NCBI GenBank assembly: GCA_044869275.1
Contig: JBIOXB010000163.1
Coordinates: 14,483-78,482 of the forward strand
DNA length: 64,000 bases
Origin: a bacterium
GTDB taxonomy: Bacteria; Zhuqueibacterota; Zhuqueibacteria; Zhuqueibacterales; Zhuqueibacteraceae
Direction of reading: 5' to 3'
Positions 1 through 64,000 of this stretch are shown here, piece after piece (positions within the stretch are counted from its first letter, which is position 1; each line of letters starts with the position of its first letter). The position numbers and the translations under genes were made by a program. The notes below the pieces were generated by a model, which saw only the letters and a list, made by a program, of their open reading frames with translations, had not been told where the DNA came from and searched no databases.

Positions 1-72
1 CAAAGAAAAACTCTTTGCGTATTCTCTGCGCCCTTTTGTAAGGTTCGGAGATCGATTGAATTCCCGAAATAC

Positions 73-501
73 TCAATTCCTTGTTACGATTGCCCGGCTC
101 AACAATAACATCGCGATGCCGAAAGTAATCACAAACGGGCCTTCCCACAATTTCCAGAAAAGAGGCAGCCCCTCCAGCCAGTCTACATAGAGCAGTATAA
201 CGCCCAAAGTGATTACCGAATAACTCAGGTAAATTAAAACCGCGCGATGACGTTTGGGATCGAAAGAGAGCATCCAGAACAGCCCTCCCATTAACGCGTA
301 AAATGCCGAGGTTGATCTCGCCAAATAACCGACCACTGGTTAGTTCGGCAGAGGCCCCATGCCCAGCTGTGCATGGATTTGATCCATCCAAGCATGCGGC
401 ACGAAGACAAAGACCAGCGCAAAGAGAGAGGACGTGCCCATCAGTCGCAAAAGGAATTTCAACAGTTGTTCGATATTGTTTGTTGAGGCGTGGTTCGACA
501 T
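73..501 (-). pseudogene. Membrane protein gene split by one in-frame TAA (340-342)
   Basis: ORFs 340..636 and 73..336 share a frame and read ...LGMGPLPN*PVVGYLARSTSAFY... as one hydrophobic protein of about 4 TM segments. A GGAG RBS lies 7 nt upstream of the ATG at 501. Confidence 0.7.
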
Positions 502-604
502 CATGTTTCTCCACCGATATTTCCGGCAAAGTGTTGTTTGGGCATTTACGAAGTGAGTGCGAAGCTTCATACCCGTGTCGCTTACACACCGACACGTCGG
601 AGGA

Positions 605-1003
605 TTATGACGGTCTTCTTCGCGAGAACGGCACAAGCTCCGTGGTCGTGGCTATGGATTTTGCACGTCCGAGATCTCGGGCGTATTTGATCGACCCCGG
701 TGTGTCATACTTTTCCACGTAGGCCCGGCTGACCGCGTCTTTCAAACGCTCGCTCCGCGTGCGCACGGCGCGGACAGGAATCTCGCGGTCACCAACCATG
801 ATAGCGCCAGCCGGGTCTTCGAGAAAAGTCCGATACCAGCTTCGCGGTTTCAGGCTCCACGAGCGCACAAACACGCGGCTCTCCACCACTACAGCCCAGA
901 TGCCGATGAAACGATGCGGCTGGGTGCCGGCCCGGATGCTTAAAATCTTATTGTCGCGAATCGTGGCTAGAATGTCGTCTTTGAAACGTCTATTCTTGCT
1001 CAT
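605..1003 (-). CDS. DUF2255-family protein
   Basis: IRAG..HRFIGIWAVVVESRVFVRSW...WYR motif; ATG at 1003. Confidence 0.7.
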   Translation of the reverse strand: MSKNRRFKDDILATIRDNKILSIRAGTQPHRFIGIWAVVVESRVFVRSWSLKPRSWYRTFLEDPAGAIMVGDREIPVRAVRTRSERLKDAVSRAYVEKYDTPGSIKYARDLGRAKSIATTTELVPFSRRRPS

Positions 1004-1058
1004 GCACACACTTCTCTTTTACGCGGTTTTCAATGGGATGGCTACCGCAGCTATAAAC

Positions 1059-1306
1059 CTCCCACCCCTACGCGGTCTTGCCGAAGAGAGCCATCCCGAC
1101 GTGTCGGGATCCGTTTCCGAGGCATAGATTAAATTTATTTGGTGTGACGGCTATTCCGGCGGAACCAGATTCTCTATGATCGCGTCGGTGTGAGTTCGAT
1201 AATTGATTTTGGCGAGATTGCGCCGGATGTCCCAGCCGAGCGGTTTCAATGCCTCTTCTTTCAAGCGTTGGAATTCTTTAACCAGTTACAATTTGAATTC
1301 GACGGG
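1059..1306 (-). pseudogene. Fragment of a KilA-N-domain-containing protein (C-terminal half), with stops and a hairpin insertion
   Basis: Hand translation gives PVEFKL*LVKEFQRLKEEALKPLGWDIRRNLAKINYRTHTDAIIENLVPPE*PSHQINLIYASETD, then the hairpin, then MALFGKTA*GWE. This matches the family pattern as I recall it (EFKLYLIKEFQRLK...LAKINYRIHTDAIK...YASEADVLNMALFG). Not in the ORF track. Confidence 0.8.
1093..1110. repeat. 18-bp palindrome ATCCCGA-CGTG-TCGGGAT (copy 1)
   Basis: Perfect 7-bp arms; other copies at 3832, 10530, 22481 and 36166. Confidence 0.9.
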
Positions 1307-1339
1307 TTTAAAATCAAAGTTATTTTCCTCGTTCGGAAA

Positions 1340-1795
1340 TCAAGCACGAAATTTCTCCGCCATCAACGTCACGGGATCCTTCCCATTGAGACTGCAGATT
1401 TGCCCCTTGAACACGCTGAACCTGCCGTCCTTCTCCATGCGCTCGGCAATCTGTCGATAGGTGAAGGTTGGAACAATATCCATTTTATGAAGCACGGCAT
1501 CGATCAAGTCTTTGGTCATGCCGACGCGTTCGGCTACGAGCGAATTGTAGATTTCATCGAGACACAAGTCCATCATTTGATTTGAAGTAATTCCCGGTCT
1601 CAGGCCATTCTTGTTGTGGGTGGGGATCGCATCAAAGGAGGTAATTTGCGCAGATGTTTGAAATCCTCCCGGCAGGGTGAAGTATGCCGTCTTGTTTGTG
1701 GGATTTGCTTCGATGAAGTTCACTCGGTAACAGCAATTCTTGTATTTCTTGCCCGAGCCGCATGGACAGGGATCATTCCTTCGTGCTGCGTTCAT
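1340..1795 (-). CDS. SEC-C metal-binding motif protein
   Basis: N-terminal RNDPCPCGSGKKYKNCC. Confidence 0.85.
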   Translation of the reverse strand: MNAARRNDPCPCGSGKKYKNCCYRVNFIEANPTNKTAYFTLPGGFQTSAQITSFDAIPTHNKNGLRPGITSNQMMDLCLDEIYNSLVAERVGMTKDLIDAVLHKMDIVPTFTYRQIAERMEKDGRFSVFKGQICSLNGKDPVTLMAEKFRA

Positions 1796-2079
1796 GTTGG
1801 GCCTCTTAACGTGTCATAACGAAATCATTTCCGGTGATCGTGATGAAATCGTGCATGAGAATAAAAAGGATTCTTACAGAATGACATTTACGCCAAGAAG
1901 CTCAGCAGAGAATCTAAATTTTCTGGAAATCAAGCGCGGAGTTTTTCCTCATGATGAGCTTGAGCGCAAAAAACTTGCGTGGGAGAGAACCCCATAATAT
2001 CGAAGATCAACTTCCCCCAACTCAAGCATGTACGCTCGACGGCTTGCCGTTGTGGCGCGGCATCACCAAAATCAAATAG

Positions 2080-2199
2080 CCGTATTGCTTGAAGTTGATC
2101 ATAATTGGCGCGGCTGGCCGAAGCGTTGTAATAGCCATTTTCCAGGCAGTATTTTGCAAGCAAGAGATTGTCTTGCGCCTTCTTCAAAAAGCCTTGCAT
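2080..2199 (-). pseudogene. N-terminal remnant of a HEPN-domain protein
   Basis: MQGFLKKAQDNLLLAKYCLENGYYNASASRANY resembles HEPN helices 1-2 (..A.SRAYY). Similarity is lost downstream, so the end coordinate is approximate. Confidence 0.55.
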
Positions 2200-2420
2200 A
2201 AGCACACCCTTCCAAGAAAACGGCACAAAAATATAACATATACGATGTTCAAATTCCAAATAATTCTCCTATGAGCTCACTTTTGGGGCGGCGAATGCTT
2301 CTTCGCTCTCACGCATCCCCATGTGGCGGTAACGATTTTCTGAAGTTTGACGATGATGGCGGCAAGCCTGACAAAAAGCAAGAGACCGCCTGAGCTTGAA
2401 TGGTCAAGCGAAAAAAGTTC

Positions 2421-2461
2421 TTGCCTTTTGCAACTAAACTGTATATATTGCGTATATACAG
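2421..2461 (+). promoter_or_regulatory. Sigma70-type promoter overlapped by a YtrA/GntR-type operator
   Basis: TTGCCT(2421)-17 bp-TATATT(2444). The perfect inverted repeat CTGTATATA-TTGCG-TATATACAG (2439-2461) covers the -10 box. Confidence 0.8.
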
Positions 2462-2504
2462 AATGAACACACCGTAAAGTTTACGACTCAAGCGGAGAAA
2501 CGCC

Positions 2505-3821
2505 TTGCTGCTGCATTTGACCGACCATTCCGCCGAGCCGCTGCAAAAGCAGATCAGCCGCCAAATTCTGGAAAGGATTCTGAGCGGGGAATTGGCAGCG
2601 GGTGGCGTTTTGCCGAGTGCCCGGCTGCGGTTATTGTCCGTGTTCGAGCCCGCCAAGCTGCGCGAGGTGTTGGCGGAAAATCTCAAAAAGCATTTGGCCG
2701 TGGCGGCCGTGCATCTCTTTTTGCGTGAAGAACATAACGGCGCTTTTGCCTTTCTGCCTGCTCAGGGCGAGCCCAAACCGCTCGCGATTGCGCCGCACGA
2801 TGAAATGTTGCAAGCGATTTCGCACTTGCAAACGCCGGCACCTCGCTCTGAGGTTGAGCGCGCTGCCTGCGCAAGCGTCTTGTGCGAGGAATTGGAGCGG
2901 CGCAAGATTGATCTCATGGTACCCCTGCGTGAAGCCGATTATTTTCTGGGATTCATCGGCTTGTCGCGCGATTTTTCCGGCCTGCCGCTGGCCGCACATG
3001 AAATGAATTTGCTGGCGGTGCTGGCCAACCAATTCGTCAGTGCGCTGCTGGCGTCGCGGTTGTATGTCGAAGCCGTGGAAAAGCGCCGCATGGAAAACGA
3101 GCTGGCGATCGCGCGGCAAATTCAAGCCGATCTTTTGCCCAAAGTTCTGCCGGATGATGAGTCTCTGCAAATCGCGGCCTACTCCGAAGCTTCGCGCGCG
3201 GTGGGTGGGGATTTTTATGATTATCTGCCCATCGACGCGCAGCGCTTCGGCCTGGTGATTGCCGATGCCTGCGGCAAAGGCATGCCGGCCGCGATGTTGG
3301 TTTCTCAAATCCAGGTGATTCTCAAAACCGAAGTGCGCCACCGGCGCGAGCTCATGGAAACGATCGCGCCGCTCAATCAACACGTGAAACGCCACGCCGC
3401 TCCGCGCAATTTTGTCACGCTGGTTTATGGTATTTTTGACCGCGCCACGCGGCAATTCGAGTATGTGAATGCCGGACACAATCATCCCATGCTGCTGCGC
3501 CGGGACGGCACTGCCGAGGATCTCCACACCACCGGTCCAGCTTTGGGATTGATGGCCGAGGGCCATTTTCAAACGGCTCGGGCGACTTTGCAGCCCGGCG
3601 ATACACTCCTGTTCTACACGGATGGCATTACCGAAATGATGAACGAAGCCGCGGAGCAATACGGCGAGCAACGCTTGCTCCACCTCGCGCAACAGCATCG
3701 TGGATTAGAAGCCCGCGCTTTGCTCGCGGCACTCCGGGATGAGGTGAAAGCATTTTATCCAACTTCCTTTTTGCCTGATGACCGCACGCTGATGATTTTG
3801 AAAATGAAAGAAAATGATTGA
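2505..3821 (+). CDS. GntR N-terminal stub + GAF + SpoIIE/RsbU-type PP2C phosphatase
   Basis: The first 40 aa are 27/40 identical to the adjacent GntR. PP2C motifs VGGDFYD, IADACGKG, NAGH, FYTDG and DDRT are present. Confidence 0.85.
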   Translation: MLLHLTDHSAEPLQKQISRQILERILSGELAAGGVLPSARLRLLSVFEPAKLREVLAENLKKHLAVAAVHLFLREEHNGAFAFLPAQGEPKPLAIAPHDEMLQAISHLQTPAPRSEVERAACASVLCEELERRKIDLMVPLREADYFLGFIGLSRDFSGLPLAAHEMNLLAVLANQFVSALLASRLYVEAVEKRRMENELAIARQIQADLLPKVLPDDESLQIAAYSEASRAVGGDFYDYLPIDAQRFGLVIADACGKGMPAAMLVSQIQVILKTEVRHRRELMETIAPLNQHVKRHAAPRNFVTLVYGIFDRATRQFEYVNAGHNHPMLLRRDGTAEDLHTTGPALGLMAEGHFQTARATLQPGDTLLFYTDGITEMMNEAAEQYGEQRLLHLAQQHRGLEARALLAALRDEVKAFYPTSFLPDDRTLMILKMKEND

Positions 3822-3831
3822 TCGCGTTGCG

Positions 3832-3849
3832 GTCCCGAACCGTCGGGAT
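3832..3849. repeat. Palindrome GTCCCGA-ACCG-TCGGGAT (copy 2, one outer mismatch)
   Basis: Same arms as the 1093 copy. Confidence 0.8.
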
Positions 3850-3900
3850 CGCCATGCATGAGAGGCGCTCTGCGCCTTTATTGCGACGCCCGGCTATGCT

Positions 3901-3990
3901 TGTCATTCCGTAGGAATCTTCCCAAGCACGGGCAGAGTTCCCTGTTGGATCTCGCTCTTGAGTGCCAGGGAAGATTCTTACAGAATGACA
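3901..3990. repeat. REP-like element family C
   Basis: Arms TGTCATTCCGTAGGAATCTTCCC and GGGAAGATTCTTACAGAATGACA. Related copies at 10526-10620 and 35974-36187, plus a half copy near 1868-1886. Confidence 0.85.
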
Positions 3991-4050
3991 GAAACAAATG
4001 GAAAATTCTTCACACAAAAAAAGCTACAAGTTGCATCAAACACTTCGACC

Positions 4051-4425
4051 ATGCTACTCAACCTAACCGACCTTTCCTCCGAGCCGCTGCAGAGCCAGAT
4101 CGTGCGGCAGATTCGTGCCAAGATTCTCTCGGGCGAATTGGAGGCCGAATCCGATCTGCCCTCGATTCGTGCACTGGCCAGCGCGCAGCAGGTGAGCGTG
4201 ATCACCGTGCAACGCGCCTATGAAACGCTATTGCGTGAGGGCCTCATCCACGCGCGGCGGGGCAAGGGATTTTTCGTGTCAGAATTGTTGAAAGATCAAA
4301 AAAAAGAGATGGCGCAACAAAAACTGGCAGACGGGCTCAAGCCGATTGTCGCAACGGCGCTGGCGGAAGGGTTATCGGTGCAAGACATCAAGCGCGCGAT
4401 TGAGGTTGCCGCGAATCATAAATGA
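4051..4425 (+). CDS. GntR-family (YtrA subfamily) regulator
   Basis: LPSIRALA..VSVITVQRAYETL.REGLI..RRGKGFFV with a short C-terminal domain; followed by ABC genes. Confidence 0.92.
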   Translation: MLLNLTDLSSEPLQSQIVRQIRAKILSGELEAESDLPSIRALASAQQVSVITVQRAYETLLREGLIHARRGKGFFVSELLKDQKKEMAQQKLADGLKPIVATALAEGLSVQDIKRAIEVAANHK

Positions 4426-4462
4426 TTTCAGTCAGGCCCTGTCGCTTTGGGAGAAAACAAAA

Positions 4463-5359
4463 ATGAACAACGCCTTCGCATTCAAAAACGTCATTAAAAC
4501 CTACCGCGATTTTCAGCTCGGCCCGCTGAATCTTGACTTGGAGCCGGGGGTCGTGCTAGGCTACATCGGGCCAAATGCCAGCGGCAAAACCACGACGATG
4601 CATTGCCTGGTGGGGTTGGTGCGGGCTGAGAGTGGCGAGATGGAAGTTTATGGCCGGCGCAATGATTTGAATCACCCCGAATGGAAGAGCGATCTCGGTT
4701 ACGTTGGCGACGAGCATGTGTTTTATGAAAACTGGAGCGGCGAAAGAAACCTGCGCTTTCTGGCACAGTTTTATCCGAATTGGTCGAACCAAACAGCCGC
4801 CGACCTGGCGCGGCGTTTCAACCTGCCGCTGCACAAGAAAGCGAAAGAGCTTTCGCACGGCAATCGCGTGAAGCTGGCGTTGATCGCGGCGCTGGCGCAT
4901 GCTCCCAAGCTGCTCATTTTGGACGAGCCCACTTCCGGATTGGACCCCGTGGTGCGCGCCGAGGTATTGGAAGTCTTGTTCGAAGTGGTGGAAAGCGGCG
5001 AACGCGCGATTTTTTATTCCACGCATATTCTGTCCGACATCAGCCGCCTGGCCGATGAGCTAGCCTTTTTATCCGAGGGTCAAATACTGCTGCGCACCGC
5101 CAAAGAAGATCTCATCGACCGCTGGCGGAAGATTTCATTTCGTCTCGAGGGGGAAATGACACAGTTTGCCGCCGCCGTGCAGCACCGGCAGGAAGGCAAG
5201 GATCATCAAATTATCACCGCGGATTTCGTAGCCACGCGCCGGCACCTCGGCGAGCTGGGCGCGGAAAACGTGATGGAAAACCGCATGAGCATCGACGAGA
5301 TTGCCGTGCACATTCTCAAAGGTGGCAACCATGTGGCGTCTCTTGCAAGCGGAGTTTGA
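4463..5359 (+). CDS. ABC-2 transporter ATP-binding protein (YtrB-like)
   Basis: Walker A GPNASGKTT, LSHG signature, LILDEPT, YSTH. Confidence 0.92.
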   Translation: MNNAFAFKNVIKTYRDFQLGPLNLDLEPGVVLGYIGPNASGKTTTMHCLVGLVRAESGEMEVYGRRNDLNHPEWKSDLGYVGDEHVFYENWSGERNLRFLAQFYPNWSNQTAADLARRFNLPLHKKAKELSHGNRVKLALIAALAHAPKLLILDEPTSGLDPVVRAEVLEVLFEVVESGERAIFYSTHILSDISRLADELAFLSEGQILLRTAKEDLIDRWRKISFRLEGEMTQFAAAVQHRQEGKDHQIITADFVATRRHLGELGAENVMENRMSIDEIAVHILKGGNHVASLASGV

Positions 5360-5762
5360 ATACCACAAAACCAGATTGTGGTTCGCGGTGCTGGCCGCCA
5401 TTGCGTTTTTGCTCGCCAATTTGATGCGGGATTGGGGCGGCGTTTATGGCCTGCAAGGCGTGACCATGATCATTTTTTATGCGGCGATGATCATCATCGG
5501 CACCTATGATGATCGCGAAAAGCGCGACCGCCAGCAGGCGCTGCTCCCGGTTCCGCTCACTCCATTCAGCCTCTCCCGGCTGGTGTTCATCGTCTGCTTG
5601 CAGGGCGCATTTTTTGTGCTTTGGCTTGTCGTGTTTCTGCTCCGGCATGTGCCGCACGACATGAAGGCATGGTGGAGCATGTTGTCTTTGCAAGCCACGA
5701 TATTTATCGTGATCAATTTGTTCATTAAAATCTTCGTCCGCCGGAGATCTTATTTGTCGTGA
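5331..5762 (+). CDS. ABC-2 permease-like membrane protein (short, possibly truncated)
   Basis: Overlaps the ATPase stop codon; has TM helices and an LLPV motif; only 143 aa. Confidence 0.65.
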   Translation: MWRLLQAEFEYHKTRLWFAVLAAIAFLLANLMRDWGGVYGLQGVTMIIFYAAMIIIGTYDDREKRDRQQALLPVPLTPFSLSRLVFIVCLQGAFFVLWLVVFLLRHVPHDMKAWWSMLSLQATIFIVINLFIKIFVRRRSYLS

Positions 5763-5800
5763 AGTCCCACTGAGAGAGGATGCCAGTGCCGAAAAAGATT

Positions 5801-5935
5801 CAGCCTGTGTGAAAACGCTCCGCAGGAAGCTGAAAAACTCCTTTTGATGCCGGACTCGCGAAAGCGGGTATGTAGAAAACCCAATGAAATCATGGATTCC
5901 CGCTTTCGCTGGAATGACAAATCCGACCAATTGGG
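5801..5935. mobile_element. Composite MITE remnant: family-B left end joined to a family-A element lacking its right end
   Basis: CAGCCTGTGTGAAAAC at 5801, then CAGGAAGCTGAAAAACTC at 5823, then the CGCGAAAGCGGG...GGATTCCCGCTTTCGC.GGAATGAC core. Confidence 0.7.
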
Positions 5936-6334
5936 CTATTTCGGCGCCGCCAACTTGCGTAAGCCATAAGCCTGCAAAATTCCGAGCAACAAGACAACAT
6001 CAGCGACGATCGCGACCATCCAGTTCCCGATAGTCGTGAGCACTCCCCACGCCACAACCCATGCGCTCCCCACCACCCATCCGAAATTGAGCACCACGGC
6101 GACAACTGCTTGCGCGCGATTGATGATCGAGCGGCGCGCGTTGAGAAACAATGCCGCCGCGTAAAGCCAAAGTGCCAGGCCGATGCCGGTCAAAATGCTC
6201 GCTTGCTGCAGTCCCAGCAGATTGGCCACCGGTCCGGCGGCAAGGACAAGGATCGTACCGCCCAACAGTGAAAATGCGCTGTCTGCCTGCAGAGCGCGGC
6301 GAAGCAATTCCGGATTGCGAGATTGTGGCTGCAT
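5936..6334 (-). CDS. Small integral membrane protein (about 4 TM)
   Basis: LLRRAL.AD...; hydrophobic helices; ATG at 6334. Confidence 0.75.
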   Translation of the reverse strand: MQPQSRNPELLRRALQADSAFSLLGGTILVLAAGPVANLLGLQQASILTGIGLALWLYAAALFLNARRSIINRAQAVVAVVLNFGWVVGSAWVVAWGVLTTIGNWMVAIVADVVLLLGILQAYGLRKLAAPK

Positions 6335-6596
6335 GTTCAAGGCTCCGAATTTGTAGTGAAACCGAATCAACGAAGGAATTTAAAAATCCCCGCCGGGTTT
6401 GCCGTCGGCGATGAAGAAAAATACGCAAAAGGAGCCGGGGATTCTACCTGCCCGATAATCTTGTGTGGCAACCTTATAAAGTAGGCAGTGGTCAATGCGT
6501 CTGAATCGGCACATTACAAATTGAGCAACCTCACAACCCCAATAAGCTGGCAGCAAGGATAATCGCCAACGGAGGGAGGGAACCCCGGCGATAAAA

Positions 6597-7754
6597 TCAG
6601 TTTTTCATCCGTGGGCTTGTCTCTATCCGGTGAGAGTTTGTTCCGGCAGGACCGGCATTACTGCGAAATTGCGAGGGTGTTATTCCGGTGATTTTTTTGA
6701 AGGCGGCGTTGAACGCGGAGATGGAGCTGAAGCCGGCGGTGAAGCCGATTTCCGCAATGTTGAGGTGGGCGCGCGCCGGGTCGCGCAGCAGTTGTTGTGC
6801 CTCGGCGACGCGATGGCGGTTCACAAACTCGAAGAAATTCTGCTGCAGTTTTTCGTTGATGATTTGCGACAAATGATGCGGCGGCAGGGCGAGCATTTTG
6901 GCAAGCCCGGGCAAATTCAAGCCGCTGTCCCGGTGAGGCTTTTGGCGTGCCATGAATTCTTGCAGCTTGTGCAAATACTCCTCGGCTTTGCCCGTGGTCA
7001 GGGTCGACTTTTGGTATTTGCTCGCAGCCGGCATGGACGCTAAAGCAGCCCGCATTTCGCCGCTGAAGATCTCCGGCTGGCGCAATGCAAAGTAGCCGAT
7101 CGCATAGAGAACGAACGAAAGAAAAAGCCAGGGCAGTTGCGCCAGCTCATTTTGAAAACCGAAGAGCTGCCAGACGAAGACCAGCATCCAATCCAGCGCG
7201 CAAAAGCAGAGCAGAAAGTGCAGCCAGTTCAACTGCAGGTGCTCGAGCGAAGAAAAGGATGATTGCAGACGATGCGCGTGCTGGCGAAGATCGTATAGTG
7301 CGGCGGACAGATAGACCAGCACGTGCGCAAGCGCGAGCCAATTGAGACCCGAAAGAGGAGTGAAATATATTACTGCAGGCTGATTGAATTTGCCGAGTTC
7401 GCCGGGCCATGCCAAAACAAGATACACCAGAACGTAAACGAGCGCCGGCAGAAAATGGAAAAGCTGCTGGCGTTCGCCTCTAAAAGACGGCCCGGTCAAA
7501 GCTTTTGCATGGAACCACAGCAACGGACCGAAACACAAAATGGTGGCGATCTCAACCGCCCGAAGCTGAGCTGCGGCAAACTCATGTTGCGCATGTGCCG
7601 CTGCGCGCCAGGCCAAGGCGAGAGCAAACAGCAGCAACAGGCCCGCGAGAAAGCGATTGCCGGCGCGGTTGCCCCGCGGCAAGTTGAAGAGCGCGAGGGA
7701 CAGGAATATGCCTTGGGTCGCACCTGCGAGCAAAATGACTGAGAACCAATCCAC
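6597..7754 (-). CDS. Membrane-anchored AraC-family regulator
   Basis: About 7 TM segments, then HLSQIINE..NFFEFVN.HRV..A and IAEIGFTAGFSSISAFNAAFKK.TG.TPSQFR. Confidence 0.92.
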   Translation of the reverse strand: MDWFSVILLAGATQGIFLSLALFNLPRGNRAGNRFLAGLLLLFALALAWRAAAHAQHEFAAAQLRAVEIATILCFGPLLWFHAKALTGPSFRGERQQLFHFLPALVYVLVYLVLAWPGELGKFNQPAVIYFTPLSGLNWLALAHVLVYLSAALYDLRQHAHRLQSSFSSLEHLQLNWLHFLLCFCALDWMLVFVWQLFGFQNELAQLPWLFLSFVLYAIGYFALRQPEIFSGEMRAALASMPAASKYQKSTLTTGKAEEYLHKLQEFMARQKPHRDSGLNLPGLAKMLALPPHHLSQIINEKLQQNFFEFVNRHRVAEAQQLLRDPARAHLNIAEIGFTAGFSSISAFNAAFKKITGITPSQFRSNAGPAGTNSHRIETSPRMKN

Positions 7755-7765
7755 GTCAATTGTCC

Positions 7766-10348
7766 TTACCGGATCAACGAAAATTGCCGACTTTGGGTCA
7801 TGCGTTTGCCGGCTCGATCCACGAAACTGAGTTTGTAAAAATATCTCCCGCTTGCCAGATTTTCCGTGTGCAGAACGCGGCGATGGGTGCCTTCCTGCAG
7901 CCAGCCGTCTGCCAATGTCGCCACCTGTCTGCCGAGCACATCGAAAAGCTCCAAACGCACGGCGCCGGGTTCTTGCAAAGAGAACGTGATCGTGGTTGCC
8001 GCTGCCGGCGAATGTGCCAGCACGGGATTCGGATAGTTTTGATGCAACACCAAGGCGCGCGGCGCATGGTTTTTCGGCGCAGCGACCTCGGTCAGCGCAT
8101 TCAAATCGAATTCATAAAACGAGCGCCCGTGCGTAGCCGCGCGCAACTTTCGCGTGGAAGGGTGCAGCTCCAAATCGTGCACCGGCACGTATGGCATGCC
8201 CGTTCCCAGCGGCTGCCAGCTTGCGCCCAAGTCGGTTGTGTAAAACACACCAACGTCCGTGCCGATATAGAGCACCGCAGGATTGTCCAGGTCGATCACG
8301 ACGTCATTGATCGGCGCCTCGGGCAAATTCGAGCTGAGGTCGATCCACGTTTCGCCTTGATTCTCGGTGCGGAAAATATGCGGCAGGAAAACATCTTCTT
8401 GATGGCCGGAGAAAGCGACGTACGCGACCTTGGCGTCGCCAGGATCGGCGGCAACGCGCGTGACCCAGCGCCGCGGCAGGCCGGCGTTGATCATTTTCCA
8501 ATTCGCGCCGAGATCCGCAGTGACCCAAACATTTGCATCGTCCGTGCCGGCAAAAATGACATTCGGATCGGCGGGCGACACCGCCAGCGTAGTGATGGTG
8601 CCGAAACGATAGCTGGTGGGGCCGGGGCCGTTGGTGAGATCGTCGCTGATTTCGCTCCAAGATTGTGCGCGATCGGCGCTGCGGTACAACCGTTCGGCGC
8701 CGAAATACAACACACGAGGATCGTTGGGATCCATGACCACGGGCGTTGACCAGTTTGTGCGAGCGTTCGCGGGAATGCCGTTGCGACCGCCGGCAAATGA
8801 ATTCCCTCCGTCCGTCGAACGGCCCAGGCCGCCGTATTGATACTCGGCATAGACGTAGCGCGCATCGGTGTAGTCGACCAGGCAATAAAAACCGTCGCCG
8901 CCATAAATTTCTTCCCAGTCGTCGTCGCGGCCGGTCAGGGTGCGCATCGTGCCGTTGTCTTGCGTGCCGCCGTACGTTCTCTCCGGATTCAGGAAATCAA
9001 TCGTGCCGGCGTAAAACTGGGTGATGGGCAGATTGAAAGATTTTGCCCAACTGCCCCCGCCATTGTTGGAGACATAAAGGCCGCCATCGTTTCCCGCCAG
9101 CAGGCGATTGGAATTGAAAGGATCGAATTCGAGCGCATGCTGATCCACATGAATGCTGCTTAGAATATTCGACCATGAATCCCCGCCGTTCGTGGATTTG
9201 TGAAACGAAACGCCGAGCGCATAAACGGTATTGGCATTCTGCGGATGAACTTTGATGTTACCGAAATACCAGCCGAACCCGCCGAGAAAGCCGCCGGGCA
9301 AGCCGTTGGCCGTCACTCTGCGCCATGTCTGGCCATGATCGTTCGATCTATAAATCCCGTCGAAGTTTCCCGGATCATCCGCGTACATCGCATAAACGGT
9401 GGCGGGATTGGAAGGCGCGACCGCCAAGCCGATGCGGCCACGATACGTCGCTGCCGGCGGCAAGCCGGAGGCGAGCAATTCCCACGATTCCCCGGCGTTG
9501 AACGTGCGATAAATGCCGCTGCTGAGGCCGCCGACTCTACGGCGGTGGGGCGCGCGAATGCGTTCCCACATGGCGGCGTAAACCGTGTCCGGCTGCTGTG
9601 GATTGAGAGCGACGTCAATGGCTGCGGTGGAATCCGTGAGGAACAGCGAACGCACCCAAGTTTGCCCTCCGTCGCTGGATTTGTAGATGCCACGCTCGGG
9701 ATTCTTGCCATAAAGCTGCCCGCACGCTGCAACATAAAGGATATTGGAATTGCGCGGATCGACAGCGATGCGGCCAAGGTGATTACTCTCAGCCAGCCCG
9801 ATATTTCTCCAAGTCGATCCACCATCGGTCGATTTGTAAATTCCGTCACCGGCATAAGAATCAAGACTGCCGTTGGCTTCGCCCGTGCCCACATAAATGG
9901 TTTCGGGATCGTTCGGATCGAATGCCAGCGCGCCGATGGACAAGCTGGGCTGGTCATCAAAGATAGGAAACCAATCATTGCCACCATCAATGGATTTGAA
10001 CACGCCGCCCGCGGCCGCGCCAATGTAAATGGTGTTGGGATCAAAAGGAGACACGGCTATGGCGGTGATGCGTCCGCCGATATTCGTGGGCCCGATGGGC
10101 TGCCAGGCGGTACTGGCATTGCCTTTGTGCAAAGCTTGCAGCGCTTGCGCATGCTGCACCGCGCGCAAATGAGCGCTCTGGTCGATGCGATCCAGCGGGA
10201 AAGCGCGCTGAATGAAAAACCAATCCGTAGGCTTCTTCTCCGCGGCGCGCGATTTTGAGAACGGTTTGTCGCCGGCATTGAATAACATTGAAAGGGAGGC
10301 GAACAATACCAGCAAACATGTGAGCGGCAGAATTGTTTTTGTCCTCAT
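7766..10348 (-). CDS. Secreted BNR/Asp-box (VPS10-like) beta-propeller protein with T9SS-type C-terminal domain
   Basis: Signal peptide, many S.DGG.TW repeats, GGRIT, HVDQHAL, GGTQDNG and a C-terminal LHQNYPNP...FDVLGRQV..L..SGRYFY. Confidence 0.88.
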   Translation of the reverse strand: MRTKTILPLTCLLVLFASLSMLFNAGDKPFSKSRAAEKKPTDWFFIQRAFPLDRIDQSAHLRAVQHAQALQALHKGNASTAWQPIGPTNIGGRITAIAVSPFDPNTIYIGAAAGGVFKSIDGGNDWFPIFDDQPSLSIGALAFDPNDPETIYVGTGEANGSLDSYAGDGIYKSTDGGSTWRNIGLAESNHLGRIAVDPRNSNILYVAACGQLYGKNPERGIYKSSDGGQTWVRSLFLTDSTAAIDVALNPQQPDTVYAAMWERIRAPHRRRVGGLSSGIYRTFNAGESWELLASGLPPAATYRGRIGLAVAPSNPATVYAMYADDPGNFDGIYRSNDHGQTWRRVTANGLPGGFLGGFGWYFGNIKVHPQNANTVYALGVSFHKSTNGGDSWSNILSSIHVDQHALEFDPFNSNRLLAGNDGGLYVSNNGGGSWAKSFNLPITQFYAGTIDFLNPERTYGGTQDNGTMRTLTGRDDDWEEIYGGDGFYCLVDYTDARYVYAEYQYGGLGRSTDGGNSFAGGRNGIPANARTNWSTPVVMDPNDPRVLYFGAERLYRSADRAQSWSEISDDLTNGPGPTSYRFGTITTLAVSPADPNVIFAGTDDANVWVTADLGANWKMINAGLPRRWVTRVAADPGDAKVAYVAFSGHQEDVFLPHIFRTENQGETWIDLSSNLPEAPINDVVIDLDNPAVLYIGTDVGVFYTTDLGASWQPLGTGMPYVPVHDLELHPSTRKLRAATHGRSFYEFDLNALTEVAAPKNHAPRALVLHQNYPNPVLAHSPAAATTITFSLQEPGAVRLELFDVLGRQVATLADGWLQEGTHRRVLHTENLASGRYFYKLSFVDRAGKRMTQSRQFSLIR

Positions 10349-10525
10349 GGCCGTCCTTTTCGCACTTTGGTGTTGCGCGGAAGTTTGGTTTTGAGCATCT
10401 TGTCATGATCTTGCAGCGCAGTGAAGATAATAAACCTTCGCCCCTGCGTCAAAAGGAAAAATACGCGTTTTCAGGATTGACACCTGAATAGTACTACAAC
10501 GTTAGGTCCACGCCGCCACCAGAAA

Positions 10526-10620
10526 TGTCATCCCGATTCATCGGGATCTTCCCAGGCGCTGGGCACAATGCCGAAATAGGCTGTGATATTGTATCATGGG
10601 AAGATTCTTTCAGAATGACA
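10526..10620. repeat. REP-like family C copy whose left arm carries the ATCCCGA-TTCA-TCGGGAT palindrome (10530-10547)
   Basis: TGTC[ATCCCGATTCATCGGGAT]CTTCCC...GGGAAGATTCTTTCAGAATGACA. Confidence 0.85.
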
Positions 10621-10681
10621 GTGCTGGTTTTTTTGTGCAAAAAAACAGACTTAGCGTTGTAGTAATAATTAAGGAGAATAA

Positions 10682-11290
10682 ATGGGACTCGAAGCAACCT
10701 GCCGCGCCAGTTTTGACGGAAAATCTTCCGCGGGCAAAGCGCATCTGGAGACGGCAGAATTGTCATTTCACGGCGATTTCAAATTGAAAATCCCGCTGCA
10801 GCGAATCGAATCGTTCGCAGCCAAGGCTGGAAAATTGCAGGTGAAATTCCCGCAAGGCACGGCGACTTTCGAGCTGGGTCCGGAGGCGGAAAAATGGGCG
10901 CTCAAGATACGCAATCCCAAAAGCACAATCGACAAGCTCGGCGTCAAGCCGGATTTCAAAGTTTCCGTGCTCGGCATTTCCGAGGAAGACTTCTGGCAGC
11001 AATTGCGCGGCCGCACGCAAAATATTACCGCCGGCAAAGCTGCCCGGGAATCGGATTTGATTTTTTTCGCCGTGAGCAATGCCCAAGCGCTCGATAAATT
11101 GAAGACGTTGCAAAATTCGCTCAAGCGGAATGGCGGTATTTGGGTGATTTGGCCGAAAGGGCAGGCGCACATCAAAGAGGACATTGTGCGCGCGGCTGCT
11201 TTGGCACAAGGTCTGGTCGATGTCAAGGTCGTGAGCTTTTCCGAGACGCACAGCGGCTTGAAGCTGGTCATTCCTGTGGCGAGACGGTGA
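10682..11290 (+). CDS. DUF3052-like protein
   Basis: AGGAG RBS; DKLGVK...GIWVIWPKG...GLVDVKV..FS.THSGLKLV. Confidence 0.75.
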   Translation: MGLEATCRASFDGKSSAGKAHLETAELSFHGDFKLKIPLQRIESFAAKAGKLQVKFPQGTATFELGPEAEKWALKIRNPKSTIDKLGVKPDFKVSVLGISEEDFWQQLRGRTQNITAGKAARESDLIFFAVSNAQALDKLKTLQNSLKRNGGIWVIWPKGQAHIKEDIVRAAALAQGLVDVKVVSFSETHSGLKLVIPVARR

Positions 11291-11298
11291 TCTGGAGT

Positions 11299-11440
11299 TG
11301 GATTGTGGAGGGGAGATCGTAGATCGTGGATAGTAGATAGTAGATCGTGCGTCGTCGATTTGGGCAATCTACACAATCTACTATCCACGATCCACCATCC
11401 ACGATCCACAATCCACGATCCACAATCCACCATCCCTCCC
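11299..11440. repeat. Inverted heptamer tandem arrays (RGATMGT)n...(ACVATCC)n
   Basis: Read directly between two convergent genes. Confidence 0.9.
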
Positions 11441-11454
11441 CCGCGCCTTCAAAA

Positions 11455-13047
11455 TCAAAAGCGAATCCTAAAAACCGTCCCCACTCCCGCTCCGCTTTCT
11501 GCCGCAATCGTGCCGCCGTGCTCTTCTACGATTCTCTTGACCATGACCAGGCCCAATCCCGACCCGCCTCGCTTGGTGGTAAAGTTGGGCTGGAACAATT
11601 TTGCTTGCATTTCAGGCGTGAGCCCCGGCCCGTTGTCTGCGATTTCCAAAACGAGGCCTCCGCTGTCATCGCGCGTGGTGATCGTTATTTCGCAAGGTTG
11701 CGGGTGCGCTGCTTCTTTCGCATTCTTGATGAGATTGTTTAACAGGCGTTTGATCTGTTCGCGATCGAGAGGCCGCGGCGGCAGCTTGGGATCGAGATGA
11801 AGCTGAAAACGGAGGTTTTCGCCGCCGGCATCGTAAAGCCGGAGGGTGAGCTGAATGATTTCGTTGAGGTGCTCCATTTGCATTTGCGCTTTGGGCAGCC
11901 GGGCGAAGGCGGAAAACTCCTCGGCCAGATGGCGCAGGCTGGATAGCTCTTCTTCAATGCTCTGAAACGATTCTTGCAACGCCGGCTGCGACGAAATCAT
12001 GCCGCCGAATTTTTGCCGCACGCGATACAGGGCGAGTTGAATGGGGGTGAGGGGATTTTTGATTTCGTGCGAAACTTGCCGCGCCACTTCCCGCCACGCC
12101 GCCAATCTTTCCGCGGCCAGCAGTTTTTCGCGATTGGCGCGCAAATCCCGAATCATTTTATTGAAAGCCGAGACCAATTGTCCGATTTCATCTTTGGCGC
12201 GGGAGGGCGCCTGCGCTTCCAAATCGCCCGCGGCCACTTTTGCGGTGACGCCGATCAAATCTTCAATCGGATGGCTCAAACGCCGTGACAGGCTGCGCGC
12301 GAGAAAAACCGACAACAGGCTCAAGATCAAAACCATAGCCGTGGCCGCGCCCCAAATGAGCTGATCTTGCAGCGCTTTCTCTTTGATCAAAGTGAGGGAA
12401 TTATAAATCCGCATGGTTTGGGTGAGCTGCGCTTTGGCCGCCATCACCTCGGGCGCAATGGCAAAGCCGAGAATCGCCATTTCATGTTCTCCGCGCGGCA
12501 GCCAGACGCGGCAATGCCCCGGCATTTCGACCTGAGAGGGCGCGGAGGAATGGTCGCGCAGTGCCTCCAGCTCGCTGCCCGTTTGACCCCAGATTTCGCC
12601 AACCCGCGCCTCACCGAATGAGAGTCCCTGCCCGCGCGCGCCCTCGTCGCGACTATGCGCCGCCGCGAGTAGTATTTTTTCGCCCGCGCGCTGCCAGACG
12701 AAATAATAATCGAGGCCCGAGGGCAAAACTGCTTCCGGCGCAAAACCGTCTCCGGCAAAAGCCTGTGCAAAGCGCTTGCCCGTATCTTCGCATTGCGCTT
12801 TCAAAGCTGCGACCGCTTGCAGCATGGCGGTTTCAACTTCGGGAACGAGAAGCACATCGGCGGTGTTCGTGGCGAGCGTGCTCACCAAAAAAATGAGCGG
12901 TACGGTGGGAAGGAGCGCGAAGAGCAAAAACATCGCCGTGAGCCGGACTTGAAAGCGCGAGTGCCGGCGCGGATGCCACCACAAAAAAGCGAGGTAGCCG
13001 ACGAGCGCGAGCAGGAGGCCGAGAAGCCAGAACAGGAAGATTTTCAT
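11455..13047 (-). CDS. NtrY-like HAMP sensor histidine kinase
   Basis: AAWREVARQVSHEIKNPLTPI H-box, HAMP DEIGQLV.AFN, NLIKNA, DNGPG, GSGLGL. Confidence 0.92.
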   Translation of the reverse strand: MKIFLFWLLGLLLALVGYLAFLWWHPRRHSRFQVRLTAMFLLFALLPTVPLIFLVSTLATNTADVLLVPEVETAMLQAVAALKAQCEDTGKRFAQAFAGDGFAPEAVLPSGLDYYFVWQRAGEKILLAAAHSRDEGARGQGLSFGEARVGEIWGQTGSELEALRDHSSAPSQVEMPGHCRVWLPRGEHEMAILGFAIAPEVMAAKAQLTQTMRIYNSLTLIKEKALQDQLIWGAATAMVLILSLLSVFLARSLSRRLSHPIEDLIGVTAKVAAGDLEAQAPSRAKDEIGQLVSAFNKMIRDLRANREKLLAAERLAAWREVARQVSHEIKNPLTPIQLALYRVRQKFGGMISSQPALQESFQSIEEELSSLRHLAEEFSAFARLPKAQMQMEHLNEIIQLTLRLYDAGGENLRFQLHLDPKLPPRPLDREQIKRLLNNLIKNAKEAAHPQPCEITITTRDDSGGLVLEIADNGPGLTPEMQAKLFQPNFTTKRGGSGLGLVMVKRIVEEHGGTIAAESGAGVGTVFRIRF

Positions 13048-13061
13048 GTGCCGCCCGCTGG

Positions 13062-13985
13062 CTACCCGCCCATTCGTTTACGCTTCAGCAAAAACTGCAT
13101 AAGACCGCGGTCGAAATCCATCGAGGTATCCAGCAGATTGTAGTCGATGCGATGCTCGCGGCACTGGCGTTTGAGCCAGTCGAGATACTCGTCGATTTCC
13201 TTTTGTACCGCGGCGCGAATGTGATGGGGCTGGGTGGGCAGGGTCGCGCCGGATTCCGCGTCTTGAAAAATCGCGTCCTCGCGGAACTCAAAACGATAGT
13301 CGAAGCGATCCAAAATCTGAAACGCCAGCACTTCGTGATGGCGATGGCGAAAATGCTTCAAACCTGCCAAAATGTTTTGGGGATCGCGCTCGAGATCGTG
13401 CGGCATGAAATCGGAAAGAACGATCACCAGGCCGCGGCGCTTGATTTGTTCCGCCATTTTGTGCAGCGAGCTCTCCCAATGCGCGCTGCCGGTGGCGCGC
13501 GCGTTTTCCAGCTCGCCGAGCAAAGCGGTGAGATAACTCATCACCGCGCGCGGCGGCAGGTAGCGCGTGAGGTGCTCATGAAACAGTGCCATGCCGACGG
13601 CATCGCGCTGGTGCATCATCAAATAGCCCAAAGCCGCTGCCAGAAAACTGGCGTATTGAAACTTGCTCACGCGTCCTTCGTGTGCAATGCCCATGGAGGC
13701 GGATTGGTCGACGAGCAAATAGCATTTGAGATTGGTTTCTTCTTCGAATTGCTTGACGTAAAAGCGGTCGGTTTTGCCGTAAACTTTCCAATCGAGGTGG
13801 CGAATCTCGTCGCCCGGCATATACTGCCGGTGCTCGGCAAACTCCACGCTGAAGCCATGATACGGGCTGCGATGCAGGCCGGTGATGAATCCTTCCACCA
13901 CCAAGCGCGCCCGCAAGCTCATGTTGGCAAGGCGCGAGACGGTGGTCGGGTGGAGATATTTTCTGTAGAGGGGTTCGGTTTGCAT
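13062..13985 (-). CDS. DUF58 (VWA-like) MoxR partner protein
   Basis: GLHRSP..GFSVEFAEHRQY.PGD..R.LDWK; DQSASM; VLSDF. Confidence 0.92.
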   Translation of the reverse strand: MQTEPLYRKYLHPTTVSRLANMSLRARLVVEGFITGLHRSPYHGFSVEFAEHRQYMPGDEIRHLDWKVYGKTDRFYVKQFEEETNLKCYLLVDQSASMGIAHEGRVSKFQYASFLAAALGYLMMHQRDAVGMALFHEHLTRYLPPRAVMSYLTALLGELENARATGSAHWESSLHKMAEQIKRRGLVIVLSDFMPHDLERDPQNILAGLKHFRHRHHEVLAFQILDRFDYRFEFREDAIFQDAESGATLPTQPHHIRAAVQKEIDEYLDWLKRQCREHRIDYNLLDTSMDFDRGLMQFLLKRKRMGG

Positions 13986-14065
13986 GACGAATTGTAAGCC
14001 CTGATGCGAAATTCGTAATGCGTGAGCAGGCATCAGCATAAGCGTCACGCATTACGCATTACAAA

Positions 14066-15064
14066 TCACATCACTTTCCCGTCTTTAATCAGCTGCTCGA
14101 TAATGTCCAGCGCCGTCACCCCTTCGGCTTCAGCGGAAAAATTGGTGACGAGGCGATGGCGCAACACCGGCTTGGCCACGGCGCGCACATCTTCAACATC
14201 GGGCGTGGGCCGGCCATCGAGAATGGCGCGGGTTTTCGCGCCCAGAATCAAATACTGTGACGCACGCGGGCCCGCGCCCCAATTGATCCAATCTTTGACG
14301 GCTTTGACCGTGCCGTTTTGATGTGGCCGCGTGTTGCGCGCGAGCTGTACGGCATAATCGACGACGTGATCGGAGACCGGCACTTCACGCACCAAAGCCT
14401 GCAGCGCCATTATTTTCTCAGCGTTCAAGACCTGGGCGAGCGCGGGTAGCTGGTTGCCGGTGGTGGATTTGACGATTTGCTTTTCTTCTTCGAAGCTGGG
14501 ATAGTCCACCCACAGGTTGAACATGAAGCGATCGAGCTGCGCCTCGGGCAGGGGATACGTTCCTTCCTGTTCGATGGGATTCTGCGTGGCCAGTACGAAA
14601 AACGGTTCGTCGAGTTTATACGTCGTCCCCGCGGCGGAGACTTCGTGTTCTTGCATCGCCTGCAACAAAGCCGCTTGCGTCTTCGGCGGCGTGCGGTTGA
14701 TTTCGTCGGCTAAAACAATATTGGCGAAAACTGGGCCGGCAATGAAGCGAAAAGCTTTGCGACCGGTGCTGACGTCTTCCTCGATGATCTCGGTGCCGGT
14801 AATGTCCGAGGGCATGAGATCAGGCGTGAATTGGATGCGGTTGAATTTGAGCTGCAGCACGCGCGCGAGCGTGCTGATCAACAGCGTTTTGGCGAGGCCG
14901 GGCACGCCCACGAGCAGACAATGCCCACGCGCAAAAAGCGAGATGAGAAGTTGATCGATGATTACATTTTGGCCGACAATCACTTTGCTGATTTCGGCGA
15001 CGATTTGACGATGCGCTTCCTTCACTTCTGCGATAATGCCGAGATCCTTTGCGGATAAACTCAT
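14066..15064 (-). CDS. moxR: MoxR-family AAA+ ATPase
   Basis: GVPGLAKT, RIQFTPDLMPSD, DEINRTPPKTQAALL, ATQNPIEQEGTYPLPEAQLDRF. Confidence 0.95.
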   Translation of the reverse strand: MSLSAKDLGIIAEVKEAHRQIVAEISKVIVGQNVIIDQLLISLFARGHCLLVGVPGLAKTLLISTLARVLQLKFNRIQFTPDLMPSDITGTEIIEEDVSTGRKAFRFIAGPVFANIVLADEINRTPPKTQAALLQAMQEHEVSAAGTTYKLDEPFFVLATQNPIEQEGTYPLPEAQLDRFMFNLWVDYPSFEEEKQIVKSTTGNQLPALAQVLNAEKIMALQALVREVPVSDHVVDYAVQLARNTRPHQNGTVKAVKDWINWGAGPRASQYLILGAKTRAILDGRPTPDVEDVRAVAKPVLRHRLVTNFSAEAEGVTALDIIEQLIKDGKVM

Positions 15065-15305
15065 TGAAACGACCTTTCGAAAAGATAGGTAGGTTTTTAG
15101 AAAAGGACAATCATGATAACCATTCGGCTCTCCAAATGCAATAATTTTGATCCCGTTTGCACGAGACACGATGGTAGGCGCACTGCAAATTAGCCTTGCA
15201 ATGACCTCCCTGAGATGTGTAAATTGCTACCTCGGATTTTCAGACAAGCTGAAAACCGAAGCCCGAGGGCGGCAGCAATGGCAAAATCGTCCCGCAAAGA
15301 AGCAG

Positions 15306-15418
15306 AAGACAGAAAGATGTAGGACAGAAAAATGTTTGTCGTTTGCCCTATCCCTTCACCATCCCTGCTCCGGAGATGAGATCTGCTGCCATCTTTCTGT
15401 CCTTCATTTTTCTGTCCT
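15306..15418. repeat. Inverted pair of duplicated GACAGAAA(G/A)ATG units (REP-like)
   Basis: gacagaaagatgtaggacagaaaaatg ... catctttctgtccttcatttttctgtcc. Confidence 0.75.
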
Positions 15419-15515
15419 GGCTTTTGCTCAATTCAACGCAACATTTTTCCGTGGGAGTTCGTTTCCGTGAGCCAGACTTTTAGATTTATTCTCAGTTTGA
15501 TGAGCCAATCGCCTT

Positions 15516-16601
15516 ATGAACGACCGTATTGAGCAGAAATCCGATATTGCCCGAAAACAGGATTTGATCGGCATGAATCGTGAAGGGCTTTCGCGCTTTG
15601 CCGAGAGCCTGGGGGAGAAGCCTTTTCGCGGCAGGCAGCTTTTCCAGTGGATTTATGGCCACGGCGTGGCCGATTTCGAGCAGATGACGAATCTATCCGC
15701 GCACTTGCGACAGCGCTTGCAGGAGTCGGCTGCGATTCAACCTTTGGCGTTGGTGCAGCGGCAAGTTTCCGCACGGCGCGATGCCGAAAAGTTCTTGTTC
15801 CGGCTCGGCGATGGTCTGAGCATCGAAAGCGTGCTGATGCACGAAGACGACCGCCACACTTTGTGCCTTTCCTCCCAGGTCGGCTGCCCGGTGGATTGCA
15901 AGTTTTGCGCGACTGGAAAAATGGGTTTATTGCGCAATTTGAGCGCGGGGGAGATCGTCAATCAAGTGTTGTCCGTGCGCCGGCTCAGCGGTACGCCGGT
16001 CACCAACGTCGTGGTCATGGGCATGGGCGAGCCCATGTTGAACTACGAGGCGCTGCTACAAGCCTGCGATTTGATGTCAGACGCAGAAGGCCCGAACCTG
16101 GCCCAGCGCCACATCGTGATTTCGACCAGCGGCTTGATTCCCAAAATCCGGCGTTTCATCGCAGAAGGCCATAAATACCGCCTGGCAATCTCATTGAATG
16201 CGACCACGGACGAAGTGCGCACCCGCTTAATGCCTTTGAACCGCAAATATCCGATTGCCGATCTGCTGGCTGCAGCCAAAGCGTACGCCCTGGCCGCCAA
16301 GCAAAAAGTGACGTTCGAGTATGTTTTGCTGGCGGAGGTGAATGACAGTTTGGAAGACGCGGAGCGGCTCAAACGTTTGGTGCGCGATATTCCCTGCAAG
16401 ATCAATCTCATTCCCTTTAATGCCGTCGATGAAAATTTCCGCCGTCCCAGCTATGCACACATCGAAGCGTTTTACCAGCGCTTGCAGGGCGCGGGTGCGA
16501 CGGTCACCTTGCGCTGGAGCAAAGGCGACGACATCGACGCGGCGTGCGGGCAGCTCTGGACGAAAACGGAGAAATCACTGCCCGTGGTGCCGGCCGTTTG
16601 A
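15516..16601 (+). CDS. rlmN: Dual-specificity 23S rRNA A2503 / tRNA C2-methyltransferase
   Basis: CLSSQVGC...CKFCATG, MGMGEP, DIDAACGQL. Confidence 0.97.
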   Translation: MNDRIEQKSDIARKQDLIGMNREGLSRFAESLGEKPFRGRQLFQWIYGHGVADFEQMTNLSAHLRQRLQESAAIQPLALVQRQVSARRDAEKFLFRLGDGLSIESVLMHEDDRHTLCLSSQVGCPVDCKFCATGKMGLLRNLSAGEIVNQVLSVRRLSGTPVTNVVVMGMGEPMLNYEALLQACDLMSDAEGPNLAQRHIVISTSGLIPKIRRFIAEGHKYRLAISLNATTDEVRTRLMPLNRKYPIADLLAAAKAYALAAKQKVTFEYVLLAEVNDSLEDAERLKRLVRDIPCKINLIPFNAVDENFRRPSYAHIEAFYQRLQGAGATVTLRWSKGDDIDAACGQLWTKTEKSLPVVPAV

Positions 16602-17636
16602 GGCCGTGGCCGCAGCAGAGCAGGATTCCCTGAGATGCTTCACCTTCTTGGCGAGCTCCTTCCCTTTCGCTTCGCGCGGCAGTTTCTTGTCCTCAATCAA
16701 ATCCAATTGCGCGCACGCTTCCTGCGGCTGGGCTTCCCGCAACGCGATTTGCGCCAGCTTGGTGCGGCATACGGCTGCGAGATAGGGCGAGAGCTTTTTT
16801 TCTGCTTGTAGCGAAGCCATGATTTGTTCATAGCACGCGCGCGCACGGGCGAATTTCTGCAGCCGCGCCGCGGATTCTGCCGCGCCCCAGAGAAAGAAGC
16901 GGCTGGCCGGAAATTCTTGCAGAACCGAATCTGCCAGCGCGTACGCTTCCGCAGCGCGGTTTTCATCCAACAAAATCCACGTCAAGCCGTTGAGGGCGGC
17001 ATAACGCGAATACTTGCCCTGCGTCGCAGCTTTTTGCACCATGGCCAGACCCTCGCCACTCTCATCCCCCAGAAAAAAGAGTTTCATCTTGCTGCGATAA
17101 TACTTGTAGGTGCCGATGCCCAGGTAGGCGTCGTACAATTCCGGGTCGAGCTTGATGGCGGTCTGCAGATGCTGAATCGTCTGCCATCCGGTGCGCACGG
17201 CTTCGAGGTAGCGCCGTTTTTTTCCGGTATAAAAGGCCTCATAGCCGTAGGCGCTGCCCAGCCAAAAATATGCTTGCGCATCACTGGGATTTTTATGCAG
17301 CAGCTTTTCCGAAAGCTGGCGGCAGGTTTTCAGGCTCTTCATGAAAGCTTCTTCGTCCGCGTCGTTTTCGTAATCCAGCATGCGGGATTGCAGTGTTGCC
17401 GCGTGAAACAGATGGCCGATGGGTTCTTCGGGCGCGCGTGTAATGACTGTGTCAATGTGCGCCAGTGCGCGTTCATATTCCTGCTTGATCGTGGCTGCAA
17501 TGGCTCTTTGTAGCAGTGAATCAATGGCCACCGGAATTTGCGCTTGGGCAAAAGACTGGTTGAATATGCCGAAAGAACCGCAGGCAATGTAGATTTCGAG
17601 CAGCAGAATGTGGGTATAAATGAGCGGAAGCTTCAT
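16575..17636 (-). CDS. Exported tetratricopeptide-repeat protein
   Basis: Signal-like N-terminus; TPR-like AYFWLG and DAYLGIG helices; start codon uncertain. Confidence 0.7.
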   Translation of the reverse strand: MKLPLIYTHILLLEIYIACGSFGIFNQSFAQAQIPVAIDSLLQRAIAATIKQEYERALAHIDTVITRAPEEPIGHLFHAATLQSRMLDYENDADEEAFMKSLKTCRQLSEKLLHKNPSDAQAYFWLGSAYGYEAFYTGKKRRYLEAVRTGWQTIQHLQTAIKLDPELYDAYLGIGTYKYYRSKMKLFFLGDESGEGLAMVQKAATQGKYSRYAALNGLTWILLDENRAAEAYALADSVLQEFPASRFFLWGAAESAARLQKFARARACYEQIMASLQAEKKLSPYLAAVCRTKLAQIALREAQPQEACAQLDLIEDKKLPREAKGKELAKKVKHLRESCSAAATASNGRHHGQ

Positions 17637-17852
17637 GCGAATGGAAGTTGTCAAAATGAGCAAGTGAGGGCCAGTTCCAGCCAAAATACATAAATTAGGA
17701 AAACTTTCTAAAAAAGCAAGACTGGGCGAGCAGAATGCAATCGCCAAACAGCAAATTGGAAGACCCATTCAGCAATTTCGGTGCCGCGGAATTTCAAGTT
17801 CACGAGGGCTACTTGGCGTCTGCAAATTTGAATGCTCACGGTAATGAAATCA

Positions 17853-17881
17853 TTGACAAAATTTAAAAGTTTTCTTAACTT
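17853..17881 (+). promoter_or_regulatory. Sigma70-type promoter of the sigma-factor gene
   Basis: TTGACA-17-TAACTT. Confidence 0.6.
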
Positions 17882-17948
17882 TGTGGGCTTTGCGCCGACC
17901 AAGGTACTTCGGTCTTGAGACTCAGCACTAACAAGGGAAGGAGGAAGT

Positions 17949-18806
17949 GTGGCGAGGCTCACAGGTGGCAACCGTGCCCGAACCGACCATTCACTAGAAA
18001 AGTATCTGCAGGAAATCAGCGAAGTACCGCTTTTGACCCCCGAAGAAGAAATCGATCTTGCCAAATGTATAAAGCGGGGAGATGAAGAGGCCCTGGAAAG
18101 ACTGACCAAAGCCAATTTACGCTTTGTCGTCAGCGTGGCCAAACAATATCAAAACCAGGGGCTCTCTCTGGGTGATTTGATCAATGAAGGCAATCTCGGT
18201 TTGATCAAAGCCGCCAGCCGTTTCGACGAAACCCGAGGGTTTAAATTCATTTCCTACGCTGTGTGGTGGATACGGCAATCCATTTTGCAGGCGCTGGCCG
18301 AGCAATCGCGCGTCGTGCGACTGCCCCTGAATCGCGTCGGCGCGTTGAACAAAATCGGCAAAGCGCTCAGTTCGCTGGAGCAGGAGTTCGAGCGCGAGCC
18401 AGCGGCGCACGAAATCGCCGACAAAGTGGAAATGACCACACATGAAGTCAACGATACGCTCAAGATCTCGGGCAAGCATCTTTCTCTGGACGCGCCCTTC
18501 AATCAGGACGAAGAAAGTCGCTTGCTGGACGTGCTGGAAAGCGAAGAAGTTCCGGCGCCCGACAATTTCTTAATGAGCGAATCCTTGAAGATCGAAGTGG
18601 AACGTGCCCTGGAGACGCTGACCGAACGCGAGGCCGAGGTGGTCAAATTGTATTTCGGCCTGGGGCGCGAGCATCCATTGACGCTCGAAGAAATCGGTGA
18701 GCTGTTCAAGCTGACGCGCGAGCGCGTGCGCCAGATCAAAGAGAAAGCGATCAAAAGGCTGCGCCACGCCTCACGCAGCAAGCCCTTGCGCAGTTATCTG
18801 GGCTGA
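17949..18806 (+). CDS. sigA: RNA polymerase sigma factor, RpoD/SigA family, lacking region 1.1
   Basis: [53 protein letters not shown]. Confidence 0.9.
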
Positions 18807-18964
18807 TTACAAATCCGTCACTGCTGTTATCGAAATTTTCATTTTCTCCCCTTCGCAAGCTCCACCGCTTGCGCTTACATATTAAATCAGTTGGATTGCA
18901 TTTCTTGGCGTGAGATTTCAGGTCGAAACAGGTGGTATTTTGTACATACAGACTGGTTTTGTGC

Positions 18965-18993
18965 TTGACATCTTGGAAACGATTGTTTAGATT
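18965..18993 (+). promoter_or_regulatory. Sigma70-type promoter about 230 nt upstream of the M23 gene
   Basis: TTGACA-17-TAGATT. Confidence 0.65.
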
Positions 18994-19228
18994 TCCGCCC
19001 ATAGCGCGGATTGCGCCAGTTTGTACAGTTTAGATTGAATTGAACCAGAGCCGAGATTTCAGACATATATGACTAGGATGTTTGCAGTAGCGGAGTGCGC
19101 AGGGACATTCCGCAGGGGGTGGATTTTTTGGCGAGGGCGGAGGATCGGGGCCGCCGGTGTTATTCATGCTGTTAAAGTCGAGGGTCCAGAGCGTCGCTTG
19201 CATCTCGCATTCACGGAGGAAGGAGAAC

Positions 19229-20161
19229 ATGCGCGATAAAAAGATTAAGCTGATCTATTTTTCGCTGCAGGGGTCCGAGGTCAAATCTATTAGTCTGTCT
19301 TGGAAGAGGATTCTCTCAATCATGTTTTCGTCATTTGTAGTCATGTTGCTCATGGTTGGCTCGACGATCGCTCTGTTCACCGACTTTTACAAGGATCAGC
19401 GCGTCAGTCGCCTGCTGCGCACGAATCATGCGCTCTCGAATCAACTGCAGCATATGAGCGGCAAAGTCAACAAGCTCGAGAGCCAAATTCAGGCCATCGA
19501 AAAACAGGACGATGGCTTGCGTTTGATGGCCGGCCTGCCCCGCATCGATGCGGATTTGCGCAAAGTGGGAACGGGTGGCGCCTACGGGGACTATGTGGAT
19601 GTGGATCTCAACTCTCTGCCGGAAGATTTGCAGGAAGAGACGAAAAAGGTGAACGTGCTTTTGTCCGAGCTTGAGCGGCGCGTCACACTCCACTCCGAGA
19701 ATGTCACTGAAGTGAAAGACAAGATGACCGAGGACCAGGACCGGCTCAAGCACACGCCTTCCATCCGGCCGGTGCTGCCGGAATTGAGCCGGATTACCGA
19801 CCGCTACGGCATGCGCTTTCATCCCCTCATCGAACGAAAGAAGCATCATGACGGCGTCGATCTCGCCGCTGAAATCGGCACGGATGTGAACGCGGTCGCC
19901 GCCGGCATCGTGGAGAAAGCCCAGGCCGTTGCCAGCTTTGGCCATGGCTTCGGCAAATATGTTGTCATTGATCACGGCTACGGTTACAAAACTCTCTATG
20001 GCCATCTTTCCAAAGTGATGGTGCAAGAAGGGCAAAAAGTCGAACGCTGGCAACCGATCGGTTTGGTGGGCAGCACCGGCATGACCACCGGCCCGCATGT
20101 CCATTTTGAAGTTCATATGCATGACAAACCGGTCGATCCGGAGGGATACATTTTAAATTGA
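19229..20161 (+). CDS. M23-family metallopeptidase (TM + coiled coil)
   Basis: HDGVD, YGHL, TGPHVHFEV; AAGGAG RBS. Confidence 0.93.
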   Translation: MRDKKIKLIYFSLQGSEVKSISLSWKRILSIMFSSFVVMLLMVGSTIALFTDFYKDQRVSRLLRTNHALSNQLQHMSGKVNKLESQIQAIEKQDDGLRLMAGLPRIDADLRKVGTGGAYGDYVDVDLNSLPEDLQEETKKVNVLLSELERRVTLHSENVTEVKDKMTEDQDRLKHTPSIRPVLPELSRITDRYGMRFHPLIERKKHHDGVDLAAEIGTDVNAVAAGIVEKAQAVASFGHGFGKYVVIDHGYGYKTLYGHLSKVMVQEGQKVERWQPIGLVGSTGMTTGPHVHFEVHMHDKPVDPEGYILN

Positions 20162-20181
20162 CACATGCTTGTTACAGACTG

Positions 20182-20217
20182 GCGCTTTCCCGCACGCGCG
20201 GGGAGGCGCTTTTTTTT
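20182..20217 (+). terminator. Intrinsic terminator
   Basis: 12-bp stem GCGCTTTCCCGC/GCGGGGAGGCGC followed by T8. Confidence 0.9.
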
Positions 20218-20282
20218 CATCCGGTATATCTGCATTTGAGCCCCACTTCGTTTGAGATCCCATCTCTCCCTAAAAACTGTGC

Positions 20283-20632
20283 TTGCATTTGAACAAAACT
20301 GTGATTATTTTTCTTTGTATTTTGTACACCACTTTGCGCTTTAACAGGGCCTTGGCCCTGCGGTGGGTGAGGTCGAGTCTGGATTGAGTTCCGCTGTGGG
20401 TCCTTTACCGCGCGAGGACGCGCGGAGAAGCGACTTTGGTTGCAAGCGTTGTTGCTGTCAACCAGCGATTCATCCGGTTTACCTCTTGCAAGGATCAGTA
20501 GGGCTGCTGCACCGATCCCGACTGAGTTGTGGGAGTCACAACTACTGCAAAAGCTGGTTGTACAGGTTAACAACGTCTCGGAATCACCTTCCGAGAAAAT
20601 TTTCTTAACCTAAGATGAGGTTGCTCCAGATT
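20283..20632 (+). promoter_or_regulatory. Candidate promoter and long structured 5' leader of the cold-shock gene
   Basis: TTGCAT-17-TATTTT (20283-20311); nested helices at 20355-20504 and three further hairpins. Confidence 0.6.
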
Positions 20633-20833
20633 ATGGAAACCGGAACTGTCAAGTGGTTTAACGAAGCAAAGGGTTATGGCTTCATCAAGCGTGAAAGCGG
20701 CGAAGATGTATTTGTGCACTACAAATCCATCACTGCCGAAGGTTTCAAGACCTTGAAGGAAGGACAGCGCGTCCAGTTTGAGGTCGAGCAAGGGCCCAAG
20801 GGTCTGCAAGCCAAAAGCGTAATCCCCATGTAA
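20633..20833 (+). CDS. cspA: Cold-shock protein (CspA family)
   Basis: [15 protein letters not shown]...DVFVHY..I...GFKTL.EGQ.V.F. Confidence 0.95.
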
Positions 20834-20854
20834 TTCTCCGCGAGCCGGTTGGCG

Positions 20855-20897
20855 CCCCGTTTTGCCCGTTACGACAATGGCCAGAACGGGGTTTTTT
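20855..20897 (+). terminator. Intrinsic terminator
   Basis: CCCCGTTTTG/CAGAACGGGG stem followed by T6. Confidence 0.75.
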
Positions 20898-20974
20898 GTT
20901 TCTGATCGCGTTCGTCTTATCTTGTTCCATCCGCAAAATTATTCCCTCGAGAATCCAGCAGCAAGTTTCAGGTT

Positions 20975-21868
20975 TCATAGAATCGATTTCCCCAGCAGCG
21001 ATGCCAGTAATTCCGCTGCAATGTTCGCGGTTTGATTTTTTTGATCGAGAATGGGATTGATTTCAACGATATCGATCGAGCTGACCTTGCCGTGGTCGGC
21101 CAGAAGCTCCATGATGAGATGCGCTTCGCGATAAGTGAAGCCGCCGGGTACCGGCGTGCCCACGCCCGGCGCATCCCAGGGATCGAGGCAATCCATGTCC
21201 AAACTCACGTGCAGGCGCGGCAGATGATGCAGGCGATCCAGCGCCTCGCGCAGCACCACCGTAATGCCTCTTTCGTCGATGTCGCGCATGGTGCAAATGG
21301 TGATGCCGCTCTCCTGCAGCAGGATTTTTTCCTCGTCGTCCAAATCGCGTACCCCGAATAAAATCACGTCGGCAGGCTTGAGCTTGGGACCGGGCCGACC
21401 CAAATTTACCAACTCGCTGGCGCCCAGCCCCATGAGCACGGCGAGCGGCATGCCGTGAATGTTGCCGGTGGGCGAGCTTTGCGGAGTATTGAAGTCGCCG
21501 TGCGCATCGATCCAGAGCAAACCCGAGGGACTGTCGTGCGTAACGCCGCCCACGGTTCCGGTGGCAATGGAATGATCTCCGCCAATAAAGAGTGGAATAC
21601 TGTTTTCGGCAATGGCTTTGCGGCCGTGCTCATAGGCCAGCGTGCACGTGTAAACCACCGAAGGCAGAAACGCCAGGCCGCCCTCTTCGGGCAGCGTGTC
21701 GCGCACGCGCACTTCAAGATTGCCCACATCTTCCACGCGATAACCCAGCTTGCGCAGACGCGCCGCGAGCCCGGCGTAGCGCAGCGCGCTCGGGCCCATA
21801 TCGACTCCGCGCCGCGACTGGCCGAGATCCATGGGCACGCCGATGATGCGAATAGTCTTCGTTTTCAT
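20975..21868 (-). CDS. rocF: Arginase
   Basis: GGDHS, DAHGDFN...GNIHGM, SLDMDCLDP, VEINP. Confidence 0.95.
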   Translation of the reverse strand: MKTKTIRIIGVPMDLGQSRRGVDMGPSALRYAGLAARLRKLGYRVEDVGNLEVRVRDTLPEEGGLAFLPSVVYTCTLAYEHGRKAIAENSIPLFIGGDHSIATGTVGGVTHDSPSGLLWIDAHGDFNTPQSSPTGNIHGMPLAVLMGLGASELVNLGRPGPKLKPADVILFGVRDLDDEEKILLQESGITICTMRDIDERGITVVLREALDRLHHLPRLHVSLDMDCLDPWDAPGVGTPVPGGFTYREAHLIMELLADHGKVSSIDIVEINPILDQKNQTANIAAELLASLLGKSIL

Positions 21869-21924
21869 GCGGCCAAGTATAGGCGGTTTTGGCGAGGGTG
21901 TCAAGTGGAAAGTTTGGCAGCGCC

Positions 21925-22266
21925 CTAGCTCTCGCAGTGATCGGATGAATCCCCTCGTGCCGGCATTTTCTGCGTGCGCATGTTTTGTTCGATCGTAGCC
22001 AAGCCGGCGAGAATTTGGCCGTTGGCCACGATGACCAGCCCCAACGGTATAAATACGATGCCGAGCGCCACCACAAAGATGAGATTTTGCAAGTCTGACA
22101 GGCCGGTGAGCAAGCAAACGACCCCACCACCAGTGAAGAACCACCCTATTCCTGAAATCCACTTGGCGGTCCTGCGGCGAGAGGCGGCTCTTTTTGCATC
22201 ACTCTCTGAGGCCAGCTTCCCTCGCGACTCGGGCAGACCCGTTAACAGGTAGATCATGGTGTTCAT
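21925..22266 (-). CDS. Small 2-TM hypothetical protein
   Basis: Two hydrophobic helices followed by GQIL...IE.N. Confidence 0.55.
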   Translation of the reverse strand: MNTMIYLLTGLPESRGKLASESDAKRAASRRRTAKWISGIGWFFTGGGVVCLLTGLSDLQNLIFVVALGIVFIPLGLVIVANGQILAGLATIEQNMRTQKMPARGDSSDHCES

Positions 22267-22385
22267 GAAGTTCGATAAAATAGAACCTTCTCTTTGCCGT
22301 GATGTTCAATCCTGGGGGTCAATATGGCGCCAGATATGCATTATGCGCTTAAAGAATCAAACACAGAATAAAATTCTAAAAATTC

Positions 22386-22617
22386 GGCCCACGGAAATGG
22401 AACTCCCACGGAAAGAAGCTTTTCATTTCAGTTCCATTTCCGTGGGCTAAAGCTTTGCTGCTCGAAGGGCTTCAGTGTTCATCCCGACGCTTCGGGATGA
22501 AAACCTGGCGTAGTCCATTAAGAGTGAGGTCTTTGCTTTTAGAATAAAAGTTTTGAACGCAGATTGCCGGAGATGAACGCAGACAAAATCAGCGAAAATT
22601 TGCGTTCATCTGCGTCC
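22386..22617. repeat. Cluster of REP-like hairpins including ATCCCGA-CGCT-TCGGGAT (22481-22498)
   Basis: GCCCACGGAAATGGAACT/AGTTCCATTTCCGTGGGC stem; TTC[palindrome]GAA; AGATGAACGCA/TGCGTTCATCT stem. Confidence 0.8.
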
Positions 22618-22860
22618 AAAAAATTTGGTTGCGGCACGCCCGCGTTGGGATGATGAAGTCAAAAAATGTGCCGATGGAGAACTTGCAGGAAAGAAATTGA
22701 ATCGCAGAAAACTAACGAGATACTGATCGTGAGGCGGAAAAACTTTGCAAGGGGAAGTGTGAATTGATGCTTGCGAGCAACACCCGGGTGTCAGCAGGCA
22801 GGGTGGCGCAATGTATTTGCAAGGAATTGGCACTGTTGCATGAAAGCAACGGGGGGCGGA

Positions 22861-23056
22861 TGGGAGTGGGAGACTTGGAGATGGGGAGACTTGGAGACGG
22901 GGAGACTTGGAGATGGGGAGACTTGGAGATGGGGAGACTTGGAGATCGAGAGATGAGAATAGTTTCATCATCTCCCTGTCACCCACTCTCCCCGTCTCCC
23001 ACTCTCCCCGTCTCCCACTCTCCCCATCACCCACTCTCCCCATCACCCACTCTCTC
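22861..23056. repeat. Inverted 17-mer tandem arrays (GGAGACTTGGAGAYGGG)n...(CCCACTCTCCCCRTCW)n
   Basis: About 4-5 units per side; overlaps the 3' end of the sigma54 regulator. Confidence 0.9.
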
Positions 23057-24418
23057 TTCCCGACCAAGGCTGCGATAAATTGTACTGCGGTTGACGCCTG
23101 CAACTTCGGCGGCGCGGGTGAGGTTGCCGCCGCAACGTGTGACCACTTCACGAAAATATTCGCGTTGGAATTCTTCCAACAATGTTTCCTTGGCGCGTTC
23201 ATAGGGCAGGTCAAATAACGGTGCATAGTTTTGGGGAGAGGCAACCGCGCCGCTTGCCAGTGAGGGGAGGCGCGCATACTCGATGCGGCCTTCGCGGCTG
23301 TAGATCACAGCTTTTTCGATGAAACTGCCGAGCTCGCGCACGTTGCCGGGCCAGTCATAACGGCGCCAGCCGGCCAGAAAATCTTCGCTCACTTCCGGGA
23401 CCGGCTTGTGCATTTTGACACTGAAATAGTGCAGATAGTATTGCACTAGCAAAGAAATATCATCGCGCCGTTCACGCAAGGGAGGCAAATGCAAATGAAT
23501 ATGGTCGAGGCGCCGCAGCAAATCATCGCGAAAGCGGCGGGCCGTGACTTCTAGTGGTAGGTTTTTGTTGGTTGCCGCCACGAGACGCACATCGGTGCGT
23601 CTCTCCTGCGTTTCACCGAGGCGCGTGAACGTGCCATATTCCAGGGCGCGCAAGATTTTGGGCTGCGAGGCCAGCGGCAGATCGCCTACCTCATCTAAAA
23701 ACAATGTGCTGCCCCCGGCTTCCTCAAATTTGCCCTTCTGCATGCGATCGGCGCCGGTGAAGGCGCCGCGCCCGTGACCGAAAAATTCATTGTCGCACAG
23801 CTCGGGGCTCAGGTTGCTGCAATTGATGGTCAGCATGGCGCGAGAGGCACGCAGACTTTGGCGATGAATTTCTCGCGCGACCAGCTCTTTGCCGGTGCCG
23901 CTTTCGCCGGTGATGAGCACGACGCTATCCGTGGGCGCGACCGCCGCAATATCGTTGAAGAGCTGGCGCACGACCGCGCTTTCGCCGACAAAGCGCGGAT
24001 ATTGGTGCTGCAGTTCTTCGCGATAAGCACGGCGCAGCAGTTGGTTTTGCAAATGCTGTTGAATGACCGGCCGCAGCGCTTTGAGATTCAAGGCCTTGCT
24101 TTGATAGTCGAGCACGCCGAGCCGGCCCGCTTCCAATGCCGTTTCGTGCGAAGCATGCGCCGTAATGATGATGACGGCAGCGTCGGGATCAATTTTTTTG
24201 AGCTGGCGTAAAGTCTCGAGACCGTCCATGCCACGGCCGAGCTTGAGATCGAGCAGAATCAAATCCGCCGGCGATTCGCGGAATTTGCTCAGCCCTTCTT
24301 CGCCGGTGGCAGCAATAATGACTTGAAATTCATCGCCAGCCATGGCGATCAGGTCCTCGGGGAAGGCGGGCTGATCGTCGATGATGAGAATGGCGCTTTT
24401 TTCGGAAGGAGAGGGCAT
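23027..24418 (-). CDS. Sigma54-dependent (NtrC-family) response regulator
   Basis: Receiver IIDD/LLD/ITAH, GESGTGKE, GAFTGA, FLDEVG, WPGNVREL and a C-terminal HTH. Confidence 0.93.
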   Translation of the reverse strand: MPSPSEKSAILIIDDQPAFPEDLIAMAGDEFQVIIAATGEEGLSKFRESPADLILLDLKLGRGMDGLETLRQLKKIDPDAAVIIITAHASHETALEAGRLGVLDYQSKALNLKALRPVIQQHLQNQLLRRAYREELQHQYPRFVGESAVVRQLFNDIAAVAPTDSVVLITGESGTGKELVAREIHRQSLRASRAMLTINCSNLSPELCDNEFFGHGRGAFTGADRMQKGKFEEAGGSTLFLDEVGDLPLASQPKILRALEYGTFTRLGETQERRTDVRLVAATNKNLPLEVTARRFRDDLLRRLDHIHLHLPPLRERRDDISLLVQYYLHYFSVKMHKPVPEVSEDFLAGWRRYDWPGNVRELGSFIEKAVIYSREGRIEYARLPSLASGAVASPQNYAPLFDLPYERAKETLLEEFQREYFREVVTRCGGNLTRAAEVAGVNRSTIYRSLGREERVGDGESG

Positions 24419-24639
24419 GAAGGGCCAAATTATGACGAATGATTGTAAAGACTCAAAAGAAAAGCGAGAGACTGCTCAACTTCCTGAGCAAAACGATAGA
24501 TCAATCATTCCACCGCTGTTCACAACGATTCTAAAATAACCATTCTCAATCTTATATTCAAGGTATGAGTTTCACGCCTGGGAAAAATCAAAAACAAAAG
24601 AATTCTAACTGTGCTATTTTATCGCAACGGCCGCCCGGT

Positions 24640-27600
24640 TCACTCCACAACCTTCAAACAAATCCGCATCGTCGTGCCTTCCCCTGGTGCGCTCTGAGCC
24701 ACGAAGACTCTTCCACCATAGCGCTCGAGACGTTTGCGTACGGAATAAAGCCCAAACCCGCCTCGGCCGCCGGGCTTGGTGGTATACCCCGAGCGGAAGA
24801 TCGTTTCCCACAAGTTTTGCGGAATGCCGCCGCCGTTATCCTGAATTTCAAGATGGAGCTCGTCCAAAGAGCGGTAGAGTGCAAGTGTAATTTGCGACGG
24901 ACGGCCGTCGCTTTGGCGCAAGGCATTTTCAATCAATTCGCCCAGCGCATAGACCAGGTCTTCGGGCTTGATGCGCACGGCCGGCAAGGCAGGCGCGGCG
25001 GTGAGCTTGACGCTCCCGTGATCGAACTGGCGCAAGAAAGCGGAGATGACGGCCACGGCATCCGTGCGATAAGCGCTATGCAAGCGCTTTTGGATTGCTG
25101 CAATCAACTCGCGCAAGCTGATTTGCAGGCTGGCAATCTGGGTGAGATGGGCATGATCCAGTTTCTCAGTGGCAGACAAGTCCTTTTGGAGTCGTGCGAG
25201 CGCCTGTTTCAGCTTGCCCCATGTTTCATCGAGGCCATGGGCCAAATCCATGGCGAAGTTGAGGCCGTTTTGATAGGTTCGAATCGCCTCGATCTCAATT
25301 CCAATGAAATGCAGCGCACCTTCGACGGCTTCCTTCATGCGCTGGCGCGCCGCTGCAGGGGACACGACCTCCGGCTCGTAATTTTCGGCAAAGAATGCCA
25401 GGCTGTCCATGAATTGCCGGACTAAGCGGCCGTGATCGAAGGCGTTGAGCCGCTCTTGTAATAATTCCAATGAAACCGGTTGGGCACGATACAAACGCTG
25501 GGTGCGCAAAAGTGAAAGAGCGATCGCCAGCGCACTCGCGCTTATGATAGTGGGGCGCAGCACGTATGTCAGGTTTTCGCGCGCGAACCAATAGGTCCAC
25601 ACCAGCAAGAAACTGATGGCATACAGCGCCGAAAGCCACTTCAACTGAAAAACCGAAAGCCCCACATATTTCTTACCCAAGAAAATTAAGAGCAGAGACG
25701 AGGACGAGCCGAGAACGAGCAATGCCAGTTTTTCGCGGCTGCGATAGCCCAGGGCCAGATTTGCCAAGGTTCGTTTCGCTTTGAGGGCGCTCGCTCCCAG
25801 CCCCTCGATCTCTGCCACCACGCGGCGCTCGCCGCCGCGCAAGCCGCGCATTTCGCGCACGTGGCCAGAAGGGAAAACAATTTTTGCATCATATTCTTTT
25901 TGAGTGGATACGCCGAAAAACGCCACCTTTTGCGGGCTGCAGCCATAGTTATCCGTTGAAGCAATGAGCCGCGAACCGGCGAGTGCGGCCGGATCGCCCA
26001 ACTTTCCCGCTTCATATAAAAAAACTCGCGCGCCCACGGCCGCGCGATTGCTCACAATGCCCTCTGGAAAAATTTGCAAAGAGGTGCCGCGCAGATTCAC
26101 GTTGTTTTGAAAAAAGAATAAACCGTCGTCGAAATTGCTGACCAGCAAATCCAAATCTTCATCACTGTCCGCATCAAAGGCCAAAACCCCGGTGCTGCTG
26201 CCGCCGAATTGCCGGGAGGGAAACATTGATAGGTGCAGTCGATCCCGGGCCTCGTGGAGGTACTCATTGTTCTCTTGGAACCGGCCTTGGCCAGTGTTGC
26301 GATAGAAACGATCTTTACCGCGGTTAGCCACGAGGAGGTCGAGGTCGCCGTCATTTTCAGCATCGAAAAACGTCGCTCCGAAGCTTTGATCATTTCCGGC
26401 CAGGCCCGCAAATTTCGTCACATCTGTGAAACGCGCCGTGTTGTCATTTTGCAGCAGGCGATTGCCGGCCTCGAGATTGCAGACAAAAATATCGAAATCG
26501 CCGTCGTTGTCGTAGTCTCCTATGGTTGCGCCTTGCGATTGTTTTATTTCCGGCCAGCATGCCTCGCCGGACGCGACGCAGGAATCTGCAAAACGAGGCA
26601 AGCCCGTGACCGCATCGACGCCGAGATTGCGATACATGAGATTGGGGCGGTTGAAGACGGTGACATATAAATCTTCCCAGCCATCGCCATCGAAGTCGGC
26701 AGCGTAACCCCCAATGCCCCCGCCTTCGGAAGACAGGCCCGAGGCCTGTGTCACTTCACGGAATTGGCCGCGGCCGTTGTTGATGAAAAAAGCATTGCTC
26801 TGGTATTGGCAGGCTATAAATAGATCGAGATCGCCGTCGCGGTCGGCGTCAAATAAAGTACTCAACATCGGTCTTTGCTCGACGTAACCCCATTGCTGCA
26901 AGCCGGAATAAGCCGTCGCCTCGAAATAGTAATCATGGCCGCTGTGCAAGTAAACAAAGGGATGACCATACATGCTGGTGACAATGAGGTCGTCGAGACC
27001 GTCGCCATTCAAATCGCCGGTGGTGATAGCTTGATCATAATTGGTAAAATTTTCTCCTTTATACGAAAAACGATCGGCGTATTTCGACGGGCCCTCAACA
27101 TTGAAACGCTGTGCTTGATTGAACGCAGATACATTATTGTTGTTCTTGAAGTCTTGCACCGAAAACAGCCCGTTTGCTCTTTCCGTCTGAACAAAATAGA
27201 GGTGGGAAGATTCTCCCGGGCGATTTTGCAAAACGGCCATGCCGTATAAATCAGGAAATTTTGAGATGATCAACCATGGGGACTGCTCCGGTAGCGTTGA
27301 GATAATGGCGGCGTGTTTTTGCGGCGCTAAAATGAAACCGGCCGTTCCTGTGATCCACGAAAAGCGCTCGTTGAACAAACATACTTCGCGCAGTTCCGCC
27401 GGCGTCTCCACGAGCGGAGAATAGACCGTATCCTCCAAGGAATAGATGGCATTATGTCTGACGCCATAGCCGCGGCCATTGGGAAATAATTGGTAAGATA
27501 TCAGAGGCAATCGCCAAATAGGGTAGGGGTGTGATGCAAAACGGGTGACAGAAGTGTCTTGATCATTCATGATCAGCAAGTGTTGCTGGGGCGTCAAAAG

Positions 27601-28245
27601 TGCCCCTTCGAGCGCGCCTTTTACATTTGATAATAATGTTTGCCACTTGTCGGCGTGAAAACGCAGCAGCACGTTTTGCTCCGGCGCCCGGCAATGGGCA
27701 TAGAGTGCGCCATCTTGTAGCAGCCTCAAGTTGTGAATATGCATGAAAGTAGGCAGAGGCTCCGGCCCCCATTGTCCATGCTTATAATGCCAGAACTCGC
27801 CATAATCGCAGCCGATCCAGCCTTCCTGTGGGGAGGCGAAAACCAGAGTGCGGATGTTTTGAGCATTGCCCGAAAAAGCCGGTGACCATTTTTTGCCGTC
27901 CCAGTGAAACAAACTGCGATTGTATTGTTCCGGCACTTCCACGATGGCCCAAATGTCGTCCGGTGCAAGTGCGAAATAATCGAAAATGGTATAGGGCTCG
28001 GGCTTCGGCAAGCGCCGCCAGGGCTGCGGCCGCGACGCGTCGTATTCATGCACTCCGCCCTCGGAGCTGAAGACATAGCCCAAGCCTTCGCGCAGGATCT
28101 GGCAGGATCCCAAATCGCCCGCGCTGGGCGGCTCGATTTGTGCCCAATGAATGCCGTTGAGGGAATCGTAAAAGGCGAATTGCGCATGAAGCGTACCTGG
28201 CCCAACCAGAGACAACAAAATCACGATGCCGAGTCGCGCGCTCAT
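24640..28245 (-). CDS. Sensor histidine kinase with extracellular beta-propeller + FG-GAP/VCBS + ASPIC/UnbV-like domains
   Basis: Signal peptide; GDLNGDGLDDL, DADRDGDLDLF, DFDGDGWEDLY and DYDNDGDFDIF repeats; SNRAAVGARV; about 3 TM; ELIENA, DNGGGI, TTK, GFGL. Confidence 0.85.
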   Translation of the reverse strand: MSARLGIVILLSLVGPGTLHAQFAFYDSLNGIHWAQIEPPSAGDLGSCQILREGLGYVFSSEGGVHEYDASRPQPWRRLPKPEPYTIFDYFALAPDDIWAIVEVPEQYNRSLFHWDGKKWSPAFSGNAQNIRTLVFASPQEGWIGCDYGEFWHYKHGQWGPEPLPTFMHIHNLRLLQDGALYAHCRAPEQNVLLRFHADKWQTLLSNVKGALEGALLTPQQHLLIMNDQDTSVTRFASHPYPIWRLPLISYQLFPNGRGYGVRHNAIYSLEDTVYSPLVETPAELREVCLFNERFSWITGTAGFILAPQKHAAIISTLPEQSPWLIISKFPDLYGMAVLQNRPGESSHLYFVQTERANGLFSVQDFKNNNNVSAFNQAQRFNVEGPSKYADRFSYKGENFTNYDQAITTGDLNGDGLDDLIVTSMYGHPFVYLHSGHDYYFEATAYSGLQQWGYVEQRPMLSTLFDADRDGDLDLFIACQYQSNAFFINNGRGQFREVTQASGLSSEGGGIGGYAADFDGDGWEDLYVTVFNRPNLMYRNLGVDAVTGLPRFADSCVASGEACWPEIKQSQGATIGDYDNDGDFDIFVCNLEAGNRLLQNDNTARFTDVTKFAGLAGNDQSFGATFFDAENDGDLDLLVANRGKDRFYRNTGQGRFQENNEYLHEARDRLHLSMFPSRQFGGSSTGVLAFDADSDEDLDLLVSNFDDGLFFFQNNVNLRGTSLQIFPEGIVSNRAAVGARVFLYEAGKLGDPAALAGSRLIASTDNYGCSPQKVAFFGVSTQKEYDAKIVFPSGHVREMRGLRGGERRVVAEIEGLGASALKAKRTLANLALGYRSREKLALLVLGSSSSLLLIFLGKKYVGLSVFQLKWLSALYAISFLLVWTYWFARENLTYVLRPTIISASALAIALSLLRTQRLYRAQPVSLELLQERLNAFDHGRLVRQFMDSLAFFAENYEPEVVSPAAARQRMKEAVEGALHFIGIEIEAIRTYQNGLNFAMDLAHGLDETWGKLKQALARLQKDLSATEKLDHAHLTQIASLQISLRELIAAIQKRLHSAYRTDAVAVISAFLRQFDHGSVKLTAAPALPAVRIKPEDLVYALGELIENALRQSDGRPSQITLALYRSLDELHLEIQDNGGGIPQNLWETIFRSGYTTKPGGRGGFGLYSVRKRLERYGGRVFVAQSAPGEGTTMRICLKVVE

Positions 28246-28394
28246 ATTTTTGTCATCGCTTCAAAGTCATGGCCAAGTAAGAGGTTGGATAGGAGGGCTG
28301 TAATGTGAGGGGAATTTGTCACAATGTCAAGCATGGAGGGTGGGCTTGGGGGGAGGCAAAAGCGGCAGCCATGGAACCGCTGGCACGTTCTCAA

Positions 28395-28961
28395 TCATTC
28401 ATGCGCGCTGACACGAAGGTCATCATTGTTGGCGCCTCCGCCAGAATCGGCAGGGGCAAAAAGAGAAGGGCGCTTTTTGAGCCGTCGCAGCAGTTGCAGC
28501 ATGCGTAAACTCTGCTTGATGCCGTTTCCGATGGCGCCGAGGAGTAATGCCGCGAAAATTCTCATGCACAACAACATCGCCAAACACAGGGGCGTTATCC
28601 GCAAGGCCTTCTTCAGAGTTTGATAAAGCAAACCCCACCTTTTCGCTCCCACATGCCAGCCCCAAAATGTTGACCACGAGGCATAACTGCACAGCAACGC
28701 AATCAGCGCGAGCGGCAGGCCGGCATGCCAGCGCGCCGAGGCGATGGACCAACCAAACAAGCCGCCGCAGAACCCAAACCACAGGCTGCGGCGCATGCGC
28801 TTGCGGAACAAGCCAAAGCCGCAATACAGGCATAGCATCTCGATTTCGCTGTTAGGATGGGGAACAGCGCAAGCAGCCTCATAGAGCTCTTTACAGTTGG
28901 CGCAGAATCCAATCATCGCACTTTTGGAGGTCAGAGTCCGGGTCATTTTGCTTGGCTGCAA
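28395..28961 (-). CDS. Hypothetical membrane protein with CxxC...CxxC zinc ribbon
   Basis: CANC and CLYC followed by TM helices; start codon uncertain. Confidence 0.45.
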   Translation of the reverse strand: MQPSKMTRTLTSKSAMIGFCANCKELYEAACAVPHPNSEIEMLCLYCGFGLFRKRMRRSLWFGFCGGLFGWSIASARWHAGLPLALIALLCSYASWSTFWGWHVGAKRWGLLYQTLKKALRITPLCLAMLLCMRIFAALLLGAIGNGIKQSLRMLQLLRRLKKRPSLFAPADSGGGANNDDLRVSAHE

Positions 28962-29161
28962 TTACTTTCTATCGGCGCGGGTATATTACCCGAGCCGTCC
29001 CCCTCACGGCTCGGGCTGGGCGGCAGCCTTTGTCTGCCAAAAATCACCGCTTCGTCGAATATAGCACAACGATATCGGCAGGTCGAGTTCGACAACGTTG
29101 CCACAAGCTTGAAATCGCGCACGCCTGCGCCTGCCGTCTCCTCATGAGTTTCATGACATCC

Positions 29162-29306
29162 AGACTGTGTGAAAACGCTTGGTTTCAACGCCGGCTGAGC
29201 CTGTCGAAGCCGGATTCTTGAACTTAGCTCCCTTCGACAGGCTCCCTTCGACAAGCTCCCTTCGACAAGCTCAGGGTGCGGCATTCTCAAGTTTTCACAC
29301 AGTCTG
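29162..29306. mobile_element. MITE family B (145 bp), 4-bp target duplication ATCC
   Basis: Ends AGACTGTGTGAAAAC and GTTTTCACACAGTCTG; ATCC at 29158-29161 and 29307-29310; internal 14-bp unit GCTCCCTTCGACA(G/A) x3. Confidence 0.88.
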
Positions 29307-29547
29307 ATCCTTTTCAAACCATATGCCATCTCCTGCACTTTCTGCAAACTGAAGTGCGATGTAAAAACAGGAAATTACGAGCTCAGCAAAAGGGCTGCAA
29401 TGTAGTCTTGACGGGAGGTGTTGCCTAAACACGACAGTCCAATCAGCAAAAGCCGCAACAGGGTGAACTTTTTCTGCCATTTAAGGGTTGTTGCATGCCG
29501 GCAACAGCGGGTAGGCAGGTGTTCAGAATGAGGCGCATGTTCGCGGC

Positions 29548-29576
29548 TTGACATTCAGGCGAAAACTCAGTACCAT
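29548..29576 (+). promoter_or_regulatory. Sigma70-type promoter
   Basis: TTGACA-17-TACCAT. Confidence 0.65.
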
Positions 29577-29626
29577 GAATTGGATTTTTGAGTTCCAACC
29601 CCAGCCTTCACAAGTCGATCCGGTTT

Positions 29627-32488
29627 ATGAAGTATTTTGACGAGCAGCCCAATCTTTTTCGCGTGCTTTTGGTGTCGGCCGCATTTTTCTTCATCGGCTT
29701 GGCAGCGGTAAATTTTCATCGCTACGCCTCTCTCGTCACCGATGAGAATCTCTTCAGCACCTCGCCTTCTCGTATTCACTTCTCACGAAATGTGCTGGGC
29801 CAGCTCGATCGTCGCAGCAGCGCTGCCGGCAATGTTGTGCCGGACACGATCAAAACCGGCGATCTGCTGCTGGAGATCGACCAAAACAAATTCGAGACGG
29901 CGCAGGAGGCAAGGGCGTATGTGGAGTCGCTGCGCGGCGAGGCGGAATTTGAAGTGAAAGTGTTCCGGCCGGCCAGTGGCCGTCGCATGGTGTTTAACCT
30001 GCAGGCCGCAAGCCTGCCCGACAGCTTTCTCGTGCAACTGCCGCCCAGCGTTTATGTGTACGACGTATTACCAGGTGGCGCTTCTGATCGCGCCGGTTTG
30101 CGCACAGGCGATCTTATTCTGCACATCAATGGGCAAAATTTTCGCGACGCTGGCGAAGCCGATAAAGTCATGCGGCGTGCACAAAGCGACCGCGCCATAG
30201 CCTACGATATTTTCCGCGCCGGCAGCTTCTTGACACTGCATGTGCACCTCGCGCGGCTGGGCACGAATATCGCCGTGCTCGTGAGTTTTGTGTGCGGGTT
30301 GTTTTTTTTGGGCGTGGCATTGTTCATCGGATTGCAGCGCCCGCAATTGCACGCTGCCCGGTTGTCCGCTGCGATGCTGCTCGCGTTCTCCTTTCCGGTC
30401 ATGGTGCTGCATCAACGCCACCTCGTGCTCGACCATTGGACGCTGACCATCCGTTTTACGCTCGTGGCGTGCTTGCTGCTGGGCGCCGCCTGCGCGTTTC
30501 ACAACAGCTTGTACTTTCCCAAGGAACGTCCGGAGCTCATCAGCAAGCGCTGGCCGATTTTTGCGCCGTATTTGATCGCGGGATTTTGGTTTGTCCTGCA
30601 AGTGCTTTTGTTCTTTTATATTGGCGGGGAGGTCAGCGGCATACCGTTTCTCTTTGGCTTGATCTCGCTCGGATTGTATGGCTTGTTCTTGTTCTTCCGC
30701 TATCGCAAGCAGCGCTCCGCGGAGTATCACAAACTCAATCGCGCCATCAAAACTGCGAGTCTGGTGGCGGCAGGCCTGGCGCTTACGATCGCCGTGCCGG
30801 CGGCGAGCGGTGCACAGGATGCTTCGCGCATCGGCTTCATCGCCATTCCGCTCACGCTGATTCCGTTCTCCTATCTCTACACCATCGGCCGCTATCGCTT
30901 GCTCGACCTGAACCTGCGCGTGCGCCGCAACATTCAATACACCATCTCCTCGTGGCTGTGGGGCGCACTGCTCGCGGGCGCATTTTTGTTTTTGCTCTTC
31001 AAGCTGCCGCACTTGGCGCTTGACTTTCCTCATTTGCGCCTCACCGGCACGTATCTTGAAATGGTGGAAGAGCCGCTGCCGCCGGCACAACGTGAAGCGT
31101 TGGAGAAAATCGTGATGATCGGCCTGGCCTTCGGCGCGTTTTATGTGTTGCGCAGCGCCAATCGCGCCGGGCAGTTGTTTATTGCGCGCAAGTTCTATCG
31201 CACCAGCTATGATTATCGCCGCGCCGTGAATGAAATGGCGGAAGTGATGGCCACCAAGCTGGGCATGATCGATCTGGCCAAAGGCCTGGCACAAAAACTG
31301 GCCGAACACATCCAGCTCAAGCGCGTGGGGGTGTTGTTTTTCCGCGATCAACGGGAGGCGTGTTGCATGGAAGGGCACGGTTTTGTTCATGACGAATGGA
31401 AGTCGTTTTGTCTCTCGGTTGACCAGCAACTCGTGCACGTGCTGCAAAAGTTTCGCAGCGAATCGCGTTTCAGTGTGGACTATCTGCCCGATCATTTAAA
31501 AGCGGAGTTTGAGCGCCAGGGCTTCGCGCATCTCTTTCCCATTCGCTTCAAGGAAAAACTCGTGGGCACGCTGTTGATCGGCGAGAAGCTTTCGGAAGGA
31601 TCTTTTCATGCGGAGGATCTCAGCTATCTCGCCGCGGTTTCCAAACAAGCTTCGCTGGCGATCGAGAATGCCTTTCTGTATGAGGAACTGGCTGAACAAG
31701 AACGTTTGAAACACGAACTGGCGATCGCCCGGCGCATCCAGCTGGCCTCCCTGCCGCAAAAGACGCCTCTCCTCGAGGGCCTGGAAATCGCCGGCGTTTC
31801 CATTCCCGCGCTGGAAGTGGGCGGCGACTACTTCGATTATCTCAACGGCGTGCCCTCCTCCAGCCCGTCCACCGAAAGCGTTGTGGCCGGCGAGGGCGCG
31901 GATCATATCACCATTATCGTCGGCGATGTCAGCGGCAAAGGGACTTCGGCGGCCCTCTACATGTCCAAAGTACAGGGCATTATGCGCTCGCTGCATGATT
32001 TCGGGCTGTCGCCACGCGAATTGTTCGTGCGCGCCAATCACTTGTTGCGCCAAGCCATGGAACGAACTTCCTTCGTGACCTCCATCGGCGCGCGCTTTGA
32101 AGCGCAAGCACGCTCTTTGCGCATGGCGCGCGCCGGCCACCTGCCTTTGTTTCATTACCGTGCGCAAACCGGCCTCGTGGAAAAAATCACGCCCAAGGGT
32201 CTGGGCATGGGCCTCGACGACGAAAAACTGTTCGCCGCCGAGCTCGAGGAGAAAAAACTGAGCTACGCCAGCGGCGATGTTTTCTTGTTCGTGACCGACG
32301 GCGTCACCGAAGCGCATAACGGCGCCGGCTCGGAATTCGGCGAAGACAGCGTGAGCGAAATATTGTGCCGCCATTCCTCCGCCTCCGCTGAAAAAATTCG
32401 CGATCACCTCATTGCCGCGGTCAAAACTTTCGCGCAGAATACCACTCAGCATGATGACCTCACGGTGGTGGTGGTGAAAGCTAAGTGA
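29627..32488 (+). CDS. Membrane sensor phosphatase: PDZ domains + multi-TM + GAF + SpoIIE/PP2C
   Basis: GGASDRAGLRTGDLIL.ING; AIENA.LY; VGGDYFD, GDVSGKG, RAGH, VTDG, HDDLT. Confidence 0.9.
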   Translation: MKYFDEQPNLFRVLLVSAAFFFIGLAAVNFHRYASLVTDENLFSTSPSRIHFSRNVLGQLDRRSSAAGNVVPDTIKTGDLLLEIDQNKFETAQEARAYVESLRGEAEFEVKVFRPASGRRMVFNLQAASLPDSFLVQLPPSVYVYDVLPGGASDRAGLRTGDLILHINGQNFRDAGEADKVMRRAQSDRAIAYDIFRAGSFLTLHVHLARLGTNIAVLVSFVCGLFFLGVALFIGLQRPQLHAARLSAAMLLAFSFPVMVLHQRHLVLDHWTLTIRFTLVACLLLGAACAFHNSLYFPKERPELISKRWPIFAPYLIAGFWFVLQVLLFFYIGGEVSGIPFLFGLISLGLYGLFLFFRYRKQRSAEYHKLNRAIKTASLVAAGLALTIAVPAASGAQDASRIGFIAIPLTLIPFSYLYTIGRYRLLDLNLRVRRNIQYTISSWLWGALLAGAFLFLLFKLPHLALDFPHLRLTGTYLEMVEEPLPPAQREALEKIVMIGLAFGAFYVLRSANRAGQLFIARKFYRTSYDYRRAVNEMAEVMATKLGMIDLAKGLAQKLAEHIQLKRVGVLFFRDQREACCMEGHGFVHDEWKSFCLSVDQQLVHVLQKFRSESRFSVDYLPDHLKAEFERQGFAHLFPIRFKEKLVGTLLIGEKLSEGSFHAEDLSYLAAVSKQASLAIENAFLYEELAEQERLKHELAIARRIQLASLPQKTPLLEGLEIAGVSIPALEVGGDYFDYLNGVPSSSPSTESVVAGEGADHITIIVGDVSGKGTSAALYMSKVQGIMRSLHDFGLSPRELFVRANHLLRQAMERTSFVTSIGARFEAQARSLRMARAGHLPLFHYRAQTGLVEKITPKGLGMGLDDEKLFAAELEEKKLSYASGDVFLFVTDGVTEAHNGAGSEFGEDSVSEILCRHSSASAEKIRDHLIAAVKTFAQNTTQHDDLTVVVVKAK

Positions 32489-32670
32489 AAAGCAAAAAGA
32501 AAACAGAAAAAAGCAGCTGAGCGCTAAGTTGCTGTTTTCTTTTTGCTGTTTGTTGTTCAAATTATGGGGGAATCATGGAAGCGAAACCTTAAAGCAAACA
32601 GCAAATAGAAAACAGAAAGAAGAGGTGGAGGATAATTTGCTGTTTTCTTTTTTCTCTTTGCTTTTTGTCG
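32487..32670. repeat. Degenerate inverted heptamer arrays (AAA(C/G)AG-like units)
   Basis: aaagcaaaaagaaaacagaaaaaagcag/ctgttttctttttgctgttt occurs twice. Confidence 0.7.
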
Positions 32671-32744
32671 TTCCTCTGCATATCCTTTCATTCCCTCGAA
32701 ATTCAATAAGACTCGCGAATTTCCTGTTTCAAATCAAGTTTTGC

Positions 32745-32860
32745 TTGACATCAAACCGCTTGCGTCGTATCATTCTCCGCAATTCGGCGACGAAAAGCCG
32801 GCGCTGAGCGTTTGACCCTCCTCTTTGTTTCGTAGGATGCCCTCTCGCGGGCCTTTTTTT
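32745..32860 (+). promoter_or_regulatory. Promoter plus short structured leader ending in a terminator-like hairpin (candidate attenuator/riboswitch)
   Basis: TTGACA-17-TATCAT; hairpins at 32785-32800 and 32819-32837; GCCC/GGGC followed by T7. Confidence 0.55.
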
Positions 32861-32910
32861 GCGCGGTTGCGGATCTCGATCTCGAACCCCTCTTGTGACA
32901 TTGCCATTAT

Positions 32911-33462
32911 ATGCCGAACAGAAAACTAGTGAATTTGAGAGTTAACGGCTCGACCTCTGAAGTCGCCGTACGGCCTTACGACGTGCTGCTGGACGTCGTG
33001 CGCCAAAACCTCCATCTCACCGGCACCAAGCGCGGTTGTGACATGGGCACCTGCGGCTGTTGCACGGTGATCATTGACGGTCGCGCACGCTTGTCCTGCC
33101 TGACACCGGTTTTGGAAGCCGCCGGCCGCGAGGTGACCACCATTGAAGGCTTGAAAAGCGGGGGCGACTTGCATCCGCTGCAGCGCGCGTTTGCGGAACA
33201 CGGTGGCTCACAATGCGGCTTTTGCACCGCCGGCTTCATTATGACTTCGAAAGCTTTTCTCGACCGGCATCCGCTTCCCACCCGCGGTGAGATCGCAGAA
33301 GCCATTTCCGGAAATTTGTGCCGCTGCACGGGATACATCAAGATTGTGGATGCGATCGAGGCCGTGGCGCACAATGCCAGGAATGGAGAGCTTCAGCGTG
33401 CTGCCAACCTCCCCGTCGCAAACCCCTGCCCTGTCCTTCAGAAGGAACCCTGTGACGCGTGA
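32911..33462 (+). CDS. Molybdoenzyme [2Fe-2S] subunit (HcrC/CoxS-like)
   Basis: GTKRGCDMGTCGCCTV, QCGFC, GNLCRCTGY. Confidence 0.92.
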   Translation: MPNRKLVNLRVNGSTSEVAVRPYDVLLDVVRQNLHLTGTKRGCDMGTCGCCTVIIDGRARLSCLTPVLEAAGREVTTIEGLKSGGDLHPLQRAFAEHGGSQCGFCTAGFIMTSKAFLDRHPLPTRGEIAEAISGNLCRCTGYIKIVDAIEAVAHNARNGELQRAANLPVANPCPVLQKEPCDA

Positions 33463-33585
33463 GCACGGCATTCAATTCTGCCAAGATTTTTTCAGAATCA
33501 CACGGTTGGGGGTGTGTAAAAGTAAACTTGACAAAGCACGAGAGCGCAGGGGCCAGTTGTATTTTCTCTGCACGGAGATCAAACT

Positions 33586-35898
33586 ATGCCCAACGTCATC
33601 GGCAAACCGGTTCCCCTCATTGATGGTTTGAAGAAAACCACGGGTGAAGGCGTTTACACCGACGACCTCAAATTTCCCGGCATGCTGGTCGGGAAGATTT
33701 TGCGCAGCCCGCTGCCGCATGCGCGCCTCGCAAGGATCGACACCCGCAAAGCGGAAGCATTGCCCGGCGTGCATGCCGTGGTCATCGGCAAAGAAGCGCC
33801 GAACACCTTTGGGGTGTTGCCGATCAGTGAAGATGAAACCGCGCTGGCGGTGGACAAGACCATCTTCATCGGCGACAACGTTGCCGGAGTTGCCGCAGAT
33901 GACGAGGAGATCGCCCTCGAGGCCCTGCGCTTGATCGAAGTGGAATATGAAGTGCTGCCGGAGTATCGCAAGATTGAGGACAGCCTGAAACCCGCCGCAG
34001 CACCGATTCATCCCGGCACCGTCAACGGTACGAACATTCATAAAGAGGTCGATCAGAATTTTGGCGACGTGCAAGCCGCGCGATTACGCAGCGCGTTGGT
34101 GCGTGAGGCACAGTATGATTTCGCCGGCGTGACCCACGGTTTTACCGAGCCGCATTGCGTCATCGCGCATTACGAGGCCGACGATCGCATGACGGTGTGG
34201 TCCGCGCAGCAGGTGCCGCATTATCTGCACCGCGCGCTCGCCCAGGTTTTGGAAATGCCCATGCATCGCATTCGCGTCATCCGCCCGATGGTGGGCGGCG
34301 CGTTCGGCGGCAAGAGCGATCCTTTTCCCCATGAGATGGTGGCGGCGCTGCTCTCGCGCAAATGCCGCCGGCCGGTGAAGATACTGTTCGATCGCGAGGA
34401 GGTTTTCATCAGCAATCACGGCCGCCATCCCACCCAAACCAAAATCGCGATGGGCATCGACCAGAGCGGCCATCTTACGTTTCTGGATTTGAAAGCGCTC
34501 ATCGACGGCGGCGCGTGGGGCAGCTTCGGCGTCGTCACCACGTACTACAACGGCGTGCTCAGCATGGGGCCGTATGACATTCAAAACTTTCGCTACAGCG
34601 GCAAACGCGTCTACACCAACAAAGCGCCCAGCGGTGCGATGCGCGGCCACGGCGCGGTCAATTCCCGCTTCGCCATGGAAACGTTGATTGACGAGCTCTG
34701 CGAAGCCGCGAATCTCGACCCCTGCGAGGTGCGACTCAAAAATCTCTTGCGGGGAAACTGCATCACCGCCAACGGCTTTCGCATCACCAGCAACGGCACG
34801 CGCGAATGTATTGAGCGTGCGCGCGCCGCTTCGGACTGGAATGAGAAATTTCGCAAGCTGCCGTTCGGCCGCGGCCTCGGTGTGGCCTGCGGCTTTTACA
34901 TCAGCGGCAGCGCGCATCGCATTCACTTCAACGATCTGCCCCAATCCACCGTCCATCTTAAAATAGACATGGACGGCGGCATCACCGTGCATTGCCTGGC
35001 TGCGGAAATCGGCCAGGGCAGCGACACCATGCTGGCGCAATGTGTGGCCGAACCGTTGGGTGTGAAGCTGGACCGGCTGCGCATTTTTTCGAGCGATTCG
35101 GACGCCGATCCGATTGACCTGGGTTCGTATTCGAGCCGGGTCACCTTCATGGCCGGCAACGCCGCGCGCGAGGCGGCGCTCAAGATTCGCGAAAAACTTG
35201 TGCGCGCGGCGCAGCAGCTCACCGGTTATGCGGCCGACGGCTTTGTTTTGGAAAACGAAGAAATCATTTACACGCGCGATCCGCGCGTACGCGTGACGTT
35301 CATGCAAGCTCTGGAAAAGGCGTTGGCGAACAATGGCGCGCTCCTCGCGAAAGGCAAGTATATGGGCCCGCCGCCCATCGGCGGCAAGTTCAAGGGCGCG
35401 CGCGCCGGGCTTTCGCCGACGTATACTTTCCAATGTTACATCGCCGAAGTTTCCGTCGATGCCGAAACCTTCGAGCCGCGTGTGGAAAAAGTCTGGGCCG
35501 CGCACGATTGCGGCAAAGCGCTCAACCCGCTCGCCGTGGCCGGACAAATCGAAGGCTGCATTCATATGGGCCTGGGGCAGGCCTTGATGGAAGAGATGGC
35601 TTACAATCGCGGCAACATTTTGGGGGCGAATTTCTTGGATTATCGCACACTCACGCCCATGCAGATGCCGGAAGTCGAAGTCATCATCGTGGAAAGCGAC
35701 GATCCTGAAGGGCCATGGGGCGCGAAGGAGGCGGGCGAGGGGCCGTTGCTGCCGATTCTGCCCGCCGTAGCCAACGCGATCTATGATGCCATTGGCGTGC
35801 GCCTGCGCAGCTTGCCGATGACGGCGGATAAAATTTGGAAGGCGGTGCACGACAAACGTGACAAGCGTAAAATCCGCCCGCGCGCGGTGGCGGTTTGA
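33586..35898 (+). CDS. Xanthine-oxidase-family molybdopterin subunit, 4-hydroxybenzoyl-CoA reductase alpha (HcrA)-like
   Basis: FGVLPI, QVP.YLH, GAMRGHG, GSYSSRVTFM.GNA, GKALNPLAV.GQ, AKEAGEG. Confidence 0.88.
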   Translation: MPNVIGKPVPLIDGLKKTTGEGVYTDDLKFPGMLVGKILRSPLPHARLARIDTRKAEALPGVHAVVIGKEAPNTFGVLPISEDETALAVDKTIFIGDNVAGVAADDEEIALEALRLIEVEYEVLPEYRKIEDSLKPAAAPIHPGTVNGTNIHKEVDQNFGDVQAARLRSALVREAQYDFAGVTHGFTEPHCVIAHYEADDRMTVWSAQQVPHYLHRALAQVLEMPMHRIRVIRPMVGGAFGGKSDPFPHEMVAALLSRKCRRPVKILFDREEVFISNHGRHPTQTKIAMGIDQSGHLTFLDLKALIDGGAWGSFGVVTTYYNGVLSMGPYDIQNFRYSGKRVYTNKAPSGAMRGHGAVNSRFAMETLIDELCEAANLDPCEVRLKNLLRGNCITANGFRITSNGTRECIERARAASDWNEKFRKLPFGRGLGVACGFYISGSAHRIHFNDLPQSTVHLKIDMDGGITVHCLAAEIGQGSDTMLAQCVAEPLGVKLDRLRIFSSDSDADPIDLGSYSSRVTFMAGNAAREAALKIREKLVRAAQQLTGYAADGFVLENEEIIYTRDPRVRVTFMQALEKALANNGALLAKGKYMGPPPIGGKFKGARAGLSPTYTFQCYIAEVSVDAETFEPRVEKVWAAHDCGKALNPLAVAGQIEGCIHMGLGQALMEEMAYNRGNILGANFLDYRTLTPMQMPEVEVIIVESDDPEGPWGAKEAGEGPLLPILPAVANAIYDAIGVRLRSLPMTADKIWKAVHDKRDKRKIRPRAVAV

Positions 35899-35973
35899 TT
35901 GATCAGGCCTTTCTTCATGCCTTACAGCGTTTTTCAATTGGAGGTGAAGATTAGAAGCAATCACATCTCGGCA

Positions 35974-36187
35974 TGTCATTCCGTGGGAATCAGACTGTGT
36001 GAAAACGCTTGGTTTCAACGCCGGCTGAGCTTGTCGAAGCCGGATTTTTGAACTTAGCACCCTTCGACAGGCTCAGGGTGCGGCATTTCCAAGTTTTCAC
36101 ACAGTCGAAATCTTCCCTAGGGCTTGGTAAAAACCCATTCGGAATTGTGCCCACTGCGAGGGAAGATCCCGAAGCTTCGGGATGACA
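35974..36187. repeat. REP-like family C copy interrupted by MITE B; right arm carries ATCCCGA-AGCT-TCGGGAT (36166-36183)
   Basis: Removing the MITE and one AATC restores TGTCATTCCGTGGGAATCTTCCC. Confidence 0.85.
35992..36108. mobile_element. MITE family B (117 bp), 4-bp target duplication AATC
   Basis: Same ends as the 29162 copy; AATC at 35988-35991 and 36109-36112; one internal 14-bp unit. Confidence 0.88.
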
Positions 36188-36268
36188 GAGTTTGTTTTCC
36201 TGTATGCTCAGGTGAAAAGCGATCTAATCAGAGTTTTGCAGCGACACTAAGACCATGGCAAAAAGCCC

Positions 36269-37249
36269 ATGATTCTCCCGCGCTTTGAATATCATCAACC
36301 CACAACCCTGAGCGAAGCCGTGGCGCTCGCACAAGCGTGCGACGGCGATTTTGATTTCGTCTCAGGCGGCACGGATCTGCTGCCGAACTATAAAAACCAG
36401 TTGAACGCGCGCGCGCATGTGATCAGTCTGAGCGGCATCAAGGAATTGTTCGCGATCGCCCCGGAGCGCATCGGCGCCATGGCGCGTTTGCAGGATATCG
36501 CCGAGCACACGGAATTGCGGCGCGCACTGCCGGTGATTCCGCATTCCGCCGCACTGATTGCCACGCCCCTGATTCGCGCATCCGGCACGCTCGGCGGCAA
36601 CATTCTGCTCGACACGCGCTGCTATTATTTCAACCAAAGTTGGTTCTGGCGCCATTCCAAGAACTTCTGCCTGAAAGCCGACGGCGACGTGTGTCTCGTG
36701 GTGCCGCAACATGAGGTTTGCTATGCCACTTATTCCGGCGATCTCGCGCCGGTGCTGATGGTCCTGAACGCGGCTTTCGTGCTGGTGGGACCGGAGGGCG
36801 AGCGCAAAGTGCCGGCGGAAAAGTTTTTCACGCACGACGGCATCACCCGGCACGTGAAATTGCCCGAGGAAATTCTCACGCATGTTATCATTCCCCCATC
36901 GGCGCAAACCTTGCGGGCGGATTATCAAAAACTGCGCGTGCGCGACTCCATGGATTTTCCCGTGCTGGGCGCCGCCGTGGCGATTGACTTGAATGAAAAC
37001 ACGATCACGCACCTGCGCCTTGCTTTGACCGGCGTGGCGACGACGCCTTTGCTTTTCGACGAAATCACGCAAAATGTCAGAGGGGATCAATTGAGCGAGG
37101 ATTTGATCGAAAGTCTGGCCGAGGAGGTGATGAATCAAGTTACGCCGTATCGCAACGTCGCGCTGTCGCCGCAGTACCGCAAAGCCATGATCGCAGTATA
37201 TATTAAACGATTGCTACGGCAATATTTGCCGGAGGTGAAATTTGTATAA
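36269..37249 (+). CDS. FAD-binding subunit with extra four-Cys [4Fe-4S] insert (HcrB-like)
   Basis: SGGTDL, GTLGGN..LDTRC.YFNQ..FWR....C...G..C........CYA. Confidence 0.9.
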   Translation: MILPRFEYHQPTTLSEAVALAQACDGDFDFVSGGTDLLPNYKNQLNARAHVISLSGIKELFAIAPERIGAMARLQDIAEHTELRRALPVIPHSAALIATPLIRASGTLGGNILLDTRCYYFNQSWFWRHSKNFCLKADGDVCLVVPQHEVCYATYSGDLAPVLMVLNAAFVLVGPEGERKVPAEKFFTHDGITRHVKLPEEILTHVIIPPSAQTLRADYQKLRVRDSMDFPVLGAAVAIDLNENTITHLRLALTGVATTPLLFDEITQNVRGDQLSEDLIESLAEEVMNQVTPYRNVALSPQYRKAMIAVYIKRLLRQYLPEVKFV

Positions 37250-38519
37250 GCAAGACGCCGCGGTTTATATTTCAGAACCAAACCTGAATGATCACGATCA
37301 TGGCGGCGTGGTGCAAGACCGCGAGCCCATGCTGGTGATCGAATATCGTGACGACAAATTCGATGCGACCGGTTATCTTGTCATCGACATGTTGGTGAAC
37401 GGGGTGGCGGGCGGCGGCTGCCGCATGAAACCAGGCTTGGCGCGCGCGGAAATGGTCAAGCTGGCGGAAACCATGACACGCAAGTTTACCCTCCTCGAGC
37501 CGCACCTCGGCGGCGCGAAATGCGGCCTCGATTTCGACCCCACGCGGCCGGAAAAACTGATTGTCATGCAGCGCTTCTTCGACTACATTCGCAGTTTTTT
37601 GTTCAATTGCTATGTCACCGGCGCGGATTTGAATACCAATGAGCACGAAATCATTGCCTGCACCAAAGCCCTGGGCCTGCCCTGCCCGCAATATGCGCTG
37701 GCCAAAAGTTTAGGAAATGAAGAGCGGCGCATCAATCGCTTCTATGAAGGCATCAACCTGGCGGTGAACGGCCGCGTCAATATGGTGATGAACGATGCCG
37801 CCACGGGTTTCGGTATTTGCGCGGCGGCGCAGCGCGCGGTGGCGCCGCAGCCCTTGCAAGAGTGCGCCGTGGCGATCCAGGGTTTCGGCAACGTGGGCGG
37901 AAGCGTGGCAAAGTTTCTGTTCGACAGCGGCGCTAAGATCGAAGCCTTGAGCGATCGTTTCGGCACGGTTTTCTGCAAACAGGGCTTGGATATCGATTTT
38001 CTGCTGTCACGGCGCGACGAACGCACGAAAGCGGTGTTTCCGGCGTTGGGCAATGGCGAGCACCGCCCGGCAGGGTACGAATTGATCGCGGATACCGAAG
38101 CGATTTATGCCTTTGGCGAAGATGTATTCATTCCGGTGGCGGATAGTGGCATCATCAATGCAGAAAACTACCGCCGCATTATAGCGCGCCACATCGTGTG
38201 CGGCGCCAACGCGCCCTTTGCCTCGGCGGAAATCGAAGAGCTGCTTTTTGAGTCGGGGAAGGTGGTGGTGCCGGATTTCATTGCGAATGCCGGCACGGCG
38301 GCGCTGTACAATACGTTGATAAAAGACAGCGGGCCGGTTTCGGTCGTGGCCTTGCGCCAAAGCATTGAAGATCAAATTGGCAGAGCCACGGAAGAGGCGC
38401 TGAAGAAATCCGCGCTCGAAAAGGTCTCGCCGCGCGCGGCGGCGGAATTGATCGCGGCGGAGAAAATCAATGCCTATCCTTCAAAGTACTCGACGACGAT
38501 TTCGAAGCGCTGGCATTAA
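37242..38519 (+). CDS. Glu/Leu/Phe/Val dehydrogenase-family protein
   Basis: GGCRM, GGAKCG, QGFGNVG, GAN, PDFIANAG; TTG start with a GGAGG RBS overlapping the upstream gene. Confidence 0.88.
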   Translation: MYKQDAAVYISEPNLNDHDHGGVVQDREPMLVIEYRDDKFDATGYLVIDMLVNGVAGGGCRMKPGLARAEMVKLAETMTRKFTLLEPHLGGAKCGLDFDPTRPEKLIVMQRFFDYIRSFLFNCYVTGADLNTNEHEIIACTKALGLPCPQYALAKSLGNEERRINRFYEGINLAVNGRVNMVMNDAATGFGICAAAQRAVAPQPLQECAVAIQGFGNVGGSVAKFLFDSGAKIEALSDRFGTVFCKQGLDIDFLLSRRDERTKAVFPALGNGEHRPAGYELIADTEAIYAFGEDVFIPVADSGIINAENYRRIIARHIVCGANAPFASAEIEELLFESGKVVVPDFIANAGTAALYNTLIKDSGPVSVVALRQSIEDQIGRATEEALKKSALEKVSPRAAAELIAAEKINAYPSKYSTTISKRWH

Positions 38520-39154
38520 TACAGATCCGCTTTCAATTTCGCCACCAGCTCTTCCAGGCTTTGCAACCGCGTTTGCATTTCCGCCAGTTTGCTTTTCAAT
38601 TCCTCAACCTCAGTTCGCAGGGACGAAGAGGCGGCAACCGGCGCAGCCACTTCTGTTTCGCCGTCATACTCCGAAAACAAATGCCGGTAGCGCACTTCCT
38701 TTTGCCCCGCCTGCCGCGGCGCTTGTTCGGCCAGCCCAGGCGCTCGCGAGCTGAGCGCGTTCACGACTTCCTGCACTTCTTCCAAACTGGCGAATTCATA
38801 TTGCCGGCCCGAGCGGTTTTTGATCTCGCCAAGAGTCTGCGGCCCGCGCAGCAGCATCAGGCTCAATGCCGCCTGCTGCGCCGGCGATAACGCCAACCCG
38901 TTGTCACCGCAGCGATGTGAGTATTTCAACACGCGGCCCTCGCCGGAGACGAATGCACACAGACGCTTGTCTCGCAATTGCGCCAAAGCGTCTTCAACTT
39001 CTTCACTGGAATAATCCACCACCGGATCGCGGCTGTTTTTCTGGTTGCACGCCGCCACCAGCGCATTCAAGGTCATGGGATAGTATTCGGGGGTGGCCTG
39101 GCTTTTTTCGATCAGGCAGCCCAGCACGCGGGCTTCTTCAGGCGATAAAGTCAT
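38516..39154 (-). CDS. YceH/DUF480-family protein
   Basis: EARVLGCLIEK...TPEYYPMTLN.L..ACNQK.SRDPV; LLRGPQT.GE. Confidence 0.92.
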   Translation of the reverse strand: MTLSPEEARVLGCLIEKSQATPEYYPMTLNALVAACNQKNSRDPVVDYSSEEVEDALAQLRDKRLCAFVSGEGRVLKYSHRCGDNGLALSPAQQAALSLMLLRGPQTLGEIKNRSGRQYEFASLEEVQEVVNALSSRAPGLAEQAPRQAGQKEVRYRHLFSEYDGETEVAAPVAASSSLRTEVEELKSKLAEMQTRLQSLEELVAKLKADLY

Positions 39155-39254
39155 GCAAGATTCCTTGTGAGCTTGTGGTGTCGTGATCAGAGATCTGCGA
39201 TGCAAAGTAATGAAATTCCGCCCGTTTTTGCAAGACGAAACCCGGAGAAAATTC

Positions 39255-39283
39255 TTGACTCTTGCGGGCATTTCCTTTACATT
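39255..39283 (+). promoter_or_regulatory. Sigma70-type promoter of the HNH gene
   Basis: TTGACT-17-TACATT. Confidence 0.55.
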
Positions 39284-39322
39284 TCTGCTTAAAATTGCGT
39301 GTGATTTTTGTCGTGATAAGCT

Positions 39323-39835
39323 ATGGCTTCTTTGAATCGCAATGTGCTCATCCTCAATCAAAACTACGAGCCGATGAGCGTCATCACCGCCAAGAAAGCC
39401 GTTGTTTTGATTTATTTGGGCAAGGCCGAAATTATCGAGCGCCATCCCCGCTGGGAGGTGCGTTCGGTGCGCCAGGCCATGCCTTTTCCCAGCATCGTGC
39501 GCTTGATCGCTTTCATCAACATTCCGCGCAAGCGCGTTGTGCTGTCACGCAAAAACATCATCAAACGCGACAACGCGCGCTGCCAATATTGCGGCTCGGG
39601 CCACAAACCGTTGACGGTCGATCACGTCCTGCCCAAAAATCGCGGCGGCGAAGATTCGTGGGAAAACCTGGTGTGCGCCTGCGTCTGGTGCAACAACCGC
39701 AAAGGCAACCGCACCCCCGACGAAGCGCGCATGCCGCTGCTGCGCAAACCACAACGGCCCACGCACATTTTTTTCATGCAGCATTTTGTGGGAGTCGTCG
39801 ATGACCGCTGGAAGCCATACCTGTTCATGAACTAA
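39323..39835 (+). CDS. HNH endonuclease (stand-alone McrA-like family)
   Basis: RD...CQYCG...LTVDHV.P..RGG.DSWENLV.AC..CN..KG. Confidence 0.92.
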
Positions 39836-40060
39836 GCTTGTCGCGGCATCGCTCCGGTCGTGGAGCGCCAGGACGCTGACCGGAGCGCTGAAGATGCGTC
39901 TCCGGCGTGGATGGGCACGCGAGGCGCATTTTGTTTTTTGAATTAAATTTTGTATGTTGGGCATGGCAATTCACTAAGGCAGCTTACCAACCCGGCGCGT
40001 GGAGATTGTACCAGTTCTCGCGGCGGTGCGATTTTGTCTTTTGGATTTTTCTCCCTCTTG

Positions 40061-41050
40061 ATGAATAAAAAACGGATTCTCAGCGGTATGCGGCCGACGG
40101 GTAAGCTTCATATCGGCCATTACGTCGGCGCACTCGAAAATTGGGTGCAACTGCAACACGAGTTTCAAAATTTTCATCTCATCGCCGATTACCATTCGCT
40201 TACGACCAACCTCGATACTTCCGAGCTCGCTCCCAATACTATTGACATGGTGATGGACTGGCTGGCCGCGGGCATCGATCCCCGCCTCAGCCCGATTTTC
40301 CGCCAGTCGCAAGTGAAGGAGCATGCGGAATTGTTCTTGATTCTCAGCATGCTCATCACCAAGGAGCGTTTGGAGCGCAACCCCACGCTGAAAGAGCAGG
40401 CGCGCGATCTGAATTTGGACACGCTGGTGTACGGCCATCTCGGCTACCCGGTGTTGCAGGCCGCGGACATTCTGCTTTATAAAGGAGATCTCGTGCCAGT
40501 GGGCGAGGATCAAGCGCCGCACGTCGAAATCACACGCGAGATCGCGCGAAAATTCAACCACACCTACGGCCAGGTTTTTCCCGAGCCGGAAGTGCGTCTC
40601 ACCCAATTTGCGCGCCTCCCCGGACTCGATGGCCAGGCGAAAATGAGCAAATCACTCGGCAACACCATTTTGTTGTCCGATCCGCCGCAAGTCGTACAGG
40701 CGAAAATGCGCAAGGCAGTGACCGATCCACAAAAGATTCGCAAAGGCGATCCCGGCCGGCCGGATATTTGTTTGGTATTTACCTACCACAATAAATTCAA
40801 CCCCGCGGAAGTCGGTGAGATTCGAGCCGGTTGCGAAAGCGGGCAATTGGGTTGTGTCGAGTGCAAGAGCCGATGCGCCGGGCGCATTTCGGAATTTTTG
40901 GCGCCGATGCAAGAGCGACGCGCCTATTTTGAAGCGCATCCCGCCGAGGTGCAAGATATTCTCGCGCACGGCGAGCATGTCGCGCGCCAGGAGGCGCAGA
41001 AGACCATGGTCGAAGTGCGCCAGGCGATGAAACTGGGCGAGATAGAATAA
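40061..41050 (+). CDS. trpS: Tryptophan--tRNA ligase
   Basis: SGMRPTG.LHIGH, YPVLQAADIL, VPVGEDQ, KMSKS. Confidence 0.97.
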   Translation: MNKKRILSGMRPTGKLHIGHYVGALENWVQLQHEFQNFHLIADYHSLTTNLDTSELAPNTIDMVMDWLAAGIDPRLSPIFRQSQVKEHAELFLILSMLITKERLERNPTLKEQARDLNLDTLVYGHLGYPVLQAADILLYKGDLVPVGEDQAPHVEITREIARKFNHTYGQVFPEPEVRLTQFARLPGLDGQAKMSKSLGNTILLSDPPQVVQAKMRKAVTDPQKIRKGDPGRPDICLVFTYHNKFNPAEVGEIRAGCESGQLGCVECKSRCAGRISEFLAPMQERRAYFEAHPAEVQDILAHGEHVARQEAQKTMVEVRQAMKLGEIE

Positions 41051-41140
41051 TGGAGTATTGGATTAATGGATTTTTGGATTGAGGGATTATTGGAGAGGCT
41101 TGAATCCAACAATCCATTCATCCAGCAATCCAAGTAATCC
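41044..41140. repeat. Inverted 8-mer arrays (TGGATTnn)n...(AATCCAnn)n
   Basis: Lies between trpS and scpA. Confidence 0.75.
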
Positions 41141-41185
41141 GAGACTTCTGAAAAGGAATTTGAAGCACAATAGCTGGATTGATTC

Positions 41186-41902
41186 ATGGCCTATCGCGTC
41201 AAACTCAGGATGTTCGAGGGTCCGCTCGACTTGCTGCTCTTTCTGATCAAGAAAGAAGAAGTCGACATTTACGATATACCCATCGCCGAGATTACGCGGC
41301 AGTATCTCGAATACCTTGAGATCCTCACCCTGCTGGATCTGGAAGGCGCGGGCGATTTCATTTTAGTGGCGGCCACGCTGATTCGCATCAAGGCGCAAAT
41401 GCTGCTGCCCAAAAATCCCGAGGAGCAGGAGGATGAAGAAGAAGATCCGCGCCAGGAATTGGTGCGCCGGCTGCTGGAGTATCAACAGTACAAAGAAGTC
41501 GCGCTGCAGCTCGGGCAATTCGAGTTTCGCGAGCGGGACTATTTCGGCCTGGGCTATCGTGATTATGAATTCACCGAAGAGCCGCCGGATTATTCCGAGC
41601 TGGCGGGTCAGGTTTCGTTGTTCGATTTGATGGCGGCCTTCAAGCGCGTGCTCTTGCGCGTCCCCAAAGATGCGCAGCACCGTATCGAGCAACTTCCGGT
41701 GACCGTGGAGGACCAGGTTGACTATATCTTGCAGGAACTGCAAGTGCGCCGGCAGATGTTGTTCCTGTCCTTGCTGGAAAGAATGCCGAGCAAGGTTTAT
41801 ATCATCGTGACTTTTCTCGCATTGCTGGAAATGATGCGCCGTGGCGCCATCACCGCCACGCAATCTTCGCCGTTTGGAGAAATTTGGATACAAAAAATTT
41901 GA
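41186..41902 (+). CDS. scpA: Segregation/condensation protein A
   Basis: FEGPLDLLL.LI, DPR.ELV.RLLEY, TFLALLE. Confidence 0.96.
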   Translation: MAYRVKLRMFEGPLDLLLFLIKKEEVDIYDIPIAEITRQYLEYLEILTLLDLEGAGDFILVAATLIRIKAQMLLPKNPEEQEDEEEDPRQELVRRLLEYQQYKEVALQLGQFEFRERDYFGLGYRDYEFTEEPPDYSELAGQVSLFDLMAAFKRVLLRVPKDAQHRIEQLPVTVEDQVDYILQELQVRRQMLFLSLLERMPSKVYIIVTFLALLEMMRRGAITATQSSPFGEIWIQKI

Positions 41903-43347
41903 TGGAACCAGCAGAACTGAAACGTGTAGTCGAAGCTTTGATCTTTGCCGCGGATGCACCGCTCACGCCCGAACGCATTCGGGAAACGCTGCCGGAAGAG
42001 CTCAACGGATTCGATTTGGATCAAATCGTCGATGATTTGAATCGCGATTATGCCGGCAGCGACCGGGCGTTTTTTATCCGGCACGTTGCCGGCGGCTATC
42101 AAGTCACCACGCGCCCGGAATTGCATACCTGGATTCGGAAACTCTTTCTCGGCCGCAACAAGATGCGGCTGTCGCAGGCGGCGCTGGAAGCGCTGGCCAT
42201 CATTGCATTTAAGCAGCCCATCAGCCGCGTCGATGTCGCGCAGATTCGCGGCGTGAATTCCGACGGCGTGATTGGCACCTTGCTGGAAAAGAAGCTGATC
42301 ACCATCAGCGGCCGTTCCGAGGGCGTGGGCCGGCCCTTGCTGTATAACACCACGCCGGAATTCCTGCAATACTTTGGCGTGAACGATCTCGCCGACTTGC
42401 CCAAGCCGCGCGAGATTGAGGAATTGATCGGCAGGGAAGGCATGCCCGAAGAGGTACTGCAGGCCCTGAGCGATGAGAAGCAGTTGGAACTCCCAATTGA
42501 GCTGAGCGCCGAAACCCCGGCCGATCTTGAGCCGTCCGCCCCGGCATTGGCAATGTCTGGAAGTGCCGGCGGACAACCCGAGGCAGCTGCTGCAAACACC
42601 GTTGCGGAAGAGAAGCCACCGGCTGAGGAATCGGGCGGCATGCAAGAGTTCGTAGAAAACGGCGAGACTTCCGCGCCACCGGAAAGCGTGGAAACCAAGG
42701 AATCCATGGAAGCAGAGGTCGATGCTATTTTGGTGGAGGATCTTGATGCCACCGAATCCCAGGATCCAGAAGAGGAGAGCGATTCCTCGGGCGAGCACAA
42801 TGGCAGTACACAACACTCCGCCGCACCCGAACAGCGCGAAAATTTTTTTTTACAAGACGCCAGGATGGCGATGACGCCGGAAGAACCGGTTCTGCCCAGG
42901 AGCCCAGCCACTGACCACGAGCGTGTTGCCGCGCTTCCGGAAGCAGAAGCCGCGAGGGCACAGCACCCGCCACGGGAACGCAAGAAACGCGTACGACCGC
43001 AAAAGATCCAAGCGCAGGAGCCGGATGCGGTGATCGATATTCACGACATTGCACGTGCGCCCGCGGTGCGAGTGGTAGATCTCGAGCCGCACGAGATCCA
43101 TCCGCCGGTGCCGATTGCGGTTGAGCAGACGGAAATGATGACGGCTGAAGCGCCAGAGTTGGTGCGAGCTCCTGCAGCGGAGAAAGATATTGCCAGTGAA
43201 GCACCGCTTTTTTTCGTTCCTGCCCCGTCTGAGAACGGGGCGCAACAGGAGAGCGACGAAAGGAAATCCGAAAGCAGCGTTTTAAATTTCTTTAAAATGG
43301 CCGTGGGCTGGATTAAAAACGCATGGCAGAAACTTGTCGGTAAATAA
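41902..43347 (+). CDS. scpB: Segregation/condensation protein B with long acidic C-terminal extension
   Basis: EALIFA, LSQAALE.LAIIA.KQP, IRGVNSD, GRPLLY.TT..FL.YFG; TGATG coupling to scpA. Confidence 0.93.
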   Translation: MEPAELKRVVEALIFAADAPLTPERIRETLPEELNGFDLDQIVDDLNRDYAGSDRAFFIRHVAGGYQVTTRPELHTWIRKLFLGRNKMRLSQAALEALAIIAFKQPISRVDVAQIRGVNSDGVIGTLLEKKLITISGRSEGVGRPLLYNTTPEFLQYFGVNDLADLPKPREIEELIGREGMPEEVLQALSDEKQLELPIELSAETPADLEPSAPALAMSGSAGGQPEAAAANTVAEEKPPAEESGGMQEFVENGETSAPPESVETKESMEAEVDAILVEDLDATESQDPEEESDSSGEHNGSTQHSAAPEQRENFFLQDARMAMTPEEPVLPRSPATDHERVAALPEAEAARAQHPPRERKKRVRPQKIQAQEPDAVIDIHDIARAPAVRVVDLEPHEIHPPVPIAVEQTEMMTAEAPELVRAPAAEKDIASEAPLFFVPAPSENGAQQESDERKSESSVLNFFKMAVGWIKNAWQKLVGK

Positions 43348-43387
43348 GAGTCGCGCGGTGACGCAGAAAGAAGTCGTGCTGAATGCG

Positions 43388-44128
43388 ATGCGCCTGAATC
43401 GCTACCTCGCCCTGTGCGGCGTGTGTTCGCGGCGCCATGCCGACGCTTTGATTTTGTCAGGCGAGGTTGCCGTAAACGGCAAAGTGGTGCGTACGCTCGG
43501 CGTGCAAGTGGAACCCGAACGCGATGAAATTAAAGTACGCGGCGAGCGCATGCGCGCGGTAGATATACTGAGCTACGTCATGCTCAACAAGCCCGCGGGG
43601 TATGTCACCACGGCCAGCGATGAAAAAGGCCGGTCCACCGTTCTCAACCTTGTGCGCACGCCGGTGCGCTTGTTTCCTGTCGGCCGTCTGGATCGCGACA
43701 GCGAAGGCTTGTTGTTGTTGACGAATGACGGCGAGCTGGCTTATCGCCTCACGCATCCGCGCTACAAAGTGCCGAAGGTGTATCGCGTGCTGGTGCATCG
43801 CGCCGTGGTACCGGATGCGATCAAGAGTTTTCGGCAGGGCGTTAAGCTTGATGCCTTCAGGCCGGCGCAGGGCGAGCTGAGAATTTCCACCAGCGACCGC
43901 CGCTTTTGCGAGGTGACGATTACAGAAGGCCGCAATCGCCAGGTGCGGCGCATGTTTGAGGCGCTGGGTTATCGCGTCAAGAAATTGGAACGCATTTGCC
44001 TGGGACCGCTGCGGCTCGGCAATTTGGCGCCGGGGAAATGGCGCTACTTGACCTCAAAGGAAATCGCGCAGCTCGAGCAGGCTGTGAAGCCCCTTCGGAT
44101 GGTGAGCAGGGTAGATGGAAATTCGTAA
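43388..44128 (+). CDS. rluB: rRNA pseudouridine synthase (RluB/RsuA family)
   Basis: S4 domain MRLNRYLA..GV.SRR; PVGRLD.DSEGLLLLTNDG; EGRNRQVRRM. Confidence 0.9.
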   Translation: MRLNRYLALCGVCSRRHADALILSGEVAVNGKVVRTLGVQVEPERDEIKVRGERMRAVDILSYVMLNKPAGYVTTASDEKGRSTVLNLVRTPVRLFPVGRLDRDSEGLLLLTNDGELAYRLTHPRYKVPKVYRVLVHRAVVPDAIKSFRQGVKLDAFRPAQGELRISTSDRRFCEVTITEGRNRQVRRMFEALGYRVKKLERICLGPLRLGNLAPGKWRYLTSKEIAQLEQAVKPLRMVSRVDGNS

Positions 44129-45833
44129 CAAGCGCGTGCTGGTTCTCGGCGGATGGGGCTTGGTGGGCTCGGCCGTTTGCCGGATGCTTTTGCGCGAAGC
44201 CCCGGACGAGATCATTGTGGCTTCTTTGGACGAAAGGGAAGCGCGCGAGGCCGTTTCACGTTTGCGTGGCGAAACACATTCCGATTTGCGGCTGACCCCG
44301 TGCTGGGGCAACATCTTCGTGCGCGACGCGCTGCAGGGCAAATCGCGTGTGGAAATTTTGGAGAACGAAGCGCTGCGCGCGATGCTCATTGCAGACGTGC
44401 TCGAGGAGCTGAACGAAGCAGTGCTGACACGCTCCTGGCTGTATCAAATCTTAGAGAAATACCGCCCACACCTCATCGTCGATTGCGTCAATTCGGCAAC
44501 GGCCCTGGCTTATCAGGACGTGTTTGCGACTTATTACCGGCTGAAGCCGCAAATCGGCCGTCTCAAAGAGCAGCAGCAATACGATGCCGGTTTTGTTTCT
44601 GAAGTGGAAAAATTGCTGTGCACGCTGTATATTCCACAGTTGATCCGGCACGTGCAGCTTTTGTACGATGCCATGCGGCGCTTTCGCACGGAAGTCTATT
44701 GTAAAGTTGGCACCAGCGGCACCGGCGGCATGGGCTTGAACATTCCATACACGCACTCGGAAGAGAAGCCCTCGCGCGTGTTGTTGAGCAAGTCGTCCAT
44801 TGCCGGCGCGCATTCGATGCTGCTCTTTCTCATGGCGCGCACGCCCGATGCGCCGATTACGAAGGAAATCAAGCCGACGGCGGCGATCGCGTGGAAGAAG
44901 ATCGCCTACGGCCCGATCCATCGCCACGGCCAGCCGATCCCGTTGTTCGATTGCCCGCCGGAAAGCGCCCTCGCGCTCGACCACGTGCTCGCGCTGAAAA
45001 ACGAGGGCGCGGAGCAAAGCTGGCAGCCGCTCCCCGGTGAAGTGTTGCAATCCGTTTTCGTGGACACCGGCGAGAACGGCATTTTTTCGCAGGGCGAATT
45101 CACCGCGATTTCAGATTCCGGCCAAATGGAATTGGTCACACCGGAGGAAATTGCGAAGAATGTGATCTATGAGATCAAGGGCGGCAACACCGGGCACGAC
45201 GTCATCAACGCGCTGGACAACGCGGTGATGGGACCGACCTATCGCGCGGGCTTGATGCGCAACTCCGTGCTCGCGCGCATGAAGGAACTGGTCAAACAGC
45301 ACGCGTGCGACAGCGTCGCGTTTGAACTGCTCGGCCCGCCGCGGCTTTCGAAGCTGCTGTACGAAGCGCATTTGCTGCGCCTGACCTGTGCCACGCTGGA
45401 GAATTTGCGCAACGGCCACGCCGAAACCATCGCGCAGCAGGTGCAGAATTTGATATTCTCGAACCGCAAGCTGCGCGCTGAAATCATCTCGATCGGCATT
45501 CCGATTCTTTTGCCGGAGGGCAAAAGCTTGTTGCGCGGCCCGGAGATCAAGATTCCTCCCTTCAAAGGAGAGGAGCGGTTGCCGGTCACGCCCGAAAATG
45601 TGGAGCATTGGGCGCACGACGGCTGGATCGATTTGCGCGTCAAAAATGTGCGCGCGTGGCAGCGGCGCGCGGAAAAAATTCATGAAGAAATTCAGGCGAT
45701 TCCGGAAGACGACACCAGCTCGCAATTTGAGCGCGACCGGCGTTATTGGCTCGAAGACGAGGCCATTGACATCGGCAAGATCGTGGGCTGGATTTTCTCG
45801 AACGAGGAGAAGGGTTTGCGCATGAAGAATTGA
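44115..45833 (+). CDS. Uncharacterised 572-aa Rossmann-fold NAD(P)-binding protein
   Basis: VLVLGGWGLVG; GTSGTGGMG; overlaps the end of rluB. Confidence 0.7.
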   Translation: MEIRNKRVLVLGGWGLVGSAVCRMLLREAPDEIIVASLDEREAREAVSRLRGETHSDLRLTPCWGNIFVRDALQGKSRVEILENEALRAMLIADVLEELNEAVLTRSWLYQILEKYRPHLIVDCVNSATALAYQDVFATYYRLKPQIGRLKEQQQYDAGFVSEVEKLLCTLYIPQLIRHVQLLYDAMRRFRTEVYCKVGTSGTGGMGLNIPYTHSEEKPSRVLLSKSSIAGAHSMLLFLMARTPDAPITKEIKPTAAIAWKKIAYGPIHRHGQPIPLFDCPPESALALDHVLALKNEGAEQSWQPLPGEVLQSVFVDTGENGIFSQGEFTAISDSGQMELVTPEEIAKNVIYEIKGGNTGHDVINALDNAVMGPTYRAGLMRNSVLARMKELVKQHACDSVAFELLGPPRLSKLLYEAHLLRLTCATLENLRNGHAETIAQQVQNLIFSNRKLRAEIISIGIPILLPEGKSLLRGPEIKIPPFKGEERLPVTPENVEHWAHDGWIDLRVKNVRAWQRRAEKIHEEIQAIPEDDTSSQFERDRRYWLEDEAIDIGKIVGWIFSNEEKGLRMKN

Positions 45834-45941
45834 GAAGATTGATTATCCACGGCAGCAAGATTCGACCATGGACGTGGTGCTTGCCGTGCCAAACATGACG
45901 GGATAGGGAAGTCGTTCTTTTCCATATGAACTGGATTACGT

Positions 45942-46676
45942 ATGATGGAGCAAGGCAGCAAGCAGGAACTTCTCTGGGTGGAGGAAAAAGCGCAGCATGA
46001 ACGGCGGCCCATTGTTGCGATTGACGGCCCGGCCGGCTCGGGCAAGAGTACGACGGCGCGCATGGTTGCCAAAAGGCTGGGCTTTACCTATGTGGACACG
46101 GGCGCATTTTATCGCGCCCTGACGTTGAAAGTTTTGGAGGCCAAGGTCTCGCCGGAGAATCACGAAGCCGTGCTTCGGCATGCCGAAGAGATGTGCCTCA
46201 GCATCAAGCCGGATCCGGCGGGCGACCAGTTTTTTTTGGATGGCCACGAGGTGACCGCGAAAATTCGCGCGCCGCAGGTCACCAACGCCATCGCGCCGAT
46301 TTCCGGCAACCCCAAAGTCCGCGCGATCATGGTCCGGCGCCAGCGCGAAATCGGCCAGCGCGGCGGTGTGGTGATGGAAGGCCGAGACATCGGCACCGTG
46401 GTTTTTCCTGATGCGGATTTGAAAATTTTCATGTCGGCCTCGCTCGATGAGCGCACGCGCCGGCGACTAAGAGAGCTGGAGGCGCAGGGCATTCACAAGG
46501 ATTTCGACACGCTGCGCCGTGAAATCGAGGTCCGCGACGAGAAAGATGCCAAGCGCGACGTAGCCCCGCTACGCCCGGCGGAAGACGCAGTGCTGATCGA
46601 CACCACGAACGTAACCATCGAACAGCAAGTGGATTTCATCGTGCAGGCGCTGGAAAAAAAGAGGCAAGAAGCTTAA
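45942..46676 (+). CDS. cmk: Cytidylate kinase
   Basis: AIDGPAGSGKST, DTGAFYR, EGRDIGTVVFP. Confidence 0.96.
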   Translation: MMEQGSKQELLWVEEKAQHERRPIVAIDGPAGSGKSTTARMVAKRLGFTYVDTGAFYRALTLKVLEAKVSPENHEAVLRHAEEMCLSIKPDPAGDQFFLDGHEVTAKIRAPQVTNAIAPISGNPKVRAIMVRRQREIGQRGGVVMEGRDIGTVVFPDADLKIFMSASLDERTRRRLRELEAQGIHKDFDTLRREIEVRDEKDAKRDVAPLRPAEDAVLIDTTNVTIEQQVDFIVQALEKKRQEA

Positions 46677-46809
46677 GCGGAAAGCCTTTTCCCGAAGTCC
46701 ATCCCTCCCAGGCGGCATTTTTTCAGCGTGCTGCCGGTGCCTGAAAGGAGCCCGCCAGGGTGGGAGGCCAACGGGAGAGGGCACACCGGTTTGATTCTGA
46801 TAGAGTGCG

Positions 46810-47427
46810 GTGGAAGTGAAGCGTGCGGTTTTCAGGTTTTTGCAGTGGCTGGTGCGCATGTATTTCCGGCTGCTCTTTCGCATGGAGGTGCGCGGCACGG
46901 AAAATTTTCCTCGCCGCGGCCGCGTGCTCGTCGCCTGCAATCACGTTTCCGGCTACGATCCGCCGCTGGTCGGCAGCGTCATTCCGCGCGCGGTTTATTT
47001 CCTGGGAAAGAGCGAGTTGTTCAAAATTCCCGGGCTCGCGGCGTTGATTCGTTTCTGCAATTGCATCCCGGTGGACCGCGCGGATTTCACCATCGCCACG
47101 CTCAAGAAAATCGAGCGCGTGCTCCAGCAGGAGGAGGCTTTGTTGCTTTTTCCGGAAGGCACACGCACGCGCACCGGCGAGCCGCTGCCCTGGAAGGCCG
47201 GCCTGGGACTGATTGCAGCGCGCAATCAGGCCGACATCGTCCCGGCGTATATCGAGAACTTGTTCGGCGTGCGCGGTTCAATACTCAAACGCCCGCGCAT
47301 GCGCATTACCTTCGGCGAAGTTTTGCGGATCGCTCCGCTGCTGCAAAACGGTGCGCACGGCAAAGAGTTGTATGCGCAAATCACTGCGATCGCGCAAACC
47401 AGATTGGAAGAATTGCACGCGCCATAG
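46810..47427 (+). CDS. plsC: 1-acyl-sn-glycerol-3-phosphate acyltransferase
   Basis: NHVSGYD, FPEGTR. Confidence 0.9.
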   Translation: MEVKRAVFRFLQWLVRMYFRLLFRMEVRGTENFPRRGRVLVACNHVSGYDPPLVGSVIPRAVYFLGKSELFKIPGLAALIRFCNCIPVDRADFTIATLKKIERVLQQEEALLLFPEGTRTRTGEPLPWKAGLGLIAARNQADIVPAYIENLFGVRGSILKRPRMRITFGEVLRIAPLLQNGAHGKELYAQITAIAQTRLEELHAP

Positions 47428-47631
47428 CGTCGAGGAAGCAGCTCTCGTTTTGCCCACTTCCATGCGTCCGCGAGTTTCATTTGTGGACGCCAGGTGGAAG
47501 GGAGAGCCTACATCGTTTTTCGCTTGACGATTCCCTTCTTTCTACTGCAAATATTTGCGGATAGAAGGAAGATCGTGCTCCGGCTTTCGGCCGAAGCTCA
47601 ATAAATTAATCCCCCAAGGAGGCTTTTTCAC

Positions 47632-49593
47632 ATGTTCAACCCCCAATCCAGTAACCCCGCGCCTGCGGAAGCCAATGCCGGAGCCTTGCCCGCCGGCACG
47701 CCCACCGCGGACGCGCTAGCTTCTCACCCAACCGCTTTGCAGAACGGCAAGAAGACCTCACGCTACGGTAGCGACATCAAAGTCGTTTCGCAGAACGAGC
47801 TCGTAGAAGAGCGTGACTATTCTGAGGAAGAATATGGCAATTTCAAGCGCCTGTATGAGGATACGCTTTCGGAGTTCGTCGAAGGCCAATTGCTGATCGG
47901 CAAAGTGCTGGCGATTACCAGCAAGGAAGTGGCCGTTGACATCGGCTTCAAGAGTGAAGGTGTGATTCCCATCGACGAGTTCGTCAATCCGGAGGAACTG
48001 AAAATCGGCGACGATATCGAAGTTTTCCTCGATAACGTCGAAGATCAAGACGGCCAGCTCGTGCTTTCCAAAAAGAAAGCCGATTTCATGCGCGTTTGGG
48101 AAAAAGTTTTGGAGGCGCACGAACGCGGCGAGATCGTGCGCGGCCGCTGCGTGCGCCGCATCAAAGGCGGCATCGTGGTCGATCTCATGGGCATCGACGC
48201 CTTCCTGCCCGGATCGCAAATCGATTTGAAGCCCATCCGCGATTTTGATGCCTATATCGGCCAGAAGATGGATTTCCGCGTGGTGAAAGTCAATGAGCTG
48301 CGCAAAAATATCGTGGTGTCGCATCGCGTGCTCGTGGAAGAGGCCATGTCCGAGCAGCGCGGGAAGATTCTCGCTCATTTGGCCAAAGGCCAGGTGCTCG
48401 AAGGAATGGTCAAGAACATCACCGACTTCGGCGTGTTCATCGATCTCGGCGGCGTGGACGGCTTGTTGCACATCAACGATCTGTCCTGGGGCCGCGTCGG
48501 CCATCCTTCTGAGATCGTCTCGCTCGATCAAAAGATCAAGGTGCAGGTGCTGGATTACAATGAGGCCAAGGACCGGATTTCGCTGGGCCTCAAGCAATTG
48601 CTGCCGCATCCGTGGATCGACGTTGACAAGAAATACCCGGTGGGCTCCGTGATTCGCGGCAAAGTGGTGAGCATTTCCGATTACGGCGCTTTCGTGGAAC
48701 TGGAAAAAGGCGTCGAAGGCCTGATCCACATTTCAGAAATGAGCTGGACCCAGCACATTCGCCACCCCAGCAAGCTGGTTTCCGTCGGCGAAATGGTCGA
48801 TGCCAAGGTGTTGAACATCGATCTCGAAGAGCGTAAAATTTCCCTCGGCCTCAAGCAGCTCGAGCCGGATCCCTGGCAGGACATCGAAAGAAAGTATCCC
48901 GTGGGCTCGCATCAAAAAGGCGTGGTGCGCAACCTCACCAACTTCGGCGCTTTCGTGGAGTTGGAGGAGGGTATTGACGGCTTGGTGCACATCTCCGATC
49001 TGTCGTGGACCAAAAAGATTCGCCATCCCGGCGAAGTGGTGAAGAAAGGCGACGAGATCGACGTGGTGGTGTTGAACGTCGACAAAAACAACCGGCGCAT
49101 TTCACTGGGCTACAAACAGACCAAGGTGAACCCCTGGGATATTTTTGAGAACGAGTACAAAGTTCACACCAAGACCCAGGGCAAGATCGTGCGCATGATC
49201 GATAAGGGTGTGATCATCGAATTGCCCTCTGAAGTCGACGGCTTTGTGCCGATTTCGCATCTCGCCAAGCCGAATCTCACCAAACCGGCGGACGGTTATG
49301 CCGTGGGTGATTCCCTGGAGCTGGTGGTCATCGAATTCAACAAGGATAACAAAAAGATCATCCTGTCTGAAAAGCTGACCAAAGAGCAGCTCGCCGAAGG
49401 CGAAGGCGGCAAGAAAAAGAAGAAGGGCAAAAAAGGCACTGAAGCCGAGGCCGCTGTTCCGGCCGAGGGCGAAGGCATCGTGACCGGCTATGAAGATTTC
49501 AATATCGAGGACAGCTACCCCATCGAAGGAACGCCGTCCGGAGAATCTTCTGCCGCCACACCGCCCGCGCCTGCCGGGCCGGAGAACAGTTGA
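47632..49593 (+). CDS. rpsA: 30S ribosomal protein S1
   Basis: Six S1 repeats (AFLPGSQID, DGLLHI.DLSW, EGLIHISEMSW); AAGGAGG RBS. Confidence 0.97.
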   Translation: MFNPQSSNPAPAEANAGALPAGTPTADALASHPTALQNGKKTSRYGSDIKVVSQNELVEERDYSEEEYGNFKRLYEDTLSEFVEGQLLIGKVLAITSKEVAVDIGFKSEGVIPIDEFVNPEELKIGDDIEVFLDNVEDQDGQLVLSKKKADFMRVWEKVLEAHERGEIVRGRCVRRIKGGIVVDLMGIDAFLPGSQIDLKPIRDFDAYIGQKMDFRVVKVNELRKNIVVSHRVLVEEAMSEQRGKILAHLAKGQVLEGMVKNITDFGVFIDLGGVDGLLHINDLSWGRVGHPSEIVSLDQKIKVQVLDYNEAKDRISLGLKQLLPHPWIDVDKKYPVGSVIRGKVVSISDYGAFVELEKGVEGLIHISEMSWTQHIRHPSKLVSVGEMVDAKVLNIDLEERKISLGLKQLEPDPWQDIERKYPVGSHQKGVVRNLTNFGAFVELEEGIDGLVHISDLSWTKKIRHPGEVVKKGDEIDVVVLNVDKNNRRISLGYKQTKVNPWDIFENEYKVHTKTQGKIVRMIDKGVIIELPSEVDGFVPISHLAKPNLTKPADGYAVGDSLELVVIEFNKDNKKIILSEKLTKEQLAEGEGGKKKKKGKKGTEAEAAVPAEGEGIVTGYEDFNIEDSYPIEGTPSGESSAATPPAPAGPENS

Positions 49594-49802
49594 TCTGAAC
49601 GGAAGCGTGTCGTGCGACCGTGCCGCCCGGCGGCACGGTCGCCAACATGCTTTTGGTCCCATGTCATTTTCTCGTCGCGCTTTGGGGCGGCTGGGCAGTT
49701 GCCAACGTGCAGCGCCTGAAGCACCGCGATCAACCTGCGCGCGTTTCAATCTCAAACGCGCCAATCGCATCATCATCTGCTGTTGGAGCGAGGTTTTCTC
49801 TG

Positions 49803-50672
49803 ATGAAATCGCACAGCAGTTTTTCCTACCTCTTGAGCATCGCCGCCGCGTTTTTTTCATTTCCGGTAATCTCGCACAGCCAGATTTCCGAGCCGGAAAT
49901 TCTTTCCTTATTGGCGGAAAATCAAATCGCCGTCGCACAAGAGCGTGTGAATGCGGCGTATCAACGCGATCCCAATTCGTCCCTGGCCGCCTACTATCGC
50001 GCATTGTTTGAAGAGAATGCGGAGACTGCCACCTCCTCTTTTCAAAACGTGGCAAAACGCTTCAAAAGCTCGGAATTTGCCGAGCGCGCGCTGTATCGCT
50101 TGGGGCAGTATCATTTCGCGCGTGGGAGCTATATGCGGGCGCGGGAATTCTTTCAGGAATTGGCCGCGAATTATCCGCGCTCACCTTTGGCCGTATCCGG
50201 CCAATACTTCGCAGCCAAGGCAGCGATGATCTCCGGGCAGCCGGCGCCAGCGCGGGAGGAATTGCTGACCGTTCTGCAGAGCTCCCCCGGCACATGGATG
50301 GCGGATTTTGCACGCGAGGATCTGGCCAAGCTGGGGACCACGGCGCCGGCGGCAGCTGAGGCCACGCGCACTGCCGCGGACAAGAAAACGGAGGAGCATC
50401 CGAAATCCGAAAACCAGGACGCCCGCCCGGAAAACTCACGCTATGCCGTGCAAGCGGGCGCCTTCTCGGAAAAGAGCAAAGCGCAGGATTTGGAAAAACG
50501 ATTCAGAGGCTCGGGCTATAAAACCGAAGTGCACGAGCGCAAAGACGGCGCGCGCAAGTATTATTTGGTCTGGGTGGGATCCTTCTCCCAACGGGACGAA
50601 GCCTGGAAGTGCGCAGACGATCTGAGAAAAAATTATAATGTAAAATCCCACGTGGTGCGTCGCGATGATTAG
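49803..50672 (+). CDS. Exported TPR + SPOR-domain protein
   Basis: Signal peptide, ALYRLG TPR, YAVQAGAFS....A and Y.VWVGSF. Confidence 0.85.
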   Translation: MKSHSSFSYLLSIAAAFFSFPVISHSQISEPEILSLLAENQIAVAQERVNAAYQRDPNSSLAAYYRALFEENAETATSSFQNVAKRFKSSEFAERALYRLGQYHFARGSYMRAREFFQELAANYPRSPLAVSGQYFAAKAAMISGQPAPAREELLTVLQSSPGTWMADFAREDLAKLGTTAPAAAEATRTAADKKTEEHPKSENQDARPENSRYAVQAGAFSEKSKAQDLEKRFRGSGYKTEVHERKDGARKYYLVWVGSFSQRDEAWKCADDLRKNYNVKSHVVRRDD

Positions 50673-51879
50673 CTTGCGTGAGGCCTATGAGATCGTGATC
50701 GAGCGCACGCCGCGCCTGGAGGCGGAGACCGTGCCTTTGCTCCGTGCTGCCAGGCGGGTGCTCGCAGAAGACGTGGCCGCGGACGTGAATATGCCGCCGT
50801 TCCCGCGCAGCAGCATGGACGGCTATGCCGTGCGCGCGGCTGATTTGACCACGGCGCCCACCCGCTTGCAGGTCGTTGCCAGTATCGCGGCCGGCACGTT
50901 TCCGGATTTTGCATTGCAGCCCGGACAAGCGGCCAAGATCATGACCGGCGCGCCGGTGCCAACCGGCGCCGATGCGGTGCAGATGGTCGAAAAAACGCGC
51001 ACGTGCGAGCAAGCAAACCATGTTGAAGTTTTGGAGCGCGTCAGCACGAGCGCCAACATTACGCCGGCAGGCAGTGAAGCAAAACAAGGGGAAACCGTCT
51101 TGCGCGCCGGTACTTTTATTTCCCCGGCTGCCATGGGCTTGCTGGCGGCCGTCGGCAAAAGCGAAGTGCGTGTCTTTCGCGCGCCGGAAGTAGGCATTTT
51201 GACGACCGGCGATGAATTGGTTGAAATCACCGCCACACCGGTGCGCGCCCAAATTCGCAATTCCAATGGCTATGCCTTGTTCGCGCAAATTGAAAAGGCG
51301 GGAGGCGCGCCCAAATTGCTCGGCGTGGCGCGCGATCAAAAGCATGACCTTCGGGAAAAAATCGCGTCCGGCTTGAACGGTGATATGTTGCTGCTCACCG
51401 GCGGCGTTTCCGCGGGTGATCTTGATTTTGTCGAGGAGGTTTTTGCGCAATCTGGCTTTGAGATTTTTTTCAACAAAGTCGCGGTGAAGCCGGGAAAACC
51501 CGTGGTGTTTGCGCGCGCCGGCAACATCCTGATCTTCGGCCTGCCCGGCAATCCCGTGTCTGCGGCAACGATGTTTGAATTATTGGTACGGCCGGCGATG
51601 CGAAAAATGATGGGCTTCGGCGTTTATGCAAATCCCATGGTGCACGCGCAATTGGTCGAACGTTTTGCCAACCGCTCGCAGCGCGAATTCTATGCGCCGG
51701 CGTGGGCGTGGTACGAAAGCGGAAAATTTTTTGTCCGCCCCCTGCCGGCCAAGGGCAGCGGCGACGTCGTGACTTATGCCGCCAGCAACGCCTATCTGAT
51801 TTGCCCGATCACGCGCACGGAATTGGCAGCGGAGGAAGTGGTGGAAGTGATGTTGCGGACGGAGTATTTTTATCATTAA
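50665..51879 (+). CDS. moeA: Molybdopterin molybdenumtransferase
   Basis: SSMDGYA, IMTGAPVP.GAD, TGDEL, GGVSAGD.D, KPGKP, GLPGNP. Confidence 0.95.
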   Translation: MISLREAYEIVIERTPRLEAETVPLLRAARRVLAEDVAADVNMPPFPRSSMDGYAVRAADLTTAPTRLQVVASIAAGTFPDFALQPGQAAKIMTGAPVPTGADAVQMVEKTRTCEQANHVEVLERVSTSANITPAGSEAKQGETVLRAGTFISPAAMGLLAAVGKSEVRVFRAPEVGILTTGDELVEITATPVRAQIRNSNGYALFAQIEKAGGAPKLLGVARDQKHDLREKIASGLNGDMLLLTGGVSAGDLDFVEEVFAQSGFEIFFNKVAVKPGKPVVFARAGNILIFGLPGNPVSAATMFELLVRPAMRKMMGFGVYANPMVHAQLVERFANRSQREFYAPAWAWYESGKFFVRPLPAKGSGDVVTYAASNAYLICPITRTELAAEEVVEVMLRTEYFYH

Positions 51880-51900
51880 TTCTTCACGAGTAAAAATGGT

Positions 51901-52076
51901 TCATTGCCCGGTTGTGTTTCACAAGGCAAGACTCGTGGTGAAGCTTTAGCCAATGTTCAGGAAGCCATTCAAGCCTATATCGGAAGCCTTGAGAAACACG
52001 GCGAGCCTGTTCCTCGCGCACAATCATTCGGGAAGCTGGCTTGAGTGTGGATGAATTCATCGCTTTACTTTCTTGA
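51901..52076 (+). pseudogene. Collapsed hicB-hicA toxin-antitoxin remnant
   Basis: 51901-52014 reads SLPGCVSQGKTRGEALANVQEAIQAYIGSLEKHGEPVP (HicB core, no start codon). 52017-52076 reads RTIIREAGLSVDEFIALLS* (HicA C-terminus). Confidence 0.85.
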
Positions 52077-52090
52077 CTTTGGATAAACTC

Positions 52091-52396
52091 ATGCCTTTTC
52101 GCACAACCTCCAAAGCCATGCGTGATCCCTCCTTCTGGCGCTTGCTGTTGCACTTGCCCAAAACCGCACGCCTGGTGCTGCGCTTGCTCAAGGACCCCCG
52201 CGTCCCGCTCGCCGGCAAACTCGTGTTCGGGCTGGCGCTCGCGTATCTGATCTCGCCGCTGGATTTGATTCCCGACTTCGTTTTTCCGATCATCGGCCAC
52301 TTGGATGATCTCGGCGTGCTGCTGGCCGGCGTGCGGTATTTACTGCGGCAGACGCCGCCGCCCATCCTCGAGGAGCACCTTGCCCAGCTTGCATAG
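52091..52396 (+). CDS. DUF1232/YkvA-family membrane protein
   Basis: DPRVP...K......AYL.SPLDLIPD...IG.LDD. Confidence 0.9.
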   Translation: MPFRTTSKAMRDPSFWRLLLHLPKTARLVLRLLKDPRVPLAGKLVFGLALAYLISPLDLIPDFVFPIIGHLDDLGVLLAGVRYLLRQTPPPILEEHLAQLA

Positions 52397-52450
52397 GCGT
52401 ATTTTGTTGCGCAACTCCATTCCAGGTTTCTAACAAACGAGCAGCTCTCT

Positions 52451-54367
52451 ATGGCATGCCATTGGAATTTTCCCCAACAACTGCAGCACGAATCATTTTA
52501 CGATGGTGCCGAGTGCGCGGGAGCATTCCAACCGCATGACACAAAAGGGCTTTGTCTGAAGAGCGTGCTCGTCTTTTGTCTCACCTTCTTTTTCCCGCTG
52601 CACGCGCAAGACTTGAAAGTCGAGATTATCTACCCCCGCGAGGATTTGACTGTCACGGCTTACGACTCGACTTTCATCTTTGGAAATTATTCGCCCTCCT
52701 CTGCGCAATTGGCCATCAACGGCGTGCACCCGAAACGATACCCCAATGGCACTTTCTTGGGCATGGTCCCGGTCCAACCTGGCCGATTCTCCTTTCGCGT
52801 CGTGGTGCGTCGCGATTCCACGGCGGACTCTGATTCCGCCGTCTCCGTGCGGCAAGTCAATATTCCGCCATTTTTGCTTGCCTCTCCGCTCATGCCGCTG
52901 ACGATCGATACCAGTTTTATTTTTCCCGCAAACGACTTGGAGCTCTCGCCGGGAGACTTGCTGGGTGTCGCGCTCAAGGGCTCGCCAGGCGTGCGCGCCA
53001 CTTTTTCAATTGAAGGCGTTGCGAGCTTTCTGCCCATGGCGGAGCAGCCGGCGCGGGAACAATTCTATTGGGGCGAAGCGGTATTCGGCCGGGCCAAGCC
53101 CCCGAGCACGCCGGAAGTGCCGGGCATTTACACCGGTGTTTACCAGATTCGTGAAGCGGATACCGCGTTTGCCGCCCGGGTGTTTTTTCAATTTACCAAC
53201 GCGCGCGGCGAGCTCGCACGAGCGATCGCGCCCGGCAAGCTCAGTGTGCGAGCGGAGCGCGTGCCGCGCGTGGCGCACTTGAACAGCGAGCTCACTATCG
53301 GCCGCACGGCGCCAGGCAAGGCGTATCAGTTTTTTCTGCCCGCGGGCGTGAAGCTCACCGTCTCGGGCCGGGACGGCGACTATTATCGCGTCCCTTTGCT
53401 GCACGACGAAACCATCTGGGTGCCGCGCACGGATTGCGAGTTTCTGCCCGCGGGCACGCCGCCCGCCAGAAGCATCGCGCAAGTGGCACGCACCACGGGC
53501 TTTCCCGACCGCACGCGCCTGACCATCTTTTTGCAGGAACGCGTGCCTTTCAAGATCGAGCAGAGCACGAAACCGAACCGCATTGAAATCATTCTCTACG
53601 GCGTGACCGCGGACACGGATTGGATTCGCCACGATGAAGGCGATTCACTGGTGGGCGAGATTCGCTGGTTGCAGGAACGCGATCAAAAATACCGTCTGCG
53701 CATTGACCTGAATCAAAAACAGCAATGGGGGTATCGCGCCTTTTTTGAAAATTCGAATCTCATTCTCGACATCAAGAAGACGCCCAAGCTGCCAGGCTGG
53801 CCGCAGCGGCCGCTGAAAGATTTGTGGATTTGCGTGGATCCCGGCCACGGCCCGGACGAAGGCGCGATCGGACCAAGCGGCTCGAACGAAAAGACCACGA
53901 CCCTGATTTGGGCGGGATTGCTGAAAAAAAAGCTGGAAGCGCGCGGCGCGCGGGTACTCATGACGCGTTCAGGGCAGGAAGGCATCACGCTGGGCGCGCG
54001 GGCGAAATACGCCGAGGTGGCCAATGCCGACCTTTTTGTGAGCCTGCACTTCAACGCGCTGCCGGACGGCGTCAATCCGTTTCTCAATCACGGCAGCAGC
54101 GTTTACTATTTCCATCCGCACAGCTATCTGCTCGCCGACCGGATTTTAAAAAGGTTGCTAGTGAGTTTGAAGCTTCCTAATTTCGGCCTGTACTACGATA
54201 ACCTGGCGGTCTGCCGCATCACCAGCATGCCTGCGGTGCTGATCGAGCCGGCATTCATCATGCACCCGCTCGAGGAAGCCGCCATTCTGGATGCGCGCGT
54301 GCAAGAGCAGGGCGTGAATGCCATCGTGCGTGGCCTCGAGGATTTTGTCCGCGCGGCAAAAGAATAG
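52451..54367 (+). CDS. N-acetylmuramoyl-L-alanine amidase (Amidase_3) with long N-terminal region
   Basis: VDPGHG, EK, MTR, SLHFN, AVLIE; the true start is probably near 52556 (signal-like LKSVLVFCL). Confidence 0.85.
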   Translation: MACHWNFPQQLQHESFYDGAECAGAFQPHDTKGLCLKSVLVFCLTFFFPLHAQDLKVEIIYPREDLTVTAYDSTFIFGNYSPSSAQLAINGVHPKRYPNGTFLGMVPVQPGRFSFRVVVRRDSTADSDSAVSVRQVNIPPFLLASPLMPLTIDTSFIFPANDLELSPGDLLGVALKGSPGVRATFSIEGVASFLPMAEQPAREQFYWGEAVFGRAKPPSTPEVPGIYTGVYQIREADTAFAARVFFQFTNARGELARAIAPGKLSVRAERVPRVAHLNSELTIGRTAPGKAYQFFLPAGVKLTVSGRDGDYYRVPLLHDETIWVPRTDCEFLPAGTPPARSIAQVARTTGFPDRTRLTIFLQERVPFKIEQSTKPNRIEIILYGVTADTDWIRHDEGDSLVGEIRWLQERDQKYRLRIDLNQKQQWGYRAFFENSNLILDIKKTPKLPGWPQRPLKDLWICVDPGHGPDEGAIGPSGSNEKTTTLIWAGLLKKKLEARGARVLMTRSGQEGITLGARAKYAEVANADLFVSLHFNALPDGVNPFLNHGSSVYYFHPHSYLLADRILKRLLVSLKLPNFGLYYDNLAVCRITSMPAVLIEPAFIMHPLEEAAILDARVQEQGVNAIVRGLEDFVRAAKE

Positions 54368-54380
54368 GACGACGTGAAAG

Positions 54381-54887
54381 ATGAGAAAGGATTTTCTTTA
54401 TTGCCCGAAGTGCGCCGGGCCGTTGCTTTTTCAGTTCACCGAAGGGCGAGAACGGCAAGTTTGTTCGCAATGCAAATTCATTTTCTATCAGAATCCCATT
54501 CCGGCGGCGGCCGTCATCCTGCAGCGCAGTGATGAAATTGTATTGGTGCAGCGCAAGTTCGAGCCGCATGTGGGCGATTGGAGTCTGCCCGCGGGTTTCG
54601 TGGAGTGGGGTGAAAGCGCGGAAGAAACCGCGGTGCGTGAAGCCAAGGAAGAAACCAATCTGGATATCGCCGTGCGCGGCCTGTACGGCGTTTATTCCGC
54701 GCGCGAGTATTGGGAGTATCAAATTCTTCTCGTGGTTTATCGCGCAGAAATTTTACGGGGCGAGATCGAGGCCGGGGATGATGCCTGGGATGCGCGTTAT
54801 TTTAAGTTTTCCGCGTTGCCGCCGAACGTCGCTTTTCGCATTCACCGCGACATTTTGGCCGCGCTCACCAAAGAAAAGAACTTGTAA
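54381..54887 (+). CDS. NUDIX hydrolase with N-terminal zinc ribbon
   Basis: CPKC..CSQC; PAGFVE.GES....A.RE..EET. Confidence 0.92.
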   Translation: MRKDFLYCPKCAGPLLFQFTEGRERQVCSQCKFIFYQNPIPAAAVILQRSDEIVLVQRKFEPHVGDWSLPAGFVEWGESAEETAVREAKEETNLDIAVRGLYGVYSAREYWEYQILLVVYRAEILRGEIEAGDDAWDARYFKFSALPPNVAFRIHRDILAALTKEKNL

Positions 54888-55349
54888 ATGAAGCTGGAAT
54901 TGCGAATGTTTTACCGTGCGAAAATCCTGGCCGCCGCCTTGCTCACGGGGTTGAACTGGTGGAGCTGCCAATCCACCGACAAGCCGCAGCCGCTGCCGGC
55001 GCCGGAAAAGCAACCTCCAAGAACGTTGATGAAAACGGACAACCTGCAGAAAGTCTATCTCGACGAAATGCCGAAAGCCTTTGCGCTGGCAGCACAACAA
55101 AAAACGGTGCTGAAAGTGACTGGCAACCTCCCCAGCGGCGCGTACAAGTTTGATCACACGCAGGTGGAAGTGAAAGACATGGTGGTTGAAATCACGCCGT
55201 GGGCGCAGTACGATCCCAACGTGATGGCAATTCAAATGCTCATTCCTTTTGCCGACAGCGTGATGATCGGGCCGTTGCCGCCGGGCGAATATGTGCTTCG
55301 CTTTCACGAGCGTGCCGGCGCGCAGTCGGCGAAGCTCGAGGTGAGGTGA
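54888..55349 (+). CDS. Putative lipoprotein
   Basis: Hydrophobic leader ending WWSC; small beta-rich domain (L.PGEY.L). Confidence 0.65.
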   Translation: MKLELRMFYRAKILAAALLTGLNWWSCQSTDKPQPLPAPEKQPPRTLMKTDNLQKVYLDEMPKAFALAAQQKTVLKVTGNLPSGAYKFDHTQVEVKDMVVEITPWAQYDPNVMAIQMLIPFADSVMIGPLPPGEYVLRFHERAGAQSAKLEVR

Positions 55350-55363
55350 TGAGTTTTTGCGTC

Positions 55364-55424
55364 TTACACGTTACACCTTACACTTTACACGTGTAAGGTG
55401 TAACGTGTAAAGTGTAACGTGTAA
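55364..55424. repeat. Loop-less palindromic heptamer array (TTACACN)n(NGTGTAA)n
   Basis: Centred on TTACACGTGTAA; second copy at 62512. Confidence 0.92.
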
Positions 55425-55451
55425 ATCCATTGTGATAGTTAGATTCTGTGG

Positions 55452-56435
55452 GTGAACTCTACTGGTGAGTCATTCGTGACCGGCTTTTACTATCATCGTA
55501 CGTTCTTGCATCATGACACCGGCGCAGGCCATCCCGAGCAGCCGGCGCGCTTGCGCGCGATCATGGAACATTTCGAAGCAGCCGGGCTCTTGCAGAGAAT
55601 GGAAGCGGGCGAACCGCCGCCAAAATCACGCGAGATTTTGGAGCTGGTTCATCCGCCGGCGTACGTTGATTACATCGCCAAGAGCTGCCAGGCTGATCTG
55701 GTGATGCTGGATTCGGACACGGTGGCCTCGCAGCATTCTTTCACCGCCGCATTGTTGGCGGCCAGCGCCGCGGTGGCTGCGGTTGACCAGGTGAGCTCGG
55801 GCAAATGGCAAAACGCTTTTTGCGCCGTGCGGCCGCCGGGCCACCACGCCGAAGTGAATCGCGCCATGGGTTTTTGTTTGTTCAACAACGTTGCGATTGC
55901 CGCGGAATGGCTGCGCCGCAATCGTCGCGCCGAACGGGTATTGATCATCGATTGGGACGTGCATCACGGCAACGGCACGCAAGATATCTTCTATGCTCGC
56001 GCCGACGTGTTCTATTTCAGCGCGCACGAATGGCCGCTCTATCCCGGCACGGGCCGTGAGCATGAAACCGGCGCCGGAGAAGGTGAGGGCGCAACGCGCA
56101 ATTTGCCCATTGCGCCATACACGCCCGCGGCGGAATATCGCGCGCTCTTTTCGCAGGCCATGCACGAGACCTTCGCCGGCTTCAAGCCGGATTTTGTCCT
56201 GCTCTCCGCCGGATTCGATGCGCATCGTGATGATCCGCTCGCGCATTTGCAATTGACCGAAGATGATTTTGCGGAGATGACGGCATTGGTGTTGCAGCAG
56301 GCGCGGCAGTACTGCGGCGATCGCGTGGTTTCCGTGCTGGAAGGAGGATATCATTTGAGCGCCCTGCCGCGCTCCGCCGCTGCGCATGTGGAAGCCATGA
56401 TTGCCGCGGCGCGGGCCCGCACGAGCCGCGACTGA
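55452..56435 (+). CDS. Histone-deacetylase-family (AcuC/HDAH-like) amidohydrolase
   Basis: HPE.PARL, RPPGHHA, GFC.FNN, DWDVHHGNGTQ, SAGFD, LEGGY. Confidence 0.93.
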   Translation: MNSTGESFVTGFYYHRTFLHHDTGAGHPEQPARLRAIMEHFEAAGLLQRMEAGEPPPKSREILELVHPPAYVDYIAKSCQADLVMLDSDTVASQHSFTAALLAASAAVAAVDQVSSGKWQNAFCAVRPPGHHAEVNRAMGFCLFNNVAIAAEWLRRNRRAERVLIIDWDVHHGNGTQDIFYARADVFYFSAHEWPLYPGTGREHETGAGEGEGATRNLPIAPYTPAAEYRALFSQAMHETFAGFKPDFVLLSAGFDAHRDDPLAHLQLTEDDFAEMTALVLQQARQYCGDRVVSVLEGGYHLSALPRSAAAHVEAMIAAARARTSRD

Positions 56436-56542
56436 ACAAAACGGTTAGGTTTCAGGAATGACGGCTGGTGCTGCGCCAGGCGTTGAACGTGAGCCGTAAA
56501 CGAGGCCCTTGTGGTTGATTGCATTCGTCAGAGCACAAAAAC

Positions 56543-57223
56543 ATGAGCACTTTCTGGTGGGAAGAAAATGAGTTGAGCGAAGATGAGCTCGCCGGCAAGC
56601 GCCGGCGCATGGTCGAGCAACAAATCGAGCGCCGCGGCATACATGATCAGCGCCTGCTCGAAGCGATGCGCCATGTGCCCCGCCATTTGTTCGTGCCCGA
56701 ACGCTTTCAAGCGACGGCTTACGAGGACAGTCCGGTGCCTTTGGGCTTCGATCAAACCGTGTCGCAGCCCTATATCGTGGCGTTCATGATCGACGCGCTG
56801 CAACTGGCCGGCGTCGAAAGAGTTCTTGAGATCGGCACGGGCTCGGGTTATCAAGCGGCGTTGTTGTCTTTCCTCTGCCACGAGGTCTATTCGGTTGAAA
56901 TCATACCCGAGCTGACCGCACGCGCGGCCCATTTGATCAAAGAAATGGACTATGCCAATGTGCACCTGCGCAACGGCGACGGCTACATCGGCTGGCCCGA
57001 AGCCGCGCCCTTCGATCGCATCATTCTGGCCGCCGCCCCCAATCATGTTCCGGAAATGCTGGTGGAGCAGTTGGCCCGGGGGGGTCGCATGATTCTGCCG
57101 CTCGGAGACAAAGATCAGCGGCTGGTGATTTTAACCAAAGATTTGGAAGGCAACCTGAGCCGCACGGAATCGGTCGGCGTCAAATTCGTGCCGATGACCG
57201 GCCTCGCGGGTTCGACGAATTAG
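56543..57223 (+). CDS. pcm: Protein-L-isoaspartate O-methyltransferase
   Basis: VPRHLFV, QTVSQP, VLEIGTGSGYQAA, APFDRI, FVPM. Confidence 0.95.
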   Translation: MSTFWWEENELSEDELAGKRRRMVEQQIERRGIHDQRLLEAMRHVPRHLFVPERFQATAYEDSPVPLGFDQTVSQPYIVAFMIDALQLAGVERVLEIGTGSGYQAALLSFLCHEVYSVEIIPELTARAAHLIKEMDYANVHLRNGDGYIGWPEAAPFDRIILAAAPNHVPEMLVEQLARGGRMILPLGDKDQRLVILTKDLEGNLSRTESVGVKFVPMTGLAGSTN

Positions 57224-57282
57224 CTTCCGGTGTGAAACTCCTGGTCTTGAGATCGAAATGCCTAGCAATGGATTGAGGCTTT

Positions 57283-57969
57283 ATGCCCTCCTCGCGATCT
57301 GAAAAAGCGAAGAAAGTCTTGACCGAGCGCGACGTCATTCAAGCCTGGCAGAAAGGCGAAAGGCAGTTGGTGCTGGCGGCCGGGATCATCGTTACACCGG
57401 CGGCGAAGGATGCGGCCAAAGCGCGAAAAATGGCGCTGATCGATGAATCTGCCAAGCTTTCCGCTGCAACTTCTCCGGCGAAGCCGGCAACGCCAACAGC
57501 ATCCGGCCAGGCCGGCTTGCTTGTCATTGGCTCCGATCACGGCGGCTACACACTTAAAGAACAGTTGAAGGATTTTTTGCGCGGTTTGTCGATTCGCTTT
57601 GAAGACGTGGGCACTTTCAGCGAAGCGCCGGTGGATTATCCGGATATCGCCGAGTTGGTGGCGCAAAGAGTGGCGTCGGGCGGGGCGCAACGCGGCCTCG
57701 TGATCGATGGAGCTGGTGTGGGCTCTGCCATCGCGGCGAACAAAATTCCCGGTGTGCGTGCGGCGGCCTGCTACGATACTTATACCGCGCGCAACAGCCG
57801 TGAACACAACAACACGAACGTGCTGGCCCTGGGCAGCAGAAATTTGGGCATTGACATTGCCAAAGAAATCGTGAAGGTCTGGCTGGAAACCGGATTCGGT
57901 GGTGGCCGCCATGGGAAGCGCGTTGAAAGAATTATCGCCATTGAACAAAAGTATTCACGTCAGAGTTGA
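57283..57969 (+). CDS. rpiB: Ribose-5-phosphate isomerase B with EutQ-like N-terminal domain
   Basis: GSDHGG, VDYPD, AANK.PGVRAA, REHN..NVL, F.GGRH..RV. Confidence 0.9.
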   Translation: MPSSRSEKAKKVLTERDVIQAWQKGERQLVLAAGIIVTPAAKDAAKARKMALIDESAKLSAATSPAKPATPTASGQAGLLVIGSDHGGYTLKEQLKDFLRGLSIRFEDVGTFSEAPVDYPDIAELVAQRVASGGAQRGLVIDGAGVGSAIAANKIPGVRAAACYDTYTARNSREHNNTNVLALGSRNLGIDIAKEIVKVWLETGFGGGRHGKRVERIIAIEQKYSRQS

Positions 57970-58048
57970 AACTTGTCTGCCAAATTTTCGTTAAATGGGC
58001 TGCTAAAGGGAACAAACTGTCAAGAAGCGATATCATTCAAACAGAGAG

Positions 58049-58825
58049 ATGACGGAACAAACTTCTCCAGAAACATTCAATCCCGGGGCAGGCACTGCGA
58101 CGCGCCGGTTGTATCGTTCGGTTAGCGACCGCAAGATCGCGGGCGTGTGCGGCGGCGTGGCCGAATACTTTGGCCTTGACTCCGTGCTCGTGCGCGTCCT
58201 GTGGGTGATGAGCTGTTTTTTCGGATTGTTCGGTGTTTTAGCCTACATCGTCGCCTGGGCGGTGGTGCCAGACAATCCCCTCGGTGCTGCAGCGGCGTCC
58301 ACGCCGCGACCTGCTTCGAATACGGGACGGTATGTTTTAGGAACGATCTTCATTATATTGGGCGTGGTGTGGCTGGCCGAACGCCAAGGCTTTGACTTTT
58401 TGGTGCCCTGGCACTGGGACGATTATCTTGTTCCGCACTGGATGAGCTGGGGACTCGTTTTTGCCGTGGTCCTGATTTTGTTGGGGGTGATGCTAGTTCT
58501 GCGCGGCACGGGCCGGAGCGAAACGCAAACGACGATGATCAGCACCATGGAAGCGCCCGTGGCGGGCTTCACCCCAACCGGAGAAAATCGCGTGAAACCA
58601 AAAGCTTTGACGCGCTCGGTCAACGATCGCATGATCGGTGGAGTGTGCGGCGGCATCGCCGAGTATTTTAGTATCGACCCTTCGCTGGTGCGCGTGGGTT
58701 GGGTCATGTTGACCTTTTTCAGCGGTTTCTTTCTCGGTATCATCGCTTACATTGTATTGATGCTGGTCGTGCCCGAGCAAAAGCCAGAAGCCAACAACAC
58801 CGCGCCGTCAACCGGCGTGAACTGA
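58049..58825 (+). CDS. Tandem PspC-domain membrane protein
   Basis: Two L.RS..DR.I.GVCGG.AEYF..D..LVR motifs flanking a TM hairpin. Confidence 0.9.
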   Translation: MTEQTSPETFNPGAGTATRRLYRSVSDRKIAGVCGGVAEYFGLDSVLVRVLWVMSCFFGLFGVLAYIVAWAVVPDNPLGAAAASTPRPASNTGRYVLGTIFIILGVVWLAERQGFDFLVPWHWDDYLVPHWMSWGLVFAVVLILLGVMLVLRGTGRSETQTTMISTMEAPVAGFTPTGENRVKPKALTRSVNDRMIGGVCGGIAEYFSIDPSLVRVGWVMLTFFSGFFLGIIAYIVLMLVVPEQKPEANNTAPSTGVN

Positions 58826-58866
58826 GGTACTGGCGACGGAACGAACGTAAAACGAACGAGGCTGCC

Positions 58867-59355
58867 ATGTCGCGAGGAGGACGATCCTTTGCTGCGGGCG
58901 CGATTTTGATCGTGCTCGGCACTTTTTTGCTGGCCGATCGTTTGGATTGGCCGTTTCCGCCTTTCGATTATGTCTATCCCTTCATTTTCTTGTTGTTTGC
59001 CGCTTTGGCCGCCACGCGCATCCGCGGGTGGGGCCATCGTGACGGCGTGTTTGCCACGTTTTTCTTTTTAACGCTGGCCGTCTTTTTTGTTCTGCGCAAC
59101 TTTGATTTTATTCCTTACGTTTATAATGCATGGCCCATCTGGCTGATTGCCGGCGGCGTCGGGTGCATCGCCGTGTTCGTGTTCATGCCCAGGGAATGGG
59201 GTATTCTCATTCCCGGCAGCGTGCTTTTGCTTTTCGGAGGCGCTGCGTTTCTGCGCGAATTCGATTTCTTTTACGATATGAGCCGTTATTGGCCGGTCAT
59301 ATTAATCGCGATCGGTCTGGGGATGTTGGTGAAGGGATTTCGCAAGCGGGCGTGA
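58867..59355 (+). CDS. LiaI/LiaF-like (DUF5668) membrane protein
   Basis: G.ILI.LG..LL and repeated WP..LI..G motifs. Confidence 0.75.
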   Translation: MSRGGRSFAAGAILIVLGTFLLADRLDWPFPPFDYVYPFIFLLFAALAATRIRGWGHRDGVFATFFFLTLAVFFVLRNFDFIPYVYNAWPIWLIAGGVGCIAVFVFMPREWGILIPGSVLLLFGGAAFLREFDFFYDMSRYWPVILIAIGLGMLVKGFRKRA

Positions 59356-59375
59356 TCATCTGTCCGGCACGAATG

Positions 59376-59410
59376 AAAAGCCTTTCATCTGGAGAGGCTT
59401 TTTTTGTTTT
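59376..59410 (+). terminator. Intrinsic terminator
   Basis: AAAAGCCTTTC/GAGAGGCTTTT followed by a T-run. Confidence 0.8.
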
Positions 59411-59432
59411 CAAGATGTGGAATTAGTCCTAA

Positions 59433-59563
59433 CAGGATGCTGAAAAACTCTTGTTTAAGTCATGCCCGCGAAAGCGGGCATCCAGAAAACCCAACAAATT
59501 CATGGATTCCCGCTTTCGCGGGAATGACGATTCCGATCAATTCGCGGGTTTTTCAGCATCCTG
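59433..59563. mobile_element. MITE family A (131 bp), target duplication CTAA
   Basis: Perfect 15-bp TIR CAGGATGCTGAAAAA; CTAA on both sides; internal CCCGCGAAAGCGGG hairpin pair. Confidence 0.9.
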
Positions 59564-60440
59564 CTAAGGCAGCAAAATCATTTTTCGCCTGAATACCGAA
59601 GCACCGGCGCGCAGGGTATAGAAATAGACGCCCCCCGAGAACCGGCTCGCATCAAATGTCACGGCATGCGCGCCGGCCGCCATTCTTTCATTCTTCAAAA
59701 TCGCCACTTCCTTTCTCAGCACATCGAATACCCACACTGAAACCTATTCCGTCTCCGCCAAAAAGTATCGCCCGGAGAAACTTGGGCGGCGAGGGGCGAA
59801 AGGGCCAGGGTGGACGCCGGTGCCAAGCCGCGATAGTCGAGCGTGAGATAAACTGAATCCGTGCCAGTTCCCAAATTATAAATATAAAGTGTGGTGTCGA
59901 CCCGCGGCGTGTTGGCGTCGATATCTCCCAAGTTCAGCAATGCGGTATTCACGCTGATCCGGGGTGTAGGATTCGCATTCCCGAGCAATAGAATTCTTGC
60001 CGGACTCGCGGCGGCGCCATCGTTGCTGTAAATCAACAAAGTATCTTGCAATAAACCGCAATGTTTCCGGTACCGGCATAACCGTTTTCAATCGCACTGT
60101 ACGACAAAGCGAAGGCTGCTCCGCTGGCGAGGACTGGACCGCCCTGTGCTTGAGTATTCGCCCAAAGAATGTTGTTGCGCGCCACCACATTCGCGTTGTT
60201 CGAGACGATGAGCGCTCCACCGCGCGCCGCTATGGGAGTAGTAAGCGTTCCGGAGGAGGAGTTGCCAATGATAGTGTTATTCTCAATCAGGCTGGGCAGG
60301 CGCGATCCCACCAGAGAGTTATTCACCCAAATACCACCGCCGCCGTACATTGCGCGATTGGAGAGAATGACATTGTTCAAGAGGCGAGGCGCACCATCGC
60401 CGCTGCGTATGCCGCCGCCACCGGCGCTGGCCGCGCGGGT
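59564..60440 (-). pseudogene. Collapsed gene for a secreted beta-helix + Ig-like + T9SS-type CTD protein
   Basis: Three out-of-frame blocks: GGGI...NN.I..N.A.YGGGI (beta-helix), DTLLIYSND...LNLG..YNLGTG (Ig-like) and VFDVLRKEVAIL.NE.M.AG.H.VTFDAS..SGGVYFYTL..KMILLP* (CTD, 59564-59743). No start codon or signal peptide. Confidence 0.8.
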
Positions 60441-60445
60441 ATGGT

Positions 60446-61369
60446 TCAATTGCCCGCTTCGTTCATTTCCGGCGGCAAGGGATTCTCCACCTCCAAGACG
60501 ACTTTCCAAGCGCCCTCGCCCTGCTTTTTCCAAACCCGAACGTAGTAACCTTTTTCCAGTGGCGCCCCTTGCCGCGCCGGCTTGAACTCGTACGCGCCCA
60601 TCGTGTAAGCCAAATCGAGCGATTGGGCCATTTCTGCGCGCAGCGGTCGCCAGGAAGAAGCGCCTTGACGCTCCGAGAGCTTGGTACGAATAGCCTCGCT
60701 AGCGGTAAGGGGAAATTCGCCCATGCGCAGCAATCGCGCCTCGCTGGCGAGATGAGATTGATAGGCTGCCACCAAGCCGCTTGCCGGCACGGCTGCAGAA
60801 AACGAAAGGTCCCTTTGCAGCAGAGTGGATTTTTCTTGCTCGATTTCAGCCGGAGTGTGCGCCCGCGACGCGAATGAAGGGTTGAGCGCTGGAGCTTGCC
60901 ACGTGGGAGGCAGATCTTTCGGCTCGGGGTTGGAAATGCCGAGGTCGATGATCACCTTCCAATTGCCATCGGCTTGCTTTTGCCAAACGGAAAAATAATT
61001 GCCATGGCCTGGCGGCCTCTTTTGCGGGCTGTTGTCCGTGATCTGCCAGGGGCCGGTGGTATATCCAAAATCACCTGCACTGGAAACATCTGCATAAATT
61101 GGGCGCCAATCGAGCGTGAAGGGTGCCTCCGGCCGCGCGCGATACACCGACGGGCCATTCACTGGATGCGGGCGAAAAACAATGCAGCTGTCGGCCAAGT
61201 AAGTCAAGAATGCTTCGCGTATGCCTTTGGCCACGGAAGTTCTGGCAAAAGACATTTCGGCTTGTACCAGCGATTCCAGCGCGGCGCGCGATGTGCCGGA
61301 CGGCGAGGGTGCGCAAACTGGTAGCAGCACCGCTAAAACGATTGTCGGGAGGGCGTGTCTGAGCTTCAT
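60446..61369 (-). CDS. Exported tandem NTF2-like (DUF4440/SnoaL-like) protein
   Basis: Signal peptide; two GD.GYT.G...G.Y..VW.KQ..G.WKV repeats. Confidence 0.85.
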   Translation of the reverse strand: MKLRHALPTIVLAVLLPVCAPSPSGTSRAALESLVQAEMSFARTSVAKGIREAFLTYLADSCIVFRPHPVNGPSVYRARPEAPFTLDWRPIYADVSSAGDFGYTTGPWQITDNSPQKRPPGHGNYFSVWQKQADGNWKVIIDLGISNPEPKDLPPTWQAPALNPSFASRAHTPAEIEQEKSTLLQRDLSFSAAVPASGLVAAYQSHLASEARLLRMGEFPLTASEAIRTKLSERQGASSWRPLRAEMAQSLDLAYTMGAYEFKPARQGAPLEKGYYVRVWKKQGEGAWKVVLEVENPLPPEMNEAGN

Positions 61370-61578
61370 CCGAGTCTCCAATCATGCATGAATAGGATTC
61401 GGCGGAAAGTATTGATGCTATTTCTGCCATGCAACGGCGCTGCGCCGAAACGGAGAATTTTGTGGATGAAAGGGAATTGCAGGAGGGTGAAAGGGGGGGA
61501 GGTGCGATGCCGTGACGCGCGCTGGTTGCTAACTGAGTTTTGCAACGAAAGGAGAATCGCAACTAAAAAAGCCTTGAG

Positions 61579-61709
61579 TAGAATGCTGAAAAAGTCTCGA
61601 ATTGCTCTGATCCGTCATTCCCGCGAAAGCGGGAATCCATGAATTTGTTGGATTTTCTGGATACCCGCTTTCGCGGGTATGACATTCAAAAGAGTTTTTC
61701 AGCATACTG
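61579..61709. mobile_element. MITE family A (131 bp, inverted, more diverged)
   Basis: TAGAATGCTGAAAAA and TTTTTCAGCATACTG ends; same length and core as the 59433 copy; CTAA on the right side only. Confidence 0.85.
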
Positions 61710-62489
61710 CTAAGGCGGGTTTTGAAAGACACCCAGCAACTTGTGGCGGTAATTACGGCTCATCTTCAAAGTCGTGCCGTCCTGCAAAAGCACTAACCAG
61801 TCGCCATGCGACTGGGACTGCATTTCCTTTATGCGTTCGAGATTGACGATGATAGAACGGTGGATGCGCAGGAACTTTTCCGGATCGAGCTGCTGCTCCA
61901 GCATGTTCAGCGTCGTGCGCAGCAGATGCTTCTTGCCGTGCGCATGCAACAAGGCGTATTCATCCGCGGTTTCGATCCAATCGATGTCGCCGGCGTGCAA
62001 AATCAACATGCGCTCACCGGATTTCACCAGCCAGCGCTGGGGGCGCTTGCGGCCGCGGGCCTGCTCGTGCAACAACGCCAGCAGTTTTTGCCGAAAGAAA
62101 TCCTCTTTTTGTGTCTGCATCAGCGTGCGCGCGCGCGCCAGTGCGATTTGAAAGCGCTCGGGATCAATCGGCTTTAGCAAATAATCCAGCGCCTGCGCGT
62201 CGAAGGCACGCAGGGCATGCTCATCAAATGCCGTAACAAAAATGATCACCGGAGGAGAATCAGTCGCGGACAGGGCGGCGGCCACTTCGAAGCCGTCCAT
62301 CTCGGGCATTTGCACGTCGAGAAAGAGCAGATGCGGCTCGTGCTGCGCACAGGCTGCGAGGGCTTGATAACCATCACCGCACTCAGCCATGATTTCAAAA
62401 TCTGCCGCCGGCGCCAGCAGCTCGCGCACTCCTTCGCGTGCCAGGGGCTCGTCGTCAACGATGACACAACGGATTTTGGACACAGGCAT
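61710..62489 (-). CDS. LytTR-family response regulator
   Basis: VDDEPLAR, FLDVQMP, FVTAFD, DYLLKP, FLRIHRS.IVN. Confidence 0.95.
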   Translation of the reverse strand: MPVSKIRCVIVDDEPLAREGVRELLAPAADFEIMAECGDGYQALAACAQHEPHLLFLDVQMPEMDGFEVAAALSATDSPPVIIFVTAFDEHALRAFDAQALDYLLKPIDPERFQIALARARTLMQTQKEDFFRQKLLALLHEQARGRKRPQRWLVKSGERMLILHAGDIDWIETADEYALLHAHGKKHLLRTTLNMLEQQLDPEKFLRIHRSIIVNLERIKEMQSQSHGDWLVLLQDGTTLKMSRNYRHKLLGVFQNPP

Positions 62490-62511
62490 TTCGGAATCCC
62501 AAGAACTCTTG

Positions 62512-62570
62512 TTACACGTTACACTTTACACTTTACACATTACACGTGTAAAGTGTAACGTGTAAAGTGT
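62512..62570. repeat. Loop-less palindromic heptamer array (TTACACN)n(NGTGTAA)n
   Basis: Sits between the LytS-like and LytTR genes. Confidence 0.92.
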
Positions 62571-62578
62571 TCGAAGTT

Positions 62579-63712
62579 TTAGTTTACCGTTTGAAACGGA
62601 ATCTCCATTACCGCAATCGCTCCTCCTGCTTCCGCATTGCTCAGCTCGAAACGATGTCGATCGCCATAAAGCTGTTGCAAGCGTGAGCGGGTGTTGGACA
62701 GACCCAGGCCGGTACCATCACGGATTGCTTGATCGAATCCCAGGCCTCGGCCATTGTCGCGCACGCTCAGTCGCAACCTGCCGTTTTCGCGAGACGCGGA
62801 GATCGCAATCAGCGCAGGACCGCGCTGCGCCGCCAGGCCGTGCCGCACGGCGTTCTCCACCAGCGGCTGCAAAATCAGATTCGGCACTTGTGCATTCAGC
62901 GTCTCGGCGGCGATGTCGCGTTGAATCGTGAGGCGATCGTCGAAGCGCGCGCGCTCGATCTGCAGATAGCGCTCCAAAAATTCCAATTCGCTCTCGAGCG
63001 GAACCAATGGTGCGCCGTGGTTCTGCAAAGTCAAGCGCAGAAACTCGCTCAAATGCCGCAGCATACGGCGTGCGGATTCCGGGTCTTTCGGGATGAGCAC
63101 GGAAATGGCGTTGAGGGTGTTGAACAGAAAATGCGGCTGCAGCTGCATGCGCAACGTTTGCAATTGCGCCTGCGCCAATTGCGTTTCCAGTTGTGCCGCT
63201 TGCACCGTTTTCTCCTGCAGGCGGCGGTAATAGGCGAAAGCATGCTGCAACAGGATGATCATCCAATAGAGCAGAACGCCATAGTCCAGGTAGCTGATCA
63301 AATGCGTCACGAAGTCGCCGGAGAGAAATGGCTTGTCTGCATGAAAAGCGTCGTAGAATCCTCGGGCTGAGGTGAACAAAGCGCGGTGCGAAAGCGCGAC
63401 GGCAATGCTCGCCAGCGCATGAATGCAGAATCGCGAAATGAAACGCCCGCGTTCCAGGTAAAACTTCCGGCCCAGGTACAGCACCAACGGCGTAAGCAGC
63501 GCCCAGGCATAGGCATAAATCAGCTCCGCCGCCACCGCTTTGTTCCATGTCATTTCGCGGCCCAGCCGCCGGCCCATGGCGTATACCTGCCATGCCATGA
63601 ACAAGCCAAAGAGTGTCCAACTCGCCCAGAGCATCGCCAGGTTGAACAAACGACGTCGCGCCGGCCCGGCCTGGGTAAAAAAGGATGTCGCTGGTTTCGA
63701 GAATGGAGGCAT
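62579..63712 (-). CDS. LytS/YehU-family sensor histidine kinase
   Basis: LRMQLQPHFLFNTLN, LQPLVENAVRHG, DNGRG, GLGLSN; about 4 TM. Confidence 0.93.
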   Translation of the reverse strand: MPPFSKPATSFFTQAGPARRRLFNLAMLWASWTLFGLFMAWQVYAMGRRLGREMTWNKAVAAELIYAYAWALLTPLVLYLGRKFYLERGRFISRFCIHALASIAVALSHRALFTSARGFYDAFHADKPFLSGDFVTHLISYLDYGVLLYWMIILLQHAFAYYRRLQEKTVQAAQLETQLAQAQLQTLRMQLQPHFLFNTLNAISVLIPKDPESARRMLRHLSEFLRLTLQNHGAPLVPLESELEFLERYLQIERARFDDRLTIQRDIAAETLNAQVPNLILQPLVENAVRHGLAAQRGPALIAISASRENGRLRLSVRDNGRGLGFDQAIRDGTGLGLSNTRSRLQQLYGDRHRFELSNAEAGGAIAVMEIPFQTVN

Positions 63713-63745
63713 ATGCAGCACGAATCTTTGCAAAAAAAGCAACTA

Positions 63746-63855
63746 CTAGTGCATTGTAACCTTAATTTTTGAAGGTCACCCTGAGCGAAGTCGAAGGGCG
63801 GCATGGTTCGACTCCGCTCACCATGACTAAAAAAACTAAGATAACAGTGTACTAG
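63746..63855. mobile_element. MITE-like element family E (110 bp) with CTAG ends
   Basis: 25-bp TIRs (20/25 match) enclosing GTCACCCTGAGCGAAGTCGAAGGG...GGTTCGACTCCGCTCACCATGAC; single copy in this window. Confidence 0.65.
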
Positions 63856-64000
63856 CCCGAGTTCGACACTTCAATTTTTTTTTGCCTAGGTTTCGTACGG
63901 AGATAATAGAGCTATCACCATTTTTGGTGCGAAACGCCATGTAGTGAAAACCTACTATCTTGATTTGAGCCTATGCCGTTTTGTACATTAAGACATGTTC

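Follow-up and report, generated by a model that had tools for sequence, protein, structure and literature searches.

The window, i.e. the whole 64-kb stretch of DNA that was analysed, contains five copies of a short palindrome, and the claim of the first-pass annotation that its arms are constant while its loop differs at every site was confirmed at all five positions (Table 1). The unit is the 16-mer TCCCGA-N4-TCGGGA, of which 0.26 copies were expected in the window; five or more were present in none of 100 shuffles. Three empty arms of the repeat family REP-C are located in the window, and nothing there codes for an obvious candidate mover, as had been supposed.

Table 1. Elements in the window and the features that host them
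Feature	Position	Strand	Remarks
KilA-N-domain gene remnant, host of first element	1068..1303	-	76-79% DNA identity to intact/longer KilA-N genes of relatives
16-nt element, loop CGTG, within KilA-N gene remnant	1094..1109	.	replaces 11 nt
16-nt element, loop ACCG, G..T flanks	3833..3848	.	intergenic, between SpoIIE-domain gene and GntR gene
REP-C doublet, two empty arms	3902..3989	.	N9 = TCCGTAGGA and TCTGTAAGA
REP-C doublet, left arm filled, right arm empty	10527..10619	.	right N9 = TCTGAAAGA
16-nt element, loop TTCA, in REP-C arm	10531..10546	.	11 nt replaced
16-nt element, loop CGCT, in second, unrelated repeat family	22482..22497	.	replaces 7 nt (GACAAGC or complement)
16-nt element, loop AGCT, perfect palindrome, in REP-C arm	36167..36182	.	

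The G012 orthologue of the KilA-N remnant is a KilA-N gene (PF04383, E 8e-23). Compared with three relatives, 16 nt stand in place of 11 nt (TGTTTTGAACA, gene strand), a net gain of 5 nt that shifts the frame. Six of the 11 relative loci span this site, all six with 9 nt between AT or AC and AT, and the residues D-VLN-M given for the family in the first-pass annotation read D-VLN-M or D-LLN-M in the aligned relatives. In a related-strain contig (run X3), the element at 1094 is of equal length with two 5′ changes. The element at 3833 is full length in one related strain (X3), and the site is 7 letters shorter in another close relative (X6), i.e. 9 nt vs. 16 nt (one contig, depth 4.4). An empty allele of the 3833 site was also sought in G001, where the whole intergenic stretch is absent.

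Genome-wide collection of the TCCCGA-N4-TCGGGA sites, as the first-pass annotation had proposed, yielded 92 copies with a 4-nt loop in the source genome (G000); a further 13 have a 5-nt loop, the expectation being 0.34 for each loop length. The hairpin, with arms of 6-7 bp, is a short high-copy palindrome (92-105 copies in G000) and chiefly extragenic, with 32 of the 105 copies inside open frames of at least 150 codons. Two 16-mers directly adjoin, with no spacer, in G055, which supports a 16-nt unit. The flanks change with the host, and only R before and Y after the hairpin are favoured. The loops are specific to each genome and quick to change; they diverge by 0.32 per site, compared with 0.065 for the flanks, in 19 pairs that are not independent, and stem mismatch amounts to 0.05 per site. 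The first and the last loop base covary as pairs in 114 of 121 metagenome-locus copies, and pairing of the loop end bases was found in 72/128 copies of the GTDB sample and 34/92 of G000.

Replacement of target bases

Among 201 REP-C arms, 134 are empty and show the 9-nt form GTCAT[N9]ATCTT, in agreement with the AT-N9-AT arrangement first described, 40 are filled with CCCGA-N4-TCGGG and 22 carry a sister hairpin; at least six REP-C flank clusters contain empty and filled arms together. The host repeat at 22482 has the empty form TTTTCA[GACAAGC]TGAAA, in which 7 nt gave way to 16 nt and only A and T were retained. The stretch lost from tRNA copies measures 5, 6, 10, 12, 14, 15 or 17 nt, and in a second set 3, 4 or 9 nt; the flanks at other targets are G..T, G..C, A..C or C..C. 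In none of the 27 tRNA-copy swaps is a base shared between insert and lost stretch at either junction, nor is the target duplicated, and the KilA-N and REP sites lose bases. The hairpin replaces target bases with exact junctions and no duplication. At the L155 site no alignment with the empty allele of relatives was obtained, and for the 16S site a counterpart empty allele was sought in relatives and none was obtained.

The first-pass annotation had interpreted these sites as a swap of exactly 9 nt between two AT dinucleotides. The palindrome and its replacement of bases without target duplication stand, but the fixed length and the AT anchor do not hold as a general rule, since 3-17 nt are lost across the sites and the flanks vary, with A and T alone kept at 22482. 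That 9 nt is common to the KilA-N and REP-C sites is accounted for by their targets, both of which are 13-nt hairpins with a 5-bp stem and a 3-nt loop. Copying of the loop from the target was rejected, being true of tRNA-Gly (TCCA) alone and not of KilA-N, REP-C or tRNA-Asn.

At 19 of 20 sites the two ends of the lost stretch are complementary over 1 bp or more, where tRNA segments of equal length would give 5.2 sites; the pairing covers at least 2 bp at 15 (1.4 expected) and at least 3 bp at nine (0.4 expected); none of 200,000 simulations reached these counts, the 20 sites being partly dependent in that several are homologous tRNA positions and four lie in REP hairpins. Paired ends were seen at 15/15 tRNA sites taken alone and, in a second set, in four of six further position classes, and the rule is broken by T-loop swaps (3-6 nt) and by one position in the second repeat family. 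As hairpins the lost stretches have little stability (0 to -0.8 kcal/mol in the four tested). It is the structure of the target rather than its length that fixes the boundaries of the replacement, and what the element replaces is mostly a small stem-loop or the tip of one.

Hosts, copy number and a GIY-YIG gene at tRNA loci

The unrelated hosts in G000 comprise REP-C, the second repeat family (at two positions), the KilA-N remnant, three tRNA-Asn copies, a tRNA-Leu copy, and the 16S, 23S and RNase P RNA; ProRS carries the hairpin in frame. A burst of copies is evident in the G000 lineage, in that the 18-nt form has 76 copies in G000 vs. 0-3 in 40 relatives, with a patchy distribution within the same genus (76 copies vs. 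1), and one filled REP copy is common to G000 and G001. In distant phyla, 1-198 copies per genome were found (reversed control, 0-1) in 50 genomes drawn from at least 121 loci among the matches listed, each chosen for having at least one copy; the genome of L031 (Flavobacterium) has 66.

The best candidate for the enzyme is an 88-aa Slx1-like GIY-YIG protein (domain PF01541, E 2e-15), the gene of which adjoins tRNA genes (C109 of G000) and is located 68 bp from a hairpin copy, between hairpin-bearing tRNA-Asn fragments. Its profile matches were 1zg2, 1ywl and SLX1 and no others, and its predicted structure (pLDDT 93.5) had SLX1 in the top Foldseek rows, at an E of only ~0.003; by these comparisons, the solved structures nearest to it are those of UPF0213 proteins and SLX1. 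The hairpin flanks a small single-domain GIY-YIG gene at C109 and in 64 of the 79 metagenome loci of the candidate's gene clade (121 copies across 85 kb, vs. 2 for the control); gene and hairpin are physically linked at tRNA loci. In 37 loci tRNA-Asn is swapped at 38-47, with 24 different inserts and with a flank that follows the host's own tRNA variant. The tRNA swap counts refer to inserts with a stem of at least 5 bp (57 rows, 43 loci; L293 was omitted as a duplicate of L170), and the unfiltered list (52/57 tRNA-bearing loci), which has noisy rows, was not used for counts. The 37 cases are not 37 proven events, because the hairpin may ride along with the nuclease module, just travelling with, or protecting, its duplicated tRNA piece.

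Hairpins of other types were also noticed. G020 has a TCCGCC-type hairpin in a tRNA copy, and TCCGYC-N3-6-GRCGGA has 77 matches there vs. 2-30 per genome in the 40 others that were searched; a TGGCGC hairpin adjoins the nuclease gene in G005 and G017 (3-4 copies, unexpanded), and the tRNA-copy hairpin of G076 (TTCCGA type) is unlike the abundant hairpin of that genome. The type in the tRNA copy matches the abundant hairpin in G000, G020 and partly G031, and not in G005, G017 and G076. One type-matching pattern also caught ordinary CGTC-type REPs and was excluded as a count.

Co-occurrence with three enzyme families, suggested by the first-pass annotation as a check, gave a divided result. The GIY-YIG candidate gene is present in 23 of 31 genomes with at least seven copies vs. 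2/19 with five or fewer, but this is not specific: four-helix-bundle genes (PF05635), a control family, were found in 31/31 vs. 9/19, and genome-level co-occurrence was rejected as proof of the enzyme since control families behave likewise. For Y1_Tnp and RVT_1, 35 of the 50 genomes were compared, 19 with at least 19 copies and 16 with three or fewer. Y1_Tnp was positive (16/19 high-copy vs. 4/16 low-copy genomes, G055 and G086 included), and the reverse transcriptase family RVT_1 (E 1e-10) was negative (3/19 vs. 4/16), in a search that divergent reverse transcriptases could escape. The candidate query had no match in G086, G073 and G051, nor in G055, which has 198 copies at varied sites and no GIY-YIG frame shorter than 235 aa.

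Possible routes of exchange and known systems

Repeats that have no room for a coding sequence do spread through bacterial genomes, and the published cases consulted here are presented as insertions. For the present hairpin, dozens of pairs of empty and filled sites define the junctions exactly and yield a rule based on structure, from which cut sites can be predicted. The reading that we prefer, and to which we give an even chance, is that the hairpin is a non-autonomous mobile element swapped for a small stem-loop or its tip in single-stranded DNA, with an Slx1-like GIY-YIG protein probably cutting. As to the enzyme and chemistry of the swap, we infer that the target would fold while single-stranded or extruded, that the GIY-YIG protein would cut both strands of the stem at paired positions and thereby remove the tip, and that an existing folded copy would serve as donor, joined by host ligation or repair. 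Thereafter filled repeats would increase in number along with the family that hosts them, and copies could also land in the loops of other copies. Against a swap driven by GIY-YIG, a nuclease by itself cannot join DNA. The wider proposal, a new class of mobile DNA in which a 16-nt hairpin exchanges stem-loop tips, driven by an 88-aa tRNA-associated Slx1-like nuclease whose clades each have a hairpin type of their own, is tentative and, in our view, rather more likely to fail than to hold.

HUH enzymes carry out the cutting as well as the joining of single-stranded DNA at hairpins (PMC6006769), and a Y1 HUH enzyme of the RAYT/IS200 type could make the same swap by two single-strand transfers between donor hairpin and target hairpin. 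The distribution of Y1_Tnp given above and one G000 copy 122 bp from a Y1 gene speak for this route; we nevertheless consider it unlikely, as the junctions show no GTAG-type foot or fixed cleavage dinucleotide, five of the six G000 Y1 genes are more than 4 kb from any copy or have none on the contig, and G044, G068 and G073 (38-77 copies) have no Y1 match at E 1e-12. A little less likely again is an origin with no dedicated enzyme: fold-back template switching would create the hairpin within REP arms, and at stalled hairpins it would spread through polymerase switching or repair by microhomology, and afterwards through gene conversion. Two empty REP-C arms (ATCCCGAAGGGAT) are one fold-back from the commonest filled form, 17 more read CCCG(G/C/T)AGGG, the counterparts in ProRS, L162 and RNase P already have the element's CCC(G)..GG, and the loop end bases covary in the three sets mentioned above; however, a local source and junction microhomology are absent at KilA-N and at all 27 tRNA swaps, identical 6-bp arms recur across phyla, and copy number is patchy among close kin.

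Adenines are not stable under DGR mutagenesis. Those of the hairpin arms are, as the low stem mismatch shows, and together with the RVT_1 distribution and a distance of more than 11 kb between any G000 reverse transcriptase and the nearest full copy, this makes it improbable that the arms are copied from an RNA template by a reverse transcriptase acting at a break in the style of a retron, DGR or telomerase, although constant arms around a variable centre and three reverse transcriptase genes in G000 would suit such a process. We give hardly any credence to the fixed 9-nt swap between AT dinucleotides, or to the null alternative that the element is no more than an ancestral REP subfamily. In favour of these, the KilA-N site and the REP-C arms show AT-N9-AT and one filled REP copy is present also in G001, but the losses and flanks vary as described, and hosts among tRNA, rRNA, RNase P RNA and coding genes identify an independent micro-element rather than merely a REP subfamily.

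If the wider proposal holds, tRNA copies, variable rRNA/RNase P helices and protein loops would be rewritten across many phyla by a natural DNA replacement system that is guided by structure. If the swap is enzymatic, it would be a minimal hairpin-for-hairpin DNA editing reaction; it would also account for two features of poorly known phyla, the odd helices that recur in 16S, 23S and RNase P RNA and the short in-frame inserts in essential proteins, and a nuclease family that is common but uncharacterised would gain a function.

No account of the element or of hairpin replacement was found in the literature searched, though related motifs may be listed in the supplements to PMC11893778 and PMC3733652; the comparisons below rest on parts of the papers cited. 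SDR5 of heterocyst-forming cyanobacteria, cited as inserting between two nucleotides of HIP1, is likewise noncoding and short (~20 nt), with precise landing and an unknown mover (PMC4390886, PMC13756078). It is described as a clean insertion into HIP1 (GCGATCGC), whereas the present hairpin removes 3-17 nt, has targets that are not HIP1 and share no fixed sequence, and spans many phyla. REPs tagged with GTAG or CGTC and associated with RAYT/TnpA(REP) are also short palindromes, some lying in other small palindromes or in frame in genes, and the accounts of them speak of insertion rather than of a replacement of target bases (PMC3733652, PMC6006769). Compared with their 20-40 bp, the present hairpin has 16, its ends are symmetric, its flanks vary with no conserved 4-nt tag at the palindrome end, and REPs are here its hosts. 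As to a cognate Y1 gene flanked by the repeat, one of six G000 Y1 genes has a single copy nearby, and Y1_Tnp co-occurs at the genome level as given above. MITEs measure 70-300 bp with terminal inverted repeats of 15-30 bp (PMC3733652); 16 nt, 6-7 bp arms and no target-site duplication set the hairpin apart from these and from IS-derived elements, as does an RVT_1 match in just 3/19 high-copy genomes from retrons and DGRs. Mitochondrial GC clusters (yeast GC42) resemble it as GC-rich, patchy palindromes with fast turnover, nesting or merging and an unknown mover, but are ~42 nt long with AG/ACT target duplications (PMC4478555), while the present hairpin deletes bases with no duplication. Ssn nucleases share with our candidate a small single-domain GIY-YIG gene flanked by a genome-wide hairpin repeat; they cut beside the NTS/SRM hairpin, the substrate shown is single-stranded hairpin DNA, and mobility or replacement is not shown for them in the part of that paper at hand (PMC11893778). 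The SRM pattern published there matches 0/201 REP-C arms, filled or empty, and REP-C was rejected as an SRM. The present candidate shares 33% identity with the SRM-type GIY-YIG of G000 and differs from Ssn in being located at tRNA genes and in its UPF0213/SLX1-like character.

Copies, unit and hosts of the hairpin

All five palindromes that the first-pass annotation had placed in the window were recovered at its positions (0.26 expected). In the source genome (G000), the 16-nt hairpin TCCCGA-N4-TCGGGA, hereafter the element, occurred in 92 copies with a loop (the variable middle bases) of 4 nt and in 13 with a loop of 5 nt, against 0.34 expected per loop length; lengths 3 and 6 gave one copy each, and the genome-wide count found no copy for any remaining length between 0 and 12. 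The 18-nt AT..AT form numbered 76 in G000 versus 0-3 per genome in 40 relatives (one in the same-genus genome), and therefore a burst occurred in the G000 lineage. In another genome, G055, two copies directly adjoined with zero bases between them; thus, the unit is T..A, 16 nt. The bases just outside were mostly host-derived, A..T being the most frequent and G..T, G..C, A..C and C..C also occurring. Loops were genome-specific and grouped around a perfectly palindromic sequence, AGCT for both G000 and G044 and CGCG for G049. REP arms with near-identical flanks had 0.32 loop differences per site versus 0.065 in the flanks, and 0.05 stem mismatches per site, the compared pairs being non-independent. 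Sister hairpins of the TCCCGC, TCCGCC, TCCGTC and TTCCGA types had the same T..A ends and occupied similar kinds of site. The sister TCCCGC-N3/4-GCGGGA, found across G000 (e.g., C197:84657, C203:22044 and C25:24570), behaves like the element, fills 22 arms of the REP-C repeat family and also breaks into what reads as the start of a kinase gene.

Hosts in G000 included several REP-C subfamilies, with at least 6 flank clusters having both filled arms (carrying the element) and empty arms (retaining the original bases) and one cluster showing three states. Further hosts were another repeat family, in which two positions were occupied, a 7-nt tandem family, copies of tRNAs, 16S (where the loop has 3 nt), 23S and the RNA of RNase P; in the host helices of the last, relatives show shorter loops or different hairpin variants. 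In G016, the element lay in frame in a protein gene, presumably that of prolyl-tRNA synthetase (EEPGGF versus EDPDKSGF). Copies also nested inside the loops of other copies (L038, L185). A GTDB scan gave at least 121 loci with the element, and the matches listed included Bacteroidota, Ignavibacteria, Cloacimonadota, Patescibacteria, Chloroflexi, Poribacteria, Planctomycetes, Acidobacteriota, WOR-3 and others; 50 genomes from among them carried 1-198 copies each (reversed control, 0-1), and those with one copy may represent chance occurrence.

Several individual sites were also recorded. One copy lay in a 554-codon open frame (C223:162649), adding 3 nt in frame relative to G012, another where a long open frame, which we take to be trpC-like, begins (C168:55363), and a third (L116) within a unit that is tandemly repeated five times. 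In three relatives of two families (L138, L144, L145), the 18-nt palindrome occupied the equivalent hairpin of a conserved non-coding stretch, presumably 6S RNA, where G000 had a diverged 18 nt (C90:3222-3413). Six collapsed REP-C doublets, GTCA(T/G)-palindrome-ATGAC, were located on G000 contigs C50, C86, C190, C212, C223 and C250, one being common to G000 and G001; they look as if the interior had been lost between two filled arms or had been exchanged as a whole. The window held further repeats, one copy of which (35991-36106) adjoins the filled REP-C at 36167, and a small GIY-YIG gene at C33:35390 was flanked by hairpins similar to the GTCATTCCCGCGAAAGCGGGAATCC family.

Other repeats in the window
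Repeat	Window positions
Inverted pairs of 7-8-nt units, intergenic arrays	22849-23054; 11299-11435; 55350-55436; 62512-62584
Two copies, 92-96% alike, with CCTTCGACA-type hairpins	29161-29304; 35991-36106
CGTC-type REP doublets, GTCATTCCCGCGAAAGCGGGAATCC family	5823-5932; 59433-59565; 61577-61712

Replacement of target bases and pairing of their ends

The empty allele that the first-pass annotation had given for the KilA-N gene remnant was borne out: 6 of 11 relative loci covered the site and all six had the 9 nt, which in three of them, including the same-genus genome, formed a hairpin with a 5-bp stem and a 3-nt loop (ATGTT-TTG-AACAT). REP-C arms, 134 of 201 being empty, had the same geometry, and hence nine was seen twice. 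The proposed fixed 9-nt loss did not hold elsewhere, since 7 nt were lost in the repeat family of window site 22482, 8 nt in a CGTC-type REP (to the TCCCGC sister), 10 nt in four tRNA copies of G000 (three of tRNA-Asn, one of tRNA-Leu), and 5-17 nt (27 rows) or 3-14 nt (57 rows) in two sets of tRNA copies from other genomes. The claim of a swap without target duplication stood, none being duplicated among the 27 rows, in which no junction bases common to insert and lost stretch were found either. At window site 3833, one related-strain contig was 7 letters shorter and that of another strain was full length (single contigs, depth 4-6).

The first and last bases of the lost stretch were complementary at 19 of 20 sites (5.2 expected from G000 tRNA segments of equal length), with at least 2 pairs at 15 (1.4 expected) and at least 3 at 9 (0.4 expected); this set, 14 tRNA positions from the 27 rows plus 6 G000 sites, is not fully independent, some being homologous positions in different tRNAs and four being REP hairpins. 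The tRNA sites alone had paired ends in 15 of 15. The entire anticodon arm was lost in tRNA-Pro and the T arm in tRNA-Asp, and in tRNA-Asn and tRNA-Met the lost ACC-N4-GGT, directly 3′ of the anticodon loop, is a mini-palindrome in DNA and no tRNA stem. A separate set of loci, taken later from metagenomes, contributed 6 new position classes, of which 4 had paired ends, both exceptions lying in the T loop. The paired-end rule is strong but not absolute, and the hairpins lost are weak. We are highly confident that target bases are replaced with this geometry.

Candidate nuclease and rival routes

As the first-pass annotation had held, the window appears to encode no mover, none being suggested among its flanking genes. 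Elsewhere in G000 (C109), a small GIY-YIG gene, whose product is similar to UPF0213 and SLX1, has tRNA-Asn fragments on both sides, each with a copy of the element, and its relatives adjoin tRNA genes and broken tRNA copies. In one clade (79 metagenome loci), 64 loci had the element and 57 an intact tRNA (53 Asn, 4 Arg); tRNA-Asn positions 38-47 were swapped at 37 of the 79, with 24 different inserts and flanks fitting six host tRNA variants, and in tRNA-Arg 39-47 were swapped, again with paired bases at the boundaries. Slx1 is reported to be a structure-specific nuclease that cleaves DNA at junctions and to have bacterial relatives that stand alone (PMC1564403), and enzymes of the related GIY-YIG family Ssn to cleave single-stranded DNA next to hairpins flanking their own gene (PMC11893778). 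Separately, TGGCGC..GCGCCA and long TCCCG..-stem hairpins replace tRNA arms (L204 and L205 in G005 and G017; L177; L358) next to GIY-YIG genes of the candidate's family.

A dedicated enzyme is probable, and cut-and-join of folded hairpins followed by amplification by host repeats is the most likely course: the target would fold, its stem would be cut across at paired positions, the tip would be lost, a folded element copy would be joined into the gap, and host repeats would then amplify the filled alleles. Hairpin-tip swapping by a GIY-YIG nuclease has, as a whole, about an even chance of being correct, the identity of the candidate being the weakest step. Several results count against the candidate. 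The gene was matched in 23 of 31 high-copy versus 2 of 19 low-copy genomes, but control four-helix-bundle genes in 31 of 31 versus 9 of 19 (genomes not independent in either comparison; the control match in G055 below the family cut-off). No small GIY-YIG frame was found in G055, which has 198 copies at varied positions. The hairpin type in the tRNA copy agreed with the abundant type in G020 and disagreed in G005, G017 and G076; the hairpin could instead travel passively with the duplicated tRNA, retained for blocking recombination or cutting.

A HUH enzyme, with the merit of being able to join DNA unaided, is an unlikely author of the swap. Like the four-helix-bundle genes, and so also against the candidate nuclease, Y1 transposases occurred in 16 of 19 high-copy versus 4 of 16 low-copy genomes, again not independent. 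A host-only route without a dedicated enzyme could plausibly account for REP-C, in which a single fold-back separates ATCCCGAAGGGAT from the filled form, but not for the tRNA and KilA-N sites, and we regard it as improbable overall. Writing of the element by a reverse transcriptase (RT) is disfavoured, as RTs are absent from most high-copy genomes (found in 3 of 19). RT genes in a DGR-like layout were noticed near four-helix-bundle matches in G000 (C184:4200-5817 and C154:35058-40259).

Comparison with known systems

Literature searches covering main-text passages turned up neither this element nor any case of hairpins being replaced. As described there, tiny mobile palindromes, namely SDR5, REPs and mitochondrial GC clusters, share its general behaviour (PMC4390886, PMC13756078, PMC3733652, PMC6006769, PMC4478555), whereas it lacks the defining tag of REPs (PMC3733652, PMC6006769), the target duplication of mitochondrial GC clusters (PMC4478555) and the HIP1 target site of SDR5 (PMC4390886, PMC13756078), and the repeats here do not match the SRM pattern of the Ssn system (PMC11893778). 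What the element adds to these systems is the replacement of target bases and the paired-end rule; if proven enzymatic, the swap would be categorically new.
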